64,000 bases of DNA from a virus, in the IMG/VR virus record IMGVR_UViG_3300027743_000001, positions 1-64,000 of that record. One strand, written 5' to 3'. This document shows positions 1-64,000 of the stretch, piece by piece. Within the stretch, counting starts at the first letter, position 1, and the number at the start of each line of letters is the position of its first letter. A model generated the notes under the pieces. It was not told the DNA's origin and did not search any database. It saw only the letters and a program-made list of their open reading frames with translations. The translations under genes were made by a program, and so were the position numbers.

Positions 1-1477
1 TCACGTAGAAGCCTTCAGGGTTGAGCTTGTTGATCATGCCACTGCCCACCGACGCCACCGAGCGGTACTTCTCCTGCAGCCGCTTGAGAACCTTCACCGC
101 CTGGTAGACGTCGACCCTCGCAGTGGCCGCGATCGTCTCGACGCCGCCGGCATAGATCGTCGCGTACATAGTTGACTTCAGAACCTGCCGCCGCTTGTCC
201 GACTTCTGGAAGCTCGGCTCGTTGTAGAGGTCCCGGCCGAGCATCACGAAGAAGTCCTCGCCCTGCTCGTCCGCGTCCCGCAGGGTCTGCTTGAGATCCT
301 CATCGTTGTTCAGGAAGGCCCACGTGCGCAGCTCGATCTGGCCGTAGTCGGCCGAGACGATCACGTGCCCCTCCCTGGCCTCCACCGCCTTCCGCACCGT
401 CAGGTCGCCCGTGGGGAGCTGCTGCAGCGGAGGGTTGGCTACCGACATACGGGTGGTCCGCGCCTGGCACGGTTGAATCTGCGGGTGGATGCGGGCCGTC
501 TCATCCAGTTGGTACCCAGAGGCTTCCGACATAGCAGCCAGATAATTGACCCGCGTCCTGTGCACATCTCGGAACTCCAATACGAGATCAGCAATGGGGT
601 GGTCGATGGCGCCAAGAGCTTCCTTGTCAACCGAGAGCTGGCCGCCGGCCGTCTTCCGTGCACCGGGCGGCATGACTCCCGCCAGCTGCAGCGCCTTGGC
701 TACGCTCGCGGGCGCACTCGGAGTTATGCCGTACTCCGATTGGAGTATGCGAGCTATGTTGGCTTCCTGCTCCACCAGTAGCTCAGCCTGATCTCGCAGG
801 TATGGCCCGTTGACCGGTAGCCCGTTGCGCGCCATGGCCGTGCAGATGTTGGTAGTAGCGATCTCCATGGAGTGGCACTCCTGCCACCGGACGTTTTCCC
901 GCCGCCTCCGGTACGTGTCATAGAGTGCCGCCGTCAGGCAGGTGTCGAGAACCCCGTAGCCCACGAACGGGCGCCAGTCGAGTGGGACAGTGGCCCAGCT
1001 CCAGCCATTCAGCGCCATGCCTGCCTTGAGCCGTTCCTCGCCCGCGCCGGCCCAGCCGCCGAACTCCCGCACCGCCAGCGGCTTTAGGCGCCGCGTGTCG
1101 TCTGACCAGTTGTCCAGCCCGGCCCAGATCATGCCGTCTTCCAGATGCTCGATCGGCATCCGGTAGCCCATCTCCCAGACTGCCCAGTAGTCGTACGGGA
1201 GGTTCCACCACACCTGCTTGACGCCGGCCCTGTCGCACCACTTCAGCGCTTCCATCCCGAGCCCGCGCCAGTCATCCCAGGGAACCGACCAGCCGCCGTC
1301 AGTGTCGCCGAACTGGAGCGTGCGGACTCGGAAGTCCGGGCGCCATTGCTGGAGCCCGGTACCTTCCGTGTCACACCCAACCCGCGTGCGTCCCGGCTGT
1401 GTCAACCAGGTCCAGAACTCAGCGACGTCCGCGACGTCAGAGACCATCTGGAACGTCAGGTTGAGTGGGTCGATCAT
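1..1477 (-). CDS. polA: DNA polymerase I family (PolA) with 3'-5' exonuclease domain; 3' end runs off the window
   Basis: Not in the ORF track; translated by hand from ATG 1477 (ATGA overlap with upstream gene), open to the edge. ExoI GCDTEGTGL, ExoII WNLPYD, ExoIII YGVLDT, TTRMSVANPPLQQLP, motif A SADYGQIELR, motif B RRQVLKSTMYATIYAGG. Confidence 0.96.
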   Translation of the reverse strand, partial: MIDPLNLTFQMVSDVADVAEFWTWLTQPGRTRVGCDTEGTGLQQWRPDFRVRTLQFGDTDGGWSVPWDDWRGLGMEALKWCDRAGVKQVWWNLPYDYWAVWEMGYRMPIEHLEDGMIWAGLDNWSDDTRRLKPLAVREFGGWAGAGEERLKAGMALNGWSWATVPLDWRPFVGYGVLDTCLTAALYDTYRRRRENVRWQECHSMEIATTNICTAMARNGLPVNGPYLRDQAELLVEQEANIARILQSEYGITPSAPASVAKALQLAGVMPPGARKTAGGQLSVDKEALGAIDHPIADLVLEFRDVHRTRVNYLAAMSEASGYQLDETARIHPQIQPCQARTTRMSVANPPLQQLPTGDLTVRKAVEAREGHVIVSADYGQIELRTWAFLNNDEDLKQTLRDADEQGEDFFVMLGRDLYNEPSFQKSDKRRQVLKSTMYATIYAGGVETIAATARVDVYQAVKVLKRLQEKYRSVASVGSGMINKLNPEGFYV

Positions 1478-1656
1478 GCGAAGCGCCGCTTCCGGATCTC
1501 TATCGTGGCATCCTCCAGCTGCTGCCAGGCCGCGTCCACGGTGTGCGGCAGATCCTTGCCCTGAAGGAGAGAGAACAGCTGGGTGGCCTCGGTACGGGTG
1601 AGACCGGCCACCTGCGCGTAGGTAGCAAACAGCATCGAAACTATGGCATCCAACAT
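1474..1656 (-). CDS. hypothetical protein
   Basis: 60-aa ORF with GGAG SD, translationally coupled to polA. Confidence 0.7.
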   Translation of the reverse strand: MLDAIVSMLFATYAQVAGLTRTEATQLFSLLQGKDLPHTVDAAWQQLEDATIEIRKRRFA

Positions 1657-1713
1657 GTGCTCCTAAAGATCGGGCCGGTAGCTCACGCTACCGGCCCGTG
1701 CTGGTGGTTGGTG

Positions 1714-2289
1714 TTAGGACCAGTCATCTTCTTTGGTGGGGGGATTGACGGCACCGGTCATGGTGAGACCCTCGCCGCCGAGTTCAATGTCGTCGTCGTC
1801 CAAACTGATCTCCTCTTCTCCATCCCCGAGGTTGCTGGCCCCGGAGTAGTCGCCGCCGGAGATAGCCGAGTCAACCCCGAGATTCTTGCGGAACCGAACC
1901 CGGTTGCGAGGCTGGCCGAGGTACTCGTCCTCATCCAGCCCGACCAGGATCTTCTGCCCGAGCATCTGCGCCGCGATCTGGTCGGCAGTCGGCCGCTCAG
2001 ACTTGATCCACTCCTGCGGAGCGCCCATGGCCTTCAGCCCCTGCGCGAAGATCCGCGCCGCGACCGAGTTTTCCGGGGACCACGTGAGCTGCTCGGAAAC
2101 CTGCCGGCCCTGCTGCGGACCGTTCATCGCTTCCAGAACGACCTTGAAACACTGCTTGCCGCCAGCCGTGATCGCCGCCGTGGACTTAACCACGACCATC
2201 TCGTACTCACCCTTGGGGAGAGGCTTGCCTTCCAGCTCCTCCCCGAACGCCTCGAACTCATCCGCGAAACTAAACTCACCGTCGCTCAC
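1714..2289 (-). CDS. DUF669-like single-stranded DNA-binding protein
   Basis: PLPKGEYEMVV...GPQQGRQV OB-fold-like pattern, acidic C-terminal tail, next to Sak4-like ATPase. Confidence 0.75.
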   Translation of the reverse strand: MSDGEFSFADEFEAFGEELEGKPLPKGEYEMVVVKSTAAITAGGKQCFKVVLEAMNGPQQGRQVSEQLTWSPENSVAARIFAQGLKAMGAPQEWIKSERPTADQIAAQMLGQKILVGLDEDEYLGQPRNRVRFRKNLGVDSAISGGDYSGASNLGDGEEEISLDDDDIELGGEGLTMTGAVNPPTKEDDWS

Positions 2290-3122
2290 TCTTCCTCCTT
2301 CCCTTCTCCTGTGCTGGCCGACGCATCACCGATGGTTGACACGACGGCCGGCTCCGCCATCAGCGGCCCATCCTTGAACACCAGCTTGATCAACTTGGAG
2401 AACGTGGTGTTGCGCGCCGCGATCTCTTCTGTCGTCTTGCCGGTCACCTGAGGCAGGGTAACGATGGCCGGGATACGCCCACCCACCCGCTCGCCCGCCT
2501 CGATCCGACCAGGAAGACGCCGCGTGCGAAGCTTACGCACTTCCTGGCCCGTCTTGTTGTCCGCCTCCACAAACAGATATGCGGTGACGTCCATCAGATA
2601 AGGGACCACTGTGTTCAGTTGCCCCTGCAAGTGTGGCCGGAGCATACCGTCTCCGGTCTCTTTCGTCATGGCTGTGACGACCACGGCCTCCAGCGGGTGG
2701 TTGGCATGGAACGTCAGGTCCCGAAGGTCCCGCATGAACCCGCCCACGACCCGGAGAACCGAGCCCCAGTCCTGCAGCTTGACCTGGTTGCGCCCCGCCA
2801 CGTCCTCGATATAGCGGTACTGCAGCTCAGAGATGCTATCAACCGACGCCGACCGGAACGGGTGCTTCCCGCCGTGCAGCCAGTCGAACGTCCGCTGGGC
2901 ATCCTGCCATTCTCGAACCGAGACCACAGCCGTATCCCAGTCGGAGGTCTTAGACCAAGAGGGAGGGGGATCGCGCGGATCCCACGCGACCCCCCTGATC
3001 GGCAGGAACCTGGCCGCGCTCTCTACATCGAAATACACACGAGGTGCCGGAGTGCTGGCAGCCAAGAGGGATTTGCCCACCTTGGACATACCGTGCACCA
3101 GCATAGAGAGAGCAGGATCCAC
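2286..3122 (-). CDS. Sak4/AAA_24-like ATPase (ssDNA annealing/recombination)
   Basis: Walker A HGMSKVGKS, Walker B-like SVDSISELQ, DVTAYL; typical Cas4-Sak4-SSB context. Confidence 0.85.
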   Translation of the reverse strand: MDPALSMLVHGMSKVGKSLLAASTPAPRVYFDVESAARFLPIRGVAWDPRDPPPSWSKTSDWDTAVVSVREWQDAQRTFDWLHGGKHPFRSASVDSISELQYRYIEDVAGRNQVKLQDWGSVLRVVGGFMRDLRDLTFHANHPLEAVVVTAMTKETGDGMLRPHLQGQLNTVVPYLMDVTAYLFVEADNKTGQEVRKLRTRRLPGRIEAGERVGGRIPAIVTLPQVTGKTTEEIAARNTTFSKLIKLVFKDGPLMAEPAVVSTIGDASASTGEGKEEE

Positions 3123-3778
3123 TACGCCCTCGCAGGAGCGTTGAACTGGCCGTTAGGGTTGTGCCCCGGCGGACGGTTGGAAGCCGGAGCCGTGGAGAAC
3201 CAGTCCTGAGGAGTGAAGATCTCATCGTTCGGGTAGGGCTGAACCGGAGCAGGCTGCTCCGAGTCCTCCGCCTGAGTGACCTCGGAGTTGGTCATCCACT
3301 GCCCGTTAGGCCAGCGGGTGAGCATCTCGGCCCGGGACTCGGAACTGACCCGGTTGGTGTAGTCGACCAGCTCCCGCGCCGACACCGCGTCCTGCGTCTT
3401 CATGTCAACCACGTTGCTGCCGTTGTAGATCCGGACGCCGTACTCCGGCTCCGGCTGAGGCTCCGGCTGCTGGAACTGCTGCGCGATCTGCTCCGGAACG
3501 GGGAGCCGCTGCCGGAAGCTGTGGAGGTTGACGTCCGTGCGCGCCCACCGTCCACGGTGGAGGAACACCCACACGTCCCCACAGCGCAGGCACGCCCACA
3601 TGATGCCGGGGTGCCAGTTGTCCGCCGAAGGGCGGATGCACTCGTGCTGACCTTCTGCTGTCATGCTGCTACGGACCTCTCTAATAGCATCCACGATCTC
3701 CGGCTCGGGGACCGTAGACCGCTGGCTGGTAGGCCAGATTCTCCATCCGGTCATGATTATTACAACCTTCTCTCTCAC
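3122..3778 (-). CDS. hypothetical protein with CxxC and Pro/Gln-rich linker
   Basis: ORF in operon; WACLRCGDVW. Confidence 0.6.
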   Translation of the reverse strand: MREKVVIIMTGWRIWPTSQRSTVPEPEIVDAIREVRSSMTAEGQHECIRPSADNWHPGIMWACLRCGDVWVFLHRGRWARTDVNLHSFRQRLPVPEQIAQQFQQPEPQPEPEYGVRIYNGSNVVDMKTQDAVSARELVDYTNRVSSESRAEMLTRWPNGQWMTNSEVTQAEDSEQPAPVQPYPNDEIFTPQDWFSTAPASNRPPGHNPNGQFNAPARA

Positions 3779-3781
3779 CGG

Positions 3782-4009
3782 TCACCCTAACCACTCGTGT
3801 AGGGCCACGATCTCGGCACATGGCCAGCGCTGGCTACAGGATGTGCACAGCGTATGACCCACCTGGCCAGGCACGGTGCCTGGCATAGATTCCGTAGCCC
3901 CAGCTGTGTGTTCCATCAAAATGATCTCCACTAGATTGTGGAGCTTGTCGTCCGTGAGCAGGAGCGCACGGTCTCTAAGACACTCCACGTTCACCTGAAG
4001 TTTGCCCAC
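3782..4009 (-). CDS. hypothetical protein (H...CxxC...WPC zinc-binding type)
   Basis: GTG start just after the nuclease stop; LCTSCSQRWPC. Confidence 0.6.
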   Translation of the reverse strand: MGKLQVNVECLRDRALLLTDDKLHNLVEIILMEHTAGATESMPGTVPGQVGHTLCTSCSQRWPCAEIVALHEWLG

Positions 4010-4010
4010 G

Positions 4011-4943
4011 CTACACTGCCTCCTGGTCATCGGTATAGCGCTCGAACGGGTCTCCGACAACGTACAGGTCAGTGAGCATCTGCTCGGCCGCCGCCTTGCC
4101 GGTGGCCTGGTACTCCGCGCAAGGCAGCTTGAACGGGCAGGTAGCGCACTGCCACGACGGGTGGAACGGGGTAGCGATGCGATGGTCCAGCCCAGAGTCA
4201 AGATCACGCTTGGCCCGGATCATGTTGTTCAGAATGCCGATCAACCGGAACCGGTACGCCATCAGATCCATGTGGCTGATCGGGATCACCAGCCGCTTGT
4301 AGAACGGTGGCTTGGCCGCTGCCGTGCGGAGCACCTTCCTGAGCAGCGTGTAGACGATGCCGGCCACCCAGGGCTCCGCCTGGTCCCGATCTGAGCTGGC
4401 CTCTAGCAGCATGTAGAGCCGGCCCTGCGGGGACATCTCCAGACCCAGGATGGTTGGCTCACCGAAGTTGCCCACTGTCTTGTAGTCGTTGATGAAGATC
4501 GCACCGTCAGAGATCCGCCGGGACCGCCGGTCCAGCTTGCCCCGGACCAGGATGTCAACCGATTCCCCATCGACTTCCAGCGTGATCACTTCCTTGAGCT
4601 GCGCTTCCACGCCGAGAGTCTGCCAGTCGGCCGCCTCATCGTTGGCCCACTCGACGTATCCCTCCAGCATTGCGCGCCCGAGCTTGTTCTCCCTGTCCAA
4701 CCCGTCCGTGAACCCGCCGTGCGCCTTCTCGTACTCGTACATCATCAGCACGTCCCAAATGGCGCCGATATCGGCCCGACCATCTCCCTCCTCCCACAGC
4801 TCCAGCGCATGGTGGACCCGCGCGCCGAACGGAAGCGGCCCGGTTGGAGGCTCATCCTTGCGCCTGAGCTTCCTGTACGTGCCAAAAAACCATGAGCGTG
4901 GGCATGACATAAATCGCTGCATGTCCGAGTAGCTGGTCTGCAT
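4011..4943 (-). CDS. Cas4/RecB-like PD-(D/E)XK exonuclease
   Basis: SYSDMQRFMSCPRSW, FGARVHHALE, GKLDR, INDYKT, C-terminal CATCPFKLPC (Fe-S-type Cys). Confidence 0.9.
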   Translation of the reverse strand: MQTSYSDMQRFMSCPRSWFFGTYRKLRRKDEPPTGPLPFGARVHHALELWEEGDGRADIGAIWDVLMMYEYEKAHGGFTDGLDRENKLGRAMLEGYVEWANDEAADWQTLGVEAQLKEVITLEVDGESVDILVRGKLDRRSRRISDGAIFINDYKTVGNFGEPTILGLEMSPQGRLYMLLEASSDRDQAEPWVAGIVYTLLRKVLRTAAAKPPFYKRLVIPISHMDLMAYRFRLIGILNNMIRAKRDLDSGLDHRIATPFHPSWQCATCPFKLPCAEYQATGKAAAEQMLTDLYVVGDPFERYTDDQEAV

Positions 4944-4990
4944 AGTTGCGTATACTATGGTTGACTACCAGACCACACAAGGGGGAACGT

Positions 4991-5782
4991 ATGCAGTTCA
5001 CGCAGCGGGAGCTACGCAAGTTCGCGCCAGACTCCAGAAAACTGATCTTGCAAGTACAGGCGTCCGGCTGGCACGGGGACCGGATAGCACGGCACGGCGC
5101 CGTGTTGCTAGCACCAGACAAGACAGCCCGTATCTGCGTGCCAAGGCAGGTAAACGGCCGGCTTCTCAACAACACGATGGCCCCATATAAGCGCTGGCTT
5201 CTCCAGCAAAACCAGTACGACCCCGCCACCATCAGAGCAGAAGCAGAGGTTGACATGCCGGCGTGCGCAGAGTGCGGCAAGGTCTTCGAACGTAAGCAGC
5301 AGGTCACCGTCCACCACGCGATGGTCCACGACCTGAAGCAGTGCCCGCACTGCGAGCGGAAGATGAACGCCAGCAACCTGGCCCGTCACATCAACTCCGC
5401 GCACCAGCCGTTCCCTGAGCCCGAGACCGCACCGGTTGACACTGAAGCGCCGCTCACGCTGGCCGGTATCGAGCTGCCACCAGCCGCGTTTGACAGCTTC
5501 CCTGCTGATCTCCCGCACGGTGCTGACTACTTCAAGCCCTCGGCCGAACCCGAGCGGGACGGGCTGCTCGATTACTTCCGGCACAACGCCACCCCCGAGC
5601 AGCCGTCTGAGCAGCTGACAGCCATTCGCGCGATCCTCATCCCCAGCATGGAACGGGAAGCGAAGCGCAACCGCGCCCGCATAGCAGAGCTGGAGCGGAT
5701 GATCGTTGACCAGCAAGAGGTGCACCGCAAGGAGCTTGAGGACTGCTCCGCCAAGCTTGACCTGATCCGTGGACTGCTCTAG
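4991..5782 (+). CDS. protein with two tandem C2H2 zinc fingers and C-terminal coiled coil
   Basis: CAECGKVFERKQQVTVHHAMVH and CPHCERKMNASNLARHINSAH; heptad-rich C terminus; GGGGG SD before ATG 4991. Confidence 0.75.
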   Translation: MQFTQRELRKFAPDSRKLILQVQASGWHGDRIARHGAVLLAPDKTARICVPRQVNGRLLNNTMAPYKRWLLQQNQYDPATIRAEAEVDMPACAECGKVFERKQQVTVHHAMVHDLKQCPHCERKMNASNLARHINSAHQPFPEPETAPVDTEAPLTLAGIELPPAAFDSFPADLPHGADYFKPSAEPERDGLLDYFRHNATPEQPSEQLTAIRAILIPSMEREAKRNRARIAELERMIVDQQEVHRKELEDCSAKLDLIRGLL

Positions 5783-5811
5783 TTGACAGCCGTTGACCGA
5801 TGGTGTACAGT
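5783..5811 (+). promoter_or_regulatory. SigA/HrdB-type promoter with tandem GTTGAC
   Basis: TTGACA-N17-TACAGT; second GTTGAC 10 bp after the first. Confidence 0.85.
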
Positions 5812-5837
5812 CAAGCTATCGAACAGAGAGGGTCACT

Positions 5838-6395
5838 ATGTGGATCATCGGTCAATACGGTTTCATCTCACTCGTCCAACACAAGGATGACCCAGACATC
5901 ATGCAAGTCCGCGCCCGGGTGCGTGAGGACATCCTCATGTACTTCCCAGGGGTGGAGATTGAAATGATCGTCGGCGCCGACTACCTGTATCGGGCGAACG
6001 TCCCGCGCAACATCGTTGCTGAGACAGTGGCCGCTGAGATCCTTGGGTACTCCGTGACCAGCCACGTCAAGGACGTTGCCGTTCAGTGCTCCCAGCCGAA
6101 CGCCTACCGGCAGACAGCCTATTACGCCTGCTGGAGAGCCCTGTCGGACATGCAGCCATACGCGCCATACTCCCGGCTCCCGCGTGCCGAAGAGAAGCGG
6201 CTGCTGAACCGCCGAGTTGGCGTGCGCCCGTGGGCAAACGACATGCTCCCGTTCGAGCAGGACGTGATGTACCCGGCGTGGGACGGGCCAACGCAGGACA
6301 TCCCCGAACTGGAAGAGGACAAGCAGCCCCGGGACAAGCAGGGCCGGTTCGCCTCCAAGCACCGCAAGAGCAAGAAGGGCAAGACCAATGGATAA
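5838..6395 (+). CDS. phage hypothetical protein
   Basis: MWIIGQYGFISLVQHK...QVRARVREDI...ADYLYRA; SD GAGGG; directly after promoter. Confidence 0.8.
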   Translation: MWIIGQYGFISLVQHKDDPDIMQVRARVREDILMYFPGVEIEMIVGADYLYRANVPRNIVAETVAAEILGYSVTSHVKDVAVQCSQPNAYRQTAYYACWRALSDMQPYAPYSRLPRAEEKRLLNRRVGVRPWANDMLPFEQDVMYPAWDGPTQDIPELEEDKQPRDKQGRFASKHRKSKKGKTNG

Positions 6396-6777
6396 CGGAT
6401 ACCCGCCGCTCCCGTTCGATGAGCGGGAGGAGAAGCTGCCCACGTGGGCGCGGAAGCAGATGTCTGAGCTACGACGCCGCACCAAGGCCGCTGAGGACGC
6501 CGTGTTTCAGGCTGCTAACGGGGAGAAGCTGGAGGAGTCGGATACGATCTTCCGGCCCTACGGGGACATCCCGAAGGGGTTGGGCATCGGCCAGACAGTC
6601 CGCTTCAAGTTGCATAGCGCGCAATCCCCACAGCGGTTCAGCTCTGACTACGTCGACATCCGGGTGATGGTGGGTAGCAAGGGTGAAGCCATACAGCTTA
6701 TGGGTGGCCGAGCGGTAACCCTGCATCCCCAGTCCTCTAACGTGATCAACGTTCGCATGGCTCCGCACTACCTGTAA
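6388..6777 (+). CDS. hypothetical protein
   Basis: Overlapping start; EEKLPTWARKQM N-terminus. Confidence 0.75.
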   Translation: MDNGYPPLPFDEREEKLPTWARKQMSELRRRTKAAEDAVFQAANGEKLEESDTIFRPYGDIPKGLGIGQTVRFKLHSAQSPQRFSSDYVDIRVMVGSKGEAIQLMGGRAVTLHPQSSNVINVRMAPHYL

Positions 6778-6789
6778 GGGAGCAGCACC

Positions 6790-7323
6790 ATGAGCCCGAA
6801 AACCAAACTCGCCATCGGCTTGTTGTGGTTCCTGGTGCTGCTCTCCCTCCTGTGGATGTTCGTACCGGCCGTGTCAACCACCGGCCTCTCGGCTTTCCGG
6901 TGGTTCAGCCCGACCAAGGTATACGTGCAGATTGGCCCCGGCCTTGGTCTCTGGCCACTGGCCGAGGCTGTGGAGTTCGTAGACCAGCACACGTCCACGC
7001 AGGCTGTGATCGGTGACTGCCGCCGGGGTAGCCGCTGTATCCGGGTCACCTCCAACCCCAAACTGCCTATCCACATCGCTGGCCGTGCCAGCTGGTCCAA
7101 TGAAGTGCTGGAGGTCCGGGTGGAGTTCAACCCGGCGTATGCCTCGCGGCCCGTGAACAGTCGGCTCCAGATGTCCGTGCACGAGCTAGGGCATGCGTTC
7201 GGGATTCACAGCCACAATCCATTGTGCACGTCGGTCATGTACGCATATATTACGTGCCAGGGCGAGGGTATCCCGCCCAAAAAGTTCACTGCCGCTGAGG
7301 TAGAGATCCTAGAGAGGCACTAG
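6790..7323 (+). CDS. secreted/membrane-anchored zinc metalloprotease (matrixin/M10-like)
   Basis: N-terminal hydrophobic segment; HELGHAFGIHSH, Met-turn SVMY. Confidence 0.85.
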   Translation: MSPKTKLAIGLLWFLVLLSLLWMFVPAVSTTGLSAFRWFSPTKVYVQIGPGLGLWPLAEAVEFVDQHTSTQAVIGDCRRGSRCIRVTSNPKLPIHIAGRASWSNEVLEVRVEFNPAYASRPVNSRLQMSVHELGHAFGIHSHNPLCTSVMYAYITCQGEGIPPKKFTAAEVEILERH

Positions 7324-7324
7324 G

Positions 7325-7657
7325 ATGGTGGCCCGTATGGACCCCAGGACGGTTGCGGAGATCCTGACTCTGCACGACAAGGTCCGGCGCAGTTACTCCC
7401 GCAACCTGAGGTGGCAGTTGACATGCGTGGCCTACCACATCAACCCTGAGGTCTTCGCTGTGCCGGTGGAGCACCGCCGGCCGCCCCCGTCCCATGTCTC
7501 GAACATGTACCACATGGCCTACCGGCTGGCCAAGTTGCTTCACCTGTCCATACCCGTCTCAGCTTCCATGTACGAGATCGGCAGGCTGCTGCTCAAGGCC
7601 GAGACCCTGCTGCTGAACATCCCGGAAGCTGCCACTGAGGAGATCGACTTTGTTTAG
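7325..7657 (+). CDS. hypothetical protein
   Basis: ORF in tight operon. Confidence 0.6.
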   Translation: MVARMDPRTVAEILTLHDKVRRSYSRNLRWQLTCVAYHINPEVFAVPVEHRRPPPSHVSNMYHMAYRLAKLLHLSIPVSASMYEIGRLLLKAETLLLNIPEAATEEIDFV

Positions 7658-7658
7658 G

Positions 7659-8114
7659 ATGGGCGACAAGATCGCGAAGAAGGGCGAGGCTTTCGAGTCC
7701 TCGATCAAGTTCAACCGCCGCGTGCTGTGGGCGAATGATGAGATCGTCTTCTATGTCTATGATGGCGGCCCGACCGAGCAGTACAGCTCGGCCCCGCCGG
7801 AAGACTTCATGATCCTGCCCCAGCCCAAGCGGCCCGGCCTGAAGGTCGGAGACGCCGTGCGGCTGGCACACAGTGTCGGCAAGCAGCGCTTCCGCGTGCT
7901 CTACCTGATTGAGGAGTACGCGCTGATCAAGGATGAGCTGGCCTCCCCCCAGGAAGGGACCATCATCCAGATCGAGCTGGCCGAGCTGCTGGAGCCGGTC
8001 GGCTGGAATGTCAACCGGATCGACTGGCTTGATGACTCTACGTGGTCCGTGACGATCACCGGAACCGGCAAGATACCGGACTGGGCAGGCAACACCGACC
8101 ACCCGCTCTCTTAG
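7659..8114 (+). CDS. hypothetical protein
   Basis: ORF in tight operon; high-GC codon usage. Confidence 0.65.
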   Translation: MGDKIAKKGEAFESSIKFNRRVLWANDEIVFYVYDGGPTEQYSSAPPEDFMILPQPKRPGLKVGDAVRLAHSVGKQRFRVLYLIEEYALIKDELASPQEGTIIQIELAELLEPVGWNVNRIDWLDDSTWSVTITGTGKIPDWAGNTDHPLS

Positions 8115-8153
8115 GGGATTGTGAAGCACCAAACCGCCCACTAGTCTCCGGAC

Positions 8154-8390
8154 ATGAGGGTAGATGTCGGTAGCCTATGGAACGCCATGATCACGGCCGT
8201 AGAGGTCCTGGTTGTGGCGTGCATTCTCGTCCTGATCGTGCTGGTCCTAAGGAACGCCGCCACGGCCTCCCGCACCTGTAGACAGATGATCTGGGCACCC
8301 AGCCGGCACAACCATAGGTGTGCCGTCGCCAGGTATACGGAACACGCCGCTCACCGCTGCAAGTGCGGTTACCTCTGGGAGAACTATTAG
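8154..8390 (+). CDS. small membrane protein with Cys/His-rich C terminus
   Basis: TM segment VLVVACILVLIVLVL; TAGTCT 6 nt before ATG (leaderless). Confidence 0.6.
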   Translation: MRVDVGSLWNAMITAVEVLVVACILVLIVLVLRNAATASRTCRQMIWAPSRHNHRCAVARYTEHAAHRCKCGYLWENY

Positions 8391-8395
8391 CTGTG

Positions 8396-8424
8396 TTGGC
8401 AGCCGTTGATAAGCCTGCTACACT
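8396..8424 (+). promoter_or_regulatory. SigA-type promoter with tandem GTTG repeat
   Basis: TTGGCA-N17-TACACT with GCCGTTGAT in the spacer. Confidence 0.75.
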
Positions 8425-8456
8425 AGGTGTATCAGGCCAACACCGAGGAGCCCCCG

Positions 8457-8642
8457 ATGTCCGCGAAGCCCCGATTCACCGCCGAGCCCTACACCCTCCA
8501 ATACGCCGAGGCACCCGCCTACTTCTACGTTTGGGACAGCTTGCACAAGGCTATGCGCGGCGGGCGCTTCTCCACCCGCGAGGACGCTCAGCGCGAGGCG
8601 GACCGCCGCGAGGCAGCAGCCGAGCAGGGGAGCAGGAAATGA
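8457..8642 (+). CDS. hypothetical protein
   Basis: GAGGAG SD; FSTREDAQREAD. Confidence 0.7.
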   Translation: MSAKPRFTAEPYTLQYAEAPAYFYVWDSLHKAMRGGRFSTREDAQREADRREAAAEQGSRK

Positions 8643-8773
8643 TGGTCTGGACCCCGGAGCACGGAAGCACTTACGACCACGACCAGAACCCGGTCGTCTT
8701 CGCAGTACAGAGCTACGCCATGTGGATCAAGAAGATCGTCCGGGACATCCGGTTCCCGAACGGGCCGCGCTAA
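8639..8773 (+). CDS. hypothetical protein (44 aa)
   Basis: ATGA overlap with upstream gene; SD present. Confidence 0.5.
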   Translation: MMVWTPEHGSTYDHDQNPVVFAVQSYAMWIKKIVRDIRFPNGPR

Positions 8774-9255
8774 GTCCCCAGGACAGCGGCCACGTGCTTG
8801 GCCAGCAGCGGATCCTCACGCAGCTGAGTGAGCACCTCGAAGGCTAGCCGTGGCAGGCTGTCAACCGGCCGGCCCTCCGTCACCGCCGTGACCACTTCCT
8901 CCGGCGTACGCAGCACCCAGGCCCGGTAACGCTGGACCTCCAGCCGAGTGTGCGGGTCCATCCGATCCCCGACAGCCGGCCGGCACTCCACGCAGGGAAC
9001 CCGCCGTATCGTGCCCTCTTCCCCGGCTTCCAGCCAGGAGATCATCCGCCAGTTGACACGGGGGCAGGTCGGCTTGTGCGCCACAACCGAGCGGCCGATC
9101 TTGCTCATGACCCACTCGTCCGAGCCTGTCAACCGGTAGATCGCTAGCTCAGTCCACCGCACAGCGGACGGCCGCGTGCTGGTGGCCGAGGCAACCACGG
9201 TGGCCTCGAACTTCAGGAACCGCCGGCCGTCTCTGACGACGTGCGGCGCGGACAC
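8770..9255 (-). CDS. hypothetical protein
   Basis: RWTELAIYRL...KIGRSVVAH, CxxC. Confidence 0.7.
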   Translation of the reverse strand: MSAPHVVRDGRRFLKFEATVVASATSTRPSAVRWTELAIYRLTGSDEWVMSKIGRSVVAHKPTCPRVNWRMISWLEAGEEGTIRRVPCVECRPAVGDRMDPHTRLEVQRYRAWVLRTPEEVVTAVTEGRPVDSLPRLAFEVLTQLREDPLLAKHVAAVLGT

Positions 9256-9530
9256 TAGCCGGCCGCCTGCCGCTTGCGGTACCTACTCCGCCCGGTCCCG
9301 TTGGTCTGGCCATCCTTGCCGGCGAACTCCCGCTCGATCAGGCCCCTGCGGGCCAACCGCCAGAGTCTGGTGGCTGCCTCGTGGGTCGGGATCGCGAGCA
9401 CCTCAGCGACCTCTACAGGGCGCATCCCGCTGGAGGCCCTCCGCTTGTTCAGGAGTTGGACGATCAGCCGGTCCCGCTCAGCCCGGATCTCTGGAGTCTC
9501 CGGGGGCTTCTTGGGCTTGATCTTCTGCAT
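9255..9530 (-). CDS. winged helix-turn-helix DNA-binding protein
   Basis: MRPVEVAEVLAIPTHEAATRLWRLARRGLIER; TACGCT -10 seven nt before ATG 9530. Confidence 0.75.
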   Translation of the reverse strand: MQKIKPKKPPETPEIRAERDRLIVQLLNKRRASSGMRPVEVAEVLAIPTHEAATRLWRLARRGLIEREFAGKDGQTNGTGRSRYRKRQAAG

Positions 9531-9554
9531 GGACGACAGCGTACTATACTCCGC

Positions 9555-10100
9555 ATGATTACTGGTGATGCTGCGAAGGATGCGCTCATTGTGGCGGCCC
9601 GAAAGGTGCACGCCGAACAGATGGCCGTAAGCGGAGGGATCCACGGCGCGAACATCACCGTCGACCCGGCCCTTTACCTAGCCGCCTGGCAGAATGGTCG
9701 GCTGAAGGTTGAGAAGGTGGAGATCCCCGGGGCCATGTGGGACAACGTCACCCCAGACTTCGTGATCAACTCCCTGTTCCCAAAGGACGGCGCCGACCAG
9801 CTGGTCGGCTTCATTGGAGCGCTGTTCACTGGTGAGGTCGTCCTGGTTGACAAGACGCGCAAGGCCGACCCGGACCTTCCTCCCGGCGTGCTGCCCATGA
9901 CTACTGTCTCCGGCCGGTTGACAATGGCCGTGCTCGCGGCGGACGACGTCCAGGTCGGGTTGTTGGAGCAGGAAGGAGAGCCCGCCCCGACCATCTTCAC
10001 CGAGATGGGGAAGTTCGGCCCTGTGGGGAAGGCTCTCCTGTCGTTCTCTCACCGGATCGTTGACGCCGCCGGTAAGTCAGACCCGTTCAGCCCGCTCTAG
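9555..10100 (+). CDS. hypothetical protein
   Basis: TATACT just before ATG 9555 (leaderless); divergent from the wHTH gene. Confidence 0.65.
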   Translation: MITGDAAKDALIVAARKVHAEQMAVSGGIHGANITVDPALYLAAWQNGRLKVEKVEIPGAMWDNVTPDFVINSLFPKDGADQLVGFIGALFTGEVVLVDKTRKADPDLPPGVLPMTTVSGRLTMAVLAADDVQVGLLEQEGEPAPTIFTEMGKFGPVGKALLSFSHRIVDAAGKSDPFSPL

Positions 10101-10969
10101 ACGGCATTCAGCCCGATCGCGAAACCGATCGCACCCCCGATGAGCAGCGCGGCCAGAACGACCATTGCCAGCATGCTGCGAAGGGTCGCGTTGGTGGCCG
10201 AGAGCCCGGCCGTGCTGGCATTCAGGGAGTTCAGGTTGGCGATCACAGCCGGCGCGAACTCGTTCGCCAGGTAACCCGTGCGGTTGAAGGTGGTCCACGT
10301 AGCTCCGGCCGCCGTGTAGCTGCTGCCTGCCGGGTCCACGTCGTATTGCCAGACATCCTTAGCGCTCACGTCGTCATCTCCCTCATCTCCCTGACCCCAC
10401 TGTCCTCTGTCGGTAACCTCGGACTCATTCTTATCGCAGTCAGCGCCTGCGATATAGACCCCGTTCAGCACCTGCTTGACGTGGTTCCCGGGATACCAGC
10501 TGCCATAGCTCCAAGCGTATGTCTGCCAGAACCACTCGCACCAGCCAGCGCTGGCAGCCTCTTCCACCGCGCGGTAGCTGCCATAGATCCCCAGCCGGTT
10601 GCGCGGCAGTACGCTGGCCAGGCCATCGAAGTAGCTCTTGGCCGTAGGAAGTTGGTTGGGCTGGATGTCAAAGTCAACCGAGAAGTAGATCGGCCGATTC
10701 TCCGGCATCCCCAGCGCCCGCGCTTGCCTGATAGCCTCCTGCGCATCCGACCGACCGCCGTCGTAACCTCGCATGGAGTCGTGGGTATCCCACTCCCAGT
10801 TACAGATGATCGACAGACCAGCCGCAATCAGGGAGTTCTTCTCGCTGGTGCCTATGTTCTTGCCGCTCGTATCCCAGGACAGATACCGCAGGACGTAGCG
10901 ATAGCCGAGCCGGTACAGCTCGTTGGGATCAGGCCGCCCCCATGAGTAGTCAACTCCATGTACGGTCAT
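10097..10969 (-). CDS. endolysin, DUF1906/GH25-like glycoside hydrolase with C-terminal TM helix
   Basis: GVDYS, RYVLRYLS, PIYFSVDFD, LGIYGS, WFWQTYAWSYG; ends in MLAMVVLAALLIGGAIGFAIGL. Confidence 0.85.
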   Translation of the reverse strand: MTVHGVDYSWGRPDPNELYRLGYRYVLRYLSWDTSGKNIGTSEKNSLIAAGLSIICNWEWDTHDSMRGYDGGRSDAQEAIRQARALGMPENRPIYFSVDFDIQPNQLPTAKSYFDGLASVLPRNRLGIYGSYRAVEEAASAGWCEWFWQTYAWSYGSWYPGNHVKQVLNGVYIAGADCDKNESEVTDRGQWGQGDEGDDDVSAKDVWQYDVDPAGSSYTAAGATWTTFNRTGYLANEFAPAVIANLNSLNASTAGLSATNATLRSMLAMVVLAALLIGGAIGFAIGLNAV

Positions 10970-10981
10970 GCTTCTCCCTCC

Positions 10982-13216
10982 TTACTCCTTACTCTCACCC
11001 TTAGGCGGTTGAGCTTTCTTGGCCGCCGGGGGAGTCGCCTTCTTGGCTGCCGCCGGGGACTCGATGGGCGCTCCCTGCGTAGCCTTCTTGGCTGGTGGCT
11101 TGGGCTTGGGCTCGTCGTCCAGCGGGTAAGGCCCCGGCGTCTCGTCCGGCTCCACCTCGGCGATGATCGGGAATTCGTCGACAGGGAACTCGTCTTCACT
11201 GACCGGTGCACTCTCGGTTCCTGCTGCTCCAGCAGCCGTGTAGGTGATCTGTAGAGCGCCAGACCTAGAACCGTCTGCATTCTCTACGAATACGTACCCT
11301 GTGCCGGGACCAGTCACGAGTGATCCGGGGATCGTTGCAGTTGCCTGACCCGCATTCACTGGAGTGGTAACCAGAGCCTGATCCTTGGCGTTATTTTGCC
11401 CCGAGTTAGTGGCGTAGATCTTAGGAGTGATGAACCCTGACCCGTTGACAGTCAGTGGCACAGCTGCACCTGCAACCGCCGTTGTCGGTGCCACGCTCGT
11501 CGCAGTCGGGGAGTTGGCACTGCCGACTACAACCGGAATGGTAGCCACGTTGCCGCCGGAGTCCGTCACCGTAATGGTGTAGGAGCCGGGTGCCGCGTAA
11601 GTTTGAGAAGTCCCAAGCGAAGCGACAAAGGGAGGGAAGGTGTCGAGACTGCCCCCGTCCCCCCAGTCGACAGTGTGCTGACCTCCAGTCATGTCCAAGC
11701 CGCCTGCATAGATCTGCACAAACAACCCAGCGCCCCACCAGGTTGTCTCAATGCTGCTCACCGGAGCGGACCCCGGAACGGTGAAGTTAGCCTCTCCCCA
11801 CGCTCCAGTGGAGTCCGTAGCCCGCACTGTGTAGTCGCCAGCCTCCGCGTAGGTGTGCGTCGCGGGGGTCGTGCCGTTGGCTGCCGTGGTAGAAGTGCCG
11901 TCACCCCACTCGTAGGTGACCGCTCCAGTGGAGAACTGGGAAGTTGCCGAGATGTTGAGCGGAGTGACCGTGCCTGCCACCTTGAGCCCCGTCACCACCA
12001 GCTCCACAGACTTCAGTGTGGCTCCCGGCGTAGGCGTGCCGCCCGTGCCGCTGTTGATCAGCGAAACGGTGTAGGTGCCAGGAGCGGCGTACGTGAACTG
12101 CGGCGCCGACCCGGGCGTGGTGCATGCCTGGCCGCCGGCCGCGCCGAAGTCGTAGCAGTAGTGCGGAGCCATGTTCGACGACAGCTGCGCCTTGAGGCTG
12201 CCCAAGCTAGACACGTTGAACGTCACGTTGGTGTCCGTGCTCTCAGTACCCTTTGAGCCTCCGACGTCCGTAGCCGTGATGACGTACTGGCCAAGCACCG
12301 CGTACGTGTGCGTGGTCGGCGTGGTCCCGTTGGGAGCCACTGTGTCAGTGGTGTTGTCACCCCAGTCGTAGGTCACCGCGCCGGTAGCGTTCGGGGCCGT
12401 CACCGTCACCGTCAGTCCAGTCTGGACCACATCAAGGGTCATGAGGATCAGCGACGGGTCGATGGGACCGAGCCGGACCGCCGCGCAGGGAGCGAAGTCG
12501 ATGGCCGCGATCTCGTTGGCCTGAATCATGGTGTGATTCTGCTGAGCGTTCAAGATCAGTCCGGACGTGTCAACCGGGGTGATGCGGATCTTGACAGGCC
12601 CGGTGAACCACAGCCACGGCACAACGCGGGGGTCGTTCAGCGGGAAGGGGTTGGAGTAGCCGGTGGAGGAGACCACCACGTCACCCCAGACCGAGACCAG
12701 CTCGCCCTTGGCATCCGTCGTCAGGATGCCCAGCTGAACGAGCTTAGGCACGTGATCCGGAGCCACGTGCATCCACGGAGCCTCGCCAACCACCGAGCTG
12801 GTCCACATCTCCCGCGCGTTGGAGATCGCCGCGACCCAGTCCGCGTCGGTGGCGTTCTCCGGGTCGGTCGGGAGCGGAGCCTCTCGCATACCCCCGAGCC
12901 AGGTCTCCGAGTCGCCGGTGGGCTGCATGATGAATGCTCGCCCGAGAGCGCGTTCGTTGGCGTCCTTCAGCGCGGCGTTGAGCCAGGTCGGGTCATCCTC
13001 CCGGTAGCAAAACGTACTGCGAAACATCTCCGCTACGATGCCGAACGGGGCCACGAAATACACTGCGTTGTCTTCGCCTGTGATGATGTTGCTGTTTTCC
13101 TCTTCACAGGCATCAGCGAGGTACACGTTTGTGTCGCACTCCCGCGCAGTAGCTTCGTACCCAATCATCCAGTTGCCCTCAGACACCTGCACGTCGGCCG
13201 CGTCAAGAAGTCTCAT
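10982..13216 (-). CDS. virion structural protein with several PKD/Ig-like domains (minor capsid/decoration-like)
   Basis: Repeated YDWGD/YEWGDG/VDWGDG...HTYAxxGxYT PKD motifs, IPT-like domain, Pro/Ala/Lys tail. Confidence 0.75.
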   Translation of the reverse strand: MRLLDAADVQVSEGNWMIGYEATARECDTNVYLADACEEENSNIITGEDNAVYFVAPFGIVAEMFRSTFCYREDDPTWLNAALKDANERALGRAFIMQPTGDSETWLGGMREAPLPTDPENATDADWVAAISNAREMWTSSVVGEAPWMHVAPDHVPKLVQLGILTTDAKGELVSVWGDVVVSSTGYSNPFPLNDPRVVPWLWFTGPVKIRITPVDTSGLILNAQQNHTMIQANEIAAIDFAPCAAVRLGPIDPSLILMTLDVVQTGLTVTVTAPNATGAVTYDWGDNTTDTVAPNGTTPTTHTYAVLGQYVITATDVGGSKGTESTDTNVTFNVSSLGSLKAQLSSNMAPHYCYDFGAAGGQACTTPGSAPQFTYAAPGTYTVSLINSGTGGTPTPGATLKSVELVVTGLKVAGTVTPLNISATSQFSTGAVTYEWGDGTSTTAANGTTPATHTYAEAGDYTVRATDSTGAWGEANFTVPGSAPVSSIETTWWGAGLFVQIYAGGLDMTGGQHTVDWGDGGSLDTFPPFVASLGTSQTYAAPGSYTITVTDSGGNVATIPVVVGSANSPTATSVAPTTAVAGAAVPLTVNGSGFITPKIYATNSGQNNAKDQALVTTPVNAGQATATIPGSLVTGPGTGYVFVENADGSRSGALQITYTAAGAAGTESAPVSEDEFPVDEFPIIAEVEPDETPGPYPLDDEPKPKPPAKKATQGAPIESPAAAKKATPPAAKKAQPPKGESKE

Positions 13217-13229
13217 ATCCTCTCTCCTG

Positions 13230-13949
13230 TCAACTTGTGTAGCTGGCCGTGAGCTGGCCCTGGTTGGTGACGGCAGTCTGGATAACCGTTTCGTATAGGT
13301 CTGAGTGTAAGCCGATTCCTACCGCCGTAGCGTCACTAAATGCCTGCGCCCATGCGATGGGGAGAGGGATGACTGTGAGCACGCCAGAAGGGATGTAAGG
13401 GGTGAAAATCCTCGATAAGCTCACATACGAGCCGGGTGCACTAGGGCTGACCCCTACCGGCAGCAGGTCCAACGCCAGGGATCCCCTGTCAAAGTTCTGA
13501 AACGTCTGGATCTTGATGTTGAAGCCGGTCAGCAGCCTGCCAGCCAGCCCGGTGCCGAAGGCCGGAGGGTAGAACAGTGCCGCGTTCTGTGCCCCGCCCA
13601 CCGGGATGTTGGTGGCCACCGTCCATTGGCTAGTCTGCTCGTTATAGCCGGCCGAGCTGGCGGGGGTGGTAGACGTGGGGGTGATGACTGGAGCTACCGG
13701 AGCGGCAACCATAGTCACCTTGCTCAGCAGCATCATGCCGCGAGTTTCCATGACCATGGCTTCTGCGTAGTCCCCCACAACCGGGGTGTAGTTGGACAGG
13801 TAGGTGACTCCGGGCACCGAGTCCCCACCAAATTGCAGTTGAACCGTAGCCGTCCGGTTGACCGTGTCAACCGCCGCCACGTACACCCGGATGACCCTGA
13901 TAGGGGTATCCTTCTGGAGCACCTGTGCCAAGTCATAAGACATGTCCAC
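13230..13949 (-). CDS. minor tail protein
   Basis: N-terminal YLSNYTPVVGD OB-fold spike-like pattern; position after hub gene. Confidence 0.7.
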   Translation of the reverse strand: MDMSYDLAQVLQKDTPIRVIRVYVAAVDTVNRTATVQLQFGGDSVPGVTYLSNYTPVVGDYAEAMVMETRGMMLLSKVTMVAAPVAPVITPTSTTPASSAGYNEQTSQWTVATNIPVGGAQNAALFYPPAFGTGLAGRLLTGFNIKIQTFQNFDRGSLALDLLPVGVSPSAPGSYVSLSRIFTPYIPSGVLTVIPLPIAWAQAFSDATAVGIGLHSDLYETVIQTAVTNQGQLTASYTS

Positions 13950-15071
13950 TCACCCGGCCTCAGCTTCAGTGTCTGTCTTGGTGGCTAGGGTCTCCATGCT
14001 GCTGGATCCCCCTGACAGGGGAGTGGTGATACTTTGAATGATGTGAATTTCCGGCTGTCCGTCCTCTAAGGTAAGTTCGAAAGCGTCTCCAGCCTCCGGG
14101 TACACGAGCGGGAGCAGCTCCAGAGACACCTTACGATTCTGTGCCAGGGCCATGGCTAGTGCGTTCTGCGCAGCGATCTGGCACTGGAGAGTAGTTCGGA
14201 AGAACTGGCTCACTATGAAGGTGGGCACCATCCCGAACGGTCCACCCCATTCCGTAGGAGAGCCTGCCGTGCTGTCATACGCTGTATAGGACACGGGAGC
14301 GATAGCTGAGTCCGTGGGATCGGTAGTAGCGACCACGGCGTTATACACCGTCGCGCGGTCGGACTCGCTGGTTGGCATTATGACAGCTCCACCCTCCCCC
14401 ACTTTGAGTGTGAAAGCCGGGCCGGAGTTAGAGAAGTTGGGGATGTCCCGGATGATGAACCGACCAGACCAGTCCACGAACACCTCAGCGTTGATGGACT
14501 TTGCCAGGGAATCAACGGCATCCCAGCGCTCTCGATCCCACGGTGCCCTGAGAAGCACTCTTCTGTCCTCTGAGGACATCGCTACTACCTCAGCATTAGG
14601 CAGGATCTCGTTTATCAAACCTGCTATAGAGGCTGTAGTCATGGCTCCATACTGAGGCGCCCTAGGGGCAAGGAAGCGTCCATCGATGATGTAGTTCTCC
14701 AGACCCACTCCCTTGATGGGAACCGTGCCCCGGCTGGTCGTGCGGCTGATGGATTCAACCCGGAACTCTCCCAGCTGCAGCAGCTCAGTGAACCCTATCG
14801 AGCTGACTCCCCGGAACACCCGGAACCGGCACGTGAGCGGGTCTATGTTCAGATTTTCCCACGTGTTCAGCGCCACCTCGAAGTCGCATGACAACCGAGA
14901 GTTGCTACCCCGGTCACTGGTCAGCGAGCCGCCAGTGAACTTGATGTCCTCGGCCACTAGGTCATACTCCAGCGCAGGCCCATTCTTGCGCATCCGGTAG
15001 ACGTCGATCTTAGTGAAGTAGGTGTGCGACAGCAGCACCGCTTCTCGGAACATCGGGCTCACAGGGATCAT
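13950..15071 (-). CDS. minor tail protein (baseplate hub/Tal-like)
   Basis: Start MIPVSPMFREAV coupled to upstream gene; ERWDAVDSLA, VYNAVVA, GGPFGMVP. Confidence 0.8.
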   Translation of the reverse strand: MIPVSPMFREAVLLSHTYFTKIDVYRMRKNGPALEYDLVAEDIKFTGGSLTSDRGSNSRLSCDFEVALNTWENLNIDPLTCRFRVFRGVSSIGFTELLQLGEFRVESISRTTSRGTVPIKGVGLENYIIDGRFLAPRAPQYGAMTTASIAGLINEILPNAEVVAMSSEDRRVLLRAPWDRERWDAVDSLAKSINAEVFVDWSGRFIIRDIPNFSNSGPAFTLKVGEGGAVIMPTSESDRATVYNAVVATTDPTDSAIAPVSYTAYDSTAGSPTEWGGPFGMVPTFIVSQFFRTTLQCQIAAQNALAMALAQNRKVSLELLPLVYPEAGDAFELTLEDGQPEIHIIQSITTPLSGGSSSMETLATKTDTEAEAG

Positions 15072-16807
15072 GACACTGTCTCCGGCTCTGTCCCCTGTGG
15101 AGGCATTGGGATGAGATCCCAGGCAACGGCCGACTGAACTGTGGGCAACCCGTGGATTGTTGGCCTGGTTATGAACGGCACCGTGCCCCGTGTCCGAGCC
15201 GTCACACCACTTCCCGGAACAGTGACGTCCAGCCAGGACCCCGACTGAGCCAGCTCCAGCCAGCCCCCGGGAGCATCCTTGACATCCTGCCAATCCGGAA
15301 GCGTGGTGAGTTCGATCAGACCCAGAGGCGGATCAACCTTGTCGATTGGCACCGCCCACTGGCGTTCTGGTCTCCGGTGGTCTCGACTGATTCTGTTCTC
15401 CACCAGGTCCCCACAGGACATATACCAGTTGTTCTCTGGGTAGCTAGCGTCCGCGTTGCGCATGAAGAGTATTCGACCAGAGCCAAAGAGCCTAAGCAGA
15501 GAGTCCCGGTCTGTCAGTGTGAGTGTCATAAACACCAGGTCTGTCTCCGGGTCCAGCCTCTTGTCCGAGACAGCCACTTGATCCGGCCGGTTGACAATCG
15601 GGTAAAGGTCCCGCCGTGCCGCGTGCGTCAGATTGCCGATGGCGATAAGACCAACCCACATGCCCAGAGCCGGAGCGACGGGATCCTGAAGGAAGACCGG
15701 AGCACATGCCACGATCTCATCACTGAGGTCCGGGCCGAGCAGCTCGCACTCTGCGTAGGACGCAGTGACCGTGGGTCCGTACCATGACACGGCTCCATTA
15801 GCCTCTATCACGATCGTGTCATCGTGGCTGTACTCCTCAGTGTCCGGTGCCACGTAAGCGACGTCGTCTGGATCCGTGTTCCGGTCAATGTAATCAACGA
15901 TGCCCTGGTTGAACGTGCTTCCTACGCCAGCCGCGTCCCCCGCTTGGATGAGCTGCAACTTGTCAAACAGCCACTCAGAGAGTGTGTCGTTCGCACCGCC
16001 GCCATGGGAGAGAGTCAGCGCCGTACCGGCCGGGATAGTGCCAGGGGTGGTGAACTCGGCTGCGAAGTAGTTCCACTTACCTCTCGTATCCGGCCGTATG
16101 CCAAGGATCCTGATGGGAGCTAGGACCACAGCCCCGCCGGGGACCTTCAGGGACACGTGCAAAGAGACGGCTGCAGTCTGCCCGCTAGGAGCGTCAACCA
16201 GAAGGGCTGACCAGTTTATGCCAGTGTCCCCCAGCTGATTCCACGTCTGATCACCAGTTTCGTAGACTGCCTGCCAAATGGTCCCCGGCGGCCCAGTGAA
16301 CTGAACGTTGCCTGTCAACCGGTACTTCTTGTTAGCCACGAACCCAGCCGCTCCGCCTGTGTGGGAGAGCGGGATGGTTGTCATGAGACCCGGCTCCGTA
16401 GCCGCTGACACCAGGGCCATGGTGGGGTCATTGAGCGGCGGCGAGGCTCCCTCCGCGCTGGTCACAAGGTTCAGTGTGTGGGGAGCTACGGGAAGCCAGT
16501 CAGGGCCGGGGGAGTCTGTGTTGAACATAGGGTCAGAGATCAGCTGCCGCTGAATGAACCGACCCCCGGGGATGGACATCAGCATGCGGTAGAACACTGG
16601 CTGGCCGAGAGGCATCTCCGGATCCTCGAACGGGACCAGGCCGCCGGGGTTGACGCCCGTCCGGACCCCGTTCCGGATGGTCACCCAGGATGACGCCACG
16701 CTTGGCTGGAGTGACCTCTGCACGGTCACCGTGGTGTTCGAGAACCAAACGTCACCGGTCAGGATGGCTACGCCCCTGCTCGCGTCGATGTTGCATTCCA
16801 GTGGCAT
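15068..16807 (-). CDS. minor tail protein (distal tail-like with inserted beta-sandwich/CBM)
   Basis: First gene after tape measure; FEDPEMPLGQPVFYR. Confidence 0.7.
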   Translation of the reverse strand: MPLECNIDASRGVAILTGDVWFSNTTVTVQRSLQPSVASSWVTIRNGVRTGVNPGGLVPFEDPEMPLGQPVFYRMLMSIPGGRFIQRQLISDPMFNTDSPGPDWLPVAPHTLNLVTSAEGASPPLNDPTMALVSAATEPGLMTTIPLSHTGGAAGFVANKKYRLTGNVQFTGPPGTIWQAVYETGDQTWNQLGDTGINWSALLVDAPSGQTAAVSLHVSLKVPGGAVVLAPIRILGIRPDTRGKWNYFAAEFTTPGTIPAGTALTLSHGGGANDTLSEWLFDKLQLIQAGDAAGVGSTFNQGIVDYIDRNTDPDDVAYVAPDTEEYSHDDTIVIEANGAVSWYGPTVTASYAECELLGPDLSDEIVACAPVFLQDPVAPALGMWVGLIAIGNLTHAARRDLYPIVNRPDQVAVSDKRLDPETDLVFMTLTLTDRDSLLRLFGSGRILFMRNADASYPENNWYMSCGDLVENRISRDHRRPERQWAVPIDKVDPPLGLIELTTLPDWQDVKDAPGGWLELAQSGSWLDVTVPGSGVTARTRGTVPFITRPTIHGLPTVQSAVAWDLIPMPPQGTEPETVS

Positions 16808-16810
16808 GGC

Positions 16811-19753
16811 CTACCTCCGCCCGGTCACGATCTGCTGAGCCAGATTCTCGTTGTTCTCTTCGATCTTGGTCTCTACGATCGCGTCCAGTTTCTCCTGGCC
16901 GATGTAGACGTTGACCGTGGTGGGACCGCCCGAGCCACCAGCGGTTGACAGAGCCTTGACGATCTCCCGGTCTCGCTTAGACAGCCCGTCCTTGTCCAGC
17001 GGCTCCACCCGCTCGGGCCGGCCGGCTTCAGCCAGCAAAGCGACCCTACCGCCGGGGGTGGCAGGCACGACGCCGCCCTTTGCCAGGTGCGAGATCGGGT
17101 TGATCGGGTCGATACTTCCACCCAGCTTGTTGGCTACACCGATGACCTTATTAACTAGCCCGATCACAATGTTGACACCATCGATGACTTTGTTTATCTG
17201 GCTCTTAAGGCCCTCTGTGAGGCTACCCCAGACACCAGATATGGTGCCCCTGACCGTCTCGATGATTCCTGCCACGAAATCGCGTATCCTGCCAAACCAA
17301 TAACTCACTGCGCCCCAGGCAAGTTTCAGCGCTCCTGATATGGTGCCATGGATTTGGTTCCATCTATAGCTAATATAAGCCGAGATGTCCCTGAAGATGC
17401 CTCGGATGTAGTCCCAGATGGGACCGAAAACTGCACGGATTATGGCCCTGATCGCCAGGAGCGCGTTTCTAATTCTGGTGTGGATGGTCTTCCACACTGC
17501 CGACACGTACGCCGAGACAAAGTTGAATATCGTGGTAATGTTTGCCCGGATCTCAGCGAGTCTCGTCTGAACAGCCAGCTTGATCGCGTTGAAGGCCCCA
17601 ACAACGAAGTCCCAAATTGGCTTGACCTTCGAGATGACTGCTAGGCGTGCTGCCTCGAAGGCTATGATCACCACAGCTGTGAACAGCTTTACAACTATTT
17701 CTATGATCTTGAACCCGATCTCAAACAGTTTCCTGATCACATCCATAACGAACGTGACCACAGTGATCACAGGAGCAAAGGCTGCCCGGAAGAACGCATG
17801 TATAGACATGAGTGTGCTGACGATGAAGTCAAAAACGCTCTGGAATGTTGACCTGATGTGGTCCCAGACATCACTAAAGACATCAGAGATGGGCTCCCAG
17901 ATGGCTATGAAGAAGTCAGAGACCTCCTGCCACACGTCCTTGAAGAAGTCAACGATCGACTGCCAGATCTCGTTGATCTTGTCCCGGAATCCCTTGACCT
18001 TCAGGTACAGCACGACCAGGATCGCAATGACGGCTGCCACGGCCAGGATGATCCAGCCGACCACGGGGATGGAGGCCAGGGCTGCGGCTATAGCTGGCCA
18101 GGCGGACAACACTGCTTCCAGTAGCAGCTCCAGCAGGTAGATCCCTAGCCGAGCCAGTGCCCTGCCTAGGCCCCGCAGTAGGAACATGCCGAACTGCTTG
18201 CCAGCATTCAGTGCCATGGTGCCCAGGCTCTTGAACATGTTTTGCAGCGGCTTTGTGATGAAATTCAGCAGTATGGCCGGGAAGCCGAACAGCATCTTGT
18301 TGAGGAGCAAGAAGGTGGCGCCCCACGACAGGATGGTCGGCACAAATGGCACGGTCAACAGGAAACTGACTGCCTGTGCAATGGCGCTAATTGCATTAGC
18401 TGTAGCCCCCAGAGCCCCGCTCTTAGCTAGATCCTGAACTGCCTTGGAGAAGTTCTCGAATGCCCTGCTCCATTCGTCTCCAGTGTTCTCTCCGATGACG
18501 CGGAAGATATCGGCGAACGCAGGAACTACCTCTTCCCTCAGGGTCTTCACGAATCCCAGCGCGCCCTGGTTATCCCCAAAGGACACGCCACCGATCAGCT
18601 TGAAGATGTCCCCGATCAGGCCCCAGGTCTCTTGCGCCAGAGGCAGAGCATCCGCAAAGAATTTCTTGATGGCGTTCTGTCCGGAGACTGAGGCTGTCCA
18701 GTCACGGAAGTTACTGGCCGCTGTCTCGATGCCGGCGAACAGGATATCCCCGGACTCCCGGGCACCCTTGAAGATGTTGAAGAGACCGACTCCGAAGTCA
18801 ACCAGCACGCCGACAGCGCGCTTTGTCAGCTCGAACCACTCGTTGATCTTAGTCGTTAGCGTGCCGTTGGCCTCGGCCGTCTGGGTGGTCACCAGAAGCC
18901 AGTCGCCGATGTCCTTTACCAGCTGTCCGATGAAGTCGGTGACGGGACCGAGGTGGGACAGCAGGATGAGAGCTGCCTCGGCCATCTTGGTGAGGCCCTG
19001 GCCAGCCAGTCCGATGAACTTGTTGTTGTTCGCCAGGACCTTGTTGATGCGCCCGAGATTCTGACCAGTCGTGAGAGCCTTAGTGAAGTTGTTAGCCAGG
19101 TCCCCCACCGTCTTGCCAGTGGCCACGAGCTGCTTGCGAAGGGCCGGCAGAGACTTCCGAAGATTATTGACGGCACTGTTCAGGCCGGGGAGTAGGCCGA
19201 CCTGAACAGCACCGCCGATCTCAGACTTGAGATCCTTGACGTTATTATTGAACTCCTTAAGTGCTTCAGTGTCTTCCTTCAGGGCCAGCTTGATCAACGC
19301 AAGCGTGCTCTTGACAGCAACGAACACGCCAAGGCCAGCTACAAGAGCCCCGCCAAACGCGGCACCCAGGGTCGATGCCAGGGCCACTAGGGAAGCACCC
19401 AGAGCAGCAACGATCTGTAGGCCCCCGGCGATGAGACTAGGGCCAACCGCAAGGAGCCCACCAACTAGCCAGGAGATGAAGAACCCCCTCATCTTCCTGC
19501 GATTCTTGTTGAACCCCTTATTCACATTCTTGGATACATTGTCGGCAACGGTGTTGCCAGCCTGCTGGATGGCCGGGGAGTCCTTGATTCCGTCCCCGAT
19601 ACCGTCTCCCATCTTGCGTCCGAGATCCTCGCTGGCCTTGTTTACGTCCTTACCGACGTCCTTAAATGAGTCCCCAACGGCTTTCTTGATGTCGTCTCCG
19701 ACCTTGTTGGACAGCAGCTTGACCCGGATGAAGGCGGTTCCGACGATTGCCAT
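16811..19753 (-). CDS. tape measure protein
   Basis: 980 aa; MAIVGTAFIRVK start, helical Ala/Gly-rich, W/F periodic repeats, C-terminal HLAKGGVV...EAGRPERVEPL. Confidence 0.93.
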   Translation of the reverse strand: MAIVGTAFIRVKLLSNKVGDDIKKAVGDSFKDVGKDVNKASEDLGRKMGDGIGDGIKDSPAIQQAGNTVADNVSKNVNKGFNKNRRKMRGFFISWLVGGLLAVGPSLIAGGLQIVAALGASLVALASTLGAAFGGALVAGLGVFVAVKSTLALIKLALKEDTEALKEFNNNVKDLKSEIGGAVQVGLLPGLNSAVNNLRKSLPALRKQLVATGKTVGDLANNFTKALTTGQNLGRINKVLANNNKFIGLAGQGLTKMAEAALILLSHLGPVTDFIGQLVKDIGDWLLVTTQTAEANGTLTTKINEWFELTKRAVGVLVDFGVGLFNIFKGARESGDILFAGIETAASNFRDWTASVSGQNAIKKFFADALPLAQETWGLIGDIFKLIGGVSFGDNQGALGFVKTLREEVVPAFADIFRVIGENTGDEWSRAFENFSKAVQDLAKSGALGATANAISAIAQAVSFLLTVPFVPTILSWGATFLLLNKMLFGFPAILLNFITKPLQNMFKSLGTMALNAGKQFGMFLLRGLGRALARLGIYLLELLLEAVLSAWPAIAAALASIPVVGWIILAVAAVIAILVVLYLKVKGFRDKINEIWQSIVDFFKDVWQEVSDFFIAIWEPISDVFSDVWDHIRSTFQSVFDFIVSTLMSIHAFFRAAFAPVITVVTFVMDVIRKLFEIGFKIIEIVVKLFTAVVIIAFEAARLAVISKVKPIWDFVVGAFNAIKLAVQTRLAEIRANITTIFNFVSAYVSAVWKTIHTRIRNALLAIRAIIRAVFGPIWDYIRGIFRDISAYISYRWNQIHGTISGALKLAWGAVSYWFGRIRDFVAGIIETVRGTISGVWGSLTEGLKSQINKVIDGVNIVIGLVNKVIGVANKLGGSIDPINPISHLAKGGVVPATPGGRVALLAEAGRPERVEPLDKDGLSKRDREIVKALSTAGGSGGPTTVNVYIGQEKLDAIVETKIEENNENLAQQIVTGRR

Positions 19754-19768
19754 TTAGGACCCCTCCCC

Positions 19769-20062
19769 TCAACGTCTGTTTCCCCACATGTGCGGAGGAA
19801 CGTCTACCAACTCGGCCTCTATCTCTTCCCTGGTCTTGCGTGCGTTGCTCTCCAGCTTCGCCATCTCCGTCCAGAAGTGAACTCTTGCATCGGCCACTTC
19901 CTTCTCCACCATGGACATGGTTTCCAGCCAGTGCTCTATGACTGAATAAGCTCTGCTTGCGTCGAGCGAGAGTAGGTCAAGACCTCGGCTGAGGCACCAT
20001 CCGTCGAGTTGCTTCCAGCGGAGGTTGCCTGTGACGTAGGCGCCGAGGTCTTTCCAGTAGGG
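19769..20062 (-). CDS. tail assembly chaperone, C-terminal part reached by -1 frameshift
   Basis: Open frame PYWKDLGAYVTGNLRWKQLDGWCLSRGLDLLSL... overlapping the TAC 3' end and ending just before the TMP; no good start of its own at the 5' end. Confidence 0.75.
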   Translation of the reverse strand, partial: PYWKDLGAYVTGNLRWKQLDGWCLSRGLDLLSLDASRAYSVIEHWLETMSMVEKEVADARVHFWTEMAKLESNARKTREEIEAELVDVPPHMWGNRR

Positions 20063-20379
20063 CGGGCCGTGTAGACCTCCGAGAGCCAGCTGACGATCTC
20101 CGTCAGTGTCTCAAGTGGAATGGCAACTTCGTCATCGTCCAGCAAGTCGTTGAACGGCTTCAGATCCTGAGGGATCAGGGCCGACTTGAAGAACCGGCGG
20201 ATCGCTTTGACAGCCTCGACTCCTGACTCGTCGTCATCTTCCTTGCCACCACCGAGCTTCTCAGCCATGGACAGGATGACGCCGGCCGCCATACGGGGCC
20301 GGCAACGGAAGTTCACGCCTTCCAGATCGAACGACACAGGCTCAGTGGCCTGTGCTACGGCAAAAACCTTGTGCGCCAT
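19936..20379 (-). CDS. tail assembly chaperone
   Basis: Position before TMP; WLSEVYTARPT then low-complexity tail. Confidence 0.85.
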   Translation of the reverse strand: MAHKVFAVAQATEPVSFDLEGVNFRCRPRMAAGVILSMAEKLGGGKEDDDESGVEAVKAIRRFFKSALIPQDLKPFNDLLDDDEVAIPLETLTEIVSWLSEVYTARPTGKTSAPTSQATSAGSNSTDGASAEVLTYSRSTQAELIQS

Positions 20380-20389
20380 CTCATCTCCA

Positions 20390-20602
20390 TCAATCTTCGT
20401 TGTTCGGGTAGTGCCAAGACCCCACCCGGTGCTTGTTGGTGTCGTACGGACTTTTCGTAGAGAAGAACATATTGTCCGACCTGCTCACTGACAGGTCGGC
20501 AACCTTGTCATCTCCGTACAGCCGGGAGATCACAGCGGTTCGGCAATAGGTGACCTCATATTCGAAGTCCCGCTCTACGTAGTGGACCTCCGCGCCATTC
20601 AT
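20390..20602 (-). CDS. hypothetical protein
   Basis: Fills operon gap; SD present. Confidence 0.55.
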   Translation of the reverse strand: MNGAEVHYVERDFEYEVTYCRTAVISRLYGDDKVADLSVSRSDNMFFSTKSPYDTNKHRVGSWHYPNNED

Positions 20603-20603
20603 G

Positions 20604-21029
20604 TCAACCGCCCCTCTCCCACATCCCCAACGCCCGCCGGAACCCGCGCTCCACGTAGTGGACCGCCGGGTTGCCGGGGTGGTTGACCTTGGAGAAGTAG
20701 ACGACGGCGCCGACCTTGGCCCAGTAGAACTTGAGTCTGGCGTTCGGGTTAGGGCTGCGCGGTCGGATCACATGCGGCTGGCCGCCCTGGTCCTGCGCTG
20801 CCGCGTAGCTCACGCTGGCACCAGCGTCAAAGAAGATGCCAGACTGTGCGCGGCCCTTCTTGTAGCTCATGCTTTTGGCTAGGCCGCCGTGTCGTTTCGG
20901 CGCCATGCCAACCATCCGGAACACAGACTCCTTGGCCAGCCGCTCGAAGCGCCGGCCGACCTCGCCCTGCCACCCCAGGAACGTACGTAGTGCCGGCTGG
21001 TCTATGACCACCCACACGTCCTTGGCCAT
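20604..21029 (-). CDS. HK97 gp10-like tail completion protein
   Basis: APKRHGGLAKSM, PHVIRPR, KVNHPG. Confidence 0.8.
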   Translation of the reverse strand: MAKDVWVVIDQPALRTFLGWQGEVGRRFERLAKESVFRMVGMAPKRHGGLAKSMSYKKGRAQSGIFFDAGASVSYAAAQDQGGQPHVIRPRSPNPNARLKFYWAKVGAVVYFSKVNHPGNPAVHYVERGFRRALGMWERGG

Positions 21030-21030
21030 G

Positions 21031-21555
21031 TCACACCGCCCCGGCCGCTGGCAGGTTGAGGATCAGCTCCACCGTTTGGAGCCCACCCTGCGGCGCGTGC
21101 GTGATGACCTGCAGCTCCGGGCCGATCTCGCCAACGGTTGACACGACACACAGCATGGCCTCCGCGTCCGCCGAGGAGATCTGAGCCGCCTCGCGCTGCT
21201 TGGCCACGGAGGGTGTGCCGCCGTTCTTGGTCGGGACGGCCGGCGTGCAGCGGGTCACCAGACAACTGAAGTTGGCCAGCCAGCGGAAGGCGTCGCACAT
21301 GATCGTGCCGTCCCACACCGGGGTCGGAACCCAGCCGGAGAAGACCACGGCCGCCTGCTCACAATCCTGCACAATTGGGGACATATAGATAATCTTGCGC
21401 TCCGGCAGGGTGAGCCCGCGTCCGAGGAAGCAGACCTCCATCCGGGCCAGCAGCGCCTCAGCCATGCCGTACAGCGTGTCTGGGAACGGGGTTTGGATGG
21501 CCTCGTTGAGGTTCACAAAGTCGCCCGCGCGGCTGTAGACGGGGGGAGTGGTCAT
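21031..21555 (-). CDS. putative tail terminator
   Basis: LVTRCTP, APQGG; position between adaptor and gp10-like gene. Confidence 0.65.
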   Translation of the reverse strand: MTTPPVYSRAGDFVNLNEAIQTPFPDTLYGMAEALLARMEVCFLGRGLTLPERKIIYMSPIVQDCEQAAVVFSGWVPTPVWDGTIMCDAFRWLANFSCLVTRCTPAVPTKNGGTPSVAKQREAAQISSADAEAMLCVVSTVGEIGPELQVITHAPQGGLQTVELILNLPAAGAV

Positions 21556-22322
21556 AGCGGATTCACCACCGGCGGGGGCTCAGCGAAGGTGGCCGTCCGC
21601 ACGCAGACAGCCACGCCGGGGGGAGAGTCGGGGGTATAGACAGCCGAAGGCCGGAGCGCCTTAGACGGGTTGAATGCTGCCAGGAACGTGTCCACCCGGG
21701 CCAGCCCAGTGAAGCCCTTGTCCAGGAAGGTCTGTGGGTCGATGAGCGTGTACGAGATTCCCTCGCGGTTGACAGACGTGACCCGATCCGGGAGCTGGCA
21801 CTCGTCGGAGTCGATCAGCCCCAGATAAAGCTCATGGGCGAAGATCAGCAGTGCCCGGCGGGCCGCCCTGGTGATGGTGGAACCGAACCGGTACGCCATC
21901 TTGACCATGAACGTCTCGCGCTTCTCGCACCCGCAAGCGCCCATCATCCAGGCCAGATCGCAGTGTCTCTCGTTGAAGTAGACATCTTGACCGACCAGGC
22001 AAGGTGTCCAGGGCAGGGCCACCGTGGGATCCCCGTCTTGGCCGCACACCCAGTAGACACCGGTCACCTCGCGGATGGGCCGGAAGGTCGGTGTCAACCG
22101 GTGCACCCGAGGGGTGGCCATGTAGTCCTCTTCAGCGCAGCCGGCCGGGTGGAGCTTGTAGCCAGACAGCCGCATGAGCACCTCGCCAGCGATAGCGATG
22201 GCCTCTTTGATGTCCTCTTCCTCTTCCGGAGTAGGAAAGATCTCCAAGTCCGGGACAGGGAGTCTGGTCCCATGCCAGACAGCGGCGATGACGGAAGGGT
22301 CCCTCGGGTCTACCCAGAGCAT
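21552..22322 (-). CDS. head-to-tail adaptor
   Basis: CQLPDRVTSVNREGISY, FTGLARVDTFLAAFNP. Confidence 0.85.
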   Translation of the reverse strand: MLWVDPRDPSVIAAVWHGTRLPVPDLEIFPTPEEEEDIKEAIAIAGEVLMRLSGYKLHPAGCAEEDYMATPRVHRLTPTFRPIREVTGVYWVCGQDGDPTVALPWTPCLVGQDVYFNERHCDLAWMMGACGCEKRETFMVKMAYRFGSTITRAARRALLIFAHELYLGLIDSDECQLPDRVTSVNREGISYTLIDPQTFLDKGFTGLARVDTFLAAFNPSKALRPSAVYTPDSPPGVAVCVRTATFAEPPPVVNPL

Positions 22323-22357
22323 CAGAGCCCTCCCGCCATCGCCATCTGATTGCCGAC

Positions 22358-24010
22358 CTACATGTTGGTGCTGCCGCCGCGCCGTGAAGTCCTACCCGTG
22401 CTAGGGGTAGTCGGCGTGGTGGTGCTGCCTGCATTAGGCGGTACCTCATCGTTGCTAGGTCCGGGGTTGACCGGACCAGTGGTCGGCTCCGGAGAAGGCT
22501 CCAGAGACATGCCGCCGCCCGAAGGAGTCGTAGGAGTCGGGGCAGGCCCCTCTCCGCCGAACCCACCAGGCTCCGGACCTTCAGGAGGTGGTGGAGTAGT
22601 TCCGCCGCCGCCTTCCGCCGGTGGAGCCCCAGCCGCCGTGACCGCGTGCGCACCAGGCGCCCACGCCGTGCCGCTCCAGTTGAACGCGAACCCGCCGATG
22701 GTGAACTGTTCACCAGTGGACCAAGCAGCTGCGTTAGCCGCCGCATAGCCCAGCGTTGCCAGCTTGTCAGCGTTCGTCTGGTCAGACGCCGTGATCGTCG
22801 GCTCAGCGGCGAAGCTGTCCAGCGGGTTGACCGCAGACTTGATCGGGCCGGCGTAGGGAACCCAAGCCGCCCCGCTCCACGTGACTTCCTCTGACCCCAG
22901 CTGTGCATACTGATCTGCCGCCCACGCCGTGGTGGGGTTGGCCGTCACAGCCGGAACCATAGCGAGCAACTCCGCCAGCGTGTCCGGGATAGCGGAGTTC
23001 GTCGGTACCGGCGTAGCCGGCCGACCTGCCGTGAATGAGGTGAGCACTGCCGGAGCCCGGCCCTGCACCCACGAATCCCCATCCCAGTACGCTTCCGAAC
23101 CGTCTCCCAGGATCACGAACTGCCCAGGAGTCCACGCCGTGGTATTGCCAAGAGCGCCGAGCCCCTGCAAGGCTGCCAGGTCTTCCGGCCGCGTCGCGTT
23201 CGAAGGCGACAACGTAGCCGGAGAGCCGGCAACGATGGTCACGAGCGGGATACCCAGGTTGGCAAAGCAACCCTTCAGCCCGACTGGAGCAGTAGTGGCC
23301 CGCGCGTACGCATACACGCGGTCCGCGTACTGCGGAAACTTCCAGTCGAATGAGCCGGGAGGCGGAGGTGGAGCACCGCCGCCGGAGGTAACCCCGGCCA
23401 GGTCCAGGTTCGGGCCAGAGCCGTAGTTCAGGTTCCCCGTGCCCAGGCCGGCGAAGACAGTAGCCAGGTTCCCATTCTCGACTACCCGGTCCCCGTCAAG
23501 CCGGAACTTGACCGAAGGGAACAAGTAATCCCAATAGGGACACTGGTTGGCTGACTTGCCGTTGACGACAGCCGTAGCCCAGACCCGAATAGCCACCCCG
23601 TTGGGGTTGGCTTCCACGCCCGTCTTCTCGGCTGCGTAGCCGACTGCATGGATGTCATCTGGGAGAGCACCGGGGAGCGGACAAAGCGCCCCCGTACTGT
23701 CCACAATGACCTCGCCACCAACCAGCAGCTGAGTGAGCACCGGGTCCGGGTCACACAGCTCAAGGCCGATGGTCGTGTTCTTCAGCGTGTCAGGAAGCTT
23801 GTACGTGACGCAGATTTCACCAGCAGCATTGATGATCTCGATCTCTTCACCCTCAACGTAAACGGGGGTGAACGTGAAGGAGATATAGCCGCCGGTCAAG
23901 TAGTTGTCACACGGGCTTCCCGCAAGGGGTGCACCGTCCGGCCCGAGCCGAGTCGCCATAAGCGCCACGCCACGGACTGAAGCGGCATTGTCCTGTGTGT
24001 ACTTAGCCAC
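22358..24010 (-). CDS. major tail protein with C-terminal repeats
   Basis: EGEEIEIINAAGEICV...LELCDPDP tail-tube pattern; three AWxxxQ...WxGxxW repeats; Pro/Gly/Thr tail. Confidence 0.88.
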   Translation of the reverse strand: MAKYTQDNAASVRGVALMATRLGPDGAPLAGSPCDNYLTGGYISFTFTPVYVEGEEIEIINAAGEICVTYKLPDTLKNTTIGLELCDPDPVLTQLLVGGEVIVDSTGALCPLPGALPDDIHAVGYAAEKTGVEANPNGVAIRVWATAVVNGKSANQCPYWDYLFPSVKFRLDGDRVVENGNLATVFAGLGTGNLNYGSGPNLDLAGVTSGGGAPPPPPGSFDWKFPQYADRVYAYARATTAPVGLKGCFANLGIPLVTIVAGSPATLSPSNATRPEDLAALQGLGALGNTTAWTPGQFVILGDGSEAYWDGDSWVQGRAPAVLTSFTAGRPATPVPTNSAIPDTLAELLAMVPAVTANPTTAWAADQYAQLGSEEVTWSGAAWVPYAGPIKSAVNPLDSFAAEPTITASDQTNADKLATLGYAAANAAAWSTGEQFTIGGFAFNWSGTAWAPGAHAVTAAGAPPAEGGGGTTPPPPEGPEPGGFGGEGPAPTPTTPSGGGMSLEPSPEPTTGPVNPGPSNDEVPPNAGSTTTPTTPSTGRTSRRGGSTNM

Positions 24011-24052
24011 TTCACCTCTCCTTGTCTCGTTACCGTCTCTGACTGCCGGCCG

Positions 24053-25705
24053 TTACGGTGTAGCCGCACCGGCGCAGCAGTAGCCCGTGTCGTCGAGCGG
24101 AGAAGTGATCCACAGCGGCAGTCCGCCGACGTTGGCCACGCTCTCGAAGATCTCGGAGAACTGCATATAGTCGTTCGTCCGGACCAACGTGGAGTCCCGG
24201 ATGAGACCGAGGTCCAGCGTGCCGCCGTCGAGCAGGAGCAGGGAGCCCTCAGGGTAGAGCGCCCACTGAACCTGGCTCGGGAAGTCCGGCAGAGGCACCG
24301 GAGTCGCCAGCGCGGCCTCATCGAAGGGCAGGTAGAACCCGCCCGGAGGAGCCGTAGTGGCGCCGCCGCCCGCGTCTGCCGCCGGCAGGGATGTGGTCGG
24401 CTGCCACGTGTCCAGGGACCACGTCACCGTGATGCCAAGATCGTTGAGGATACTGTTCAGCTCAGCCTCGGACATCGAGTAGTTGTCGGAGAGCCGGGCC
24501 GTCGAGTTCTCAGCCGTGACACTGTCGGAGACCATCAGGTCGCGGAACCACGACGGGATGATCGCGTGCAGCCGCTCGTTGTCAACCAGCCGGTTGACAT
24601 CCCTCAGGTAGGCCGCCGCCCGGTGGACCGTGCGGATGAAGTCCCGGATCGCGCCGTACGCGACGGCCGGGCCGGTCACCAGCTTGGAGAGCGACTTGAT
24701 CTGCGCCAGGAGCACCGACTCGGCGAACCGTGCCTGCTGAACCCGGAGCATCTGGGTATTGGCCGTGACCATCTCCGGGAAGATCCGGGACTGGAGCACG
24801 CCGAACTTGATACACATCGTGATGGCCTGAACCTCGGCTGTCTGCTCCGGCGGGCAGTCCGCGCGGATACAAACCTTCCAGGTCAACTCGTCGGCCGGGT
24901 CAACGGCTTCGTCGTCATCACAGGTCCAGACAGCGACGCCGCCGGTCACGTCCGAGAGCTTAGGCCCTTGGAAGTACCGGATGCCGCCACGGTCTGCCTG
25001 AAAACCGGGGAGCGCGCCGCGCACCGGCCGGTCCGTGTCGCCGATCGTGTAGAGGTCGTAGCGGGTCTCCAGCGGAGCGCAGCAGCCGCCGGCCGCCACG
25101 ATCGCCTTGGTGCTGGTCACTGCCTCGATCTTGGCCTTGTTGCCTTCCAGGTCACCGTTGTAGAGAATGCGGTCTTCCGGCGCCTTCGTTTTGATGGACG
25201 CCACGACCACCTTCTCGCCAGTGCCACCGCTCAGGCCGTGGAGGGTCCGAATGCGCTTGGTGAAAGCGTCAGCGAAGTCCTTCAGGGTCGGAATTACGGT
25301 TCCTGCCGAGTAGCCCGGGATGTCAGCACCAGCGACCACCGTACTGGTGGGCGCCACGGTAACCGGCTCGCGGTCACGCGGAACGGTCAGAGCGCCGCCT
25401 GTCTGCTGCTCCACCGGGTCACCTTCCTTTACGTCGTTGTTCTCCTCCACAGCTGCCACCAGCTGCGGTTCCACTACTGCCGCCGGCATAGCCTCGGCCG
25501 GAGCTTCTTCCTCGCCGCCACCCTCAGCACGCTTAGCCAGCTCAGCCGCCACCTGGTCCAGCGCCTCAGCGAGGCTGGCCATGAGCGCGTCGTCGGCTGC
25601 CTGGTCGGCCGCGTCAAACGCGGCTGTGATCTCGGACTGAAGATTGGTCAAGTCTTCGTCAGTGAGCGTGGCAAGAGCTGCGAGCTTCTCCGCGAACTCG
25701 TCCAT
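24053..25705 (-). CDS. major capsid protein with N-terminal scaffold-like region
   Basis: Acidic helical N-terminus; AIVAAGGCCAPLETRYD, LPGFQADRGGIRY, DGGTLDLGLIRDSTLVRTNDY. Confidence 0.93.
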   Translation of the reverse strand: MDEFAEKLAALATLTDEDLTNLQSEITAAFDAADQAADDALMASLAEALDQVAAELAKRAEGGGEEEAPAEAMPAAVVEPQLVAAVEENNDVKEGDPVEQQTGGALTVPRDREPVTVAPTSTVVAGADIPGYSAGTVIPTLKDFADAFTKRIRTLHGLSGGTGEKVVVASIKTKAPEDRILYNGDLEGNKAKIEAVTSTKAIVAAGGCCAPLETRYDLYTIGDTDRPVRGALPGFQADRGGIRYFQGPKLSDVTGGVAVWTCDDDEAVDPADELTWKVCIRADCPPEQTAEVQAITMCIKFGVLQSRIFPEMVTANTQMLRVQQARFAESVLLAQIKSLSKLVTGPAVAYGAIRDFIRTVHRAAAYLRDVNRLVDNERLHAIIPSWFRDLMVSDSVTAENSTARLSDNYSMSEAELNSILNDLGITVTWSLDTWQPTTSLPAADAGGGATTAPPGGFYLPFDEAALATPVPLPDFPSQVQWALYPEGSLLLLDGGTLDLGLIRDSTLVRTNDYMQFSEIFESVANVGGLPLWITSPLDDTGYCCAGAATP

Positions 25706-25854
25706 GAGTCTGTTCCCTCCTTATTCGGGCACACCTCAGTTGTTAGCTGAAGAGTTACGCCCGGTTGGGTAGGAGTTGTCACTACCCGGATGGAGGGTCA
25801 CTCGGTTCCCACAGAGTATGACACAGCGATCTGGGTCACAAGCCGGGCTGACAG

Positions 25855-25883
25855 TTGACAGGGGTTGACCAGCTGTGTATAGT
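25855..25883 (+). promoter_or_regulatory. SigA-type promoter with tandem GTTGAC
   Basis: TTGACA-N17-TATAGT; GGGGTTGACC in the spacer. Confidence 0.85.
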
Positions 25884-25924
25884 TGCCCTTGTACCGCCCA
25901 CCACCACCACCCAAAGGAGTCCCC

Positions 25925-26233
25925 ATGAGTGAGAACAAGATCAACCTTGAGCCCATCCCAACCCAGCTTGACACCAAGCCCCGTCACCGGATCTATTTCC
26001 GCCTCTTCTCGGCGGCCCAGCGTCTCGTCGGAGTGCCCGGCATGTCCCCGGCCCAGCGGGTAGAGAACCTTGAGGTCATCCGTGAGAGCCTGCTGGATGC
26101 TCTCGCGATGCTGGAGATCGACATCTCCACTCGTAAGGCTCTGGTTGACATTGAGGCGAACTTCCACCAGACGGCCGAGGAGCCCGAGCCGGCCCAGCCC
26201 GCCGAGGAGGCGGAGACCGAGCCAGACTTCTGA
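25925..26233 (+). CDS. hypothetical protein (opposite strand within head module)
   Basis: AAGGAG SD, own promoter, followed by hairpin at about 26246-26277. Confidence 0.75.
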   Translation: MSENKINLEPIPTQLDTKPRHRIYFRLFSAAQRLVGVPGMSPAQRVENLEVIRESLLDALAMLEIDISTRKALVDIEANFHQTAEEPEPAQPAEEAETEPDF

Positions 26234-26300
26234 TCCACACGCAGGAGCGCCCACCGACTTAGGTCTGGTGGGCGCTTCGCTTATTGCCTAATGTACCCCC

Positions 26301-26615
26301 ATGAGGCTGAAGTTGCTCCTTGTAGCGCTGCCGCTCTTGTTGCTGGCCAACTGCGCACTGGCTACCCCCCTATCTTCGTGGGGATTCAGGATGCCGAACT
26401 TGGTTGGCACGAACCTGTCAAGTGCTAAGGGTCGGTTGACAGCCCTCGGATTTCCCGCCGAGAACATCGTGGTGTTTGCCGGGGACTCAGCCCCCGACCC
26501 CGTCATGGAATCCCGGTGGGTTGTGGAATCACAAGAACCATCGCCGGGGACGATGGTTCCTGTGTGTGAGGACTGCTATGTGAGCTTGGTGGTCATCCCT
26601 TTGCTGCCCGAATAG
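26301..26615 (+). CDS. secreted PASTA-domain protein
   Basis: Signal peptide, then MPNLVGTNLSSAKGRLTALGF...WVVESQEPSPGTMVP...VSLVV. Confidence 0.75.
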   Translation: MRLKLLLVALPLLLLANCALATPLSSWGFRMPNLVGTNLSSAKGRLTALGFPAENIVVFAGDSAPDPVMESRWVVESQEPSPGTMVPVCEDCYVSLVVIPLLPE

Positions 26616-29007
26616 CGTTCACCCGCTCGCGGATCTGCTTCATCCGCTGCTGCCGGGCCGCCTCGCGTGCCCGGGTGACTGCCTCTGACGCCGGCTGCTC
26701 CACGGGTGCCGCCGGCTCCGGCGTGGCTTCCTCCTGCTCGGCCTCCGGCTCCGGGACTGCCTCCACCTCAACCTCATCCGTCTCCGGGAGGGGCTCCGGC
26801 TCCGGGTCGGTCACCACGATCTCCTCAACCGCGTCTTCCTCCGGGGTGAAGAGTGCCGTCTCCACCGCGTTCAGCCTCTCCAGCACAGCTGCGTCGGCTG
26901 TCATGCTCGCCTTGAGCACAGCGAGGGACCGCGCGCCGGCCGCCACCAGTGCAGTTACCGCGCCACTAGCGACCCTGGCCCGAGCGATCGGGAAGCCCGG
27001 CACGTTGACCTGGCAAACCGCGACCAGCTCCAGCGCGCCGTTGATCGGCCGCCAGTCCCCCGATGGAGCCGACGCGCGGAGCGTGCGTACCTGCTCAGGC
27101 TTGATGTCCGGCCGGAGCGCGCCGGCCACCCAGATTCCGAACTTGTCCTCGCCCACGACCACGTCAGCCACTGCACTGGCCGTGTTGTCGTAGTGCGCCA
27201 CCGCGTGCCCAGCGTCCGCGTTCAGCGGTGCGTGGCCGCCGGCCAGTGTCAACTGGCCCACGTTCACGTCCTTGCCGCTGGCCGTGCGCAGGGTGCCAGT
27301 CATGAAGTAGCTGTAGTTCGAGCGGGAGCGCGGCGGTTTGACGCTGCCGGGGAGCCCGATGTGCTGCTGGTGCCAGTCCGCGATGTGGCCGAACACCTGC
27401 CCGTCATCCGTGTGAGTGAGCGGTGTCAACCGGTCCAGCTTCTGATCCTGAAGCCACTCGTCGGGCGGAGCCACGGGGAAGCCGCCGGCCAGGACGGCGC
27501 GCACCAGGCCCACGTCGTCCAGTGCTTCTGTGTAAATGCCGTCCTTCAGCATGTTGACGTTCCTTCCTTGAGTGTCCATCCACGCTCCGGCCACCAGAGC
27601 CGCGAGCACAGCCTGCTCGGTTGACATGGCCGCTGAGGCGTGCACATGCCCACGTCCCCGGCCCCGGCCAGGCCACTTCCCTAGAACCCTCTTGTGGAGG
27701 TTCGCGCAGTAGCCCTCAGCCCGGCCAGGCATGTATTTGTTGAGCTGACGCACGCAGCGCTTGAAGTCCCCCTTGACGCCCCACTTGATCTTGGCAGCGC
27801 CCTTCCCGGATGCCCAGTAGCGCCGGAGCTTCTCGGCCCGTGGGTCCGGGGATACAGCAGCCGTGACTCCGTCGATCTGCGTGATCACGTCAGCCAGCGA
27901 CGGATCATCCAGCTCCACGAGCGGGGGAGGGTTGACGCCGGCCAGCTCCGCCAGTAGCTCGGGGTCATCCACCCATGCCTTCTGGTCATAACGCTGAACT
28001 TTCGGCCCCGGCATGAGCCGGACCAGCGCGATCACAGCGCCGGGATCCAGATCATCGACCACTGCGAACGGGGTCCACTCCTCTTCCTCGGCCTCCGTGT
28101 CAACCGCTGCCGTGAGGGGGGAAACGATGGTGTCGTCCTTGAACGACTTGGCCGCCTTCTTATACAGACCGTTGACCCGAGACTTGATCTTGTTCTGGTC
28201 AGCCTGCGGGATCTTGACTCCGCCCCGGGCGCCGGAGAGAGCACCGGCCACCGCCGCCAAAGCGGAGTACACGATCTTGAGGTCCCCGTTGATCACGTCT
28301 GCGAACGGGAGTTTCCAGGCCGCCTGCGTCTGTGGGTCCGCGTCAGGGTCTCGGTAGAGGAATCCCTGCCCGAGCTTGCTCGTGTCGTAGGTGCCGTCCG
28401 CCTTGCGAGCCCGGGAGAACAGCCGGTTGGTGGCCGCGTCTCCGTCCCACTTCCGGCTGCGGTCCGCAAACGGCAGATCCGTGGAGCCGCTCACCGAGGA
28501 CAGGAGAGCTAGGTCCGGGTGCCCTGAGTGCAGAAATGCCGAGGGAGCCAGCCATGCTTGCGGGGTGTAGCACCTCAGAGCCAGGCCCTCCGCCCCCGCC
28601 AGGAGAGCATCAGCCAGGTCCACAGCGTCTGGCATGGTGAGCAGGATCAGGGGGTCAGAGCCCTCCCAGGGATCCCAGGCGCCGGCCGCCGTCAGCACTT
28701 CGTAGGAAGCTTCCCCCACTCGCCGGACCAGCTGCCGATAGAGCATGTCGTCGGCCGGGTCCGCCGTGGCGTAGAACCCGACGTCCTCACAGTCCGAGTC
28801 GGGGCAGGAGAGTGTGTCCCGCGCCGGCCGGCTCAATGCCGAAAGGGCGGACTCCAGAGTGTCGTCCGCCCACTTGCCACTTTCACCGCCAGACGCAGAG
28901 AGCGCCAGCAGCTGCCAGGCTCCCACTTCGTGCTGGCTAACTTCCTCACGTAGGCGCCGAGGAACCGGGTAAGCCTTGTTATATCCACACATGACTAGTG
29001 ATGTCAT
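26593..29007 (-). CDS. multidomain capsid maturation (prohead) protease
   Basis: C-terminal VFGHIADW...HYDNTASAVADV...GIWVAGALRP...SGDWR...VNVPGFP; extra domains (KLPFADVING; LRRYWASGKGAAKIKWG...CANLH). Confidence 0.85.
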   Translation of the reverse strand: MTSLVMCGYNKAYPVPRRLREEVSQHEVGAWQLLALSASGGESGKWADDTLESALSALSRPARDTLSCPDSDCEDVGFYATADPADDMLYRQLVRRVGEASYEVLTAAGAWDPWEGSDPLILLTMPDAVDLADALLAGAEGLALRCYTPQAWLAPSAFLHSGHPDLALLSSVSGSTDLPFADRSRKWDGDAATNRLFSRARKADGTYDTSKLGQGFLYRDPDADPQTQAAWKLPFADVINGDLKIVYSALAAVAGALSGARGGVKIPQADQNKIKSRVNGLYKKAAKSFKDDTIVSPLTAAVDTEAEEEEWTPFAVVDDLDPGAVIALVRLMPGPKVQRYDQKAWVDDPELLAELAGVNPPPLVELDDPSLADVITQIDGVTAAVSPDPRAEKLRRYWASGKGAAKIKWGVKGDFKRCVRQLNKYMPGRAEGYCANLHKRVLGKWPGRGRGRGHVHASAAMSTEQAVLAALVAGAWMDTQGRNVNMLKDGIYTEALDDVGLVRAVLAGGFPVAPPDEWLQDQKLDRLTPLTHTDDGQVFGHIADWHQQHIGLPGSVKPPRSRSNYSYFMTGTLRTASGKDVNVGQLTLAGGHAPLNADAGHAVAHYDNTASAVADVVVGEDKFGIWVAGALRPDIKPEQVRTLRASAPSGDWRPINGALELVAVCQVNVPGFPIARARVASGAVTALVAAGARSLAVLKASMTADAAVLERLNAVETALFTPEEDAVEEIVVTDPEPEPLPETDEVEVEAVPEPEAEQEEATPEPAAPVEQPASEAVTRAREAARQQRMKQIRERVNAIRAAKG

Positions 29008-29035
29008 GATGTTGCCTCCCAGTGCCTCTCTGGCC

Positions 29036-29269
29036 CTAGACTTTCGTGTTGTCCTTGATCCACTCGTTCACGGTAGCTTCGTCGGTCTCTTTCCATCCTG
29101 GCTCATCGTGGATCTCCAGGAACAGCCGATCTTGATCTTCCTGCCACTTCCCATCTTTCCAGAACTCGGTCTCCGTGGTTTTCGGCCAGCCCCAGCGAGC
29201 CACTAACAGCGGCTCTCCGGTCTGTTTGCTCTTGTACATGAACCATGCTGTCGGTTCCATCACCATCAT
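29036..29269 (-). CDS. putative immunity protein (IapK-like) for the upstream toxin
   Basis: 77 aa, overlaps the toxin stop codon; aromatic/acidic pattern LVARW...EFWKDGKWQED...ETDEATVNEWI. Confidence 0.65.
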   Translation of the reverse strand: MMVMEPTAWFMYKSKQTGEPLLVARWGWPKTTETEFWKDGKWQEDQDRLFLEIHDEPGWKETDEATVNEWIKDNTKV

Positions 29270-31290
29270 CCTCTCATCACTGCTGCTACATTTCCTACAT
29301 CGGCAGGACGCTCCAAGGGTTTAGAGATTTCGAACATCTGCCGCTCCAGCTCCTCCCAGGGTGGGCTGTGCTTTACCAGCTTCCGCTGCCGCTCGTAGAG
29401 CAAATGCTGCCTGTCCTTGGCCCGTTGGGACTCAGGGGTGTGGAACTGGAGTTCAAACCGATGTCCATCGGGACCGGTGATGTCGGCGTTAATGCCCTTG
29501 TAAGCGCGTCCCTCGTTATTCCAGGAGTTGCTGACATCTACGTCATAGCCCTTGGCTCTCAGCTCGTTGATCACCCGCTGAGCGTTGGCCCCGAAGTTCT
29601 CCGGGTCATAATGCAGAGTATACCGCAAGGCATCACCGATCTCACCAGCGGCCTGCTCAGGCCCGCCGGGCAGCTTGGCCCCCTTGCTTGCGATCTTCCG
29701 GACTAGGCTGCCCTCAGTCTTCAGCCTGAACTCGCCGCCGTAGAACTGTCCATTGTCTCCGATGATCTTGCTCGGGTCATAGTCGAGACCATCAACACCG
29801 CTGATCTCACTAAGCAGGCGACTAACTACCGGTTCATCGGCCTCTACGCCAGCCAGGATCTTCCTAGCCTCGTCTTGACTCTCTGCTCCTCTTGTCACAA
29901 GCGAACGACCTGTTTCCTGCGCCCCAGTGTTCACGGGTTTTTTGTTCCTCAAGATCGCAATAGCTCGTGGAGCGTCTGAAAGTTTGTCTACGATCTGCTG
30001 TGTAGGGATTATCTCGGGGAACCCGGCTGCCGGGTCGGCTGCTTTGGGATTGCCTAGGGCATCCACGTATTCGAGCTTGGCCCCGTTCGGGGTTAGGTCA
30101 ACCACCTGTGCCCGACGCCGGGCGGCGCTGCGATCACCAGGGAGTGAGTCCGGATCGGAGAACACGTTCACCATGCCGAACTTCTCGATGAACTTCCCAT
30201 CCTTGCCACGGGGGTGCAGCCAATCTCTCCAGTCGATGGCCGCGATGATGGCCGGGTGATCCAGCAGCCTGTGCTCCCGCGCCCGCATGATGAAGGATCC
30301 GAAGAACCCCAGCGGCTCCGTGCCGTTGACGCACAGCTGCACGTATTGCTTGGCAGCAGCCACGACAGCTGACGCTGCCGTGGCTTCCTCAAAAGGGAGG
30401 ATGACCCCGTCATCAGCAGTAGGGAACTCCGGGAGCACCTCCGGGGCCACCTTACCCAGCTGCCACTCCTGCGGGATCTTGTCTAGCGCGCCGAGAGCAT
30501 GAGCCCGTTTGACCACGTACCACCGGCTATCAGGGTGCATGATGGCGTAGCGCACGGCTATCGGGAGATCTTCCGCCCGGTTGACAGAAGGGATGCTGTT
30601 ACCTGCTGCCACGACTGCGGTCTCCTGTTCAAGCGGTGCCGGAACCTCTCCCGGCATCTCGATGGTCTCTACCTCGCCCTGCGTCTTGGTGGGCAGGTCT
30701 GCCACGCTGACCGTTGTGCCGCTGGCATCGCCCGCGTCCCACACCGCCAGGGCGGACGGGGCAACCTGCACCAGTGACATGTCATCCAGAGCCGTGTTGC
30801 CCTCAGGGAGCAGGATCCACTCCCCGTCATACCGCACGTAGGCTCCCATGCCCGTCTCGATAATCAGTGTGACTACTGTGTTGTCGGGTGCGACCACAGC
30901 GTCCAGTTGGAGTGCCAACATTCCTCCCCTCATTATGTGAGCCTCAACCACTGCGAGCGGCTGCGGTACACCGGCGTCTGGTGCCATGGTCACTGCGTCA
31001 TATGGATCCAGCGGTCGGATCCGTAGTGTCTCATCCGCTGCCTCAGGGTTTGAGAAGATGGCCGTCGCCGTCAGGACACCGCCGCCCATGTCAACCGGCT
31101 CGGAGATAAAGGTGCCCCGGGTGTTGTCCTCATCTTCATCCCACACCAGCATGAGACCGTTGTCGCCGGTCTGAATCTCGACGTTGGCCCCGTAGCGGAT
31201 CGAGGTCGTGTCGTACCGCGCCGAGGTGACCGGATCAGTCCTGTGGATGGTCACCTCGATGATGGCCGGATTAGGGACTCTCATGATCAC
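29266..31290 (-). CDS. head-module protein with C-terminal RelA/SpoT-like (Apk2-type) nucleotide pyrophosphokinase domain
   Basis: FRLKTEGSLVRKI, GDALRYT, NSWNNEGRAYKGIN, FELQFHTPES, HLLYERQR. Confidence 0.88.
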   Translation of the reverse strand: MIMRVPNPAIIEVTIHRTDPVTSARYDTTSIRYGANVEIQTGDNGLMLVWDEDEDNTRGTFISEPVDMGGGVLTATAIFSNPEAADETLRIRPLDPYDAVTMAPDAGVPQPLAVVEAHIMRGGMLALQLDAVVAPDNTVVTLIIETGMGAYVRYDGEWILLPEGNTALDDMSLVQVAPSALAVWDAGDASGTTVSVADLPTKTQGEVETIEMPGEVPAPLEQETAVVAAGNSIPSVNRAEDLPIAVRYAIMHPDSRWYVVKRAHALGALDKIPQEWQLGKVAPEVLPEFPTADDGVILPFEEATAASAVVAAAKQYVQLCVNGTEPLGFFGSFIMRAREHRLLDHPAIIAAIDWRDWLHPRGKDGKFIEKFGMVNVFSDPDSLPGDRSAARRRAQVVDLTPNGAKLEYVDALGNPKAADPAAGFPEIIPTQQIVDKLSDAPRAIAILRNKKPVNTGAQETGRSLVTRGAESQDEARKILAGVEADEPVVSRLLSEISGVDGLDYDPSKIIGDNGQFYGGEFRLKTEGSLVRKIASKGAKLPGGPEQAAGEIGDALRYTLHYDPENFGANAQRVINELRAKGYDVDVSNSWNNEGRAYKGINADITGPDGHRFELQFHTPESQRAKDRQHLLYERQRKLVKHSPPWEELERQMFEISKPLERPADVGNVAAVMRG

Positions 31291-34200
31291 ACCTCATAGC
31301 TTTCCGGCAGATCGAGCAAGTTGCGGAGGTTCGGAGGCATGTACACGGGAGGCAGATCGGATGGCCGCATGGTCTTGGCCTTGGCTATGGTGACGATGTA
31401 CCGCTCTAGCGGAACCCCGTTGATAGAGACAATCCCCTTGGCCTTCAGCTTCGCGATGGCCGAGTCGACTTCTTTCTGGCTCGGAGCCGCGATCATGCTG
31501 GCCTGCTCCGGAGCGATGCCACCGCTAATGTAGTAGTCCTTGATGTTCTCCCATACCGTAAGGCTCCGCATGATGTTGCTGCCATTGTCAGGATTCCCGT
31601 ACACATCCTCCAAGGAACCGCGCATGTCACCGATGCGACCGTAGAGAGCCTCAGGGTGGTGGTAAATCATGAGTCCACCGGAGATATATACAGCCTGGTC
31701 GTTGTGGTCCGGGAGGTAGTTGTACTTCTTGGCTGAGGCATAGGCGCCATGTCCGGCGTACACGCTGGAATCGTGGACTGCGGACTGCCCGAGTCCCTTA
31801 CCAGTGGGAGCGTCCACGGCGCCCTGAAGCCGTTTGGTCATGCTGTTGACGTTGCCATACAGTGCTGTAGACGCAATGACATCCGCGTTGTTGCGCTTCG
31901 TGCCTTTGACCACAAGGTTCATCTTGCTCTTAGCCTTCATGGCAGCGATGGCTCGCTCAGACCAGAAGTAGGAAACCTTACCGATCGACTCATCAACGCC
32001 CACTCGAACGTCCTGCCAGCCCAGATCAGTGATACCCATCCACTCTCCGGCCTTCTTGAACATCTGCTCATCCGACATGCCCTGTGTGTTGTCAGCGTTG
32101 GCCTGGTCGAAGCTGACCATAGTGGACAGGAAGACCCGCGCCTGCTGCTTGGCCGAAGACTGCGTCATGGGGGAGTAACCACCCAGGCCCAGCTCAGCCA
32201 TGGCCGCCGAAAGATCCCCATCGGTTGCACCCTCAGGAAGGAAGATGTTGGTCATTCCAAACCGGGAGTCATTCTTGTACTCGCTGGCCGGGTCGATCAC
32301 CTCTATGACAACCCCGTTGCTAGCTACCAGCCGCACATTGCGGGACGTGCCGAAGTCAGGAAATGCACTCTTCGCCAACGGGACACCCTGTCCCGGCTCC
32401 ACATACAAGGTCCCGTCCGCCTGCATGCCAGACAGGCCGCCGTCTTGGGCGACGGTCCATCCCCTGGCCTGTGCCGACTGGCTCAATGAGAACTGGCCGG
32501 TCTGAAGTACCTTGATCTTGGTGGGGTCCCACGCGGTCACGGTGTAGGTGTGACCAGCAGACCACGGGGTAGTGACCGTGGACCCATCAGACAGGCTCTT
32601 GAAGGTCACTATCTTGCCGCCGGTAGCCGCGTCGTCCTGCACGTCCACCACTTCGTAGTTCGGCGGGTTGACGCCAGAGTTGTCCGGCCGCCACTGGCTC
32701 TTGAGTTCCGGCTGGCTGCTGCTTGAAGGCCGGATAGATACCCTCTCGCCTACCGCGATGCTCTCCGTAGGCTTCTTGGTGCGTACCCAGTCGCCCTGCT
32801 CCTGTGTGTCACCACTAGCCAGGTTGCTGGCAAAGGTCGCACGCTGCTCCTTGGAGAGAGCGAAGATCACCCGGTTGTACTTCTTACCGGACGGCCCGAT
32901 CGCGCGGGTCGTGAACATCTCCCCACCCCGGATGCCGGTGGAGTTGGTGACGATCGCCCGCTGCTTGCCGTCCTGCAAGGTCTTGCCCAGCGCCTCGGCC
33001 GGCGTGTCAACCGCCAGCGCCATTCCCTTAGGAACCTCCAACGGGGCCAGCGGCGCCTGGTAAGGGCCGTACTCTTCCGTGTCGAGCCGGAGCGCCGTGA
33101 CCAGCCGTGTCGACTTCTCTCCGCTGCTGGTGAGGACCACCGCGCTCTGCTTGTTCTTGCTGAGGCTGATGATCTTGCCGTGCATCGGACCCTTGCCGGT
33201 GACGTGCATGCCCGCCGTAGGGATGTAGCCGTCCTTGGTGAGCGGGCCGCCCCACGCCAGCACCACGTCCTCACTAGGTGCGCCCGGCAGGCTGGGCTTT
33301 GGCTCGGCAACGGGAGGCTTAGCCGCGTAGACGGCATAGTTAGACGGCATCTTGTTGGTGAGGAACATGGAGTGCTTGCCTTGGTCAACTGCTACGGCGC
33401 CAGGCTCATGCCCCACAGAGTAGTGGTGGAAATCTATAAACTCACCATCTATCTGCACCATCTGCATGTATTCATTGGGCTTGTGGGGGTCCCCATAGGA
33501 CACATAAATCCAGTCCCCAGGCTTCAGGTCCATACCCTTGAAGTCGGAGGCTAGGGTGATCTCCATGGTGCTCGGGTGGGGTGCCCCGATCGCGTCGTTG
33601 GCACCAGAGGCTGCCGTCTGAGGGAAGGCGCTCGGAGGAGCAACTGACAGGTCAACCTTCTGCATGCCGGAGAAGTTGCTGCCATAGACTGCGAACTCAG
33701 CTTTCTCTAGCTTCTTGGTTTCGTAGTCCTGGTAGAGCTGGTACATGAGCGGGTCGTCGGGGTCCGCGTTCGGGTCCGACACATAGACGTTGTACAGGGT
33801 CTTGTAGAGCTGCTCACCCGGCTGAAGCTCATACGTCTTGCCGTTGAACTCAATCCCAGTGACTGCCTCGACATCAACTATCTGCGGGCTGGCACTGACC
33901 GGACCAGGCCCGGAGAGGTCCGGGGGAGTCAGTGCGTCGTACTCTCCCAGCGTTCCCTGCGCGACAGACATCTTGGCATCACCGATGCCGCCCTGCGCGA
34001 GGAAAGCCAGCACAGTGGACTCGTCATGGCCAACAGTGGTGTTGATAGTTCCGTCAGCGGAAATCGCGTTGTACTTGCCATCGGGCTGCTTGACCAGGTA
34101 CTGATCCGGGATCGTCGGAGTCTGGATCTTGATGACGATGTCATCCGGCTGAGTCGTCAAGCCGTTGAACGTGCCGCCCGTAGGTCCGACATTCGGGTCG

Positions 34201-37200
34201 GGGTTGAACAGCTTGTTGAACATCCCTTGAACGGAGGGGGCTTCAGCATCAGAAGCAGCCTGCGTGGGGAAGGGGGGCGGGTCACCCTCCGCCTGGTGGA
34301 CCAACGTCTTCTTGTCGTTCGGCACCAGCCCCATGACGTGATGGGTGATGGAGGCGCCGCCCAGCTGGCCGTCATCCTTGATCGGCCACCAGGATGCACC
34401 GGGAGCGGACTGGATGTAGTAGGTGTTTGAGTCAGATATGTAGACAACAGACTCCCAGCTGCTTACCTCATAGAAGCTGTTGATCTTATCGCCAGTGGCA
34501 ACCTGATCCGGCACAGCAGGGGCGATGTCAACCACGTCAACCTGGTTGCTGAACGGGTCATGGTAGAGGTTGACCTGGTAAGGGCTGCCGTCTGAGTTGT
34601 ACTTGTTGACGGTCGTGCTTACATCAATGGAGTCATCACCGTCTATGTGGTACCAGTTGGAGCTGGCCGGAGAGGCGATGTAATACTCATTGCCGATCTT
34701 GGCAACCTGGTTTCCGGACTGAACGGATACCTTGTACCCGTTCGGGAGAGTCAACTCCTCAGTGCCGGTCCCCTGGTGGAAGTTCTTCAGGCCCATGGGA
34801 CCCTCTTGGTCGCCATCACCGACCCACGTGCCGCCCGTTCCGGCAGCGTTCACTGTCCACATCTGCCAGCCGGAAGTGGTGTGCCGACGCCAGAAGGTGC
34901 CCGACCCAGAGACAAAGATCGGATACTTCGCGTCGTCGTACTTGAGCGCCTGGTTGAGTGCCCAGCCGGCCGCGTCCTGGCCCTGGTTGCCGGTCAGCTT
35001 GTGGTCGTTTGTGGTACCCGGCCCGGCCTTCAGCTTCGTGGCCATATCATTAGCCGCGTCGATCTGGCCCTGCGTCAACTCAGCATCTATGTAGTCGGAC
35101 CCCTTACGGGTCACCCGGATACTCACGTTCGGGCCGAAGTCCTGTTTGGACAGGAGCTGAGGTGAAACTGTGCCAGCGTCGACTACTACAGCTACCTTGT
35201 CATCTCCCAGAGGCAGGTTGTTCTCCACCACGACGAATAGGTACTGGCCAGCTTCAACCTCATCTCCCGGTTCCAGGTGGGGGATGATCTGGTGAGCCGG
35301 AAGATAGGCACCGTCCTCATCGAAGATGCTGGTTTCGGTCTTCTCCACGAGCGGAGCATCTGCGTCGTACGTACCAACGGTGCCATCTGAGAAGGCCAGG
35401 TAAACAAGACTAGACCCTTCAGGGGCATCCACAAAGGTGACCACTACGACGTCATCGCCGTTGTGCACCGACTCGCCCGGCTTCAGTCCCTGCGCGGGGA
35501 CCATCGGGCCGCCGTGCGGACCCGTCGCCCCCGCAGACTCCGGCAAACCAGAAGACTCCGGGATGACCGTGGGGGTCGTGTCAACCGTGAAGTCATTCAG
35601 GACAGTTTTCAGTACGGTGAATGGAGTTTCGTTCTTGTCTATCATCCGCACCGTCGTGTCGGTGATAGCGATGATCTCGTAGCTGTTGTCGGGGCTACTG
35701 ATCGGGCTGACCTTGTGGCCGACCTTCAGCACGCCACTGTCGATCCAGGCCGCCAGCGTCTTCGCCTCATCCACCTGGCTGACGGCCGTGACCGCCGGAG
35801 CCATGGGGGAAGGTGGCTCCGGCACCGATACCGGCTCAGGCTCAGGCTCCGGAGTCGTGTCAACCGTCGCTCCGGCTTCCTCCGTGATGGTCACCGTGCT
35901 GACTGACTTACGCTTGCGGACGCCGGACGTGTTCTCGATGAACACGAACTTGCCGTCCGGGGAGATCATCACGATCTTGCCCTGGTGGCCGTCCTTGGCC
36001 AACGCCGTCATGCCGAGCTTAGGAACCTTGCCGTCCCCCGTCATCGGGGTCTTGGCGCCCACCACGTTGGCCGCCGGGGTCTTGCCAGGCTGCGTCAGGG
36101 TTGACGCCGCCTTCATCAGCTCCTTGCCGTCTTCGTCCTTGACGACAGCGCTGTAGCCCTTCTTCTTGACGTAGGTGTAGGTCTTCCCGTCCTTCTTGGA
36201 GACCACCTTCGCACCGGGTCCGGCCTCGGTACCGTCACCCAGAAGCATGCCCTTGTCATCGCTAACGACAGACTTAGCCTGCGCCTCGGCCGCCGCCTTG
36301 ATGTCTTCCTTGACCTGCGTCTCTACGGTGGCAGCCATGCCGGTCTTCTGCGGCGGTTCCGATATCTCCACCTCAGGCTCCGGGACGGGCACCGGCTCCA
36401 GCAGCTGGACGATCTCCTCCACCTCGGCCTCGGCAGCCTCGGGGAGGTTCGGCTTCTGCGCTTCCGGCGGAGGCGGATCCCAGCGCTCCACGATGTAGGG
36501 GCCGGATCCCAGGGCGTAGGTGTCCAGGATTACCGATGTGGTGTTTCCCTTGTCCCGAAGCATGACCTTCTTTTTGGCGGGGGAAACTCCCATCACCTCA
36601 TAGGTGTGGCCGTTCGGGTCGGTGATCGTGTCCCCGCGCTCGAACTTGATGGTGTGAAGATCAGCAGCATCCAGAGCGGCGCCATGGTGTGGCCGTTCCA
36701 GGTTGGTCAACGGGCTCTGGTAGTGGACATCCGTCTTAGAGCCGTACTTGTCCTTCAAGGCCCATCGCTGGTCTTGCAGCTCGTCCGGCTCCATCAGGCT
36801 GCCGTCAGTCAGGTCAACGCCGATCCTGATAGTTCCCGATCCGATCCGGACGTAGTCGCCAGGTGACGCCATATCCAGAGCTTGTCCGAGGTTCATCGGG
36901 AACCACTTGCGGGACAGGCCGTTGTTCTCGGCTACGTCCGGGACGTTTATCGGCTTGGAGGCTTCCGGAAGCGGGAGTCCATAGTGGTCAGCAATGTACC
37001 TACGGCGCGACTTGAGCGTGTCAGCCAGGGACTGAGGTAGTCCACGCTCAGAAACCAGGTCATCAATTTCTTCCGGAGAGATAGCCAGAACCCGGACGGC
37101 GCCATCCAGCTCATCCTCCTTAGGCATCACGTTCTCGCCGAAGATGGCAGCCTTCTTACCGGACCGCATGGTCTCCAGCTCCATCACCTTGTTACCGAAG

Positions 37201-39479
37201 GCGCCGCCCTTAGGTTCGCCTTGAGCCCGGTAGGTGAGAGCCCCGCCGTTGTCGATCCGCCAGGACGTGCCTTCCTTGTCGACGAACACGTTGTCCCAAC
37301 CGAGGCCGAAGACATCCCAGTTCGAGAGCCAAGCGTCAACGACAAAGTTCTTGCGGATCTGTGTCAACCACTCCTTGTCCTTCAGCTTCTCATTGATCGT
37401 CTGGCTGAGTTCCTCGCCCTCCACGATCTCGGAGTAGATGTTCTTTCCGTCGTAGTCGACGTTCGGCACCGGGACGCCAGCCGCTGAGTACAGATCATTG
37501 GCCAGCTCCTCCACCTTGCCGTGATCTTGGCTCTTGGGCTTCTTGACGTAGAACTTCTTGGCCGGGCCGCCGGCAGGGTCCGGGATGCTGTACATCCCGC
37601 CTTCATTGCTGCCGCCCTGCCCGCCGATCTTCGTAGACCCAGCGTCATCCTTGGTGAGGTGGGCAATCTTCTTTGGCGCGCGGTAGACCTGGTTGGGGCG
37701 GAGCGTCAGCTCCTTCTCGCCCGGGGTCGGCGTGCCAGACAGGTCGGACGGCTGAACCTTCAACTCAGCTTTGTCGTCTGACCCCTTGAGTATGTCCTTG
37801 ACCTGCCCGTACTTCCACTTGCCATTCTTCAGGAACTTGATGATCCCGAACTTGTTAATGAACCGGCCGTCCGCGCCACGCGGGTGTTCCCACGGCTCGA
37901 AGGCAGGAGCGGCCACGATCGGTTCCAGGAGGGGTGTCACTTCGATGCTGTTGAACAGGCCCAGCTTCTCCCAGCCGGTACCGTCGTCAGCCAGGGAGGC
38001 GTACATGACGTTGTTGCCGTACTCGTCGTCAACCGTGATATAGGTCTTCTCGTCTTCCCAGCCGGGGCCATGTGTGACCTTCATGGAGACGGTGTTGGGG
38101 TCGTCGTGCGCTCCGGTAAAAGCGAAATCGAACTTGCTCTCCCCGACCCAGAGAGAGATCGTGTCAAAGGATACTGTGGACGGAAGATGGCTCGGGTCTG
38201 TGACCTCGATCAGGAAGTCGTTGCCGTAGCCCAGAGTGATGTGGGGTATCCACTCCGGGTGCTGCTCAACCGTGCTCATCTGGTAGGCAACAACCGGGTC
38301 TGCAACGACAGCATCCCTCACACACGACAGTGCCACGTCCTCAAGCAGGAGCACCGCCGCGTCGTGGTCCCCCAGCCGGCCCCGCCCGTTCACCTCGGTC
38401 TCGATCGGGGTGCACTGCTTGGCCAGGTCGCCGAGACACTTGAGCACGTGATCCAGTTCGTCGGTTGACATGTCAGCGCTGAGGTAAGCCAGGGTCACGT
38501 GCGGGTCGTCGTCCACTACGAGCGCATTGACCGGGTCGTCAGCTGAGGTACGGCAAACGATCACCGCCGTAGGCAGCTCCTCCACCGGCTCCATCTCGTC
38601 CAGGATCAGGTCCGCGAGCAGTGCCTGAGGGAAGTTGTGCCCGACCGGCGGCCCGTAGTCGTACCCCATCGTGTAGTCAAAGACGAACGGGGAGAGGTCG
38701 GCCGATCCGGTGATCGCGTTCAGCTCCTTGGTGCGCCGCTTCACCTCATTAGATGCTCTCTTGACACGGGCTTTAGAGATCCTGACTTCTAGTTCCTGCA
38801 TCTTCCTGCGGGCGCGTAGAGTGCGCAGCTCTTTGACCCCCTTGGGGGTCAATCCAGGTTGTCCGCTAGCGGTGTCAGACGCCTTCTCAAGCTCCTTGAT
38901 CCGGGCATCATGTTGTCCAACCTCTGCTTGCTGCTTAACCAGCGACGCTTTCTGGATCTCCAGTGCGTCTTGCGCCCGTTCAATGCTGAGCTTGGCCTTT
39001 GCCTTGGAAGCCTTCAGTCTCTTCGCCTTGTTTGCTGCCGAGGTTCCGGAACCCTTGGAGGAGCCACCCCCGCCGCCGCCGCCGGACTTCTTCTTGACTC
39101 CGCCCTCATCCTTTGCCTTGGAGAGATCTTGGTTGAAGTATTTGGCCAGCACGTTGAGGGTCTGCACGTTGAGCGTGCCCGTGGGCTTCAGGCCCAGCCC
39201 AGTCTGATAGTCCTTGAGCGCCCGTGCGGTCTCCGGGCCGAAGTAGCCAGTGGCTGGCAGGTTGTAGCCGGCTCGCCGGAGCGCTTCCTGCAGCCGGGTG
39301 ACGGCCGGCCCTTGTGCTCCGACCCCTAGGCCACCATCTTTTGTGCTGCCCTGACCGGACGTGCTGAACTTGCCGCCCGTGTCCCGCTTGACCTGTGACT
39401 CCTCGAAAGCGCGTAGCCGCTGGTTCGGGTCCTTGGCCCGACTCGGCCGCTCCCGCCTCTGTTGGCCTGGTTGCGTCAC
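31287..39479 (-). CDS. giant (2730 aa) multidomain head-module protein: PG-binding, 2H phosphoesterase, HipA/PI3K-like kinase, SH3/KOW-like repeats, possible ART-like C terminus
   Basis: PGBD GPAVTRLQEALRRAGY...GYFGPETARALKDYQ; 2H motifs PHVTL and PHITL; kinase GGSNEGG...FYVK...EELANDLY...DAWLSNWDV...DN...IDNGG. Lies directly downstream of portal. Confidence 0.85.
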   Translation of the reverse strand: MTQPGQQRRERPSRAKDPNQRLRAFEESQVKRDTGGKFSTSGQGSTKDGGLGVGAQGPAVTRLQEALRRAGYNLPATGYFGPETARALKDYQTGLGLKPTGTLNVQTLNVLAKYFNQDLSKAKDEGGVKKKSGGGGGGGSSKGSGTSAANKAKRLKASKAKAKLSIERAQDALEIQKASLVKQQAEVGQHDARIKELEKASDTASGQPGLTPKGVKELRTLRARRKMQELEVRISKARVKRASNEVKRRTKELNAITGSADLSPFVFDYTMGYDYGPPVGHNFPQALLADLILDEMEPVEELPTAVIVCRTSADDPVNALVVDDDPHVTLAYLSADMSTDELDHVLKCLGDLAKQCTPIETEVNGRGRLGDHDAAVLLLEDVALSCVRDAVVADPVVAYQMSTVEQHPEWIPHITLGYGNDFLIEVTDPSHLPSTVSFDTISLWVGESKFDFAFTGAHDDPNTVSMKVTHGPGWEDEKTYITVDDEYGNNVMYASLADDGTGWEKLGLFNSIEVTPLLEPIVAAPAFEPWEHPRGADGRFINKFGIIKFLKNGKWKYGQVKDILKGSDDKAELKVQPSDLSGTPTPGEKELTLRPNQVYRAPKKIAHLTKDDAGSTKIGGQGGSNEGGMYSIPDPAGGPAKKFYVKKPKSQDHGKVEELANDLYSAAGVPVPNVDYDGKNIYSEIVEGEELSQTINEKLKDKEWLTQIRKNFVVDAWLSNWDVFGLGWDNVFVDKEGTSWRIDNGGALTYRAQGEPKGGAFGNKVMELETMRSGKKAAIFGENVMPKEDELDGAVRVLAISPEEIDDLVSERGLPQSLADTLKSRRRYIADHYGLPLPEASKPINVPDVAENNGLSRKWFPMNLGQALDMASPGDYVRIGSGTIRIGVDLTDGSLMEPDELQDQRWALKDKYGSKTDVHYQSPLTNLERPHHGAALDAADLHTIKFERGDTITDPNGHTYEVMGVSPAKKKVMLRDKGNTTSVILDTYALGSGPYIVERWDPPPPEAQKPNLPEAAEAEVEEIVQLLEPVPVPEPEVEISEPPQKTGMAATVETQVKEDIKAAAEAQAKSVVSDDKGMLLGDGTEAGPGAKVVSKKDGKTYTYVKKKGYSAVVKDEDGKELMKAASTLTQPGKTPAANVVGAKTPMTGDGKVPKLGMTALAKDGHQGKIVMISPDGKFVFIENTSGVRKRKSVSTVTITEEAGATVDTTPEPEPEPVSVPEPPSPMAPAVTAVSQVDEAKTLAAWIDSGVLKVGHKVSPISSPDNSYEIIAITDTTVRMIDKNETPFTVLKTVLNDFTVDTTPTVIPESSGLPESAGATGPHGGPMVPAQGLKPGESVHNGDDVVVVTFVDAPEGSSLVYLAFSDGTVGTYDADAPLVEKTETSIFDEDGAYLPAHQIIPHLEPGDEVEAGQYLFVVVENNLPLGDDKVAVVVDAGTVSPQLLSKQDFGPNVSIRVTRKGSDYIDAELTQGQIDAANDMATKLKAGPGTTNDHKLTGNQGQDAAGWALNQALKYDDAKYPIFVSGSGTFWRRHTTSGWQMWTVNAAGTGGTWVGDGDQEGPMGLKNFHQGTGTEELTLPNGYKVSVQSGNQVAKIGNEYYIASPASSNWYHIDGDDSIDVSTTVNKYNSDGSPYQVNLYHDPFSNQVDVVDIAPAVPDQVATGDKINSFYEVSSWESVVYISDSNTYYIQSAPGASWWPIKDDGQLGGASITHHVMGLVPNDKKTLVHQAEGDPPPFPTQAASDAEAPSVQGMFNKLFNPDPNVGPTGGTFNGLTTQPDDIVIKIQTPTIPDQYLVKQPDGKYNAISADGTINTTVGHDESTVLAFLAQGGIGDAKMSVAQGTLGEYDALTPPDLSGPGPVSASPQIVDVEAVTGIEFNGKTYELQPGEQLYKTLYNVYVSDPNADPDDPLMYQLYQDYETKKLEKAEFAVYGSNFSGMQKVDLSVAPPSAFPQTAASGANDAIGAPHPSTMEITLASDFKGMDLKPGDWIYVSYGDPHKPNEYMQMVQIDGEFIDFHHYSVGHEPGAVAVDQGKHSMFLTNKMPSNYAVYAAKPPVAEPKPSLPGAPSEDVVLAWGGPLTKDGYIPTAGMHVTGKGPMHGKIISLSKNKQSAVVLTSSGEKSTRLVTALRLDTEEYGPYQAPLAPLEVPKGMALAVDTPAEALGKTLQDGKQRAIVTNSTGIRGGEMFTTRAIGPSGKKYNRVIFALSKEQRATFASNLASGDTQEQGDWVRTKKPTESIAVGERVSIRPSSSSQPELKSQWRPDNSGVNPPNYEVVDVQDDAATGGKIVTFKSLSDGSTVTTPWSAGHTYTVTAWDPTKIKVLQTGQFSLSQSAQARGWTVAQDGGLSGMQADGTLYVEPGQGVPLAKSAFPDFGTSRNVRLVASNGVVIEVIDPASEYKNDSRFGMTNIFLPEGATDGDLSAAMAELGLGGYSPMTQSSAKQQARVFLSTMVSFDQANADNTQGMSDEQMFKKAGEWMGITDLGWQDVRVGVDESIGKVSYFWSERAIAAMKAKSKMNLVVKGTKRNNADVIASTALYGNVNSMTKRLQGAVDAPTGKGLGQSAVHDSSVYAGHGAYASAKKYNYLPDHNDQAVYISGGLMIYHHPEALYGRIGDMRGSLEDVYGNPDNGSNIMRSLTVWENIKDYYISGGIAPEQASMIAAPSQKEVDSAIAKLKAKGIVSINGVPLERYIVTIAKAKTMRPSDLPPVYMPPNLRNLLDLPESYEV

Positions 39480-39481
39480 GG

Positions 39482-40981
39482 TCAGCCTCCAAGAATCTGC
39501 TGCGCTGAGTCAGGCATCGGGACTGGAGATTCTGCTACGTTCTGTTCCCGCTCGGCCTCCAGCACGTTGGGAAGCGCCACGTTCAGCAGGGCTACCGTTA
39601 CGTCCGGTGGCAACATTCCCTTGGAGGCAACCAGCATGAGCGCCAGCTCCTGCTCCGTGGGAGCATCCGTCTCGGCCAGCCCGTTCTCCCGGCGCCATGC
39701 CTTGGGTCCGACCAGGAAGTGCTCAAACCCGATTGTCACTTCCTCGGACTGGTTGGGCCGGGTCACGATCTGGGAGGGGTCGTACCAAACCACAACGCGG
39801 CCGACAGCTGCCGGCTCGAACCCCTCGGCCAGCAGTCTGGTGCGGAGGTACATTTCCGTGGTTGCATCCGACAGCGCCAGCGCCAGCGGCTCAATGTTGG
39901 CCTTGTACAGGTTGTCATCGATGACCACCGCGTTGCTGTACTTGACGGCCGCCAGGCCGGCCACCATTTCCTTGGGAACGTCGATGCCCTGAAGGATGCG
40001 TTCCAGGGAGCGCTCCGCCCGGTTGACAAGCCACTCATCGCTGCTGCGCTCGAACGTCAGGTGTCGGATGGAGGAACCCTGATCGCTTGGCCCGGTCACC
40101 ACCATGGGAACTACGGAGCTAGCACTGCCTTCGTCCGAGACGGGGGTGACCATAGCGTCCATCAGCTCGGCCACGAAAGCGTTGCCGGGGTCTACTACGG
40201 CCTGCTCACCATCTGTCTCGTCTGCGTTTGCCACGGTGGCCGAGGCGACCGTGATGCCATCCGGAACGAAAAGAAGGCCGGCATTCAGCCGGCTGCGGGT
40301 CGCCGAGCGGACCAGCCGCTGGAGCATCAGCAGCTCCTCGATGGAGTCCGTGAGCGCCATCAGCGAGGAGTCCGGCTCCTTGGAATACTCCGGGTGCTCA
40401 CGCCACACCCGAGCTATGTAGGTGCTTGTTGGCAGCGGCTTCTGTTCTCCACCACGTAGCGGCTGATACAGGACTGAGTTCTGTTCTACCTTGACTTCCT
40501 TTGTGGACTTGAACGCCCACTCTCCGCTGCCCGGCATCTGCATGAAGTAGACCTCGCCGGCCACGTTCATGTTGAGAGCGAAGGACCGAACCTTAGAGCT
40601 GAAGTTGGAGGTCGTGAACTCCAGCATGATCTCCTGAGCGCGCTTGGCCAGGTCGTCGTCAACCAGGCCCTTCTCCGCTGCCTCCGTGATAGAGGTCGGT
40701 GCCTGCTCCGGGTCCAGCACCACGGCCGGGTAGAGTCGGATCCGGGAGAGGATGCTGCCGACCAGGTTGAACCCGTAGTGGATCTCTCCCACCCGCTCGT
40801 ACCCGATCCAGGCGTCGGTCTGCCAGACCTCCCAGGGACGCGAGCCCGGCTGCATCTCTTTGACCTTGATGCGCTCGGTTGAAGCCGTAATAGGGCGTTG
40901 CGCGTTGTATGGCGCCGCTTTGGCCGGGCGCGCAGCTGACGGCTTGTCGGCGCGGGGATTATCGCGTGTGAAGAGGCCCAT
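39482..40981 (-). CDS. portal protein
   Basis: WQTDAWIGYERVGEIHY, SRIRLY, SRLNAGLLFVP, VVWYDPS. Confidence 0.9.
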   Translation of the reverse strand: MGLFTRDNPRADKPSAARPAKAAPYNAQRPITASTERIKVKEMQPGSRPWEVWQTDAWIGYERVGEIHYGFNLVGSILSRIRLYPAVVLDPEQAPTSITEAAEKGLVDDDLAKRAQEIMLEFTTSNFSSKVRSFALNMNVAGEVYFMQMPGSGEWAFKSTKEVKVEQNSVLYQPLRGGEQKPLPTSTYIARVWREHPEYSKEPDSSLMALTDSIEELLMLQRLVRSATRSRLNAGLLFVPDGITVASATVANADETDGEQAVVDPGNAFVAELMDAMVTPVSDEGSASSVVPMVVTGPSDQGSSIRHLTFERSSDEWLVNRAERSLERILQGIDVPKEMVAGLAAVKYSNAVVIDDNLYKANIEPLALALSDATTEMYLRTRLLAEGFEPAAVGRVVVWYDPSQIVTRPNQSEEVTIGFEHFLVGPKAWRRENGLAETDAPTEQELALMLVASKGMLPPDVTVALLNVALPNVLEAEREQNVAESPVPMPDSAQQILGG

Positions 40982-40998
40982 AAGGGAATACTACGGTG

Positions 40999-41247
40999 TC
41001 AACCGGTGGGGGTCACCACGCGCAAGCACGACTCGCAAATTGGCCCCTCGCCGAAGACAGGCTCCCACCAATCTGCGGCTTTTACCCGATAAGACAGGTC
41101 GGCCCCGCACATCACCTCGCCGAGAGGCATGGCCGGCAGGGCCACGTGGACCACTGGCTCACCGTCCTCACGCTGCCACTCGTCAACCACCCGGTACCAG
41201 CGCTCCCGACGATCTTGGAAATCCTGCTCGGTCAGCGGCTCAGTCAC
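40999..41247 (-). CDS. small zinc-binding protein (H...CG...CxxC)
   Basis: VVHVALP...MCGADL...CESC. Confidence 0.55.
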   Translation of the reverse strand: MTEPLTEQDFQDRRERWYRVVDEWQREDGEPVVHVALPAMPLGEVMCGADLSYRVKAADWWEPVFGEGPICESCLRVVTPTG

Positions 41248-41656
41248 GGTGGTACCGGCCGGTGAACGGCGGCTGCTGCTCACGCAGTGCTGCTGACTTC
41301 TGCTGCATCTCGGGGGTGATCGGGGTTGATACGAGCACTGCCCCCGGGAAGGGATTCCAGCTCCGGATCATGCGCGCCCCGCACGACGGGCACCCGCCAC
41401 GCTGTTGGACGGAGTAGCCGGAGAACACGCCGCCACGGTAAGAGGCATAGGGAGCGATCTCGGACGGGTCCAGCTCCATGTCAAACCGCTCGATACCCTG
41501 GCTGCCGGCCGCCCACCCGATGGTGATCGCGCGTTCGGTCACGATGATCCGGAACTTGTAGCTGCTGTTACTCGGCACGCCCGGAGGAAGCGGACTGATC
41601 ATCGCGGGGTAGATGTCGGCGTAGACCTTCACCCGCTCGCCCTGCTGGTAGATCAC
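41240..41656 (-). CDS. hypothetical protein
   Basis: GGCPSCGARMIRSWNPF; coupled in operon. Confidence 0.7.
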   Translation of the reverse strand: MIYQQGERVKVYADIYPAMISPLPPGVPSNSSYKFRIIVTERAITIGWAAGSQGIERFDMELDPSEIAPYASYRGGVFSGYSVQQRGGCPSCGARMIRSWNPFPGAVLVSTPITPEMQQKSAALREQQPPFTGRYHRD

Positions 41657-41835
41657 GTCTCCTCCTGAGGTGTTGCCGGTCGGCCGGCTACCGACGTGAC
41701 TTGGGCCATGACCAGAGCGAAGGCTTGTGACTCGCTGAACCCTGCCTCTTTGTAGGACAAGTACAGCTCATGCAGAGCCAAGGCCGCCGTCCTCATGGTG
41801 GACGCGACGTTGGGGGACTTGTCTTTGGGGTCCAT
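41653..41835 (-). CDS. hypothetical protein
   Basis: LHELYLSYKEAGFSESQAFALV, a recurrent small actinophage pattern. Confidence 0.75.
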   Translation of the reverse strand: MDPKDKSPNVASTMRTAALALHELYLSYKEAGFSESQAFALVMAQVTSVAGRPATPQEET

Positions 41836-42161
41836 CAACTCTCCGGAATCTCGTCGATCTTGGACTGCACCGTAAGGATCATGGCCGCCGCCATCGAGAG
41901 CGCGCCGGCCTTTGTCAACCAGCGTCCCGACTTGAACCGGGAGGCGAACAGAACCGCCCCGCCGGCCCACATGGAAACGCACCAGGGGCAGTCAACCAGA
42001 TACCCAGCCCTCTGGCGCAAGCCCCCGGCGCCAGGTTTCTCGGCCCAGGCCATGACCGCGTCGCGGATCGGGCGCGCGATCTCGTCGTCGGTAACCAGCC
42101 GTGTCAACCGGGCTACGGCCGCCGCCATGACGACGGCCGTCCCCGCGTCTTTGGAGTTCAT
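41835..42161 (-). CDS. DUF1360-like membrane protein
   Basis: ARLTRLVTDDEI...R...YLVDCPWCVSMW. Confidence 0.8.
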   Translation of the reverse strand: MNSKDAGTAVVMAAAVARLTRLVTDDEIARPIRDAVMAWAEKPGAGGLRQRAGYLVDCPWCVSMWAGGAVLFASRFKSGRWLTKAGALSMAAAMILTVQSKIDEIPES

Positions 42162-42328
42162 CGGCGCTGAAGGTGAGGAGTGAGCCGGATGCCGCCGGTC
42201 TTGGAGCGCTGGTCGACGCACATCTGGCCGGCCCCCGCCTGGCAGACCGGGCACACAGTGGACAGCCGGAGGTCGAACTTGACAGCCTTGCCACATTCGC
42301 AGTCGATATCCAGGAACCGCTTCGCCAT
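42158..42328 (-). CDS. small zinc-finger protein
   Basis: Hand translation MAKRFLDIDCECG...CPVCQAGAGQMC...PHLQRR; GGAGG SD. Confidence 0.65.
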   Translation of the reverse strand: MAKRFLDIDCECGKAVKFDLRLSTVCPVCQAGAGQMCVDQRSKTGGIRLTPHLQRR

Positions 42329-42401
42329 CTCTTGTTCCTCCTGAGAAAGAAGTTATCAGAAGGAATCCTAGTAGAGAGAAGTCCGATTTTACAACATAGA
42401 A

Positions 42402-42440
42402 AGAGCGGGTGACCTGCCGCGAAACAGGTCACCCGCTCTG
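42402..42440 (-). terminator. intrinsic terminator
   Basis: AGAGCGGGTGACCTG / CAGGTCACCCGCTCT stem followed by a T-rich tract on the minus strand. Confidence 0.75.
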
Positions 42441-42539
42441 TCTCAGGTCCGCGTCACCACCGTCCACGGAACCTGAAGTTGTGTGGGGAGCTAGCAACTC
42501 ACGGGGGTCGGCGTAGCTAGCTCCCCGACGCCGGAGACG

Positions 42540-42689
42540 CTACCGGTTGAGGTCGCTCCGCGCAAGTAGCGCGAAGGTCACCGCAAGGACAGCGAGACCG
42601 AACCCAATGTTGGCCTGATCCCTGATGTAGAAGATGAGAGACGCAATAGCGCCTAACACAGCTACCAGGGGAACCCACCTGAGGTACAT
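42540..42689 (-). CDS. small two-TM membrane protein (holin candidate)
   Basis: MYLRWVPLVAVLGAIASLIFYIRDQANIGFGLAVLAVTFALLARSDLNR; GGAGG SD. Confidence 0.55.
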   Translation of the reverse strand: MYLRWVPLVAVLGAIASLIFYIRDQANIGFGLAVLAVTFALLARSDLNR

Positions 42690-42708
42690 GAAACACCTCC
42701 CTCCACCG

Positions 42709-43374
42709 CTAGGGATGGAATGTCAACCAACACCGGCATCCGATCACTTCGTCCAGCGGAGCGCTTGGGTCTCCAGGGAACCGAAGTTCGATCCCTTCTG
42801 GTGTCACAAAGTTGTCGGAGATCGGTACGGTACTACCGGGGTAGTTTCGCGATCCAAGTATTGCATGAGAGGTTCGTACCCTGGTATCCCCGACGTTATG
42901 CCACCGCTTACGGGTCAGCCCGATCTCGTCGGCCGCCGCCATCTGAGCGGAGGAGATCACCGCGTGGGCTACCAGGTTGTGCAGCCGCTCCGGATCCAGG
43001 TAGTCGGGGGTCTCGCCCGGGGCCGGGGGGTCATCGTGAACGCTTCTCACAACTGCCTTGGCCGCCTTGACCAGCGTTTGCATCCCGGCATCATGGCCAG
43101 CCTCACGGCCTCGGTCAGAAGCGGCCAGCAGTGCCTCAGCGCGCCGTGCGGGGGAGGCGTCCCGCTGTCTGGCCAGAGCACGATCGGCCACCCCGTAGAG
43201 CGCACCGCCGATCGTCTCCGGGAGCCCGAGCGTGCCAGCGATCTTCTGCCAGGATCCTGTCACCGTGCCGCTGGTGGCACCGTAAGCAGCGTAAGCCGCT
43301 AGTACCACAGCCAGCGCGGGGAGCAGAGAGTTGGCTTCCTCTTCCTGCTCCTCCGGTGGGTTTGGCTGTGTCAT
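42709..43374 (-). CDS. MuF-like minor head protein (short form, no toxin extension)
   Basis: KRWHNVGDTRVRTSH...LRFPGDP...IGCRC. Confidence 0.88.
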   Translation of the reverse strand: MTQPNPPEEQEEEANSLLPALAVVLAAYAAYGATSGTVTGSWQKIAGTLGLPETIGGALYGVADRALARQRDASPARRAEALLAASDRGREAGHDAGMQTLVKAAKAVVRSVHDDPPAPGETPDYLDPERLHNLVAHAVISSAQMAAADEIGLTRKRWHNVGDTRVRTSHAILGSRNYPGSTVPISDNFVTPEGIELRFPGDPSAPLDEVIGCRCWLTFHP

Positions 43375-44894
43375 AGCTGTCTCCCGCGCCGCCGGTTCGG
43401 GATGCCCCGAGCGATCGTCAGGCTACCCGTGTTGCGCCCCTGGTGGGTGAACTTGATGAAGCCGGCCGGCCGCTGCGTAACCGTCCGGGTCGTGGCCGAG
43501 CCGGGAGCGCCGCCCTTCAGCGCATCGGGGAAGAGAGCCGCCGCCAGAGCCCAGCCGGCCGCGTCCATCCGGTCGGGGGAGTAGCCGGACTCTCCCGGCA
43601 CCCAGCTGGTCTCCTGATCTTCCAGGTCCGTGAAGTATCCGACGTGGTGAACGCGGCCTTTCTCGTATGCTGCAGCTACCGGGCCGAACCGCACAGCCTT
43701 CTGAGCGGTTGCCCATACCTCACGGACCGGCGGAGGAGTGGTGTTGGCGTGACTGGCAGCCTGACGGATCACCCGCTTGACCAGAGCGCCGCCCTGGTTG
43801 GTCTCTACGATCACCGTCGCTTGGTGCTCACGAGCCGCCTTGATGACCTCATCACCCCACACCGATGGGGAGGCCCGGAGAGAGTAGTCGGCTATCACGT
43901 AAGCGTGCCGCTTGAGGACGGGGTGCGTAAGTGGCACCGCTACCACGACGATGCCGCACTCATCGTTGGGCCTCTCGGCAACCGAGGGGTCGACGCCCAC
44001 GTAGAAGGCCCATCGGACGCCCGGCAGAGTCGGCGTGTTGGTTACCCGGAACGCTTCTATTGTGGACTCGGATACCTGCGCTCCATCCACCTCATCCAGC
44101 ATCACACCTTCCAGCTCCTGCTGGCCCAAGGTGGTGCCGTCGTAGAGGTCCATGAGCACGTCGAGATATACGGCGGACAGGTAAGGGTTGGACTTCGTTG
44201 CCATGTTCTTGAGCAGGATTCTCTTGGCTGGGTCCTTCGCGTCCGCGATCAGTTTGCGCAGCAGAGCCACCCGCTTAGGGGTGGTCGCCGCAAGGATCTG
44301 CGGAAGCCTTCCCATACGGGTGCCGATACGCAGGTTGTCCCACGCTGTAAGGCCGTCCACGCCAGGCTTCCACTTGTGCGCGGCCAGTTCATCCGCCACG
44401 CCGATGTGGAACGCCGGGCCACGTAGCTGGTCAGGTTCCTCAGCCGAGAATGTCAAGAGGTTGCCACCGTAAGGGAGTTCCACGAGACGCCGGGACGGAA
44501 TCCAGTTCAGTGCGTCTACTTCAGACGGTGGGTAGATGTTCATGAGACCGGACGGACCCTCAAGCAAAATGTCCCGGACGTCGGCTGCAGTACGGCCGAG
44601 CAGCGCTCCCTTGAGCGGCCGGCCAGGGTCGCGGCCCAGCTTGGCCCAGTTCTTGTCCAGGTCCCGGATCCACTCGGTCATGGCCCGTGACTTGCCGGCT
44701 CCACGGCCGCCGAGCAGGAGCGCTACAGAGAAATCCTCGCCGCCGTCTTCCTTGCGGGTCGGCACGATCTGAGACGGCCGGCCCATGAACTCCCAGCTGT
44801 AGAGCAGCTCCATCGGATCCAGCCCAGCAAGAGCCTCGGCCTGCTCCTCCGGAGGAAGGGCCGCCAGCTGCTGCTCCAGCGAGAGATCTAACAT
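43371..44894 (-). CDS. terL: terminase large subunit
   Basis: GGRGAGKS Walker A, LRGPAFHIGVADE Walker B, ATTPK, nuclease VGVDPS, VETNQGG, SPDRMDA. Confidence 0.95.
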   Translation of the reverse strand: MLDLSLEQQLAALPPEEQAEALAGLDPMELLYSWEFMGRPSQIVPTRKEDGGEDFSVALLLGGRGAGKSRAMTEWIRDLDKNWAKLGRDPGRPLKGALLGRTAADVRDILLEGPSGLMNIYPPSEVDALNWIPSRRLVELPYGGNLLTFSAEEPDQLRGPAFHIGVADELAAHKWKPGVDGLTAWDNLRIGTRMGRLPQILAATTPKRVALLRKLIADAKDPAKRILLKNMATKSNPYLSAVYLDVLMDLYDGTTLGQQELEGVMLDEVDGAQVSESTIEAFRVTNTPTLPGVRWAFYVGVDPSVAERPNDECGIVVVAVPLTHPVLKRHAYVIADYSLRASPSVWGDEVIKAAREHQATVIVETNQGGALVKRVIRQAASHANTTPPPVREVWATAQKAVRFGPVAAAYEKGRVHHVGYFTDLEDQETSWVPGESGYSPDRMDAAGWALAAALFPDALKGGAPGSATTRTVTQRPAGFIKFTHQGRNTGSLTIARGIPNRRRGRQL

Positions 44895-44906
44895 GTTCCC
44901 TGCTCC

Positions 44907-46709
44907 TCACTCAACAGCGAACATAATACGCGGCACGCTTCCCGAAGGGTTTTTCGTAGGGAACGTGCTAGGGAACACGGGACTAAGGGGCAGGCTATCT
45001 ACGTATAGACCGCTATAGCCAGCGGCATTGACATCAGATGAGCCGATAATACCGGGATGCGATGTCGCGCCTGTAGCAATCAAGGTAGACGCTGCGGTGA
45101 CAGATCTGCCGGCAATCCAGTATCGACCCGGCTGCAAGATTACGCCGCCGGCCACGTTCGCTGTCCTAAGTCCGTTAACGGTGGTGTCGATAACACCTAG
45201 ATCATTTAGCAGTGCATCAGGACCTACCAGCGCCTTATGTGAGTACACTGCCACGCGATAGCTAGCGCTCGCGACTGCAGCTGTAACGCGCACAGCGATT
45301 CTCGTTATCGGAGTGGGGTCATCAAGAGTTAGTGGCCAGGTATAGATCGAGTCAGTAGGCGGGGGAAGTGTGGTGCCGCCAGGGTTTCCAACAAAGGGTT
45401 GTCCGTACCAAGCAACACCCATGCCGGTCATAGGGCGGATAGCTCCGCCTGCACTAGCGCCGCCGCCGGCCGCTGCGGGAGCTGAGGCCACCCAAGTACC
45501 AGGCGTGCCGGCAACCGTGCACATCCAGAACGCGCCAACGGAGTCCTGCACCGTCTCGTTGAGCAGCCACGCTCCGGTAGTAGGCGGACCAGGAGTAGTC
45601 AGGCGAGCGGCCAGGATTATCGAAGGATTGTTGTTCTTAGTGCCTATGTGTGCGGAGCCAGGAATTTCTGTCTTGCCAGTGACTTGAGGAGAATCCGTTA
45701 GAAACACGTTGAACAGAACCGTACCGTTGTAAGCCTGTAGCTGGAAGTTCCGGCCGCCGTTGCGAGCCTTAAAGGCAATGCCGTTGTTTGAGGTGTTCTG
45801 AACAATGTCAACCGACCCAGCGCTGGTCTGGAACCGCTCGAAAATCACATCCGGTGCGGGTGCCGTGGGGTTGACGATCACGGCAGGCACCGTGGTTGAC
45901 GCTGCGGGTGAGAATGACTTCTGGCCGGTGAACGTCTCCGTGCCGGCCAGGTGTGCCACCCCCGTATCCGTTGGGTTGAACATGGCTACCCACACCCGCT
46001 GCGCGGGAACCGGATTACCACCTGCGATCCACGTGACCGGGTAGGTGAAGTAGCCCGCCCCGAAGTCCCACACAGGTGCACCTGTCACCCGATACTTCTC
46101 GTACCGGGTGGAGTCATCCTTGTCCTGCATATCGATCTCAGTGCCCACCGCGACATGCTCAAGGATTCGGGTCACGTCGTTACCGGGAGCCGTCTTAACA
46201 TTGATATACATCTCTGTTACAGCCATGGGATCACTAGAGTTGGTGCGCACTTGGCCAGCTGCCGGAGGTGCCCCGGGGTTGGCATTGTAGGCGTACTCCA
46301 TGAACGTGCCGTTAGAGCCGGACGGCCCCTGTGGACCCTCCGGCCCTGTCAACCCGATAGGACCTTGCGGCCCCGGTGCGCCGTCCGCGCCGGCCGGACC
46401 AGGAGCCCCGTCTGCGCCGGCCGGGCCTGTTGGACCTGGCACTGTCGAGTCCGCGCCCGCCGGACCCTGCGGGCCGGGTGGACCTGTGGGACCAGGCTCA
46501 CCGACTGCACCCGGTGCCCCGATCACGAACGGGTCGGTTGACACGCCAGTGCCGGTGATCTCGATGTTCTCGCCGGCCACCAGCGTGCACCCGCAAAACT
46601 CGGAAGCCTCGCCACACCCGATGCAGCGGGACGTTGGAGACGTGGGGCTCTCGAACGTGACCGGCGTTCCGGTGCCGTCTTCGTCCTCACACTCAACGCA
46701 TCGAGACAT
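44907..46709 (-). CDS. collagen-like virion fibre protein
   Basis: About 20 Gly-X-Y triplets near the N terminus (about 46315-46515); beta-rich C-terminal domains. Confidence 0.75.
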
Positions 46710-46720
46710 GGCCCCTCCCC

Positions 46721-47296
46721 TCAGATCTTCATGATGTAGGCGAGAGCGAAGAACAGCGGCCGAGTTGGGACACCCGCTGAGGGAGCAGCAGTGGGGTTGA
46801 TGACGTGGGTGTGAGATCCCCCGTCATCCGTGCCCACATCAGAAGTGAAAATCGGCGTTGCGTTTGATGTAGCCAGAGCCAGAGAAGATCCACTAATGGC
46901 GTAGATCTGCCGGTACCACGTGCCGTGATGGTGTGTTCCAGCAGCCTGCATGGTGTGGGTGTGCGCCGGCAGGTGCGAGGTGTTAAGCACCGTGGAGTCG
47001 GCTCCGCCCGTAGCGCCCTTGTTGTAGGACGCTCCGGAGTTCGTACCGCCGGTGTCCGTGGATGCGCCCACTATGAACCGACCGCGTAGGTCCGGAGTTC
47101 CGTTGGCGCCGTTGCACAGCGCCCACCCGGCTGGGATGGTGGCCAGCGTGCCGGACCACATGATGATGCCGCCCACCGGGAACGCCACCCCGAACGCCGC
47201 CTCGACAGCTACCGCCAGAGCCTGAATCTGGCTAGGTCCATTAGGCGGGTCAGTTAGCTCCGGATATGGAAGGTTGTACTTAGGTGTAGCGCCCAT
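46721..47296 (-). CDS. tail fibre protein with tail-collar domain
   Basis: [10 protein letters not shown]...[23 protein letters not shown]...LAYIMKI. Confidence 0.85.
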
Positions 47297-47315
47297 AGCC
47301 CTCTCCCTTTCCAGT

Positions 47316-48035
47316 CTAGGGGTTTCGTGATCCGGTAATTACGTTCAGCCAGTTCGAGAAGTTCGGTATCACCCAGGCTCCCCACGTGGCGGGAGAGGGG
47401 TCTCCGGGCCTTGCTGGTGTTCCGGCTATCACATCAGACCAGACCGGGTTAGCGATAGCGCCGGGTGCTGCTCTGTAGATAAAGAATGTGCTCAGCTTTT
47501 GGCCCACAACCCAGGGGTTGCCAGTGCCGCTCGCATCAACCGGGAAGGTCTGGTAACACGCCGGACTGCCAGCAGCCGACATGCCATTGATGCGTGCGTT
47601 CCCCACGGACGGTTCAATCGTCGTGGTGAATACCAGGTTGGCGGGAGAGAGTTGCGGAGCCGTGTACGCGCACAAGGCAGCCGCTGGGGCAACTGGGAGA
47701 GCCGGCAGGCTCAACAGCAGGGGCACCGATCCGGCGAACGCTGTAGTAGGAGCAGCAGCAGCAGCAGCTAGCTGGTAGCTGCAAAAGATCAAGTCCCCCG
47801 TGGTGAATGCGGAGTAGGTCTGCACGCCGTTGCCTAGCGTCACCCCCGTGAGGACAGGTGACCAGAGGACAGTTCTCCACGCAGCCTTTCCTCCCAGCCC
47901 CTCGATCGTGCCCTGAATCAGGGACAGCACGCTGTCTATCTCCTGCGCGGTGTCTTGGATGATAGGGAACATGTAGGCCGGGTCCGACGCCACTGGATAC
48001 GGTATGGCGAACCGCGTAGTTTCATCTGGCATCAT
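47316..48035 (-). CDS. fibre-like minor structural protein (paralogue)
   Basis: N-terminus MPDETTRFAIPYPVASDP shared with neighbours. Confidence 0.7.
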   Translation of the reverse strand: MMPDETTRFAIPYPVASDPAYMFPIIQDTAQEIDSVLSLIQGTIEGLGGKAAWRTVLWSPVLTGVTLGNGVQTYSAFTTGDLIFCSYQLAAAAAAPTTAFAGSVPLLLSLPALPVAPAAALCAYTAPQLSPANLVFTTTIEPSVGNARINGMSAAGSPACYQTFPVDASGTGNPWVVGQKLSTFFIYRAAPGAIANPVWSDVIAGTPARPGDPSPATWGAWVIPNFSNWLNVITGSRNP

Positions 48036-48625
48036 GCACCGCCCGCTGCGCTGGTGATATACAACACGCTTCCCTTTACGTAGCTATCGTTGGCCCAGAC
48101 CGATGTGCCCCCAAGGCTCACCGAGGGGTGGTTATAAAGCCGCATGGCACCCTCGATAGCCACGAGAGCTAAGGCATTAGTCGTGGGGGAGATCTCTACT
48201 GCCATGTTCACGACATATGGATAGGTGGGAATCTTGGCTGTCACCAAGTTGTGTCCGCCGGGATTCACTGTCAATGAGATTGGCAGAGATGGGGGCATGA
48301 TGATGTTGGGGAACTGGTTGGCGAGCCACGCTGTAGTGGGAGGATTGGTGGGGTGCGGGAGTATCTCGAAATCTACCCACACCAGCTGCCCGAGACGGAA
48401 TGCGCTGCCAGTGATAGACCCATTCCCTAGCGCCATGTTGGTAACGGTCGGAGCCCAGGTTGCTTGAGACCAGGTGATCTTGCCGGCTGAGTCTGCCGCT
48501 ACCTCATCTAGAAGAATCCCCAGTTCTTCCTCCGAGTCTTCAGCGATGTGCTGCACAGCAACAATGTCGGCCGGGTCCAGCATTTCCGGATAACGGATGT
48601 CGTAGTTAGGCGTTTGCCCAGCCAT
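48032..48625 (-). CDS. fibre-like minor structural protein (paralogue)
   Basis: MAGQTPNYDIRYPEMLDP; WAPTVTNMALGNG. Confidence 0.7.
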   Translation of the reverse strand: MAGQTPNYDIRYPEMLDPADIVAVQHIAEDSEEELGILLDEVAADSAGKITWSQATWAPTVTNMALGNGSITGSAFRLGQLVWVDFEILPHPTNPPTTAWLANQFPNIIMPPSLPISLTVNPGGHNLVTAKIPTYPYVVNMAVEISPTTNALALVAIEGAMRLYNHPSVSLGGTSVWANDSYVKGSVLYITSAAGGA

Positions 48626-49185
48626 CAGGCTCTCCTGTAATAAAATTGCCCGTACACGAGATTTCCGGAGGCCCACGCAGGTGTTCCTACGGTCTGATAC
48701 ACGGGTTGCTGGATAACACCTGCGCTGCTGCCTCCGCCCACTCCGCCGCCATACAAGGTCACCTGGCTAGCACCCGCCGCGAACAGCAGGCCGATCACCC
48801 AGCGCTGTCCGCTCGCTGAGAATCTCGCTAGAGAAGAACCTGCAGACGCGACAGGGAACGGCAAGGTAAAGGACGGAAAGCTGGTCCCCCACGACGTGGT
48901 TGGGCTAGCGACTCCAGTAACAGTGAACCGACATACCACTAGGCTAGAGAAGGTGTTGTACTGCGCCTTCACCGTGGCGTTGCCGATGATCCAACCGCCG
49001 CCGAATGTGGGGGTCCAGGTGCCTTCCGTGGGGGTGATCAACTGGCCTTGTGTCGCGTCGTTGAGGTCGTGCAACTGGCCCAGCTCACGGTCCACATCCC
49101 GGGCCATAGTCTCCAGCACACGGATGTCCGCTCGGTCGGTCCCGAGAGGATAAGTGATCTGGTGCAGAGGTGTCTGGTCGGGCAT
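48625..49185 (-). CDS. fibre-like minor structural protein (paralogue)
   Basis: MPDQTPLHQITYPLGTD; WTPTFGGGWIIGNA; TACGAT -10 six nt before ATG. Confidence 0.7.
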   Translation of the reverse strand: MPDQTPLHQITYPLGTDRADIRVLETMARDVDRELGQLHDLNDATQGQLITPTEGTWTPTFGGGWIIGNATVKAQYNTFSSLVVCRFTVTGVASPTTSWGTSFPSFTLPFPVASAGSSLARFSASGQRWVIGLLFAAGASQVTLYGGGVGGGSSAGVIQQPVYQTVGTPAWASGNLVYGQFYYRRA

Positions 49186-49230
49186 GCTCTGATCGTACCG
49201 GTTACGGCCGCTCTGGTCTCCCTCCTCCCG

Positions 49231-49260
49231 TTGACACACGCGCGACTTCCCGTTTAGCCT
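49231..49260 (+). promoter_or_regulatory. SigA-type promoter (leaderless)
   Basis: TTGACA-N18-TAGCCT, 6 nt before GTG 49267. Confidence 0.7.
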
Positions 49261-49266
49261 CCCCGT

Positions 49267-49869
49267 GTGTTGGAGATGACCACGAGGCTCGCCTACGCCG
49301 TTAGGAGCTGGCTCACCCACCGGACCCGACCGGCCGGGGATTGCCTGGTCTGGGAAGGCTCGATAGATATCCGGGGGTATGCCCGGATCCACCATGACGG
49401 CAAGGGCCACCGCGTGCACCGGCTCATCTACATGTTGATCAACAATCTGGAGACGCTGCCGGATGACTTCAAGCTCACCAGGACGTGCGGCCGGTGGGGC
49501 TGCGTCAAGGCCCAGCACTTCAAGTTGTTCAACCCCAGCCAGCCGGCAGACCACTGCGGATACGGCCACCCGTTCACCCCGGCCAACACATACATCTTCT
49601 ATAAGAGTGGTGGCAGACGTTCCCGGATCTGCCTGGCTTGCACCCGAGCCCGGCGGAAGGGCACCGACCGCCGGCTGGAGCCGGTATGGGAGGAGAAGCG
49701 TCCGCACGGAACTAAGGGCTACTGCGCGCGGGGACACAACCTGCAGCTGCCACTTCCCAACGAGAACATCTATGTGCTACCCAACGGTGAGCGGCGCTGC
49801 CGGATCTGCCGACGACGTAGAGAGCGTGAGACGTATGGAGCTGAAGCGGAAACACCAACCGTCCATTGA
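49267..49869 (+). CDS. HNH-endonuclease-like protein with degenerate active site and two C-terminal zinc fingers
   Basis: DCLVWEG...GYARI...VHRLIY; LTRTCGRWGCVKAQHF in place of DHLCxxxxCVNPxHL; CGYGH...CLAC and CARGH...CRIC. Confidence 0.75.
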   Translation: MLEMTTRLAYAVRSWLTHRTRPAGDCLVWEGSIDIRGYARIHHDGKGHRVHRLIYMLINNLETLPDDFKLTRTCGRWGCVKAQHFKLFNPSQPADHCGYGHPFTPANTYIFYKSGGRRSRICLACTRARRKGTDRRLEPVWEEKRPHGTKGYCARGHNLQLPLPNENIYVLPNGERRCRICRRRRERETYGAEAETPTVH

Positions 49870-50140
49870 AGACCGCATCGCTACCTACGTGCTGACGGCC
49901 GATAGGTTCGGGGACTGCCTGGTGCACCGGGGGCCACTGATCATGTGGGTTGGACCCCGCCGCCGCGAGCGCATCGACCGTCTGGTCTTTGAGATTGTCG
50001 GAGGGTACCCCCTTAAATCCTCTGAACAGCTGATCCCCACTTGCTGCTGCGGCGTGGAAGCTGGTTGCCCCAGCCGGAGCAGCTGCCTGCACGGCAAGCT
50101 GATGCACTGCCTCAACATCGAGCACATGAAAGTGTTGTGA
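49835..50140 (+). CDS. second degenerate HNH-like protein
   Basis: GDCLVHRG...IDRLVFE...LIPTC...CLNIEHM. Confidence 0.6.
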   Translation: MELKRKHQPSIEDRIATYVLTADRFGDCLVHRGPLIMWVGPRRRERIDRLVFEIVGGYPLKSSEQLIPTCCCGVEAGCPSRSSCLHGKLMHCLNIEHMKVL

Positions 50141-50377
50141 GTGGAGACCTACGACATGCACCGGAGGATGACCATCCTGGCCATCCTGTATGGCTGCCCG
50201 GACGACGCGATCCAGCGAGTGGTTGACAGGGCTATGTCGCGCAACAACATCACCCTGGCAACTGCCGGAGACTACATCGCTCAGGCCATGTACGAGTTGA
50301 AGATCCGAGACGTCCACCTGACCAAGCACCGTTCCCGCAAGCGCGGACAGAAGAGGGAGACCAACTCGTATGAGTGA
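50141..50377 (+). CDS. hypothetical protein
   Basis: ORF in tight operon. Confidence 0.55.
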   Translation: METYDMHRRMTILAILYGCPDDAIQRVVDRAMSRNNITLATAGDYIAQAMYELKIRDVHLTKHRSRKRGQKRETNSYE

Positions 50378-50504
50378 CGATGATGACGGAATCCTGTTCC
50401 CGGACAACTGGAATCCGGGGACCGGTTGCCTGGTCGCTGGAGTGATCTTGGCCTTCTGGGGTGTCGTGCTGTGGGCGATTATCTGGTGGCTGAACTCTGT
50501 CTAG
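50370..50504 (+). CDS. small membrane protein (44 aa)
   Basis: MSDDDDGILFPDNWNPGTGCLVAGVILAFWGVVLWAIIWWLNSV; GAGGGAG SD. Confidence 0.55.
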   Translation: MSDDDDGILFPDNWNPGTGCLVAGVILAFWGVVLWAIIWWLNSV

Positions 50505-50520
50505 GCTTACGCTTGAAGCT

Positions 50521-50817
50521 GTGGGGGACAGCCAGAGCATAGAGGTCAACTGGTGCCGGCTCGGAGAAGAACCGACCAGTGAACCCTTCGTGTTCTGGCA
50601 CTACGACGACGCGCTGAAGTTTCTCAAAGAAGAGTTTGAATATATGGCCTACGCCAGCACCAAGCCCAGCGTGGCGCCGACACAGAGAAGCAACCTCATG
50701 AAGCTCCGCGACGCGATCACCTATATCCAGTTACGTCGGGGGAAGCAGCCGCTTCCTGAAGTTGAGGACTGTTCATTCACCATTGGAGATATATGCTACT
50801 GGCTGAAGGGAGTGTGA
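50521..50817 (+). CDS. hypothetical protein
   Basis: TACGCT -10 just upstream of GTG. Confidence 0.6.
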   Translation: MGDSQSIEVNWCRLGEEPTSEPFVFWHYDDALKFLKEEFEYMAYASTKPSVAPTQRSNLMKLRDAITYIQLRRGKQPLPEVEDCSFTIGDICYWLKGV

Positions 50818-51065
50818 TGATCATCCTCAATAAGGAAGGCTGGTATCAGCACTCCTGCGGACACCAGGAGTTCTACTGGCCCGAAGAGTGGTTCCCGAAC
50901 CGGTGCCGTAGGTGCCACAAGACGAACCTCCGGTGGCAGTGGGTAGACGGGTACGTCTTCCACCCTGGTGATGTCTACCGCGACGTGATGGTGTGGCTTA
51001 TCAAGAGGGACAAAGATCTAGCGGCCGAGTTCTATATCTCCCTGACCGAGGGAAGATTTCTATGA
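50817..51065 (+). CDS. small zinc-binding protein
   Basis: GWYQHSCGH...CRRC. Confidence 0.6.
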   Translation: MIILNKEGWYQHSCGHQEFYWPEEWFPNRCRRCHKTNLRWQWVDGYVFHPGDVYRDVMVWLIKRDKDLAAEFYISLTEGRFL

Positions 51066-51535
51066 GGGATATGGGGATGATGTCACCCGTGCAGTTCGGA
51101 GGAACCGAGCTTGGTTGGTGGAAGCATCTGGAGTGCAACCGCTCCTTCTTCTTCGCTCCAGCTGAGGGTCTGCTGCTCCACCCGGACGCCGAGGAGGCTG
51201 ACAAGTGGTGCCACTGGTGCCGCCGGCAGTCCGACGCTTGGGAGAAGCTCCCAGGCCACCGCGTGCTGGAGCCGCAAGAGCACTGGCGGCTAGCGGTTGA
51301 CAACGCTGCCAAGGCGCTCTACCAGGCCAGCCCGGTGAGCATCCACGCTCCGCTGTGGGAGACGCTCAGCCCGAGCCGGAAGCAGGGCTACCGCTCCGTC
51401 GCCGAGCAGGTGCTGAAGGGGTGCTCCAACGACATCCGGGCCGCTGCGATATCCGAGGTGCTCCGGCTGCTGCACGGCCATCAGAAGGACGCCCTGCGGT
51501 ACGTCTACGACAACATCCCGTTGTCTGCCGAGTAG
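51062..51535 (+). CDS. zinc-binding hypothetical protein
   Basis: GWWKHLEC...CHWC, similar to the upstream gene. Confidence 0.65.
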   Translation: MRDMGMMSPVQFGGTELGWWKHLECNRSFFFAPAEGLLLHPDAEEADKWCHWCRRQSDAWEKLPGHRVLEPQEHWRLAVDNAAKALYQASPVSIHAPLWETLSPSRKQGYRSVAEQVLKGCSNDIRAAAISEVLRLLHGHQKDALRYVYDNIPLSAE

Positions 51536-51564
51536 TTGACACAGGTTGAGTGGGGTCGTACACT
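51536..51564 (+). promoter_or_regulatory. SigA-type promoter with tandem GTTGA
   Basis: TTGACA-N17-TACACT; GGTTGAG in the spacer. Confidence 0.8.
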
Positions 51565-51570
51565 TCCCCC

Positions 51571-51948
51571 GTGATGACGAAAACCGCGAGTGCGTGGTGG
51601 TATGAGACCAGCCACGATGGGATCTTCTGGCGCCGGCTGGCCCAGGTCGATCAGCATGAGGCAGTGAGCATCCACCAGCAAGCGTCGCTGGCCACGCAGG
51701 CACGTCTGGTCAGCTGCGATGACGGGACTAAGATCCCCTTGTGGAAGGATGACCGCCCGGCGGACCTGGCCATCTTGATGATGAACCTGGCTTCTCTGGG
51801 TAAGGGCTACGGCAACAGCCGAGCACGCATCCCGCATGAGGCCAAGCAGCTGCTGCTGGAGTTGAGCTACCGGGTGGCCGGCAAGGAATGGGACCAGGCC
51901 AGGGAGGTCGGTCTTGCAGCGATGAAGTTGATGAAGGGCGATAAGTGA
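51571..51948 (+). CDS. hypothetical protein
   Basis: Leaderless start after promoter. Confidence 0.65.
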   Translation: MMTKTASAWWYETSHDGIFWRRLAQVDQHEAVSIHQQASLATQARLVSCDDGTKIPLWKDDRPADLAILMMNLASLGKGYGNSRARIPHEAKQLLLELSYRVAGKEWDQAREVGLAAMKLMKGDK

Positions 51949-52298
51949 TCGAGTACAAAGAGATCCACTTGCTCCCCGGCCAGGGAGCCTCGGAACAGTT
52001 CAGCGTCATGATGCTCACGGTGAACATGCTGTGGAACCGGGTAGCGCGCAGCTCACAGCGTGCCAAGGACTCCATCCCTCCGGACGTTGCCGAGGCTCTC
52101 CACGGATGGATGAGTGAGCTTGTTTGTTACCTCGATCGAGCCGACTGGCAGACAGCCCAAGCAGCAGCAGGTGGCCTGCTCCACCAGCTAGAGCACGCGA
52201 TCTACTTCGTTGACAAGATTGATAGCGGCGGGCCTCGCGGTAACAGTGGTACCGGTGAGAGAATCTCTCCATGGAAACACCCCCGCCGGACCTCCTGA
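51945..52298 (+). CDS. hypothetical protein
   Basis: GTGA overlap with upstream gene. Confidence 0.6.
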   Translation: MIEYKEIHLLPGQGASEQFSVMMLTVNMLWNRVARSSQRAKDSIPPDVAEALHGWMSELVCYLDRADWQTAQAAAGGLLHQLEHAIYFVDKIDSGGPRGNSGTGERISPWKHPRRTS

Positions 52299-52548
52299 AG
52301 TGGGCCGCCATCACGCTCGGCGCCTGCGCGGGGATCTGGCTGGCGGTATGGATCATGGAAGGCTGGCACAGACAAAAGTGGCACTTGATGAGGACACTCT
52401 CGAACTCCCCGTTGTCTCCTCCTACTACTCTAACTACCCGGCTCGGCGTGCGCCGTCGAGCGGCCAAGCAGTGGCTACGGTGTCGGTCGCTCTGACCATC
52501 GTGCTGGCTCTCCTGGCACTCCTCTGGGCTCTCATGTGAGGATCTGAC

Positions 52549-52926
52549 GTGGCTAGACATTCTCTGTCAACCAGGCACCGTCCCGTGCCCCGGTGGGCTG
52601 CCGCGATGCTCGGCGGGCTGGTCGGATTCCTCGCCGCCATGCTCATCCTGAGTGTGCCCATGACTGTCAACCAGTCCGCGAACCCGACCGCCGGGGATGT
52701 GGAGTGGGAGTGCACCCTGTCAACCGGTACCTTCCGGATGGTCTTGGAGAACGCGGGAGATGCCCCGCGCAGCTACGCGATCCTGTTGGAGATCTCCTCC
52801 GCGCGGAAGGAAGTGCTCAGCTCCCGTGCCGTGCACGTCGTAGACGTAGCAGCTGGAGAGCGTCGCATCGTCACCGAGACCTTGCCGGTCACGACCGGAA
52901 ACGACTGTGACCTGTGGGTCTGGTAG
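52549..52926 (+). CDS. membrane-anchored protein with extracytoplasmic Ig-like domain
   Basis: TM segment then beta-rich ENAGDAPRSYAI...DVAAGE, flanked by a Cys pair. Confidence 0.6.
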   Translation: MARHSLSTRHRPVPRWAAAMLGGLVGFLAAMLILSVPMTVNQSANPTAGDVEWECTLSTGTFRMVLENAGDAPRSYAILLEISSARKEVLSSRAVHVVDVAAGERRIVTETLPVTTGNDCDLWVW

Positions 52927-52966
52927 TAAGATAGAGACATCCTCATACGGAGGGAGGGGAAAAGAG

Positions 52967-53089
52967 ATGCCGAAGTACGACGGTCCTGAAGTTGATGTTG
53001 ACGTGAGTGGTGTCAACTGGGGCAACCTGCTGATCGGCGCCATCCTCGGTCTGATTGCCGGGGTGCTCCTCGGGGTATTTGTGTTCTAA
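52967..53089 (+). CDS. single-TM micropeptide, copy 1 (40 aa)
   Basis: MPKYDGPEVDVDVSGVNWGNLLIGAILGLIAGVLLGVFVF; strong GGAGGG SD. Confidence 0.7.
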   Translation: MPKYDGPEVDVDVSGVNWGNLLIGAILGLIAGVLLGVFVF

Positions 53090-53117
53090 GTCCCGATAGC
53101 GCGCGCTGTGGATCGTG

Positions 53118-53143
53118 GAGCCGGGCATGAGCCCGGCTCTTTT
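53118..53143 (+). terminator. intrinsic terminator, copy 1
   Basis: GAGCCGGGC-ATGA-GCCCGGCTC-TTTT. Confidence 0.85.
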
Positions 53144-53203
53144 GCGTGCCCAGAGCGGCTACACTTGAGGGTGCTCCTACGCTGTGGGAGGGAGGGAAAC
53201 ATC

Positions 53204-53287
53204 ATGAGTTACGACTGGGGCGGCGTCTTCATCGGGCTGGTCATTGGCCTTGTCGCTGGCATCCTTCTGGGTGTCTTCGTCTTCTAG
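53204..53287 (+). CDS. single-TM micropeptide, copy 2 (27 aa)
   Basis: MSYDWGGVFIGLVIGLVAGILLGVFVF; GGAGGGAGGG SD. Confidence 0.7.
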   Translation: MSYDWGGVFIGLVIGLVAGILLGVFVF

Positions 53288-53305
53288 TGGATCCTGTGCG
53301 CACGG

Positions 53306-53332
53306 GAGCCGGGCTTAGGCCCGGCTCTTTTT
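53306..53332 (+). terminator. intrinsic terminator, copy 2
   Basis: GAGCCGGGC-TTAG-GCCCGGCTC-TTTTT. Confidence 0.85.
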
Positions 53333-53368
53333 GTGGAGTTCTGGTTGACAGACCCTTATACTCCTCAG

Positions 53369-53725
53369 ATGGTCATACTCCACACCAACATCCGCGTGGG
53401 TGACAGGATCCAGGTGCGCGGCCCGAGAGACTGGGAAATCGTCAAGGTCGCTTGGATCTCAGACAACGGGCTGACGTTGTGTGACAACCAGGGGAGATAC
53501 CACAACACCCTTCAGGTCGCCCTGGTGACCACCGGATTCACTCGCCAGTTGGCCATGATGCACTTCATCGACGGCTCGAAGCTGGCCATCCTGATCCACT
53601 CGCTCGGAGTCCAGGAAACCCCTGCCGGCGGCTATGAGCTGGTCTACTGGACCCCGGACGGGCATGAGGAGCAGCGCGTGCCGCGCGACGTCGTACGCTC
53701 GATCACATTCGGGGACACACCATGA
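53369..53725 (+). CDS. hypothetical protein
   Basis: Leaderless: GGTTGACA (53343) ... TATACT (53357) ... ATG. Confidence 0.65.
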   Translation: MVILHTNIRVGDRIQVRGPRDWEIVKVAWISDNGLTLCDNQGRYHNTLQVALVTTGFTRQLAMMHFIDGSKLAILIHSLGVQETPAGGYELVYWTPDGHEEQRVPRDVVRSITFGDTP

Positions 53726-53928
53726 TCTCTGATCCTTTTCAGCAGGGCTACAAAGATGCGATCTACGCGGACCAGGATTGCCTGCAGCACGGATGCGACC
53801 CGGACGTGATGATCTATCTTCCGGTGGACCCCGACATGTCAACCACGGACTTCGCTGACTACTCGCAGGGAGCTTACGCCGCGATCGGCTGGGAGCGCGT
53901 CGTGGTGATGGACAGGGACCTGGTATGA
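53722..53928 (+). CDS. hypothetical protein
   Basis: ATGA overlap; PFQQGYKDA. Confidence 0.6.
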   Translation: MISDPFQQGYKDAIYADQDCLQHGCDPDVMIYLPVDPDMSTTDFADYSQGAYAAIGWERVVVMDRDLV

Positions 53929-54224
53929 GTGAGGACACCCCGACCGCCGTTGGTGGCTACTGGGAAGACTGGAGTTCCCCCACCGAAGGGAAGTGGGTCT
54001 ACACCACGGAGCCGTTCGAAGAGATCGCTGTGATCGAGCTTGGCGGTCCCGGTGGGCGTTGGCGGATCATCATGGAGGACTACAACGATGCTCTCCCCGA
54101 TGCCATCCCTCCCATGTCAACCGCTGACCTGAAGCGCTTCGCCGAGGGTCTCCACTCGCTGGGGTACTACGGCAACATCCAGTGGTCGCGCGACCAGCGC
54201 GAGTCCGGCGCCGGCTACATCTGA
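53925..54224 (+). CDS. hypothetical protein
   Basis: ATGA overlap. Confidence 0.6.
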   Translation: MSEDTPTAVGGYWEDWSSPTEGKWVYTTEPFEEIAVIELGGPGGRWRIIMEDYNDALPDAIPPMSTADLKRFAEGLHSLGYYGNIQWSRDQRESGAGYI

Positions 54225-54340
54225 TGCGCTCCCCCTGGCTCTGGCTGTGGGTTTACCTGATCTTCGTGCTCGTGGTTGTGATCTCCTCTGCTCTTGAGCG
54301 CCTGCCGTTCCAGTTGTTCCGGTGACCAAATACACAAACC

Positions 54341-54371
54341 GTTGCCACTCGTTGACATAGGTTGCTAGTGT
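54341..54371 (+). promoter_or_regulatory. promoter with three GTTG repeats at 10-bp spacing
   Basis: GTTGCCACTC GTTGACATAG GTTGCTAGTG T; TTGCCA-N18-TAGTGT, 7 nt before ATG 54379. Confidence 0.7.
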
Positions 54372-54378
54372 TCTACCT

Positions 54379-54909
54379 ATGAAACTACGAAACCTTCTCA
54401 TGACCCTGCCCCTGATCGTCGGCGCCGGACTGGTGGTTGACAGCGCGCCAGCGGCGGCAGCTGCCAAGCCCCGTGTCGTCTGGGTGTACGTGCAAAACAA
54501 GAACACGGTCACCAAATACTGGCCGATCCACCGCGCTCTCAAGTTCGTGGACCAGTACACAGGAACTCAGTTCAAGTACGGGAAGTGCCCGGCCAGCGGC
54601 AAGTACAAGTGCATCACGATCAAGGAAGACTGGAAGCTGCCCCCGCTCTATGCCGGCATGGCCAACTTCATAGGACCCTACGTCCAGCTCCCCAACGGAG
54701 AAACCGACTGGAGCACCGTCATCCAGCTCCAGCCTCGCGAGCGTGGCCGCTCCTGGTGGATACGTTACGACACCGTGATCCACGAGCTGGGGCACGCGAT
54801 GGGGATCTACACCCACAACGCAGACTCCTCCCGGACCATGTACTGGATGGTCCGAGACAACAAACCGTCGTTCAGCCCGTCCGAAAAGAGAATCCTGCGC
54901 AGGCACTGA
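54379..54909 (+). CDS. secreted zinc metalloprotease (matrixin/M10-like), paralogue of 6790..7323
   Basis: Signal peptide; HELGHAMGIYTH, RTMY; both paralogues share FVDQxT and end in ILxRH. Confidence 0.85.
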   Translation: MKLRNLLMTLPLIVGAGLVVDSAPAAAAAKPRVVWVYVQNKNTVTKYWPIHRALKFVDQYTGTQFKYGKCPASGKYKCITIKEDWKLPPLYAGMANFIGPYVQLPNGETDWSTVIQLQPRERGRSWWIRYDTVIHELGHAMGIYTHNADSSRTMYWMVRDNKPSFSPSEKRILRRH

Positions 54910-54922
54910 GCGGTTGACACAG

Positions 54923-54951
54923 GAAACCCCCCGGCACACCCGGGGGGTTTC
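54923..54951. terminator. bidirectional terminator
   Basis: GAAACCCCCCGG / CCGGGGGGTTTC between convergent genes. Confidence 0.8.
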
Positions 54952-54960
54952 TTCGTGCAC

Positions 54961-55293
54961 TTACGGGTAGGTCGGCTCAGTCGGCTGAACCGGCATCGGC
55001 TCGGTCGGCTGCGGCTGCTCCGGCTGCTGCGGCTGAGGAATCTCTTCCTTAACCTCCGTCACGAAAAGCTCGTACGCCTCTTTCAGCGCGTCGAACCTCG
55101 CTTTGGCAACCTTCTTGGCCGTGTTCTTGGCGTCGGTCTTGTCCTCGGCATACGCCTCCTTGGCAGCCTCGAACTTAGCCTCCGCCGCTTTCTTCAGCTC
55201 CATGAGCTGAGCGATGGCACCCGCCGTGGGCGCCGGCTCCGGGGTGTCCCCGTTCTCATAGTCGCTGTGTGCATGCGTAGCGTCGTTACACAT
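54961..55293 (-). CDS. hypothetical helical protein with Pro/Gln/Glu tail
   Basis: AEK-rich helix; PQPQQPEQPQPTEP. Confidence 0.65.
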   Translation of the reverse strand: MCNDATHAHSDYENGDTPEPAPTAGAIAQLMELKKAAEAKFEAAKEAYAEDKTDAKNTAKKVAKARFDALKEAYELFVTEVKEEIPQPQQPEQPQPTEPMPVQPTEPTYP

Positions 55294-55346
55294 TGATCTT
55301 CACCCCCTCTCAGATCACCCCTATAGTGTACGTCACACCCCCTGTG

Positions 55347-55375
55347 TTGACAGGCGTTGACCCACGAGCTACAGT
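55347..55375 (+). promoter_or_regulatory. SigA-type promoter with tandem GTTGAC
   Basis: TTGACA-N17-TACAGT; GCGTTGACC in the spacer. Confidence 0.85.
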
Positions 55376-55405
55376 AGGGATGTACCCACTACTGAGGAGC
55401 CGAAA

Positions 55406-55597
55406 ATGATCCGCTGCGCACACTGCAAGGGCCGTCACCAGTACGTTGCCGACGTCCGCTACTGCGCTGACATGGCCGCCCACTGGGCCGAGGTTCAGGC
55501 GCAGGAAGAGGCCGACGCCGAGGCTCGGCAGGAGCGCTGGATCGAAGAGGCGGAGTACCGGCTGGCCTACGCCGAGAATGACCGTGAGGTCTGGTAG
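55406..55597 (+). CDS. small zinc-binding protein
   Basis: MIRCAHCKGRHQYVADVRYC; GAGGAG SD. Confidence 0.7.
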   Translation: MIRCAHCKGRHQYVADVRYCADMAAHWAEVQAQEEADAEARQERWIEEAEYRLAYAENDREVW

Positions 55598-55652
55598 CCC
55601 CCCGTTGACATCCGAGATATAGTCTAGCTATCACCACCACAAGGAGTCGATC

Positions 55653-55859
55653 ATGCAGAACCTCGCTCACGTTTTCATCGAGAAGCCCCAGTCCGAGATC
55701 GTGTCAACCATGGTCGCGCTGGCCAACCAGGCCCACGAGACATGGCACCGGGCCAGCCAGGAGGGCGCGGCGCCGTCCTACATCATCGCGCTGCACGCGC
55801 GCTATCAGGCATTTCAGATAGCAGCTGAGGTCGCTCAGGGGCTGGAGTCCCGCGCATGA
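55653..55859 (+). CDS. hypothetical protein (paralogue of 56041..56298)
   Basis: AAGGAG SD; LANQA...QEGAAP; upstream GTTGACA...TATAGT (55604-55623). Confidence 0.7.
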   Translation: MQNLAHVFIEKPQSEIVSTMVALANQAHETWHRASQEGAAPSYIIALHARYQAFQIAAEVAQGLESRA

Positions 55860-56044
55860 AGAACGACTGCAAGTCCGAACTACCTGCGCCGTTCTACGGG
55901 GTCCAGATCCATCACCAGTGCTCGGCCGGAGCAACCGGCCACACGGGCAATCACTACTGCGGGTGCTCGTACGAGTGGAACACCGAACTGATCATCTTGC
56001 ACGCGCCCGACCAGGCGACTGCCAAACCGAGGACATCGATATGA
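55856..56044 (+). CDS. small Cys/His-rich protein
   Basis: HQCSAGATGHTGNHYCGC. Confidence 0.55.
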   Translation: MKNDCKSELPAPFYGVQIHHQCSAGATGHTGNHYCGCSYEWNTELIILHAPDQATAKPRTSI

Positions 56045-56298
56045 TGCAAGACCCCGTCCACCTGTGGAATCGCCTCTCGCAGGAAGACATCGCGTGTCAA
56101 CTGGAGCACCTCGCCCGGCAGGCTGAGGCTGTCTGGGAGGAGGCTGTCAACCAGGAAGGCATGGCTCCCACCATCCTCGCTGCAATGCGGGTACGTGCGC
56201 ACGAGACCAGGCAGGCTGCGCTGATCGCTGCCGGCCGGAACAACATCATGTTGGACGTGATCCAGAGGACGGTGACCCGGGAGTGGGAAAAGGCATGA
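56041..56298 (+). CDS. hypothetical protein
   Basis: LARQA...QEGMAP; ATGA overlaps at both ends. Confidence 0.65.
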   Translation: MMQDPVHLWNRLSQEDIACQLEHLARQAEAVWEEAVNQEGMAPTILAAMRVRAHETRQAALIAAGRNNIMLDVIQRTVTREWEKA

Positions 56299-57743
56299 GG
56301 CGCCGGCTGGCTGACGATAGTGGCGCTTCTCTCATTATGGCGCTGATCTTCATCGTGGTCGTGGCCGTGGTGATGGGCGCTGTGCTTACCCTCACAGACG
56401 CGAACCTGCGCAACACCACAGCTCTGAGGGACCGAGCCGGCAAGGACTACGGCGCTGATGGCGCTGCCAAGATCGCGATCAAGCAGCTGGAGAATGACCA
56501 CTACCTTGGAGGCGACTGCCCCGCGCTGAACGTCCAGGCTGGCTACGCGGTCCAGTGTGTGGCCGATGAGGGCAACTCCACCGTGGGGGACATCAACTCT
56601 GTCAACCGGCAGGCAACCGCGCTGCTCGCAATGGCTCCGGCCGGACAGGGCCTCTACTTCAACATTCAGGGCAACCCAGCTACACAGTCGATCAAGGTCA
56701 AGGGTGGGCTGTTCTCGCACTCTGACTTCGTGGTTGATCACGGCTGGCTGGATTCTCTCGGCCCGGTGACCGCGCGGGGTGACTGCCTGCTGCTGAACGA
56801 CACGGCCAGGCTCACGTCTTCTAAGCAGGACTGCAAGATCATGACGGCTGTCAACCGGCTGGGCAAGGATCCGAACTATTCCGTTCCGGCCGTGACCGGG
56901 GATGCCACTGTGCAGCCATGCACCAAGACCAAGAAGACCCCCTACGTGGTGACGCCCGGCATTCTCGACGCTGCCGACATGATCGTGCTGAACAAGCTGA
57001 CCTCAAACCACGACGACTGCAAGGATGTGGTGATCTGGCTCAAACCAGGTGATTACCAGTTCAACGCGGTGTGGGAGATCAAGTCTGGCAAGGTGATTGG
57101 TGGAGGCAGCGGCGCGCCGCCGGACACTGTGGACCCCGAGAAGCAGGGATACTGCCCCGCTCCCATCCCGCTGGAGGGCCAGGAAGATACGTGGACCCCG
57201 CCGGCTGCCGACCTCGGAGTGACGATCACGTTCGGCCCATCCGCGCAGCTGTCAATGGTGCCTACGCCGACCAAGGTCACTCCCTCCATGGAGCTGTGCG
57301 GCGACTACGAGAAGAACAAGCCGCCGATCGTGTTCTATGGCAGGGCCGCTGCGCCAGATACTCTGGCCATCAAGACAGACGCTAACGCCGACTTCCGGCT
57401 GTACGTCCAGGGAACCACGTACCTGCCAACATCTGTGATTGACCTTCACCTTAAGAAGGACGTGCTTCCGTTCTTCCGCTCTGGCATCACGTCCTACCGG
57501 TTCCGTGTAGACGGGGTTGGCAACGCCAGCTCGGTCACGCCGCTGGTGGAGACTCCGGACGCTGAGGGCACCAGCAACTCCGGCATGGTGTGGCTGGAGG
57601 TCCGTAGCACGGATGACAACACCGTTCGGCTGCGGGCCAAGGTGTACTTCTACATGGCCAAGCAGACCGAGGATGAGCCGCCGGTTCCGATTGACCCGCC
57701 CCAGTACGCCAGCAAGGTTGTCAGCTGGGCCACGCAACGATAG
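56295..57743 (+). CDS. PilX-like minor pilin / pilus assembly protein
   Basis: MRRRLADDSG|ASLIMALIFIVVVAVVMGAVL class III-like signal lacking Glu5; YGADGAAKIAI; large Cys-containing beta domain. Confidence 0.75.
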   Translation: MRRRLADDSGASLIMALIFIVVVAVVMGAVLTLTDANLRNTTALRDRAGKDYGADGAAKIAIKQLENDHYLGGDCPALNVQAGYAVQCVADEGNSTVGDINSVNRQATALLAMAPAGQGLYFNIQGNPATQSIKVKGGLFSHSDFVVDHGWLDSLGPVTARGDCLLLNDTARLTSSKQDCKIMTAVNRLGKDPNYSVPAVTGDATVQPCTKTKKTPYVVTPGILDAADMIVLNKLTSNHDDCKDVVIWLKPGDYQFNAVWEIKSGKVIGGGSGAPPDTVDPEKQGYCPAPIPLEGQEDTWTPPAADLGVTITFGPSAQLSMVPTPTKVTPSMELCGDYEKNKPPIVFYGRAAAPDTLAIKTDANADFRLYVQGTTYLPTSVIDLHLKKDVLPFFRSGITSYRFRVDGVGNASSVTPLVETPDAEGTSNSGMVWLEVRSTDDNTVRLRAKVYFYMAKQTEDEPPVPIDPPQYASKVVSWATQR

Positions 57744-57752
57744 GCACACAGC

Positions 57753-57790
57753 AAGAAGCCCCCGGGTATTACTTCCCCGGGGGCTTCTTT
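57753..57790 (+). terminator. intrinsic terminator
   Basis: AAGAAGCCCCCGGG / CCCGGGGGCTTCTT(T). Confidence 0.85.
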
Positions 57791-57879
57791 GGTGTTTGCT
57801 CAACTTCACCACGCTGGGAGGATCCATGCCACCTCCTGCTCCCATCACTGTAGCTTGCCAGGTATCTAGTTTGCAAGTG

Positions 57880-57908
57880 TTGACATCCTGCGTACTACCG
57901 GCTAGGTT
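57880..57908 (+). promoter_or_regulatory. SigA-type promoter of the pilin gene
   Basis: TTGACA-N17-TAGGTT. Confidence 0.75.
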
Positions 57909-57953
57909 GGTCCTACACGCGGTGCTTGACCGCCTCACACCACTGGAGTATTC

Positions 57954-58301
57954 ATGCGTACCCGTCTCATGAAGCGCTACGCCGACCTTCGCAAGAAGGA
58001 AGACGGCTTCACCCTGATCGAGCTGCTGATCGTGATCGTCATCCTCGGCGTGCTGGCCGGCGTCGTCGTCTTCGCCGTCTCCGGCATCAACAACAAGGGC
58101 GAGGTCGCAGCCTGCAAGGCCGAGGCTAAGACCATTGAGGTTGCCTCCGAGGCTTACTATGCGCAGAAGGGCACCTACGCCGCTGCCGTCTTTGGCGCTG
58201 CCCCCATCAACAGCCTTGAGGCTGCCGGCCTGCTTCACGCCGACACGCTAGACCCCAAGATCACGTACACCGCTGGAGTCGTGACCAACACCTGCGGATA
58301 A
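57954..58301 (+). CDS. type IV pilin (prepilin, major-pilin-like)
   Basis: Basic leader then KKEDG|FTLIELLIVIVILGVLAGVVVFAV (G-1, F+1, E+5); Cys pair including the C-terminal Cys. Confidence 0.93.
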   Translation: MRTRLMKRYADLRKKEDGFTLIELLIVIVILGVLAGVVVFAVSGINNKGEVAACKAEAKTIEVASEAYYAQKGTYAAAVFGAAPINSLEAAGLLHADTLDPKITYTAGVVTNTCG

Positions 58302-58311
58302 GCAACAAGCA

Positions 58312-58347
58312 AAGGGCCGGACACCCGGGTGGGGTGTCCGGCCCTTC
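58312..58347. terminator. bidirectional terminator
   Basis: AAGGGCCGGACACCC / GGGTGTCCGGCCCTT between convergent genes. Confidence 0.8.
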
Positions 58348-58355
58348 TGTGTTGC

Positions 58356-59030
58356 CTAGAACTTGTCCCGGAACTTCAGGATGATGCCATTGCTCAGGGT
58401 GTCTGCCAGGTGAGCGATGTGATTCTGCGAAGCGTCGTAAGCCGTGAGGCTGTCCCCGAACCGCTTCTGCAGCTCGAACGTGATCTCAGAAATCAGCTGG
58501 CTGAGGTGGATCTGCATCGCGTCCCGCATGGCCTGTTGTGGCCAGTGCACCGGGTCCGCGTTGCTCAGGAAGTCCGCGATCTGGTTTCCGTTGATCCGCC
58601 ACGCGGTAACGGCTGCCGAGAGCGCTCCCTGGTTGTTGGCCTTGGCTGCTGTCAGCACAGCTACCGCTCCCGCGATGTGCGCCTTCAGGAGCCCTGTCAA
58701 CCGGGCTCCGTTCGTCTCCCCGTAGTAGGGGTTGATCGAACCGCCGATGTCCTCCTGGTTGCGCAGGAGCCGAGACGCCGTAGCGTTGAACCGCTCGTTC
58801 GGCTGAGGCTCAGCGATGAACTCCACAATGGCCAGTCGCGTGTACGCGACGTGCTCGAACCACAGCTGCCGCATCTTGTCGTGGAACACTCCCTCGGCCA
58901 GCGTCGCTGGAGGAGCCACTCGTGTGGGGGTTACAGCAACGGTGGGGGTCGGAGTCGGATTCGCTTTCGTGCAAGCGGCCATGGTCAGCGCGAGGCTAGC
59001 CACCACGAAAAGCGAGAGAATTTTTCTCAT
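58356..59030 (-). CDS. lipoprotein with His-containing helical-bundle domain
   Basis: Lipobox MAAC, PTPT linker, MRQLWFEHVAYTR...PYYG...LLKAHI...IADFL...HL...HIAHLAD. Confidence 0.75.
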   Translation of the reverse strand: MRKILSLFVVASLALTMAACTKANPTPTPTVAVTPTRVAPPATLAEGVFHDKMRQLWFEHVAYTRLAIVEFIAEPQPNERFNATASRLLRNQEDIGGSINPYYGETNGARLTGLLKAHIAGAVAVLTAAKANNQGALSAAVTAWRINGNQIADFLSNADPVHWPQQAMRDAMQIHLSQLISEITFELQKRFGDSLTAYDASQNHIAHLADTLSNGIILKFRDKF

Positions 59031-59097
59031 TGTCTGCCCTTTCGTCCGGGTTGCTGGAGCGTAACACGTGGTCTGGGTCACAAAGAAGGCCCGTTTG

Positions 59098-59126
59098 TTG
59101 ACACCCGTTGACAGACGAGCTAGTGT
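59098..59126 (+). promoter_or_regulatory. SigA-type promoter with tandem GTTGACA
   Basis: TTGACA-N17-TAGTGT; CCCGTTGACA in the spacer. Confidence 0.85.
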
Positions 59127-59183
59127 TTGTCATGTGAGCGGGAAACACCGCTCCTCCCCTTCTCCCTTAAGGAGGTGGTCATC

Positions 59184-59435
59184 ATGACCGCCATCAACAC
59201 CCTCCCCACCACCAACCTCCACTACACCTACAAGACCGTGGGCCAGCTCATCCTGGTCAACGTCGGAGACCTCAACGTGGGGCACATCGCGTGCTACCCA
59301 GAGGGCTTCAAGCTCTACTTCGCCGGGCAGGACGAGCCGGCCGGTGGCGGCGAGCTGCTGCCGACCCTGGCGGCGTGCGAGCACGTGCTCGGCCAGGCTG
59401 CGCTGCTGGCTCTGAAGGCCAAGCTGGGGGCGTGA
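59184..59435 (+). CDS. hypothetical protein (paralogue of 61442..61663)
   Basis: AAGGAGGT SD; GGGELLPTLAACE. Confidence 0.75.
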   Translation: MTAINTLPTTNLHYTYKTVGQLILVNVGDLNVGHIACYPEGFKLYFAGQDEPAGGGELLPTLAACEHVLGQAALLALKAKLGA

Positions 59436-59471
59436 CCCCCACGGGGGCGGCGAAAGCCGCCCCAAGAATTC

Positions 59472-59530
59472 CTCAGACGCTCCGCTGCGGAGCCGATAGG
59501 TCAGTTGTGAGCGAGGGAAAAGCCCCGCTC
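59472..59530 (+). promoter_or_regulatory. sigma-28-like promoter plus 5' leader hairpin
   Basis: CTCA-N16-GCCGATAGG, then GTGAGCGAGGGAAAAGCCCCGCTC. Confidence 0.65.
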
Positions 59531-59552
59531 CCCCAAACAAAGGAGGCCCATC

Positions 59553-59801
59553 ATGGCCAGCAAGACCATCATCTCCAGCAAGGCCAACTACGCGGCGCAG
59601 GACGCGGCTGCAGCTGCGGTTCCGGCCGGCTCGCTGGTCAAGTACAGCTACCCATTCGGCGGCAAGATCTTCTTCGCCACCGGCAAGGTGGTCAAGGCTG
59701 AGGGCAGCCAGCTGCACGTCGAGATCCTGTCTCACGATGAGTTCCCGGAGTACGTAGGGAAGACCATGTCCTGGTCCGTCTGCTGGTGCTCCAAGGTCTG
59801 A
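59553..59801 (+). CDS. hypothetical protein (SH3-like)
   Basis: AAGGAGG SD; GSLVKY...GKVVK. Confidence 0.75.
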   Translation: MASKTIISSKANYAAQDAAAAAVPAGSLVKYSYPFGGKIFFATGKVVKAEGSQLHVEILSHDEFPEYVGKTMSWSVCWCSKV

Positions 59802-59856
59802 GCCCCCACGGGGGAGCCGCCAGGCTCCCCCTCCACCCCTCCCGAGAGGAACCGCT

Positions 59857-60192
59857 ATGCAGATCCAGGTCACCGCCTACCCGAGCGTCAAGGTCCAGCT
59901 GGAGGGCAAGGAATGCACCGTCCCCGCGTGGATCGCCAACTACGCCAGTGGCAACCCCAACGCTCGGGAGACCCTGGTCAAGAACACCCCGGAAGGCCCG
60001 ATGATCGTGGACGTTCGGGTAATTTCCACCCTGGCCGACTACAAGGAGCACACCACCTTGACCAGCAAGGACATCCTGGCCGCGATAGAGATCACTTACG
60101 GCAAGCAGCCCACCAAGGCTCGGCGCGCGGAGCTGGCCAAGTTGGGTGAGCTGCTCCGGGATGCTCTCAACGCCGAGGAAGAGGGCCAGTGA
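59857..60192 (+). CDS. hypothetical protein
   Basis: GAGGA SD. Confidence 0.7.
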   Translation: MQIQVTAYPSVKVQLEGKECTVPAWIANYASGNPNARETLVKNTPEGPMIVDVRVISTLADYKEHTTLTSKDILAAIEITYGKQPTKARRAELAKLGELLRDALNAEEEGQ

Positions 60193-60401
60193 CCTGCCGC
60201 CACTGTGGGGCCGCGCTCACGTACGAGCGCGGCCGGGAGGTCTACCTGGCCGCCGGGTCGATGCTGTGCACCCCGGCCGCTCGTGGAGCCCGCTGTGCTT
60301 TCGAGTCCTACCGAGCGGTTGACATCAACCCGCTGGAGCTGAAGTTCCACGATGGCTCGTGCAACTGCCAGGCCAGCATCCTGCACGTCCCGACCTTCTG
60401 A
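60189..60401 (+). CDS. small Cys-rich protein
   Basis: MTCRHCGAAL; GTGA overlap. Confidence 0.6.
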   Translation: MTCRHCGAALTYERGREVYLAAGSMLCTPAARGARCAFESYRAVDINPLELKFHDGSCNCQASILHVPTF

Positions 60402-60413
60402 GGAGCCCCCCAG

Positions 60414-60626
60414 ATGACCGCCCCTACGCCCACCCTGCCGTACCTCCGGCCACGTTCGAACGGCCACATCCTCCACATCCCGGTTGACATGGAAGCTTCC
60501 GGCTGGCAGCCAGCCCTGTGCGGCACGCTCGGCCGGGAGCCGGACGTCTACCGCCGCGTCGACAAGATCTGCCGGATCTGCACTAGTCGCCTGGTCAACG
60601 GCAATGTGAGCCACGCCACTGTCTAG
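60414..60626 (+). CDS. small zinc-binding protein (H...LCG...CxxC)
   Basis: ILHI...ALCG...CRIC. Confidence 0.65.
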   Translation: MTAPTPTLPYLRPRSNGHILHIPVDMEASGWQPALCGTLGREPDVYRRVDKICRICTSRLVNGNVSHATV

Positions 60627-60629
60627 TGG

Positions 60630-60659
60630 TTGGCATCCGTTGACACGGGCTGCTACAGT
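60630..60659 (+). promoter_or_regulatory. SigA-type promoter with tandem repeat
   Basis: TTGGCA-N18-TACAGT; CCGTTGACA in the spacer. Confidence 0.75.
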
Positions 60660-60697
60660 TCAGAGGTAAGCGAGAGTCACCACCAAGAGGAGCCATC

Positions 60698-60991
60698 ATG
60701 ACCACCACCGCCGCGATCATCCGGGAGTTCGCCACCGTCAAGGCCAACCGGGCGGAAGCCTTCTCCCAGACCGACTTCGTGACCGAGGGTCTTCAGGAGC
60801 GGCTGGTCAACTTCGTGAACAGTGCAGCGATCTGGGCCAGCAGCCCGCGCTCCGTGCACGTCCGGGGCAACGTCGGCCCAGACACCTACATCCTGGCCGA
60901 GCTGCTCGATCACGCCGCTGGCAACGCGGGCATGGTCTCCGGTCTGATCACCACCGATGACGCCGCCGGGCTGGTCACTCTGAGCTGGTGA
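60698..60991 (+). CDS. hypothetical protein
   Basis: GAGGAG SD. Confidence 0.7.
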   Translation: MTTTAAIIREFATVKANRAEAFSQTDFVTEGLQERLVNFVNSAAIWASSPRSVHVRGNVGPDTYILAELLDHAAGNAGMVSGLITTDDAAGLVTLSW

Positions 60992-61011
60992 CGCAGGCCA
61001 CACGGGAAGGG

Positions 61012-61069
61012 CTAAGGCCCTTCCCGGACCGGACGATAGGAATCATGTGAGCGGGGGAAAAGCCCCCGC
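61012..61069 (+). promoter_or_regulatory. sigma-28-like promoter plus 5' leader hairpin
   Basis: CTAA-N16-GACGATAGG AATCATGTGAGCGGGGGAAAAGCCCCCGC. Confidence 0.6.
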
Positions 61070-61092
61070 CCCCGAGGCCCCAGGAGGCCGCC

Positions 61093-61341
61093 ATGAACAC
61101 CACTGCCGCGCTTGAGGCCGAGGCCGCGAAGTACAAGAGCGAGATCGCCAAGATCTTCGAGGTTCAGCGGTTCGTGGCTGCCAAGCAGCCGATCCCAATG
61201 CAGCTGGCAGCTGCCGCGCGGGTGTTGGCCAACAGGGGCCACCTGCGCTGGTCGGACCGGGCCGGCCGGTGGATGTTCACCCCGGAGGGCCAGAAGTTCG
61301 CGGCGCAGAGTCGGAAGTACGGCCGGCGGCTCGGCCACTAG
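61093..61341 (+). CDS. hypothetical protein
   Basis: AGGAGG SD. Confidence 0.7.
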   Translation: MNTTAALEAEAAKYKSEIAKIFEVQRFVAAKQPIPMQLAAAARVLANRGHLRWSDRAGRWMFTPEGQKFAAQSRKYGRRLGH

Positions 61342-61361
61342 AAAAACTTTCCGGGGGAATC

Positions 61362-61418
61362 CTCAGGTGGTTCCCCCGGGTACCGATAGGAATCATGTAG
61401 CGCGGGGAATGGCCCCGC
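61362..61418 (+). promoter_or_regulatory. sigma-28-like promoter plus 5' leader hairpin
   Basis: CTCA-N16-ACCGATAGG AATCATGTAGCGCGGGGAATGGCCCCGC. Confidence 0.65.
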
Positions 61419-61441
61419 CACCGAGGCCCCTTGGAGGAGCC

Positions 61442-61663
61442 ATGAACGTCAAGCCCATCAGCGCCAACAACGTCGCTTTCTACAAGTACGGCAAGGTCAT
61501 CGCCGTTGCCAGCCCAGAGCGGGGCGGCTGGAAGCTGGTTGACATGTACGGCGAGGCCGTGGGTGGTGGCGAGCCGCTGCCGAGCCTGGGGGCGGCCGAG
61601 GCCGTCGTCCTCTCGAAGACCTATCAGGAGTACGTAGACAAGGCCCACGCCATGGCCGGCTGA
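61442..61663 (+). CDS. hypothetical protein (paralogue of 59184..59435)
   Basis: GGAGGAG SD; GGGEPLPSLGAAE. Confidence 0.75.
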   Translation: MNVKPISANNVAFYKYGKVIAVASPERGGWKLVDMYGEAVGGGEPLPSLGAAEAVVLSKTYQEYVDKAHAMAG

Positions 61664-61674
61664 GCAGACAAACT

Positions 61675-61711
61675 GGCGGCGCCGTCCCGGGAGGGGCGGC
61701 GCGGCCTTTTT
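61675..61711 (+). terminator. intrinsic terminator
   Basis: GC-rich stem (GCGCCGTCCC / GGGCGGCGC) followed by TTTTT. Confidence 0.7.
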
Positions 61712-61715
61712 GCAT

Positions 61716-61778
61716 TTACAGAACCCCGATGAGCAGAAGAACTACCAGGACGACCAAGATCACGCCGAGGATCCACAT
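61716..61778 (-). CDS. 20-aa hydrophobic micropeptide
   Basis: MWILGVILVVLVVLLLIGVL with AGGAGGGGGTGA SD directly after the putative terS. Confidence 0.5.
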   Translation of the reverse strand: MWILGVILVVLVVLLLIGVL

Positions 61779-61793
61779 GTAAATCACCCCCTC

Positions 61794-62183
61794 CTAATCA
61801 GGGACGATCTCCCCATCCACAATATCGGTATCCGCCGGCTGCGGCGCCGCCGGCTCGTGCGGCCGAGCTGCGATCTGTGTCAACCGGTCCCGCAGGGCCG
61901 CGATAGCTCCGTCGTTCTGTGGGCCGCTGTCGTCGGCGTTGTCAACCGGTGCCGCTAGGCGAACCGCCACGTCCACCCGCGCGGGCAGGCCCACGCGGTC
62001 CAGGACGGCCGTAGCGGCATTCACCCGGGCCAGGTCATTGCGGCCGTTCTGCATCACGTCTGTGAGCGTGTCAACCGACAGGCTCGCGGCGCTGGCCAGG
62101 CCGAGCCAGGTTTCGCGCACGAGCGCGACCGCCTCGGAGAAGTTCGTCGGGCGGTCTGGCAGATTGGCGCTGGTCTCCATCAC
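61794..62183 (-). CDS. putative terminase small subunit
   Basis: ARVNAATAVLDRVG and C-terminal DIVDGEIV, patterns typical of actinophage TerS. Confidence 0.6.
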   Translation of the reverse strand: MMETSANLPDRPTNFSEAVALVRETWLGLASAASLSVDTLTDVMQNGRNDLARVNAATAVLDRVGLPARVDVAVRLAAPVDNADDSGPQNDGAIAALRDRLTQIAARPHEPAAPQPADTDIVDGEIVPD

Positions 62184-62212
62184 TCCAGCATATCGCCTGT
62201 ACGCTGTGGGCC

Positions 62213-62782
62213 ATGAATAGACGTTCTGTACTTCGTGCCGGAATCCTGCTCCCCGTCGCCTCAGCTCTCGGCTCCGGCATGGCGGCTACGTCGTGCTCGC
62301 CGGTCGGGGGCAAGGTCACTGTCAACTGGCACCTGCCAAACTCAATCGTCGAGGTCCGCCACCCCGCGCAGGAGGTGTTCCCCCGGCTCCGGGAGATCTC
62401 CGCAGAGAACAAACGCGGGTTTGAGCGGGTGCGCTTCTGGTTTGACACGCGCATCCCGACCTACAACTGGGAGTACGTGCCGGCCAACGGCATCGTCGGG
62501 CCGGGCACGGGCGAGCCGGTCCCGATCGAGGGCCAGCAGTTCCTCCGCGTGCAGTTCGTGGAGTCCCTGGCCCACACGGATGAGGGAGCGCCTTCCATCA
62601 CCAGCGCTCCCGGCCGGCCGCTGTTCGGGTTTGATCTTCTTCAGGACTGGGTGCTCGCCGGGGACTTCGAAGCTCAGGTAGATCTTGGCATCGGGCTCCG
62701 CTCGGCTGCCCCGCTGGAGGTCCGAACCGTGGAGGGCGAAGATCGCGGCCTGAAGTGGGTGGCTTTCGACTTCCGCGCCTAG
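62213..62782 (+). CDS. Tat-exported lipoprotein with actinobacterial AMIN-like domain
   Basis: MNRRSVLR twin-arginine signal, ATSC lipobox-like; FERVRFWF...YNWEYV...GTGEPV...AGDFEAQVDLGIGL. Confidence 0.75.
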   Translation: MNRRSVLRAGILLPVASALGSGMAATSCSPVGGKVTVNWHLPNSIVEVRHPAQEVFPRLREISAENKRGFERVRFWFDTRIPTYNWEYVPANGIVGPGTGEPVPIEGQQFLRVQFVESLAHTDEGAPSITSAPGRPLFGFDLLQDWVLAGDFEAQVDLGIGLRSAAPLEVRTVEGEDRGLKWVAFDFRA

Positions 62783-62943
62783 TCCCGCCAGTGCGTGTCA
62801 ACCGCGTCTGTGATCTCCTGCCAGCACCTGATCAACTCGTCGTTCGTGATCACTGTCTTGTGGCCAGCCGACACGATGACAGCCGCGCTTGCCGCCTTCA
62901 CGCTGAACTCGTTGAGTAGCGCGATGAACTCCGTCTTGGTCAT
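62779..62943 (-). CDS. hypothetical protein (54 aa)
   Basis: Hand translation MTKTEFIALLNEF...; TAGTCT -10 six nt before ATG. Confidence 0.5.
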   Translation of the reverse strand: MTKTEFIALLNEFSVKAASAAVIVSAGHKTVITNDELIRCWQEITDAVDTHWRD

Positions 62944-62975
62944 TCCGCGAGACTAGCACGCGCTCGGCTGTGTGG

Positions 62976-63004
62976 TTGACACGTGTTGGCAAGACTGCTA
63001 CTAT
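62976..63004 (+). promoter_or_regulatory. SigA-type promoter with tandem repeat
   Basis: TTGACA-N17-TACTAT; GTTGGCA in the spacer; ATG 6 nt later. Confidence 0.85.
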
Positions 63005-63010
63005 AGGTTT

Positions 63011-63196
63011 ATGACCAAGACAGAGATCGACGAGCAGCGGGACGAGATCCTCCGGGACGCGCTGGATCAGTACGTGACCAACATCGACCTAGAAGATGAA
63101 GAGACTTCGCTGGCCGACCGCGTGAGGTACAACGTCGCCTCCGCCATGCTGGACGAGCTGAACAACGCTTTCGTGGTCAGGATGGGCGCGCTGTGA
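63011..63196 (+). CDS. hypothetical protein
   Basis: Leaderless start after promoter. Confidence 0.7.
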   Translation: MTKTEIDEQRDEILRDALDQYVTNIDLEDEETSLADRVRYNVASAMLDELNNAFVVRMGAL

Positions 63197-63372
63197 ACGA
63201 GCTACTTCTCCGGTCCGTGAGCGGCAACCGGACCCACATCTACTCCCGCGAGACGGGCACGCGGTTCGGCCGCCGCTACATCGCGGTGTGCGGCGCCGCG
63301 ATGTTCTCGTTGGCGGCAACCGGCCCGGTGGCAGACTGCCCCCGGTGCCTGGCAAAGAAGGGCGCAGCATGA
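63193..63372 (+). CDS. small zinc-binding protein (H...CG...CxxC)
   Basis: RTHIY...AVCG...DCPRC; coupled overlaps. Confidence 0.6.
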   Translation: MNELLLRSVSGNRTHIYSRETGTRFGRRYIAVCGAAMFSLAATGPVADCPRCLAKKGAA

Positions 63373-63590
63373 ACTACGCGATGTCGTCGACCGGGCTTTT
63401 CCACCTGGTTGACAAGGGAGCAGCGGCAACCCTGTGCGGCTCGGCCGTGGTGTGGGAGGTCTCGCAGATCAAGCACGAGACGGACGCCGTCGTGTCGGAG
63501 CGCCACCCGATCCAGGATGAACAGGCGCTGGACTGGCTGGCCGAGCACCCCTGGGATCTGTGCCGCACCTGCAAGGCGGCGGCGCCGTGA
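63369..63590 (+). CDS. small zinc-binding protein (paralogue of 63744..63950)
   Basis: YAMSSTGLFH...LCG...DEQALDWLAEHPWDLCRTCK. Confidence 0.7.
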   Translation: MNYAMSSTGLFHLVDKGAAATLCGSAVVWEVSQIKHETDAVVSERHPIQDEQALDWLAEHPWDLCRTCKAAAP

Positions 63591-63751
63591 GCGGGCTGGT
63601 GCACGTCGACTACCCGCACGAGCCGGGATATCTCTACGACTGTCCCGCGTGCGAGCGGGAGTGCAACTGTCCGGTGATGCAAGACGACATGATCTGTCTA
63701 CACTGCTCTATCATCGTTATCCGCGAGATGGGGATGGCCAGCAATGACTAA
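63587..63751 (+). CDS. small Cys-rich protein
   Basis: HVDYPHEPGYLYDCPACERECNC...CLHC. Confidence 0.65.
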   Translation: MSGLVHVDYPHEPGYLYDCPACERECNCPVMQDDMICLHCSIIVIREMGMASND

Positions 63752-63950
63752 CGGCTACAGCTACGCGATGTCCGGCACCGGGCTGTTCCACCACCTGGTG
63801 TTCCCGGACCGAACCCGTTGCGGCATCCGCCGGGTGGGGGACGTTCCTCAGCAGACCTCAGACGAGCAGGCCAACAGTTGGCTTGCGCGCTACCCGCACG
63901 ATCTGTGTCTGGCGTGCAAGAGGCTGGCCCGGGAACAGGGTGTGGCATGA
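63744..63950 (+). CDS. small zinc-binding protein
   Basis: YAMSGTGLFH...RCG...DEQANSWLARYPHDLCLACK. Confidence 0.7.
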   Translation: MTNGYSYAMSGTGLFHHLVFPDRTRCGIRRVGDVPQQTSDEQANSWLARYPHDLCLACKRLAREQGVA

Positions 63951-64000
63951 CCAACCTCTACGAAACCCTGCACCTGCGCTACGAACGCGGGTCATTCGTG

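Follow-up and report, generated by a model that had tools for sequence, protein, structure and literature searches.

What reads an asymmetric word, GGTTGACA, that recurs about once per kilobase along a phage genome, mostly inside genes? The genome is that of an uncultured 86.5-kb actinobacteria phage (whole record 86,542 bp, 62.3% GC), and its first 64,000 nucleotides are the stretch analyzed here (the window). A program search found exactly 69 matches to GGTTGACA/TGTCAACC in the window, between positions 625 and 63414, the same number that an earlier reading by eye (the sequence-only reading) had given as a minimum. Dinucleotide-preserving shuffles of the window contained 2.04 +/- 1.46 copies (largest value 6), an enrichment of ~34-fold; the earlier estimate of ~50-fold over 1.4 expected copies was right about the enrichment and too high about its size. 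In the whole record, GGTTGACA was the top-ranked 8-mer by frequency, with 102 copies (41 forward, 61 reverse; 1.18 per kb) compared with two of the reversed control word. The base at -1 was C in 62 of these copies and T in 37, and the full word has nine letters, YGGTTGACA, with a sharp 9-bp logo and flanks that carry no signal. An extension of the octamer had been proposed before and is real, but Y at -1 fits better than the letters then suggested, CCGGTTGACA accounting for only 32/102 copies.

About 91% of the copies lie inside coding sequence, and codon-preserving nulls, suggested earlier as a check, left the enrichment intact. The whole-genome ORF set held 94 copies; shuffling synonymous codons left 7.8 +/- 2.5, and shuffling codon order left 2.5 +/- 1.4. 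The Val-Asp dipeptide was written GTTGAC at 67 of 148 occurrences (~11% expected from codon usage), and the word was present at 92 of the 151 positions whose amino acids permit it. Synonymous alternatives were emptied: GGTCGACA was found 0 times (9.6 expected) and GGTGGACA once (9.8 expected). Shuffled proteins gave 83 +/- 9.5 word-compatible peptides and the real proteins 153, so the protein sequences themselves have been shaped to accommodate the word. Of 63 aligned word sites, 48 (76%) were identical in G001, a relative with 83% nucleotide identity; for 8-mers in general the figure was 30.6% (P = 1e-13). Sites also turn over while density is kept, with 15 and 17 lineage-specific sites in this phage and G001, respectively, and deep relatives have few word positions in common with this phage. 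We conclude that YGGTTGACA is under strong selection as a signal in the DNA itself, written against codon preference. The sequence-only reading had placed selection or drive on the DNA and not on the proteins, and the codon nulls, the saturation, the recruited peptides and the conservation in G001 strongly support it.

The array has no orientation. In the window, 40 copies are sense and 23 antisense to the ORF that contains them, six fall outside ORF calls, and four codon phases are used across both orientations, bearing out the earlier description of both orientations and several frames. Both inverted pairs noticed by eye exist: 24580(-)/24592(+) in the major head gene consists of two exact words, and 13856-13874 combines an exact arm at 13865 (-) with a 7-of-8 copy. 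The word-free stretches reported in the tape measure, terL and fibre genes were real as well and were mapped as three gaps. In this phage 61 genes carry at least one site, compared with 52.9 +/- 3.6 under random placement. Spacing was even in three relatives (CV 0.49-0.56 vs 0.98 for random placement) and near random here (CV 0.85, P = 0.06), so that the argument from coverage is stronger for the relatives than for this genome.

Table 1. Word sites, tandem-box promoters, word-free gaps and selected genes in the window. Word sites are exact GGTTGACA matches; the frame column gives orientation to the ORF and codon phase, the peptide column the residues at the site, and the G001 column the state in the aligned relative.
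Feature	Position	5' base	Frame	Peptide	G001	Details
word	625..632 (-)	C	sense 2	SVDK	kept	
word	1400..1407 (-)	T	sense 1	WLTQ	kept	DNA pol I gene
word	2334..2341 (+)	T	antisense 1	VSTI	kept	
word	3403..3410 (-)	T	sense 2	VVDM	kept	
word	4553..4560 (-)	C	sense 2	SVDI	kept	
word	5248..5255 (+)	A	sense 2	EVDM	differs	
word	5434..5441 (+)	C	sense 2	PVDT	kept	
word	6872..6879 (-)	T	antisense 1	VSTT	kept	
word	8009..8016 (-)	C	antisense 2	NVNR	differs	
word	8859..8866 (-)	C	sense 2	PVDS	kept	
word	9127..9134 (-)	C	sense 1	RLTG	differs	
word	9845..9852 (+)	T	sense 2	LVDK	kept	
word	9916..9923 (+)	C	sense 1	RLTM	kept	
word	12568..12575 (-)	C	sense 2	PVDT	kept	
word	13865..13872 (-)	C	sense 2	AVDT	unaligned	exact arm of pair
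word	15589..15596 (+)	C	antisense 2	IVNR	unaligned	
word	16313..16320 (-)	C	sense 1	RLTG	unaligned	
word	16943..16950 (+)	C	antisense 1	LSTA	unaligned	
word	20602..20609 (-)	C			kept	gene junction, outside ORF calls
word	21136..21143 (+)	C	antisense 1	VSTV	kept	
word	21767..21774 (+)	C	antisense 2	SVNR	kept	
word	22092..22099 (-)	C	sense 1	RLTP	kept	
word	24580..24587 (-)	T	sense 2	LVDN	differs	inverted pair
word	24592..24599 (+)	C	antisense 2	DVNR	kept	inverted pair
word	26143..26150 (+)	T	sense 2	LVDI	kept	
word	26434..26441 (+)	C	sense 1	RLTA	kept	
word	27424..27431 (-)	C	sense 1	RLTP	kept	
word	27619..27626 (+)	C	antisense 1	MSTE	kept	
word	28098..28105 (-)	C	sense 2	AVDT	kept	
word	30579..30586 (+)	C	antisense 2	SVNR	kept	
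word	31089..31096 (-)	C	sense 2	PVDM	differs	
word	33005..33012 (-)	C	sense 2	AVDT	kept	
word	34526..34533 (-)	T	sense 2	VVDI	differs	
word	35579..35586 (-)	C	sense 2	TVDT	kept	
word	35858..35865 (-)	C	sense 2	TVDT	kept	
word	37362..37369 (-)	T	sense 1	WLTQ	differs	
word	38463..38470 (+)	C	antisense 1	MSTD	kept	
word	40021..40028 (+)	C	antisense 2	LVNR	kept	portal gene
word	40997..41004 (-)	C			kept	gene junction
word	41913..41920 (-)	T	antisense 2	FVNQ	kept	
word	42102..42109 (-)	C	antisense 2	RVNR	kept	
word	42721..42728 (-)	T	sense 1	WLTF	kept	
word	45806..45813 (-)	C			unaligned	inside collagen-like fibre gene
word	46347..46354 (-)	G			unaligned	inside collagen-like fibre gene
word	46536..46543 (+)	C	antisense		kept	inside collagen-like fibre gene
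word	50221..50228 (+)	T	sense 2	VVDR	unaligned	
word	51295..51302 (+)	C	sense 2	AVDN	differs	
word	52565..52572 (-)	T	antisense 1	LSTR	unaligned	
word	52665..52672 (-)	T	antisense 2	TVNQ	unaligned	
word	52718..52725 (-)	C	antisense 1	LSTG	unaligned	
word	53343..53350 (+)	T	sense 1	WLTD	unaligned	
word	53837..53844 (-)	T	antisense 1	MSTT	unaligned	
word	54115..54122 (-)	C	antisense 1	MSTA	kept	
word	54435..54442 (+)	T	sense 2	VVDS	kept	
word	54912..54919 (+)	C			differs	intergenic, terminator-like hairpin directly after
word	55702..55709 (-)	T	antisense 1	VSTM	kept	
word	56145..56152 (-)	T	sense 2	LVDS	mismatched at 4/8 bases	
word	56600..56607 (-)	C	antisense 2	SVNR	kept	
word	56849..56856 (-)	C	antisense 2	AVNR	differs	
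word	58695..58702 (-)	C	sense 1	RLTG	unaligned	
word	60317..60324 (+)	C	sense 2	AVDI	unaligned	
word	60482..60489 (+)	C	sense 2	PVDM	unaligned	
word	61537..61544 (+)	T			unaligned	outside ORF calls
word	61878..61885 (-)	C	sense 1	RLTQ	kept	
word	61940..61947 (-)	C	sense 2	PVDN	differs	
word	62069..62076 (-)	C	sense 2	SVDT	kept	
word	62796..62803 (-)	C	sense 2	AVDT	unaligned	
word	62974..62981 (+)	T				-35 box of promoter 62975..63004
word	63407..63414 (+)	T	sense 2	LVDK	unaligned	
tandem-box promoter	5782..5811 (+)					GTTGACA-N3-GTTGACC-N7-TACAGT; precedes candidate gene at 5838
tandem-box promoter	8395..8424 (+)					GTTGGCA / GTTGATA; -10 TACACT
tandem-box promoter	25854..25883 (+)					GTTGACA / GTTGACC; -10 TATAGT
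tandem-box promoter	51535..51564 (+)					GTTGACA / GTTGAGT; -10 TACACT
tandem-box promoter	54341..54371 (+)					GTTGCCA / GTTGACA; -10 TAGTGT; spacer 18 nt
tandem-box promoter	55346..55375 (+)					GTTGACA / GTTGACC; -10 TACAGT
tandem-box promoter	59097..59126 (+)					GTTGACA / GTTGACA; -10 TAGTGT
tandem-box promoter	60629..60659 (+)					GTTGGCA / GTTGACA; -10 TACAGT; spacer 18 nt
tandem-box promoter	62975..63004 (+)					GTTGACA / GTTGGCA; -10 TACTAT; -35 box is word 62974..62981
word-free gap	16943-20602					spans 980-aa ORF, tape measure by position
word-free gap	42721-45806					terL and C-terminal part of collagen-like fibre gene
word-free gap	46536-50221					spans tail-collar ORF
collagen-like fibre gene	44907-46709 (-)					
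candidate reader	4991..5782 (+)					263 aa; HicA-like N-domain, two C2H2 zinc fingers, long C-terminal helix
second clade-linked gene	5838..6395 (+)					185 aa; adjoins C2H2 gene; basic C-terminal tail

Arrays were present in every motif-positive record of one portal clade and absent from sister phages. In the portal tree, a branch with SH-aLRT 91 separates 11 motif-positive rows from seven motif-free rows. The five complete motif-positive genomes hold 102, 109, 70, 66 and 59 copies of GGTTGACA, and G407 holds three. No host-wide signature was detected in 401 sampled Actinomycetota genomes, where the density of the word reached at most 0.095 per kb and never came within 12-fold of that of the phage, though the true host may lie outside the sample. 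The sequence-only reading had named equal abundance in the host as the result that would make the word a host signature; with no sampled host enriched and the whole phage clade sharing the word, the outcome favors that reading.

The same core recurs in the clade's own promoters, which have a tandem pair of GTTGACA boxes at a spacing of 10 bp in this phage and 9 bp in relatives. This phage has 16 of them (period 10), G405, G406 and G410 have 17-20 apiece (period 9), and G407 has none; no such regulon was found in the 401 Actinomycetota genomes. The dispersed words were considered as promoters and rejected, a -10 box accompanying only 3-4 of 102. G precedes GTTGACA in 392 of 449 single copies and in 14 of 110 tandem copies (Fisher P = 1e-51). 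Hence there are two classes of site, dispersed single words, always with a 5' G, and paired promoter boxes mostly without it. This difference weakens the proposal that the words are decoys for sigma region 4, the third-ranked explanation of the sequence-only reading. Their core is a perfect -35 hexamer, and SigA region 4, as a universal host reader, would explain a word unchanged across deep divergence; however, the dispersed words need YGG 5' of TTGACA, and real promoter boxes avoid that G. For a Chi-like, modification or packaging mark, ranked second, no polarity, conserved methyltransferase or host enrichment was found. The last proposal, that a pilin reads the word as ComP reads DUS, was right in its premise, as there is a type IV pilin-like gene at 57954-58301, but nothing links this gene to the word.

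The first-ranked explanation holds that a phage protein binds the word and has a role at promoters as well. It is the best reading and draws support from the tandem boxes; that the protein coats or protects the genome is conjecture. We consider it an evenly balanced judgment that the array comprises ~100 single asymmetric sites for a putative clade-specific, probably phage-encoded DNA-binding factor. One sequence-specific factor of the clade would bind ~100 solitary YGGTTGACA sites, and either it or a close partner would recognize the tandem boxes in the clade's SigA-type promoters, where one GTTGACA box is the -35 box and the other lies ~10 bp downstream. Tandem sites would thus be regulatory, at ~16 promoters, and solitary sites, roughly one per gene, may serve the factor in marking, bridging or shielding the phage chromosome as a whole. 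Alternatively, the solitary sites might titrate the factor during genome replication.

Which protein might be this factor? Among the proteins named by the sequence-only reading, only the C2H2 protein has a fitting phyletic pattern. The "wHTH" at 9255 matched no family and is shared with the motif-free relative. Only this phage and its closest relative carry the HNH protein, for which the motif-free relative has no more than a weak match. The best candidate, still a weak one and probably not the reader, is the HicA-like/two-C2H2-finger/coiled-coil protein 4991-5782. It is found in motif-positive genomes only, a phyletic argument that sets five related motif-positive genomes against one motif-free genome, 87% complete, and so is not independent evidence. 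Its fingers are of the DNA-binding type: Pfam zf-C2H2 scored 28.2 bits (cut-off 25.2), the Cys/His ligands are invariant among eight homologues, and Foldseek returned HicA 6g26_F (prob 1.00) and the two-finger peptide 2drp_A (prob 0.99). A head joined by a flexible linker to a dimerizing helix would suit paired sites in tandem as well as single sites in either orientation. The usual base-contacting residues differ between two sub-clades with an identical core word, which argues against canonical reading of the core by this protein. The adjoining gene at 5838 is present in 5/5 complete motif-positive genomes and missing from G407; its product gave no Pfam or PHROG family and no clear PDB fold, and homologues also occur in unrelated phages, the one checked being without an array.

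Among known systems, stoperators form a similar array, but two of the features that define stoperators are missing here.

The window holds 69 copies of the octamer GGTTGACA, read on either strand, where dinucleotide-preserving shuffles give 2.04 ± 1.46. Over the whole phage genome (G000; 86,542 bp, 62.3% GC), whose first 64 kb form the window, there are 102 copies, and the word is the commonest 8-mer. The logo is sharp, with a pyrimidine (C 62, T 37) in front of GGTTGACA and flanks that carry no information, giving the full form YGGTTGACA; in three deeper relatives with the array (G405, G406, and G410) the word extends to YGGTTGACAC(G). It is not equal to its own reverse complement, TGTCAACC, and hence is not a palindrome. 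Relative to transcription, 55 copies in G000 are sense and 38 antisense, and five genomes together give 188 and 162 (binomial P = 0.18). Both the count with its enrichment and the occurrence in either orientation regardless of gene direction had been claimed in a sequence-only reading of this DNA, and both are borne out. A scan of IMG/VR for GTTGACANNNGTTGACA returned lone chance matches only, in unrelated contigs. As candidates for the identity of the word, the DnaA box, the pho-box, and WhiA GACAC mismatch at critical positions, as does the PafBC -26 element (tGTCgg).

The G000 record carries a 28-bp repeat at its ends, and a DNA polymerase gene spans them; the assembly is therefore probably circularly closed. 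The genome encodes a major head protein, portal, large terminase, and major tail protein, a set of DNA-metabolism proteins (DNA polymerase I, PD-(D/E)XK nuclease, AAA_24 ATPase, DUF669, SNF2 helicase, and primase-polymerase), and an Rv2525c-like lysin; no tRNA was found in the window. ORF calling was crude and GC3-based, and it overlooked the fibre gene, if not others. In GenBank phages the portal has 877 matches, every one in an actinophage and the best at 42% identity; a 24-kb megablast against the same phages gave no close cultured relative. The DNA was found in four metagenome datasets of freshwater sediment and soil, and no RNA dataset with it was listed.

Several genes deserve mention in their own right. 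A 2730-aa ORF has the portal gene on one side and a MuF-like head-morphogenesis gene on the other, and for this reason is not the tape measure. Its N-terminal region holds a peptidoglycan-binding domain and a 2H (2'-5' RNA ligase-like) phosphoesterase domain, and in all it looks like a virion protein of the giant, "polyvalent" kind. The ORF is kept throughout the clade that carries the array and is barely detectable in G407, a relative without it. A type IV pilin-like protein is encoded behind a promoter of its own, after a 486-aa ORF without assigned function; its gene is also present in G001, the closest relative with the array, and absent from the remaining array-bearing genomes. Such a gene is unusual in an actinophage and may hint at a type IV-piliated host or at superinfection exclusion. 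An island of two genes, for a MORC-like ATPase and a DNA methyltransferase, is private to G000, both genes being missing in G001 and the other relatives, and may be a defence or counter-defence cassette.

Features of the phage genome referred to in the text (window positions unless marked G000)
Feature	Position	Strand	Remarks
Candidate reader protein gene	4991-5782	+	adjoins the next gene
185-aa protein gene	5838-6395		
Major tail protein gene	22358-24010	-	no word in G000, G001, G405, or G406
Giant virion protein gene	31287-39479	-	
Collagen-like (Gly-X-Y) fibre gene	44907-46709	-	600 aa; C-terminal half of lower GC, zero words
Intergenic word	54912-54919		
486-aa ORF	56283-57743		
Type IV pilin-like protein gene	57954-58301	+	115 aa; N_methyl PF07963, E = 1.4e-9; prepilin cleavage/methylation motif G/FTLIE
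AMIN-like domain (PF24837) paralogue	62213-62782	+	E = 2e-16; early region
Tandem promoter with common spacer	62975-63004		
AMIN-like domain (PF24837) paralogue	G000 64546-65091	+	E = 3e-22; early region
HATPase_c_3 (MORC-like) ATPase gene, then DNA methyltransferase gene	G000 65184-68280		outside the window; ATPase 693 aa, methyltransferase phrog_24333
DNA methyltransferase gene of this island	G000 67474-68280		outside the window
Intergenic word	G000 69595-69602		
Tandem promoter with common spacer	G000 82586	-	

The words lie largely in genes: 93-94 of the 102 fall inside ORF calls (91% in genes), and at least two further ones in the missed fibre gene. The 94 copies in the ORF set compare with 7.8 ± 2.5 when synonymous codons were shuffled within genes and with 2.5 when codon order was shuffled. 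Four codon phases are in use, reading xVDx and (R/W)LT in sense and xVN(R/Q) and (M/L/V)ST in antisense; the fifth gives a stop codon, and the sixth needs Cys-Gln-Pro, for which the proteins hold zero compatible positions. As many as 92 of the 151 protein-compatible positions are occupied by the word. Words synonymous with it hardly occur: there are 0 copies of GGTCGACA against 9.6 expected and 1 of GGTGGACA against 9.8 expected. Compatible peptides themselves number 153, compared with 83 ± 9.5 after residues were shuffled; hence amino acids, and not just codons, have been bent toward the word. Selection targets the DNA rather than the proteins, and the earlier suggestion of selection or drive on the DNA itself is supported by the codon shuffles, the saturation, and the recruitment of peptides alike.

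Comparison with G001 (86,173 bp; 83% nucleotide identity over 48.6 kb) showed 48 of 63 aligned sites to be identical, against a background identity of 30.6% for all aligned 8-mers (P = 1e-13 for the excess). There are also lineage-private sites, 15 in G000 and 17 in G001, some of which differ at 4 of 8 bases. The deep relatives have few positions in common (for example, one in the AAA_24 gene, two in that of the giant virion protein), with density maintained. We therefore conclude that density is selected more than exact places.

Genes bearing at least one site number 61 in G000, against 52.9 ± 3.6 under random placement. The densest class consists of small accessory genes shared only with G001, at 1.77 per kb compared with 0.99 in core genes. 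Word-free stretches include a 980-aa ORF at the tape-measure position, the C-terminal part of the fibre gene, terL, and the major tail gene; the major head gene is likewise word-free in G405 and G406. The 980-aa ORF is replaced in G001 and the word-free part of the fibre gene is low in GC, and the absence of the word in these two is likely to reflect recent import from outside the clade; the lower GC of the fibre C-terminal half and its lack of the word point to a receptor-binding tip acquired recently. Exclusion of the word from the most highly expressed genes may come from the rare codons that it needs or from tight protein constraints. Spacing in G000 is near random (coefficient of variation 0.85 vs 0.98; P = 0.06, not significant). 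Spacing in G405, G406, and G410 is even (0.49-0.56, P < 0.0002), with minimum gaps of 164-257 bp. Each of the two intergenic words of the table stands directly 5' of a GC-rich terminator-like hairpin that has a T run after it.

To place the array phylogenetically, we scanned IMG/VR with a portal profile and obtained 16 loci, 9 with the word at 0.5-0.9 per kb and 7 with zero. In a quick maximum-likelihood version of the portal tree, the 11 word-bearing rows group together across one branch (SH-aLRT 91) and form four deep sub-lineages. Portal divergence within this clade reaches down to 46% identity, and the word is invariant. The complete genomes of the clade hold 102, 109, 70, 66, and 59 copies, and the motif-free G407 (107 kb) holds 3.

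We then counted the word in 401 Actinomycetota genomes, an even sample that covers a small part of the phylum. The top density was 0.095 per kb, compared with 1.18 per kb in G000, and most genomes had 10-50 copies, near the count of the reversed control word. The sites of the densest genome (G121) are scattered over its contigs at about 1 per 20 kb, with no phage-like cluster. The result was the same without the 15 genomes that are unpublished, none of which is among the densest. A host-genome signature is thus rejected within these 401 genomes; equal abundance in the host, which the sequence-only reading had named as the finding that would undo a phage system, was seen in none of these possible hosts.

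The TTGACA -35 hexamer is present within every word, and we analyzed the surroundings of the words for promoter elements. TAnnnT follows at 16-19 nt in just 4 of 102 words; at spacings of 3-21 nt it is not above background in G000, save for 3 words at 17 nt, and in G405, G406, and G410 together it follows 1 of 195 words at any spacing in this range. Words as promoters at any spacing are thus rejected. The clade has promoters of a distinct build, which we call tandem-box promoters. The 16 in G000, 9 of them in the window, start with a GTTGACA-like -35 box, have another box, GTTGAC(A/C), at an offset of exactly 10 bp downstream, and reach TAnnnT after a further 7-8 nt; exact words double as the -35 box in 3 cases. 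G001 promoters share this build, and G405, G406, and G410 have 17-20 such promoters each, with boxes 9 bp apart. None was found in G407, the promoters of which use TWGACA followed by a different element. The base 5' of GTTGACA is G in 392 of 449 single copies but in only 14 of 110 tandem promoter copies (five genomes; Fisher P = 1e-51). This split ties the dispersed word to the promoter-recognition system of the clade, yet marks it as a separate site class. A search for a host regulon of tandem boxes in the same Actinomycetota sample (11 unpublished genomes included, without effect) gave at most 13 per genome, mostly coding Val-Asp repeats.

The two tandem promoters listed in the table have the spacer GTTGGCAAGA in common and use an exact GGTTGACA as the -35 box; promoters sharing this spacer may be a separate regulatory subclass. 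G407 promoters read TWGACA(S)ACTA ... TACACT. In the same genome (L043-L048), a conserved leader, CCGAGCAAAGGA, occurs a few bases before many start codons, e.g., at 99922, 100619, and 102725 (-), and looks like an extended Shine-Dalgarno-like element.

One way to read the array is that host RNA polymerase is itself the reader: -35 boxes without a -10 box would hold SigA region 4 or the holoenzyme, forming a polymerase sink or antenna that diverts transcription capacity from a TTGACA-poor host chromosome. The core is indeed the exact -35 consensus that phage promoters use, a universal host reader predicts a word invariant across the observed portal divergence, and the sampled host genomes hold just tens of copies. 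However, three extra bases (YGG) are constrained 5' of the hexamer; promoter boxes avoid a 5' G, and therefore the dispersed word is not simply the best -35 box; and G407, with similar SigA-type promoters, has no array. A sink also needs no even spacing, yet the relatives show it. We consider polymerase capture unlikely.

More probably, the reader would be encoded by the phage. ORF sets of the five complete array-bearing genomes were clustered with BLASTP against those of G407, a small and related sample. Three families occur in all five genomes and, by clustering, not in G407: a 185-aa protein, the giant virion protein, and a 161-aa protein. The last is not clade-specific, because tblastn finds it in G407. 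The 185-aa protein belongs to no known family and has no named relatives in the protein atlas, and no PDB structure clearly matches its fold (best Foldseek E = 0.07, best VIA Z = 4.4); weak structural rows include LAGLIDADG proteins and the T4 MotA C-domain. Its homologues occur in FelixO1-like and Pseudomonas phages. The case for it as a dedicated reader is weakened by these homologues in unrelated phages, of which the one examined, Touem01, is without a hyper-abundant word. In that Pseudomonas phage (L176, 19216-21266), the homologue lies directly upstream of a gene annotated "DNA restriction methylase."

The gene adjoining that of the 185-aa protein also has homologues in all five array-bearing genomes. 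Its product has no match in 50,697 GenBank phages, and metagenome and IMG/VR scans with the C2H2 alignment gave nothing beyond the same clade. The N-domain of this product resembles HicA (Foldseek 6g26_F, prob 1.00, rmsd 1.9 over 56 residues). Two C2H2 fingers are present as well (Pfam zf-C2H2, 28.2 bits vs a cut-off of 25.2; Foldseek 2drp_A, prob 0.99), and C92, C95, H108, H113, C118, C121, and H133 are invariant in 8 homologues. A disordered linker precedes a C-terminal helix of about 58 residues. The predicted build could suit the reading of an asymmetric site and pairing at tandem or distant sites. The usual base-contacting residues of the fingers are not conserved between sub-clades. That this zinc-finger protein reads YGGTTGACA is possible but doubtful.

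With such a reader, the virus would keep a "chromosome address code": a phage-encoded zinc-finger/coiled-coil protein would bridge or coat the 9-bp sites in a CTCF-like manner and so distinguish phage from host DNA, and the one-base promoter variant would couple copy number to transcription by titration. We regard this scheme, too, as unlikely.

Improbable as well is a Chi-like self-mark, which would switch host AdnAB/RecBCD or the phage PD-(D/E)XK exonuclease and helicase from degradation to recombination, protecting ends and feeding recombination-dependent replication. An asymmetric, octamer-sized word in genes resembles Chi in E. coli and in RecBCD-dependent phages (PMC3784561). The phage encodes a PD-(D/E)XK nuclease, AAA_24 ATPase, DUF669, and SNF2 helicase; two orientations would serve two DNA ends; and the even spacing in relatives suits a site near any break. 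Against this, orientation along G000 is random in a runs test (49 runs vs 50.0 ± 4.8) and so without polarity, no enrichment was seen in any of the 401 sampled host genomes, contrary to what a host Chi should show, and the recombination genes are present in motif-free G407 too. The tandem promoter boxes are left unexplained.

The word might also be the target of a DNA-modifying or nicking enzyme, with modified or nicked sites as a mark for self-recognition, anti-restriction, packaging, or ejection. The short, sharp logo, working either way round, is like an enzyme recognition site, and the core GTTGAC fits the GTYRAC class of restriction sites; the genome has HNH nucleases and the DNA methyltransferase of the private island. 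But this methyltransferase is missing from G001 and the other array-bearing genomes, no methyltransferase or nuclease is exclusive to the clade, and a restriction/modification site is as a rule avoided or neutral and does not show 12- to 50-fold enrichment. We judge an enzyme target to be quite improbable.

Less probable still is molecular drive without function, in which biased repair or gene conversion turns near-matches into exact copies, a process that has also been proposed to explain uptake sequences and HIP1. The almost empty synonymous neighbours, the private sites that differ from the orthologous sequence at half of their bases, and the near-random spacing in G000 are all consistent with it. 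Drive alone, however, does not predict the even spacing and minimum gaps of the three relatives, nor the strict division of GG singles from promoter boxes that lack the G; a clade-specific conserved repair enzyme was not found, and drive would still require a sequence-specific reader.

Finally, we think it very unlikely that the word is a host signature or uptake-like tag, abundant in the natural host (e.g., a DUS read by a type IV pilin) and mirrored or exploited by the phage via its own pilin: it resembles DUS/USS in density, non-palindromic form, use of two orientations, and shaping of peptides, and the phage does encode a pilin-like protein, but no such density exists in the 401 sampled genomes, sister phages of the wider group are entirely without the word, and the pilin gene is confined to G000 and G001 within the clade.

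A few cellular genomes are known to contain hyper-abundant words that take precedence over the choice of codons and even of amino acids (uptake sequences, Chi, and HIP1), and phages are known for modest intergenic operator or stoperator arrays. Here a virus has a genic word at uptake-sequence density, stable over a deeply diverged clade and one base away from the promoter boxes of that clade. If the word has a protein reader, the phage would possess a system that marks or organises its own genome throughout, and possibly a new means of discriminating viral from host DNA or of timing expression. In practical terms, the word is a clean metagenome signature for members of an uncultured actinophage clade, and word-free regions, e.g., the fibre tip and the tape measure, mark recently imported DNA.

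Among known systems, uptake sequences (Neisseria DUS and Pasteurellaceae USS) are nearest in genomic pattern, but cellular. They too are non-palindromic 9-12-mers at about 1 per kb, found in two orientations and mostly in genes, which shape codon and amino-acid choice and turn over at kept density. DUS and USS fill the chromosome of a competent bacterium, and the uptake machinery reads them; our word, in contrast, fills a virus, and such density was not found in the 401 sampled possible hosts. HIP1 and other cyanobacterial iterated palindromes are likewise hyper-abundant genic octamers without a known reader. Unlike HIP1, a palindrome of cellular genomes, the word lacks symmetry and sits in a virus. 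Chi belongs primarily to host genomes, is strand-polar, and reaches about one copy per 4-5 kb, whereas ours is 4-5 times denser, without polarity, and without enrichment in sampled hosts. The likeness is to Chi in RecBCD-reliant phages, where an octamer is written into phage coding sequence by DNA-level selection (PMC3784561).

The tandem promoters recall systems in which promoters that are otherwise of the housekeeping type have an extra conserved box between -35 and -10: the T4 MotA box at -30, used in sigma appropriation, and the PafBC -26 element of mycobacteria, used in sigma adaptation (PMC8635444). Indeed, the downstream GTTGACA box, 7-8 nt upstream of the -10 box, is at about the position of the PafBC element, although its sequence differs from tGTCgg. 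Those systems replace the -35 box, whereas a perfect -35 box is kept here, and they have no dispersed intragenic array.

In mechanism, the nearest relatives are the Cluster A stoperators (L5 gp71, Bxb1 gp69, and the TipsytheTRex repressor; PMC9283540, PMC6550527). These too are found in actinophages, with many copies of a short asymmetric site spread genome-wide (102 copies of 9 bp in our case), the same or a related box on phage promoters overlapping the -35 hexamer, and a kind of site that a monomeric reading head would naturally read. A stoperator array has about 20-36 copies, which occupy short gaps between genes and point the way of transcription; once reversed, they no longer act (PMC9283540). 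In contrast, about 100 sites are present here, 91% of them in genes and freely oriented, with amino acids bent to the word, and the promoter boxes are tandem and one base off the dispersed word. No integrase or HTH repressor family was detected among the ORFs scanned with Pfam or PHROGs, which included most of those above 300 aa. Since the array is neither intergenic nor co-oriented as stoperators are, DUS is cellular, Chi is polar and of the host, and HIP1 is palindromic, we do not file it in any of these families. We class it as a variant among genome-wide operator-like arrays, outside the stoperator, uptake-sequence, Chi, and HIP1 families.

Follow-up and report, generated by a model that had tools for sequence, protein, structure and literature searches.

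An HPRG-barrel module at domain and gene borders of putative head cargo proteins in an uncultured phage

Internal proteins of phage T4 carry a capsid targeting sequence of about 10 residues, which is cleaved and removed by the prohead protease gp21, the cut being made at [L/I]-x-Glu. Herpesvirus assemblin cuts at [V/L/I]-x-Ala|Ser. For the T4 targeting sequence, PMC10052503 cites Mullaney & Black 1996. The same source describes the prohead protease of phage SPN3US, which trims ejection proteins, the portal and itself; in SPN3US and phiKZ one protease and a common short motif serve the capsid protein and many internal or ejected proteins, several cuts falling inside long propeptides. Phage-type polyvalent proteins are very large and composed of many domains; their genes lie beside those of portal and terminase, and packaging and injection have been predicted for them. 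Among the domains of their repertoire are 2H phosphoesterase, RelA/SpoT, ART-PolyVal, MuF and peptidoglycan-directed ones (Iyer, Burroughs, Anand, de Souza and Aravind 2017, J Bacteriol, PMC5512222). MuF polymorphic toxins, found in the head/packaging module, join a conserved N-terminal part to a variable C-terminal toxin, and their genes are usually followed by a small downstream ORF (PMC5576092, section 5). Apk2 toxins are MuF-fused (Paulet et al. 2025, PMC12226406).

In an uncultured phage, the region between the portal gene and that of the head protease encodes two enzyme-carrying proteins of 2730 and 674 aa, denominated P0001 and P0002. The head gene block of the window (the whole stretch of 64,000 nucleotides analysed) is organized as follows:

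43371..44894, minus strand: large terminase, upstream end of the block (Pfam Terminase_6C E 1.1e-9, Terminase_6N E 2.6e-6)
42709..43374, minus strand: short MuF-like protein, 221 aa, without effector domain (Pfam Phage_Mu_F E 0.0058; 17.8 bits, below the cut-off of 29.6)
39482..40981, minus strand: portal protein, 499 aa (phrog_776 portal protein, E 8.7e-88)
31287..39479, minus strand: P0001, polyvalent-type protein, 2730 aa (ORF and Pfam domains)
29266..31290, minus strand: P0002, 674 aa, with conserved N-terminal domain, module and toxin-type synthetase (ORF)
29036..29269, minus strand: 77-aa ORF, candidate immunity protein (its start overlaps the stop of the 674-aa gene)
26593..29007, minus strand: prohead-protease fusion, 804 aa (phrog_18402 head maturation protease, E 9.1e-58, residues 517-692)
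26920-27519, minus strand: protease domain of the 804-aa fusion, residues ~497-696
24053..25705, minus strand: major capsid protein, 550 aa, with a long N-terminal part before the HK97 core (NCBIfam MCP_Sipho, E 1e-84)

The AF2 model of the capsid protein has pLDDT 80, and matches the HK97 fold with Z 12-14. The assignment of the protease comes solely from PHROG matches ('head maturation protease'); Pfam, NCBIfam and PDB sequence searches with the 804-aa protein gave no match.

P0001 resembles polyvalent proteins in that a PG_binding_1 domain (residues 56-111, E 2e-14) and a 2_5_RNA_ligase2 domain of the 2H phosphoesterase type (323-445, E 7.4e-7; both Pfam) are encoded directly after the portal gene. 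P0002 has the layout of MuF toxins, ending in a toxin domain of Streptococcus, Mannheimia and Pasteurella prophage proteins, and is followed by the 77-aa ORF, for which no NCBIfam match was found. Further domains are:

36870..37634, minus strand: kinase-like block after module copy 1, a lead only (atlas feature neighbours)
29287..29883, minus strand: RelA/SpoT-type (Apk2-like) toxin domain, P0002 residues 470-668 (PDB 8vx3 'SaSAS', E 3.9e-15)
30460..31044, minus strand: conserved N-terminal domain of P0002 (P2N), residues 83-277 (profile of related ORFs, E ~1e-72)

The initial annotation had assigned a kinase to P0001 and a RelA/SpoT domain to P0002. The second assignment is sustained by the 8vx3 match and by tblastn, which aligned the P0002 C-terminus to the C-termini of Streptococcus prophage proteins (33.8-37% identity, 30 records listed), in some records annotated as minor head or head morphogenesis proteins; further matches to the toxin domain come from records of Pasteurella and Mannheimia. 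PHROG matches on P0002 are limited to the C-terminus. The kinase is retained as a lead: the block has no Pfam match, but its language-model neighbours are PI3_PI4_kinase, HipA_2, LepB_N and the actin-fragmin-kinase domain Act-Frag_cataly (scores 0.91-0.94). In five related loci P2N is a separate ORF, located just upstream of an ORF encoding module and toxin, and the join between the two parts in P0002 is therefore a natural border. The identity of P2N with MuF was ruled out, as hhalign against the MuF-like profile gave a probability of 2.3%, and P0002 has no Pfam match. Unlike MuF toxins, P0002 thus lacks a MuF domain, and features an HPRG barrel between carrier and toxin. The related protein P0007 matches P0002 over the N-terminal part and the module, RelA/SpoT being replaced by Zeta-toxin/AAA_33, a C-terminal swap as in MuF toxins. 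The latter have been reported from temperate phages; the window genome has terminal repeats.

P0001 and P0002 share a module of about 100 residues, in agreement with the initial annotation. Across all six frames of the window there are just two exact matches to the motif HPRGxDG[KR]F, one in the 2730-aa ORF (37860-37886) and one in the 674-aa ORF (30190-30216), both on the minus strand. About 95 residues around the motif align between the two proteins (BLASTP E 1e-8), and a core HMM derived from 217 foreign instances is significant in just these two window ORFs (E 2.8e-14 and 3.5e-19):

37635..37907, minus strand: HPRG-barrel module copy 1, P0001 residues 525-615 (BLASTP, motif, HMM, AF2)
29926..30237, minus strand: HPRG-barrel module copy 2, P0002 residues 352-455 (BLASTP, motif, HMM)

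A degenerate third copy, supposed to lie at 39360-39410 (KRDTGGKFS), is not supported, as it gave no HMM match and the 2730-aa ORF has a single module domain. The module includes the short word [LIV][TV]A[AS], followed after 5-10 residues by the near-invariant peptide [WF]xPxL-HPRGxDG[KR]FIxKFG, and by a small beta-barrel, predicted to be SH3/Tudor-like. In copy 1, motif and barrel are modelled by AF2 as beta-rich, with pLDDT 96-98 over model residues ~30-100, and the best fold matches of the barrel are Tudor/SH3/KOW-like, with Z up to 8.1. With Z 6-8 and a Foldseek E of 0.01 these matches are only moderately strong, and they are silent on the ligand. The net charge of the module is +1.0 per 91 aa, vs -4.6 for the remainder of these proteins, which hints weakly at DNA binding.

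Judging from profile and motif searches, the module is a real and widespread family, uncatalogued in the domain libraries searched, no Pfam, PHROG or NCBIfam model covering it. When 1.84 billion representatives were searched with a profile of three copies, 173 protein clusters matched at E<=1e-3, 44 of them at E<=1e-10. The pattern HPR...G.[aromatic or aliphatic] was found in 144 of 150 proteins (P0007-P0156); H, P, R and G are fixed by the regex, and their 100% conservation in column statistics is by construction. The back-translated motif was detected in 117 viral-contig stretches, vs none for the pattern with permuted codon order, and in 21 stretches of bacterial genomes, about 10 of which are seemingly genuine. 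Main-text passages of PMC5512222 mention neither the HPRG motif nor a repeated barrel junction, the sole 'HPR' string there being HHPRED. The module may overlap the 'Ct_MAD' domain of Jamet et al. 2017 (PMC5576092).

Proteins feature up to nine copies of the module, at a median spacing of 292 residues (minimum 105), i.e. about one domain. Effectors had been regarded as swappable at the outset, and the listing of neighbouring domains bears this out, since many unrelated enzyme domains adjoin the module near portal genes. Overall they include Zeta toxin, ADP-ribosyltransferases, 2H phosphoesterases, Acb1, exonuclease and MuF. Among 70 mid-size matches, Zeta_toxin was found 24 times, AAA_33 17, 2H phosphoesterases 3, ART-PolyVal and ADPrib_exo_Tox 2 each, and RNase_T, Topoisom_I, Acb1, PI3_PI4_kinase and GNAT once each. 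In P0124 an ART-PolyVal domain (249-403) is located between module copies at 214 and 420, and in P0142 a Pfam-significant Phage_Mu_F domain (157-309) between copies at 58 and 326. The last copy has 200 or more residues behind it in 121 of the 144 proteins, and the first copy is found within 35 residues from the N-terminus in 36. As deduced from these architectures, the module heads or separates enzyme blocks, and the cargo is swappable. It is not always a header, because fewer than 120 residues follow the last copy in 16 of the 144 proteins; the majority of these have only 71-223 aa, and a module forms the end of five longer proteins.

A homolog of the window portal is present in 41 of 118 loci hosting the module motif, and in at least 38 of the 41 the motif-bearing ORFs are found directly downstream of it. 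Protease and capsid genes come next wherever the locus is long enough, and Gordonia phage Sixama has the same gene order. Sixama, GodonK and Phendrix are Gordonia phage isolates, for which Gordonia terrae 3612 is given as host. The module is accordingly a recurrent element, barrel-like by prediction, located at domain and gene borders in a portal-to-protease context. The profile seeded with the 221-aa MuF-like protein matches a Sixama ORF at the position of gp68, annotated as 'MuF-like minor capsid protein'. It had been proposed that the module is a MuF-independent carrier. The window MuF-like protein is indeed short and devoid of effector, but the proposal is weak, since in 16 related viral loci the MuF-like domain and the downstream module motif share one reading frame, the motif beginning 19-83 residues past the MuF-like match in 13 of them; P0142 combines the two as well.

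The xxAA/xxAS sites originally listed are all present in the window proteins. Compared to 1000 shuffles, the word is enriched in the capsid protein (4 vs 0.62 expected, P=0.001), in the protease fusion (4 vs 0.76, P=0.005) and in the 674-aa protein (3 vs 0.48, P=0.008). No such enrichment is seen in the 2730-aa protein (3 vs 1.45), which has the word only at 521, 2384 and 2534. Candidate sites are:

40880..40891, minus strand: ITAS, candidate N-terminal processing site, portal residues 31-34 (alignment of portal rows)
37908..37919, minus strand: IVAA, candidate protease site before the module, P0001 residues 521-524 (model confidence climbs there from 55-59 to 79)
30238..30249, minus strand: IIAA, candidate protease site before the module, P0002 residues 348-351 (kept in P0007)
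26938..26949, minus strand: LVAA directly after the protease domain, residues 687-690 of the protease protein (homolog alignment)
25451..25462, minus strand: LVAA in the disordered linker after the N-terminal helices, capsid residues 82-85 (pLDDT <50, residues 65-104)
25091..25102, minus strand: IVAA, then GG, candidate maturation cut, capsid residues 202-205 (homolog column)

IVAA in P0001 and IIAA in P0002 both precede the aromatic residue of the motif by 7 residues, and P0002-like matches keep the site, as in ..P.[VI][LI][AT]A..W..WLHPRG. The pattern [LIVM][TVIL]A[AGS] occurs within 30 residues upstream of 117 of 199 foreign copies, vs 189 of 5003 background windows, and its position peaks at -13 to -9. 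The word precedes 9/10 copies in loci with the window capsid type, 18/24 with the window protease and 35/46 with the window portal, but only 13/81 copies in loci lacking all three types, with the proviso that loci are not phylogenetically independent and short ones may hide head genes.

In the portal family [LIVMP][TVIM]A[AS] is found in 30 of 35 aligned rows, N-terminal of the conserved WQ..AW core and, in the printed rows, at a similar distance from it, within variable surroundings. LVAA, MVAA, IVAA, LVAS or VTAS follow the protease domain in all 26 rows (the window protein and 25 homologs). In the capsid family one or more words lie between residues 55 and 112 (numbering of the window protein) in 83 of 107 homologs, and the IVAA column at the start of the HK97 core holds a word in 103 of 107, A204 being invariant. 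Capsid residues 204-220 are a low-confidence stretch in the AF2 model, and the alignment of mature HK97 chains (residues 124-383) starts at model residue 218. This word lies about 14 residues before the point where HK97 residue 124 aligns, and is thus placed where a maturation cut is expected. Throughout the family 388 words fall in the first 206 residues, vs 39 in the other 344. The words at residues 169 and 204 of the capsid protein, and those that follow the protease domain, are located within conserved blocks, and could be structural; residue 169 is in a predicted strand. On the whole, the word behaves like a lineage-specific processing signal that follows the head type. The initial annotation was to this extent correct; its view of polyproteins cut at domain borders does not fit the 2730-aa protein, most domains of which would stay joined, because only three words are found in it.

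The explanation that we favour, at about even confidence, is that both proteins are head cargo of the polyvalent/polymorphic-toxin type, cut by the prohead protease, tagged by the HPRG barrel and injected with the DNA. The cargo proteins would enter the prohead, where the prohead protease would cleave at the Ala-[Ala/Ser] word, a word conserved also in portal, protease and capsid. Each enzyme block set free would keep the HPRG barrel as new N-terminus, and the barrel would hold the block in the head, by binding DNA, portal or inner shell, and permit its exit with the DNA. T4 internal proteins share the logic of an N-terminal element carried by different cargo and of a prohead-protease cut. In contrast to the T4 tag, the window element is a folded module of ~100 residues with the cut-like word upstream, so that the cargo would retain the module after the cut, and the word reads x-Ala-[Ala/Ser] rather than [L/I]-x-Glu. 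The assemblin site resembles the window [LIV]-[TV]-Ala|[Ala/Ser], and would put the cut between two small residues. The SPN3US/phiKZ ejection proteins are unrelated to the window cargo and have a different motif, and the relevant parts of PMC10052503 describe no repeated junction module. For polyvalent proteins, PMC5512222 proposes in-built metallopeptidase domains, not a prohead protease acting at a capsid-type word.

The HPRG barrel could instead be a binding domain that works inside the host, either ahead of packaging or once injected, with no role in capsid entry. It would tether the enzyme to nucleic acid or to a host machine, like KOW, Tudor and SH3-like barrels, and packaging, if any, would rest on other parts, as MuF or the P0002 N-terminal domain. 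The SH3/Tudor/KOW-like fold class, the near neutral charge of modules in otherwise acidic proteins, the MuF-like domain, presumed to be the head-associated part, ahead of the module in many relatives, and the 16 proteins with short tails after the last copy are all in keeping with such a role. We regard it nonetheless as unlikely: the strict confinement to the portal-to-protease block fits better a virion-linked role, which is favoured also by the excess of viral over bacterial stretches, and up to nine copies, one per enzyme block, are hard to reconcile with a single host target.

It is quite improbable that the module is a mere structural spacer, that xxA[AS] is a lineage habit or a structural element, and that the proteins function without being cut. 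Transfer in uncut form is indeed described for N4 virion RNA polymerase and for some plasmid polyvalent proteins (PMC5512222), and both the words in conserved capsid and protease blocks and the lack of enrichment in the 2730-aa protein agree with this. Yet the word is kept within the variable, predicted-disordered portal N-terminus and the capsid N-terminal part, is found at a fixed short distance ahead of modules and tracks the head type, and a near-invariant peptide of 20 residues is not needed in a spacer. Very improbable is a self-cleaving cassette releasing enzyme blocks without the prohead protease, suggested by the location at domain junctions, once per block, by the highly conserved His, Arg and Asp of the motif (His and Arg being fixed by the regex in column statistics) and by the autoproteolytic release of polyvalent proteins proposed by Iyer et al., there via metallopeptidase domains (PMC5512222), since column statistics point to no conserved nucleophile (Ser, Thr, Cys or Asn), the fold is that of a small, plain barrel, and the 36 proteins with the module at the very N-terminus have nothing to release there.

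Returning to the head cargo explanation, the module is preceded by a likely head-protease cut word, and hence is probably a tag of enzymes that enter the capsid, are separated by cleavage and leave with the DNA on injection. To the known theme of polyvalent and MuF cargo, the HPRG module adds a repeated barrel junction.

The 2730-aa protein P0001 and the 674-aa protein P0002 encoded in the window share a module of about 100 residues, in which the peptide [W/F]xPxL-HPRGxDG[KR]F is followed by a predicted SH3/Tudor-like beta-barrel (the HPRG barrel). As proposed in the initial annotation, the two copies align with each other (BLASTP E 1e-8), and HPRGxDG[KR]F is found exactly twice in the six frames of the window, once in each large protein. 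A profile of the module core, built from 217 foreign copies (copies from outside the window), has significant matches in the window to these two ORFs only, at E 3.5e-19 and 2.8e-14. The third, degenerate copy that had been placed near the P0001 N-terminus has no match to this profile and is dropped. Two other stretches were considered as module copies and rejected, their scores against the core profile being too weak: the C-terminal PRDKQGRFASK of the 202-aa ORF 5787-6392 (+) (E 0.019, 10 bits), and the stretch LTAAGAWDPWEG of the protease protein (E 0.9). The 5787-6392 (+) frame ends in ..PRDKQGRFASKHRKSKKGK, features a marginal likeness to the motif core and is located far from the head genes.

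The source record of the window is a virus of 86.5 kb, with direct terminal repeats and about 62% G+C. The genes for P0001 and P0002 are part of a head block running from the terminase to the capsid gene.

Head gene block of the window, from terminase to capsid
43371-44894 (-): large terminase (TerL)
42709-43374 (-): MuF-like protein, 221 aa (Pfam match sub-threshold, E 0.0058)
between the MuF-like and portal genes (-): three small ORFs
39482-40981 (-): portal (phrog_776, E 8.7e-88)
31287-39479 (-): P0001, 2730 aa
29266-31290 (-): P0002, 674 aa
29036-29269 (-): 77-aa ORF, candidate immunity protein, overlapping the P0002 stop
26593-29007 (-): protease fusion, 804 aa (phrog_18402, E 9.1e-58)
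between the protease fusion and capsid genes (-): 172-aa ORF
24053-25705 (-): major capsid protein (NCBIfam MCP_Sipho, E 1e-84)

All these genes are encoded by the minus strand. Their order (TerL, MuF-like, portal, P0001, P0002, protease, capsid) is the same in Gordonia phage Sixama, where a module-bearing 'hypothetical protein', gp73, directly follows the portal gp72. The protease fusion has no useful match in PDB or NCBIfam sequence searches, and PHROG matches alone bear on its family. Directly upstream of the terminase gene is located a 600-aa protein with collagen triple-helix repeats (44907-46709, minus strand; Pfam Collagen, E 5e-10), and the ORF next upstream of it, 46721-47296, has tail-collar and Gp10_C matches.

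The module is a real and widespread one, and corresponds to a large uncatalogued family, undescribed as far as our searches reach. A profile made from three copies was compared with 1.84 billion representative proteins, and identified 173 matches at E<=1e-3, 44 of which at E<=1e-10; a word-based search had found a single close relative of P0002, the protein P0007. The expression HPR...G.[FWYLIM] is present in 144 of the 150 retrieved proteins P0007-P0156. Most of these (102) carry one copy and the others two to nine, at distances from each other of 105-1032 residues; the median spacing, 292 residues, is the length of a module and one domain together. Counted by column over 199 copies, W or F stands at -5 in 93% and L at -1 in 60%, and the motif reads HPR-G(75%)-x-D(78%)-G-[KR](83%)-F(94%)-I(76%)-E-K-x-G(70%), where the search expression itself imposes H, P, R and the second G. 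Alignments of 70 and 100 proteins, the former made of 68 proteins chosen by size from 151 (P0006-P0156) and the two window stretches, extend the consensus to '..RGxV..I.P....V...D..G....AP..KA.L'; the stretch 'GQVKDI ... APKKIAHL', which had been taken as part of the P0001 module, agrees with this longer consensus.

No curated family accounts for the module. Seven module sequences gave no relevant Pfam match at E<=10 and nothing better than E 0.065 in PHROG, and NCBIfam matches to P0002 fall on the C-terminus only, none on the module. Single weak Pfam matches to KOW and SH3_16 were found among 70 module proteins. At the DNA level, the back-translated motif identified 117 stretches of IMG/VR contigs and the same motif with permuted codon order none. 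When one genome per prokaryotic species was searched, 21 pattern matches were obtained, against a chance expectation roughly estimated by us, not computed by a tool, at about 13; some ten are apparently genuine, being long ORFs with the flanking consensus from Pirellulaceae, Desulfovibrionaceae, Oscillospiraceae, Thermomicrobiales and Microlunatus, and the rest look like chance. Among GenBank phages, the module of P0001 is matched by 11 records only, all Gordonia phages (Sixama, GodonK, Phendrix, Forza and others); the 674-aa gene has no nucleotide match, and the short module protein P0076 no tblastn match, in the same set. Literature searches combining HPRG with phage capsid or portal, as well as broader ones, did not find the motif in phage proteins. 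It is not mentioned in main-text passages of PMC5512222, and motif terms were not found in the main text of PMC5576092; the supplementary LPD alignments of the former, and the supplementary Ct_MAD and MuF3/4 profiles of the latter, may overlap the module.

An AF2 model of P0001 residues 500-640, made from 70 aligned rows, has a mean pLDDT of 84. From the residues just ahead of the motif through the whole barrel the values are 96-98; the preceding 20 residues are at 55-59. The top fold matches are small barrels (Tudor, chromo, KOW, PWWP, SH3-like), many VIA rows having Z scores of 6-8; the best is the Tudor domain 6if4 (Z 8.1, rmsd 1.8 over 59 residues), though such scores may reflect a common arrangement only. 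The best Foldseek match of the module model has E 0.011, and Sixama gp73 ranks first among predicted viral structures (E 1e-6).

The domains found next to the module are of various types. In 70 mid-size matches Pfam identified Zeta_toxin (24), AAA_33 (17), 2H families (3), ART-PolyVal (2) and ADPrib_exo_Tox (2), with single cases of RNase_T, Peptidase_S78_2, Topoisom_I, Acb1, PI3_PI4_kinase and GNAT. Copies may flank a domain: those at 214 and 420 of P0124 enclose an ART-PolyVal domain (249-403), those at 58 and 326 of P0142 a Pfam-significant Phage_Mu_F domain (157-309). Most inter-copy blocks of twelve multi-copy proteins are without a Pfam family. The last copy is followed by 200 or more residues in 121 of the 144 motif proteins and by fewer than 120 in 16; in 36 of the 144 the N-terminus is no more than 35 residues away from the first copy. 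Modules are near neutral, with a mean net charge of +1.0 per 91 residues, vs -4.6 per 91 for the strongly acidic rest of P0007-P0156. The net charge of P0001 is -90.

By profiles seeded with the head proteins of the window, a portal was found in 41 of 118 viral loci hosting the motif, and in at least 38 of these 41 the motif-bearing ORFs come next after the portal, either directly or past a MuF-like ORF. Protease and capsid genes come after them where portal loci extend far enough, and two to four motif-bearing ORFs stand side by side in several loci. A single reading frame encodes both a MuF-like domain and the motif in 16 loci, the motif beginning 19-83 residues past the MuF-like match in 13 of them, which indicates equally frequent use of the module with and without MuF. 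The MuF-like label is based on the sub-threshold Pfam match of the seed, on P0142, and on an ORF of the Sixama locus which matches the seed profile and occupies the place of the annotated 'MuF-like minor capsid protein'.

Enzymes had been assigned downstream of both window modules, and the two assignments fared differently. The RelA/SpoT assignment for P0002 holds: its C-terminus is, as judged from sequence, a RelA/SpoT-type domain homologous to Apk2 toxins or small alarmone synthetases (PDB 8vx3 'SaSAS', E 3.9e-15). The kinase assigned to P0001 can be kept as a lead only; language-model neighbours of the block after its module are PI3/PI4-kinase, HipA_2 and LepB_N (scores 0.91-0.94). Upstream of the module, P0001 hosts Pfam PG_binding_1 (E 2e-14) and 2_5_RNA_ligase2, a 2H phosphoesterase family (E 7.4e-7).

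Residues 470-668 of P0002 have matches at the C-terminal ends of Streptococcus, Pasteurella and Mannheimia prophage proteins. Identity over residues 470/491-668 is 33.8-37% among the 30 tblastn matches listed, and many of the listed Streptococcus matches are annotated as minor head or head morphogenesis proteins. MuF toxins of this RelA/SpoT kind are described as the Apk2 family, adenosine 3'-pyrophosphokinases (PMC12226406). P0007 has a P0002-like N-terminal part and the module, but ends with Zeta_toxin/AAA_33. P0002 has no Pfam match at E<=0.01, and thus none to MuF (PF04233, PF06152), and its N-terminal domain (residues 83-277) is unrelated to the MuF-like profile (hhalign probability 2.3%). 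This N-terminal domain is an ORF of its own in five related loci (L094, L098, L063, L038, L069), just upstream of an ORF encoding module and Zeta toxin; P0002, like P0007, therefore joins in one protein two units which are separate genes in these loci. Residues 232-277 of P0002 (30460-30597, minus strand), which follow a VVAA sequence, form a mini-module of about 45 residues, '..DLP.A......HP..RWYV.KRA.ALG....P.EW'. The mini-module is found alone in other loci (L016, L084, L101, L069, L071, L119, L081, L082, L098), placed immediately ahead of HPRG motifs or within protease fusions, and is a second piece common to cargo and protease proteins. The 77-aa ORF begins inside the 674-aa toxin gene, four bases from its end; its product is acidic and aromatic-rich, and matches no NCBIfam family. 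Downstream of a MuF toxin gene a small ORF (<150 aa) is expected, as a candidate immunity gene (PMC5576092).

The initial annotation had also supposed that these proteins are cut by the phage protease at xxA[AS] words (hydrophobic-[T/V]-Ala-[Ala/Ser]), such as IVAA521 of P0001 and IIAA348 of P0002. The word exceeds shuffled expectation in the capsid protein, the protease fusion and P0002 of the window, and shows no excess over shuffles in P0001, the terminase or the MuF-like protein. Outside the window, [LIVM][TVIL]A[AGS] occurs within 30 residues upstream of 117 of 199 foreign modules (those of 232 instances preceded by 30 residues or more), for the most part at -13 to -9, vs 189 of 5003 background windows in the same proteins; the search profile covered the word positions and may inflate the former count, and extra copies identified by the regular expression only also carry the word. 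Sixama gp73 has an ALTAA word ahead of its motif. Its presence varies with head type. In the 145 instances that have W, F or Y at -5 and an upstream stretch of 20 residues or more, from loci that are not phylogenetically independent, the word precedes the module in 9 of 10 accompanied by the window's capsid family, 18 of 24 by its protease and 35 of 46 by its portal, vs 13 of 81 in loci lacking window-type capsid, protease and portal. Another upstream word, 'EG[IL]GG[LI]T[RK]KFDA', is found in six loci; as these are probable orthologs having it once per locus, it offers no independent test of co-variation with head genes.

The xxA[AS] word is also found in the head proteins. In 30 of 35 portals (ORFs of at least 450 aa, 34 homologs and that of the window) it is located about 25-35 residues ahead of the conserved core, in variable surroundings. 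In all 26 aligned protease rows a word (LVAA, MVAA, IVAA, LVAS or VTAS) lies directly past the last conserved block of the protease domain. Residues 106-118 of the protease protein, LTAAGAWDPWEGS (28654-28692, minus strand), resemble the first half of the junction, word plus W.P, without the HPRG part; the core-profile match is not significant (E 0.9), and BLASTP found no similarity between P0002 and the protease protein (best E 0.42). Aligned capsid homologs (107 of 120 listed proteins) contain 388 words in the first 206 residues vs 39 in the other 344, with hot columns at residues 28, 68, 99-100, 117, 169 and 204; at residue 204 the word is present in 103 of the 107 sequences.

As modelled by AF2 (pLDDT 80), the capsid protein features helices at 1-62, a disordered linker at 65-104 holding LVAA82, a small folded part at 120-203 and a low-confidence stretch at 204-220, beginning at IVA-A-GG, after which the HK97 core follows. 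In structural alignment with the model, mature HK97 chains (residues 124-383) cover its residues 218-537 (Z about 14). The mature N-terminus of HK97 is residue 104, which by this alignment is expected around model residue 198, a few positions away from the conserved word. At capsid residues 202-208 (25082-25102, minus strand) the family is almost invariant, reading 'A-A-G-G-[C/W]-C-[A/S]-P'; its paired cysteines immediately follow the candidate maturation cut.

The herpesvirus assemblin site is [V/L/I]-x-Ala|Ser, and the likeness of the word to it suggests, by analogy, a cut between the two small residues. Words in shell, portal, protease and cargo would fit one shared protease-recognition word, and experimental precedent for shared processing of this kind is reported for SPN3US (PMC10052503). 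The words at capsid 169 and 204, like those closing the protease domain, are embedded in conserved blocks and may have a structural role. If P0001 is cut at words, this would occur at 521, 2384 and 2534 only.

The module is best read as the junction, or header, of predicted head-packaged phage effectors, combined with a lineage-specific putative protease word, and plausibly points to how such cargo may be loaded, cut and delivered. Polyvalent proteins and MuF toxins of phages are widely predicted to be injected with DNA, and the HPRG barrel is a new element within this cargo theme. As in phage-type polyvalent proteins (Iyer et al. 2017), P0001 and P0002 genes sit among portal/terminase packaging and head genes, and P0001 carries at least two unrelated effector-type domains, PG_binding_1 and 2H; in contrast to multi-effector polyvalent proteins, P0002 has one recognised effector domain. 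Unlike MuF polymorphic toxins (Jamet et al. 2017), P0002 shows no N-terminal MuF by Pfam or by hhalign against the MuF-like profile; like them, it has a C-terminal toxin domain which is shared with prophage proteins and swapped for Zeta_toxin in P0007, and a small downstream ORF (77 aa). With regard to the T4 capsid targeting sequence, a shared peptide that suffices to bring foreign protein into proheads and is processed by the prohead protease, the evidence on the module is positional and comparative.

A broader proposal, which we regard as possible but rather doubtful, is that HK97-type heads use the HPRG barrel as a general address tag, together with a private upstream cut word for the phage's own protease. 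By such a two-part code any enzyme block headed by the barrel would be loaded into the prohead, and the lineage-specific word just upstream would direct the protease to separate the blocks. If true, the code would explain the loading and dismantling of 'polyvalent' proteins, and a working tag would be usable to load chosen proteins into phage capsids. Since the module is present in Gordonia phage isolates, virion mass spectrometry and reporter fusions are feasible. As header of predicted cargo, the module marks unannotated inter-copy blocks, many without a Pfam match, as candidate injected enzymes, and a folded header joined to a word matching putative sites in the phage's own portal, capsid and protease would provide a testable rule for head entry and cutting.

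Follow-up and report, generated by a model that had tools for sequence, protein, structure and literature searches.

A predicted alarmone-synthetase toxin and a candidate immunity gene on a non-MuF carrier in the head operon of an apparently lytic phage

The window analysed here is the whole stretch of 64,000 nucleotides at positions 1 to 64,000 of IMG/VR record IMGVR_UViG_3300027743_000001. It belongs to an uncultured soil phage with a high-GC genome, probably infecting actinobacteria, whose complete genome is 86.5 kb. The genes of interest follow one another in the order portal, 2730-aa protein, toxin, 77-aa ORF, protease and major head protein. In the list of ORFs the toxin gene (29266..31290, minus strand) encodes 674 aa from a GTG at 31290. 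However, a GAGG sequence is found 8 nt 5′ of an ATG at 31284 and the database entry (P0001) has 672 aa, so that translation probably begins at this ATG rather than at the GTG. The product is divided into an N-terminal, beta-rich carrier domain (residues 1-330; 30301..31290, minus strand), an HPRG junction module (residues 330-450; 29941..30303, minus strand) and a synthetase tip of the Apk/EAS RelA-SpoT type (residues 491-668; 29287..29820, minus strand). The small ORF (29036..29269, minus strand) follows. The 2730-aa protein on the other side (31287..39479, minus strand) carries the Pfam domains PG_binding_1 and 2_5_RNA_ligase2, and a motif scan located a second HPRG module in it (motif at 37860-37886). 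Directly downstream of the small ORF, PHROGs identify a head maturation protease or scaffold-type protein of 804 aa (26593..29007, minus strand). Megablast of window positions 22000-40000 against phages gave no match. Neither an integrase nor a serine recombinase (PF00589, PF00239) was detected at E<=1 in the complete 86.5-kb genome and the phage is therefore probably lytic; an earlier note on this DNA had seen no lysogeny genes in the window, and the observation now extends to the whole genome.

The earlier note had described small-alarmone-synthetase motifs at the C terminus and called the tip Apk2-like, and both descriptions hold. All five quoted motifs are present in the 674-aa protein: RLKT at 522 with SLVRK at 528, DALRYT at 553, YKGIN at 597, FELQFHT at 612 and HLLYE at 629. 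In a phmmer search of PDB sequences the sole match to the tip was SaSAS/SaEAS (8vx3), with E 3.9e-15 over residues 514-667. A profile of 10 relatives retrieved SaEAS (1.9e-40) and Tas1/Apk1 (6.5e-6) from the solved structures and no other RelA-SpoT enzyme of the PDB at E<=1. Across 181 columns the tip and the MuF-Apk2 protein of Streptococcus phage K13 share 37% identity, and tblastn detected the domain in 128 phage records, none of which is from an actinophage. The syn motifs RYT, GxN and [Y/F]H (553-558, 597-601 and 612-618) are invariant in the 10 relatives. The alignment of these sequences, at 27-37% identity, contains 20 invariant positions, including D553, R556, Y557, T558, G599, N601, E613, Q615 and H617, and 18 positions are invariant across 49 metagenomic proteins with this synthetase domain. 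D553, R556, N601, E613 and Q615 align to D121, R124, N169, E182 and Q184 of SaEAS and are the predicted catalytic residues. Thus five of the six SaEAS active-site residues are kept; at the place of K154 the tip has Asp585, and this position is variable in the 10-sequence alignment. According to PMC12691689, K154 is named as ATP-binding and the substitution D121A inactivates SaEAS. Even at E<=1, neither the full 674-aa protein nor the tip alone is assigned to a Pfam family. Since the characterised K13 Apk2 tip is likewise without a Pfam family, we do not read this silence as a missing domain. The results support placing the tip among the alarmone synthetases of the Apk1/Apk2/SaEAS clade, with predicted activity.

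The substrate of such an enzyme could differ from the one expected of an Apk2 relative. It might modify the 3′ ends of tRNA, as toxSAS enzymes do, or synthesize (p)ppGpp only, as do VpEAS and AaEAS. The motifs do not reveal specificity: SaEAS, which shares the RYT / GxN / FH signature with Apk2, is described as making both (p)ppApp and (p)ppGpp with a preference for guanine acceptors (PMC12691689), and a swap of the syn motifs is reported to have left the specificity of Apk2 unchanged (PMC12226406). On the other hand, SaEAS and Tas1 were the sole solved RelA-SpoT enzymes matched by the profile at E<=1, and the closest relatives in phages, the Apk2 proteins, make (p)ppApp; both observations argue against the tRNA version and do not bear on the (p)ppGpp-only one. 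We regard a different substrate as unlikely, and take the tip to be probably a synthetase of (p)ppApp, (p)ppGpp or both.

In order to characterize the carrier, we searched residues 1-330 against Pfam and PHROGs and obtained no match. The domain is nevertheless kept in eight relatives at 37-74% identity, and in L004-L007 it is a separate ORF of ~288 aa. An AF2 model of residues 1-460 had a pLDDT of 58.8, with values of about 60-82 for residues 1-200. Foldseek with the carrier model found nothing in the PDB at E<=0.001, and one match in BFVD, an 81-aa protein of Gordonia phage GodonK (E 4.1e-5, 74 columns). A search of the ESM Atlas with residues 1-330 gave a best score of 0.77 or less. A PH/EVH1-like fold for residues 7-94 was considered and dropped, its Z of 5-6.4 (VIA wide) being not above the usual background. 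The proposal that the carrier is not MuF was borne out: Pfam assigns 0 families to the 674-aa protein at E<=0.01, MuF included, while the positive control, K13 Apk2, scored 58.6 bits against PF04233. The genome's sole PF04233 match is another ORF (42709-43374), which at 17.6 bits is under the cut-off.

The junction module contains the motif WLHPRGKDGKFIEKFG at about 30190-30216, followed by a small beta unit, and in the neighbouring 2730-aa protein residues ~500-550 match this 'WLHPRGxDGxF' module with 49% identity. A search with the module returned 81 representative proteins at E<=1e-3, the query's own protein counted. The HPRGxDGxF motif occurs in 71 of the 80 representative matches, with 2-9 copies in 31 of them. 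A Zeta_toxin domain accompanies the module in 25 of the 80 and this synthetase in four; ART, NUDIX, 2H, kinase and nuclease domains are also found alongside it. Judging from these sequences, the module stands in front of effector enzymes in a head-gene context. A search of the literature, judged by titles, turned up no description of this module in phages. In a related phage (L014) the ortholog of the 804-aa protease is a protein of 1255 aa, 60% identical, that itself bears the HPRG module and the toxin; it is followed by a homolog of the small ORF and then by the major head protein. In L014 a 279-aa ORF precedes the protease, but it was ruled out as the N-domain carrier. Among the 49 metagenomic synthetase-domain proteins, 10 also contain Phage_Mu_F, six Phage_min_cap2 and one Phage_portal.

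These fusions bear on whether the toxin is packaged. It could instead remain outside the virion and act in the producing cell, late or after lysis, with its position in the head operon reflecting late timing only; its role would then be, for example, shutdown of host metabolism, exclusion of other phages or that of an addiction-like module. The N-domain has no recognisable capsid-protein fold, and if the toxin is present in the producer's cytoplasm, an immunity gene expressed from that late operon is what one would expect. We nevertheless consider this quite unlikely: in L014 the synthetase domain is fused to the head protease, and 17 of the 49 relatives join it to MuF, minor capsid protein 2 or portal. 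In addition, the junction module is common to the portal-adjacent polyvalent protein, and no secretion signal or link to lysis is seen. Packaging is the reading that we retain for the toxin, at the strength given below.

The earlier note had also described an acidic, aromatic ORF of 77 aa overlapping the toxin gene. The composition is as stated (pI 4.66, 16 D+E versus 10 K+R, and 7 Trp), but the overlap stands only for the first ATG (29269), whose ATGA shares 4 nt with the toxin ORF. A GAGAGG box lies 9 nt 5′ of the fourth codon, ATG 29260, and the database entry has 74 aa; both point to 29260, 5 nt past the toxin stop, as the probable true start. By phmmer the small ORF matches 85-aa ORFs behind the toxins of L013 and L014, the two closest metagenomic toxin relatives (E 3.3e-10), and is 36% identical to that of L014. 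An iterated profile gathered 52 of 63 small ORFs downstream of the toxin at E<1e-3 and none of 63 reversed decoys; it includes the 69-aa ORF of K13 that occupies the IapK position (E 7.8e-15 in the last round). A reciprocal profile, built without the window's small ORF and its three closest relatives, placed this ORF first among 1253 frames of the genome (E 0.0021). An ORF of 45-110 aa starting between -34 and +12 nt from the toxin stop occurs at about 50 of 80 loci, several of which are near-duplicates. The family link to K13 is remote and transitive, BLASTP showing no similarity between the small ORF and the K13 69-aa ORF, nor between it and the L011 downstream protein. The link also emerged solely when small ORFs following the toxin in its relatives were searched directly. 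Among 5.8 billion proteins the small ORF has two matches, its own entry and P0010; it has none in viral or metagenome contigs and no significant tblastn match in phages. Tis1_ImmP (PF24154) was not detected at E<=10 in the small ORF, in P0010 or in the genome, and the K13 69-aa ORF likewise lacks a match.

Models of the small ORF were compared with known structures. Z scores under 8 are frequent between unrelated pairs. The AF2 model (pLDDT 79) ranked Tis1 (6ox6_B) third among 48161 chains, a weak resemblance with Z 4.9 and an rmsd of 4.5 for 65 of 76 residues aligned. With the same model Foldseek found nothing at E<=0.5, and the Atlas gave as a lead a cluster with 11% Tis1_ImmP members (score 0.85). 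Prediction of a complex between the toxin domain and the 77-aa ORF gave a median of 0.42 (0.51, 0.35 and 0.42) against 0.00 for the best of three controls; partner pLDDT was at least 79 and contacts agreed in at least 78%. In the calibration the mark was reached by 58 of 80 solved complexes and two of 110 mismatched pairs, with seven of the 80 solved complexes and both passing mismatches reaching it at 0.60 or under. We do not weigh this prediction in either direction. The profile evidence, 52 of 63 ORFs with 0 decoys, supports the note's suggestion of an immunity gene: we regard the small ORF as a candidate immunity gene belonging to the IapK-position family, with putative binding to the toxin.

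We also compared the window with the sister phage L003. The two are collinear with 76-84% nt identity outside 29032-30004, while the L003 counterpart of that interval (11287-12658) is non-homologous by blastn. The DNA breakpoints fall at window positions 30005 and 29031 and thus enclose the toxin domain together with the small ORF (29032..30004), in place of which L003 has a Zeta-toxin cassette. The L003 protein (P0002) has a carrier 73-74% identical to residues 3-459 and a Zeta_toxin tip, and a Zeta_toxin tip is also found with the carrier in L004-L007. In P0004 and P0005 (415 aa) the carrier is present with no Pfam-annotated tip domain. Zeta cassettes have a small partner of their own, unlike the window's small ORF; in L003 no separate small ORF is present. 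A further protein, P0037, contains the synthetase and a Zeta toxin in a single chain with no immunity gene between them. The cases of P0037 and L003 indicate that a separate antidote is not always needed. The lower GC reported for 29270-30060 was confirmed (57.3% versus 62.3% for the genome), and the exchanged interval 29032-30004, at 56.1%, falls in the 1.2nd percentile among 1712 genome windows of the same size; because of this low GC the cassette looks recently acquired. The absence of an exact octamer was accurate for GGTTGACA, which has 69 copies in the window versus about two expected and none from 28105 to 30579. This gap of 2474 bp carries no weight as a sign of foreign origin, five other gaps being larger. 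The comparison of these genomes supports the earlier idea of a swapped-in tip, with the toxin and the small ORF apparently moving as a unit between head-associated carriers. A common N-terminal part, alternative tips and differing partners together form a polymorphic-toxin pattern.

The joint exchange also bears on the small ORF itself, which could be an unrelated small protein of the head operon that adjoins the toxin by chance and is no antidote. It has neither pairwise similarity to the K13 ORF nor a Pfam family, and the complex prediction, with its median of 0.42, was graded 'weak support'. Nonetheless, the small ORF swaps along with the toxin domain, contigs unrelated to each other have its homologs behind the toxin, no decoy entered the profile that links it to the IapK-position family and Tis1 ranks 3/48161, so that we judge a chance neighbour to be improbable. 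That the synthetase domain is an inactive relic retained for a structural role within a head protein, as Asp585 in place of SaEAS Lys154 might suggest, is highly improbable in view of 20 positions invariant in 10 divergent sequences (catalytic Asp, Arg, Asn, Glu and Gln included), 18 invariant in 49 metagenomic proteins, a retained cognate small ORF and a cassette that looks recently acquired by its low GC.

We propose that the locus encodes a three-part head-operon effector and its cognate immunity protein, and that the effector is packaged, ejected and arrests the host. The parts would be the carrier (1-330), the 'WLHPRGxDGxF' junction (330-450) and the synthetase (about 490-670). Toxin and immunity protein would both be made late from the head operon, and inhibition of the synthetase by the immunity protein would spare ATP during DNA packaging. 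The carrier and junction would bring the toxin into the procapsid along with the 2730-aa protein bearing the same module, and the head protease may cleave close to the junction. On entering the next cell together with the ejected DNA, the enzyme would transfer pyrophosphate from ATP to the 3′-OH of adenine and/or guanine nucleotides. ATP and GTP would fall, (p)ppApp and (p)ppGpp would rise, and host metabolism and defences would be briefly arrested. However, an enzyme that drains ATP could be harmful to the phage itself if it were injected as a lytic cycle begins. We think that this proposal as a whole is probably correct. The identities of the toxin and the immunity protein are its firmest part and very probably right, while packaging with ejection, which rests on genomic context, has somewhat less than an even chance. 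What the sequences show directly are the domain identities, the intact catalytic residues, the exchange of the cassette and the conserved order of the toxin and candidate immunity genes; packaging, cleavage, ejection and timing are inferred, as are activity, toxicity and binding.

A more general reading is that HPRG is a 'plug' in high-GC phages, by which interchangeable toxin-immunity cassettes are fitted to any protein of the head interior, carried as silenced cargo, freed by the head protease and injected. We offer it tentatively, as doubtful but worth stating. If true, the cassettes would include the alarmone synthetase, the Zeta kinase, an ADP-ribosyltransferase and others, and the head-interior protein that bears them could be the protease, a giant polyvalent protein or a carrier dedicated to this role. 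A host-stalling burst of alarmone synthesis would then mark the start of infection even for a phage that is strictly lytic. Phage heads would rank with T6SS and T7SS as a means of delivering polymorphic toxins, and would require neither MuF nor lysogeny for it. Members of this phage family mount different payloads on a common carrier and so provide a simple test system, in which one can ask whether the toxins are packaged and injected and what benefit an injected alarmone synthetase would bring to a lytic phage.

Several known systems resemble the locus in part. The neighbouring 2730-aa protein fits the class of polyvalent proteins, in which RelA/SpoT, 2H, ART and Zeta-type kinase domains occur beside head genes and are thought to be co-injected with DNA (Iyer et al. 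2017, PMC5512222). The available text of that paper contains neither 'HPR' nor 'linker', and neither the repeated HPRG module nor the exchange of toxin-immunity cassettes is described in that text. The synthetase carriers named in the survey of PMC12691689, as far as its available text goes, are MuF, LXG, Rhs/PAAR, XopAD and DUF4157, none of them like this one. To that limited extent the carrier is undescribed, and the supplements of PMC12691689 (1,369 candidates) and PMC5512222 may already hold similar sequences. Of the solved enzymes, the nearest in sequence is SaEAS of Streptomyces albidoflavus (PDB 8VX3), which PMC12691689 presents as a Sec-exported stand-alone enzyme with no immunity gene, whereas here the enzyme is the tip of a head-operon fusion with an immunity candidate. 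The toxin domain is also a remote relative of Tas1/Apk1 of the Tas1-Tis1 pair (PDB 6OX6; profile E 6.5e-6), and the small-ORF model aligns to Tis1 end to end, if weakly (Z 4.9, rmsd 4.5). Unlike Tas1, which is delivered by a PAAR/T6SS module, the present toxin is proposed to use the phage head, and unlike Tis1 the small ORF has no sequence match to the Tis1_ImmP Pfam model.

The closest parallel is MuF-Apk2. The tips are homologous (37% identity to K13) and bear the signatures RYT, GxN and [F/Y]H; both genes lie in the head-morphogenesis region after the portal, and the small ORFs directly behind them are remotely related members of one family. In contrast to MuF-Apk2, the present toxin has an N-domain and HPRG module and no MuF, its genome is of high GC with a probably actinobacterial host, and no Aph1-type hydrolase gene (HD_4) was found in that genome. 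The phage is also probably lytic, whereas MuF toxins are called specific to temperate phages in the Apk2 paper, in the part of it available; our literature search found no alarmone synthetase of a lytic phage, the enzyme in the phage Adele paper being a hydrolase. Phage-borne alarmone-synthetase toxins have so far been described as MuF fusions of temperate phages. The present locus extends them to what appears to be the same toxin-immunity pair on another carrier, in an apparently lytic phage of another host group. Alignment of sister phages reveals the swap with a Zeta toxin in the DNA itself, the related phage L014 fuses the cassette to its head protease, and the candidate immunity proteins of distant systems are joined into a single family.

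The source record is a complete 86,542-bp IMG/VR virus genome with direct terminal repeats, and the window is its first 64 kb. The minus strand carries a siphovirus-type late operon in which genes abut one another: large terminase (43371-44894), portal (39482-40981), directly after it a 2730-aa protein (31287-39479), the 674-aa toxin ORF (29266-31290), a 77-aa ORF (29036-29269) and an 804-aa head-protease/scaffold-type protein (26593-29007), followed by the major head protein, major tail protein and tape measure. Judged by Shine-Dalgarno spacing and the lengths of database entries, the likely starts are ATG 31284 for the toxin (672 aa) and ATG 29260 for the small ORF (74 aa). The earlier note saw no lysogeny genes in the window; in the complete genome no tyrosine or serine recombinase was matched at E≤1, and a lytic lifestyle is likely. 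An Aph1-like HD_4 hydrolase was not found in the complete genome. The window has 69 copies of the octamer GGTTGACA, spread over its whole length and both strands and lying within coding sequence; shuffles predict about 2 copies and reached 6 at most.

All RelA-SpoT motifs previously quoted for this protein were found in its C-terminal tip. Using the 674-aa protein as a phmmer query against PDB sequences, we obtained a single match, at E 3.9e-15, to 8vx3, the exported alarmone synthetase SaEAS from Streptomyces albidoflavus. A tip profile built from ten relatives matched SaEAS at 1.9e-40 and Tas1/Apk1 at 6.5e-6 and no other RelA-SpoT enzyme in the PDB at E≤1, which bears out the proposed Apk-type identity. 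Pfam detected nothing in the protein or the tip, but neither did it recognise the corresponding domain of a Streptococcus Apk2 that has been characterised. Compared with the MuF-Apk2 of S. pneumoniae phage K13, the tip shows 37% identity. An alignment of ten sequences with 27-37% identity has 20 invariant positions, and one of 49 metagenomic proteins has 18. In the account of SaEAS in PMC12691689, the active site includes D121, R124, K154, N169, E182 and Q184, and D121A kills activity. Five of these residues correspond in the phmmer alignment to D553, R556, N601, E613 and Q615 (for D121, R124, N169, E182 and Q184, respectively), while K154 aligns with Asp585, at a position that is variable within the tip group. 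We classify the tip, from these alignments, as a predicted alarmone synthetase of the Apk/EAS clade. Its product is not readable from the motifs, since the RYT / GxN / FH signature is common to the tip, to Apk2, which makes (p)ppApp only, and to SaEAS, which is described as making both (p)ppApp and (p)ppGpp with guanine acceptors preferred (PMC12691689). Apk2 specificity is reported to be unchanged by motif swaps (PMC12226406). A tblastn search of 50,697 phage records located the synthetase domain in 128, all Streptococcus, Pasteurellaceae or Ralstonia (pro)phages, with no actinophage among them.

Because the 77-aa ORF alone had one homolog among 5.8 billion proteins and no family match, the ORFs behind the toxin were collected at the best 80 metagenomic loci encoding the toxin domain. 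At about 50 of the 80, a 45-110-aa ORF starts -34 to +12 nt from the toxin stop, several loci being near-duplicates so that the counts are not independent. The 77-aa ORF matched, at E 3.3e-10, the 85-aa ORFs that follow the two toxins most similar to its own, at loci L013 and L014 (36% identity to the L014 ORF), and several other downstream ORFs at E 4e-4 to 3e-3. An iterated profile converged on 52 of 63 real downstream sequences, including the ORF at the IapK position of phage K13, and drew in none of 63 reversed decoys. When the 77-aa ORF, database protein P0010 and the L013 and L014 sequences were left out of the profile, the 77-aa ORF still ranked first of 1253 open frames of the genome, at a modest E of 0.0021. 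Its AF2 model (pLDDT 79) aligned from one end to the other with Tis1, the Tas1/Apk1 immunity protein, at rank 3 of 48,161 chains with a weak Z of 4.9, and a structure lead from the ESM Atlas agrees with the Tis1 direction. These results sustain the view of the 77-aa ORF as an IapK-type candidate: it is a putative member of an immunity family and a candidate antidote. Similar models in the ESM Atlas also form segments of larger proteins from actinobacteria; a 226-aa cluster of this sort, with HD_4 in 20% of members, may represent an immunity-plus-hydrolase fusion.

The tip and the 77-aa ORF together form a single cassette that can be exchanged. In the closest relative, the 86-kb IMG/VR contig L003, the carrier is 74% identical over residues 3-459 but the tip is a Zeta_toxin. 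From portal through major head protein the two DNAs are collinear at 76-84% identity with a single exception: homology ends at 30005 (about residue 428) and returns at 29031, five bases beyond the stop of the 77-aa ORF. The break covers the toxin domain and the 77-aa ORF, in keeping with the swapped-in tip suggested earlier, and the 973-bp insert is indeed less GC-rich (56.1% versus 62.3% for the genome, the 1.2nd percentile). In four other relatives, L004-L007, the gene is split in two, the N-domain forming one ORF and HPRG plus Zeta the other. The second of these is followed in L005 by a 104-aa ORF whose homolog in L003 is the toxin protein's C-terminal extension (31% identity, E 2e-8), and each toxin type therefore has its own small partner; a 109-aa ORF lies at the matching position in L006, the homology comparison covering L005 only. 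In L005 (L005:12378-12692) the Zeta toxin's partner domain is a separate ORF; in L003 (L003:10001-12688; protein P0002, residues 804-886) it is joined in frame to the toxin C-terminus, and such a fusion of toxin and presumed antidote is odd.

The carrier was claimed to be of a non-MuF type, and the 674-aa protein is without any Phage_Mu_F match; the only one in the genome, at 17.6 bits and below the cut-off, belongs to a 221-aa ORF that separates the terminase from the portal gene. This ORF (42709-43374, minus strand; 17.6-17.8 bits) may encode a free-standing MuF-like protein, for which a place upstream of the portal is unusual. Toxin residues 1-330 make up a beta-rich, conserved domain for which no family or clear fold match was found, and residues 330-450 contain a 'WLHPRGKDGKFIEKFG' motif together with a small beta unit. 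This HPRG junction module has one further genomic copy, within the 2730-aa neighbour. Searched alone against 1.84 billion representatives, it retrieved 81 proteins at E≤1e-3, counting the one in the window. The WLHPRGKDGKFIEKFG-type motif occurs in 71 of the 80 others, with 2 to 9 copies in 31, and the consensus is A-A-x-[WF]-x-[EP]-x-L-HPRG-[RK]-D-G-[KR]-F-I-E-K (n=112 motifs). The Pfam domains of these 80 proteins are effector enzymes: Zeta_toxin in 25, as well as ADP-ribosyltransferases, NUDIX, 2H, kinases and nucleases; four also contain the synthetase domain. A literature search found no published description of the module. The 2730-aa protein has PG_binding_1 (residues 56-111) and a 2H phosphoesterase (residues 323-445); its HPRG motif, at 37860-37886, precedes a kinase-like stretch, and no family covers most of its length. 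Its appearance is that of a giant polyvalent head-cargo protein.

The L014 ortholog of the 804-aa protease protein (60% identity) is longer, with an added HPRG module and this synthetase; behind it come first the immunity homolog, then major head and tail proteins whose PHROG families match those in the window. Phage_Mu_F is present in 10, Phage_min_cap2 in 6 and Phage_portal in 1 of the 49 metagenomic proteins bearing the tip. Given this protease fusion and these carriers, the tip is repeatedly mounted on capsid-interior proteins, which is the best argument at hand, an indirect one, for packaging. The portal fusion, from loci L013-L092 (alignment A9), has a full Phage_portal domain (E 2.4e-102). 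On the 4-kb viral contig L011 (L011:1231-3271), a 294-aa protein with the synthetase tip overlaps the next gene, a MuF plus ADP-ribosyltransferase fusion (Phage_Mu_F 102-200, ADPrib_exo_Tox 220-378), and no small ORF lies directly behind the 294-aa protein.

We propose that the 674-aa protein would be capsid cargo, silenced by the co-translated immunity protein while packaging needs ATP. After release from the carrier close to the junction, the toxin would be ejected together with the DNA and would make (p)ppApp and/or (p)ppGpp, consuming ATP. Two points count against this mechanism. Protein P0037 (909 aa, representative library) carries an HPRG motif (308), this synthetase domain (451-610) and a Zeta toxin (683-856) in one chain, two toxins in tandem without a small gene or antidote between them. 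Draining ATP as a lytic cycle begins could also harm the phage. The finding itself is real and the identity is well supported. New within the phage polymorphic-toxin theme are the carrier, the junction, the host group, the probably lytic phage and the visible cassette exchange; the kind of system itself is not new, the toxin-immunity pair extending a known theme.
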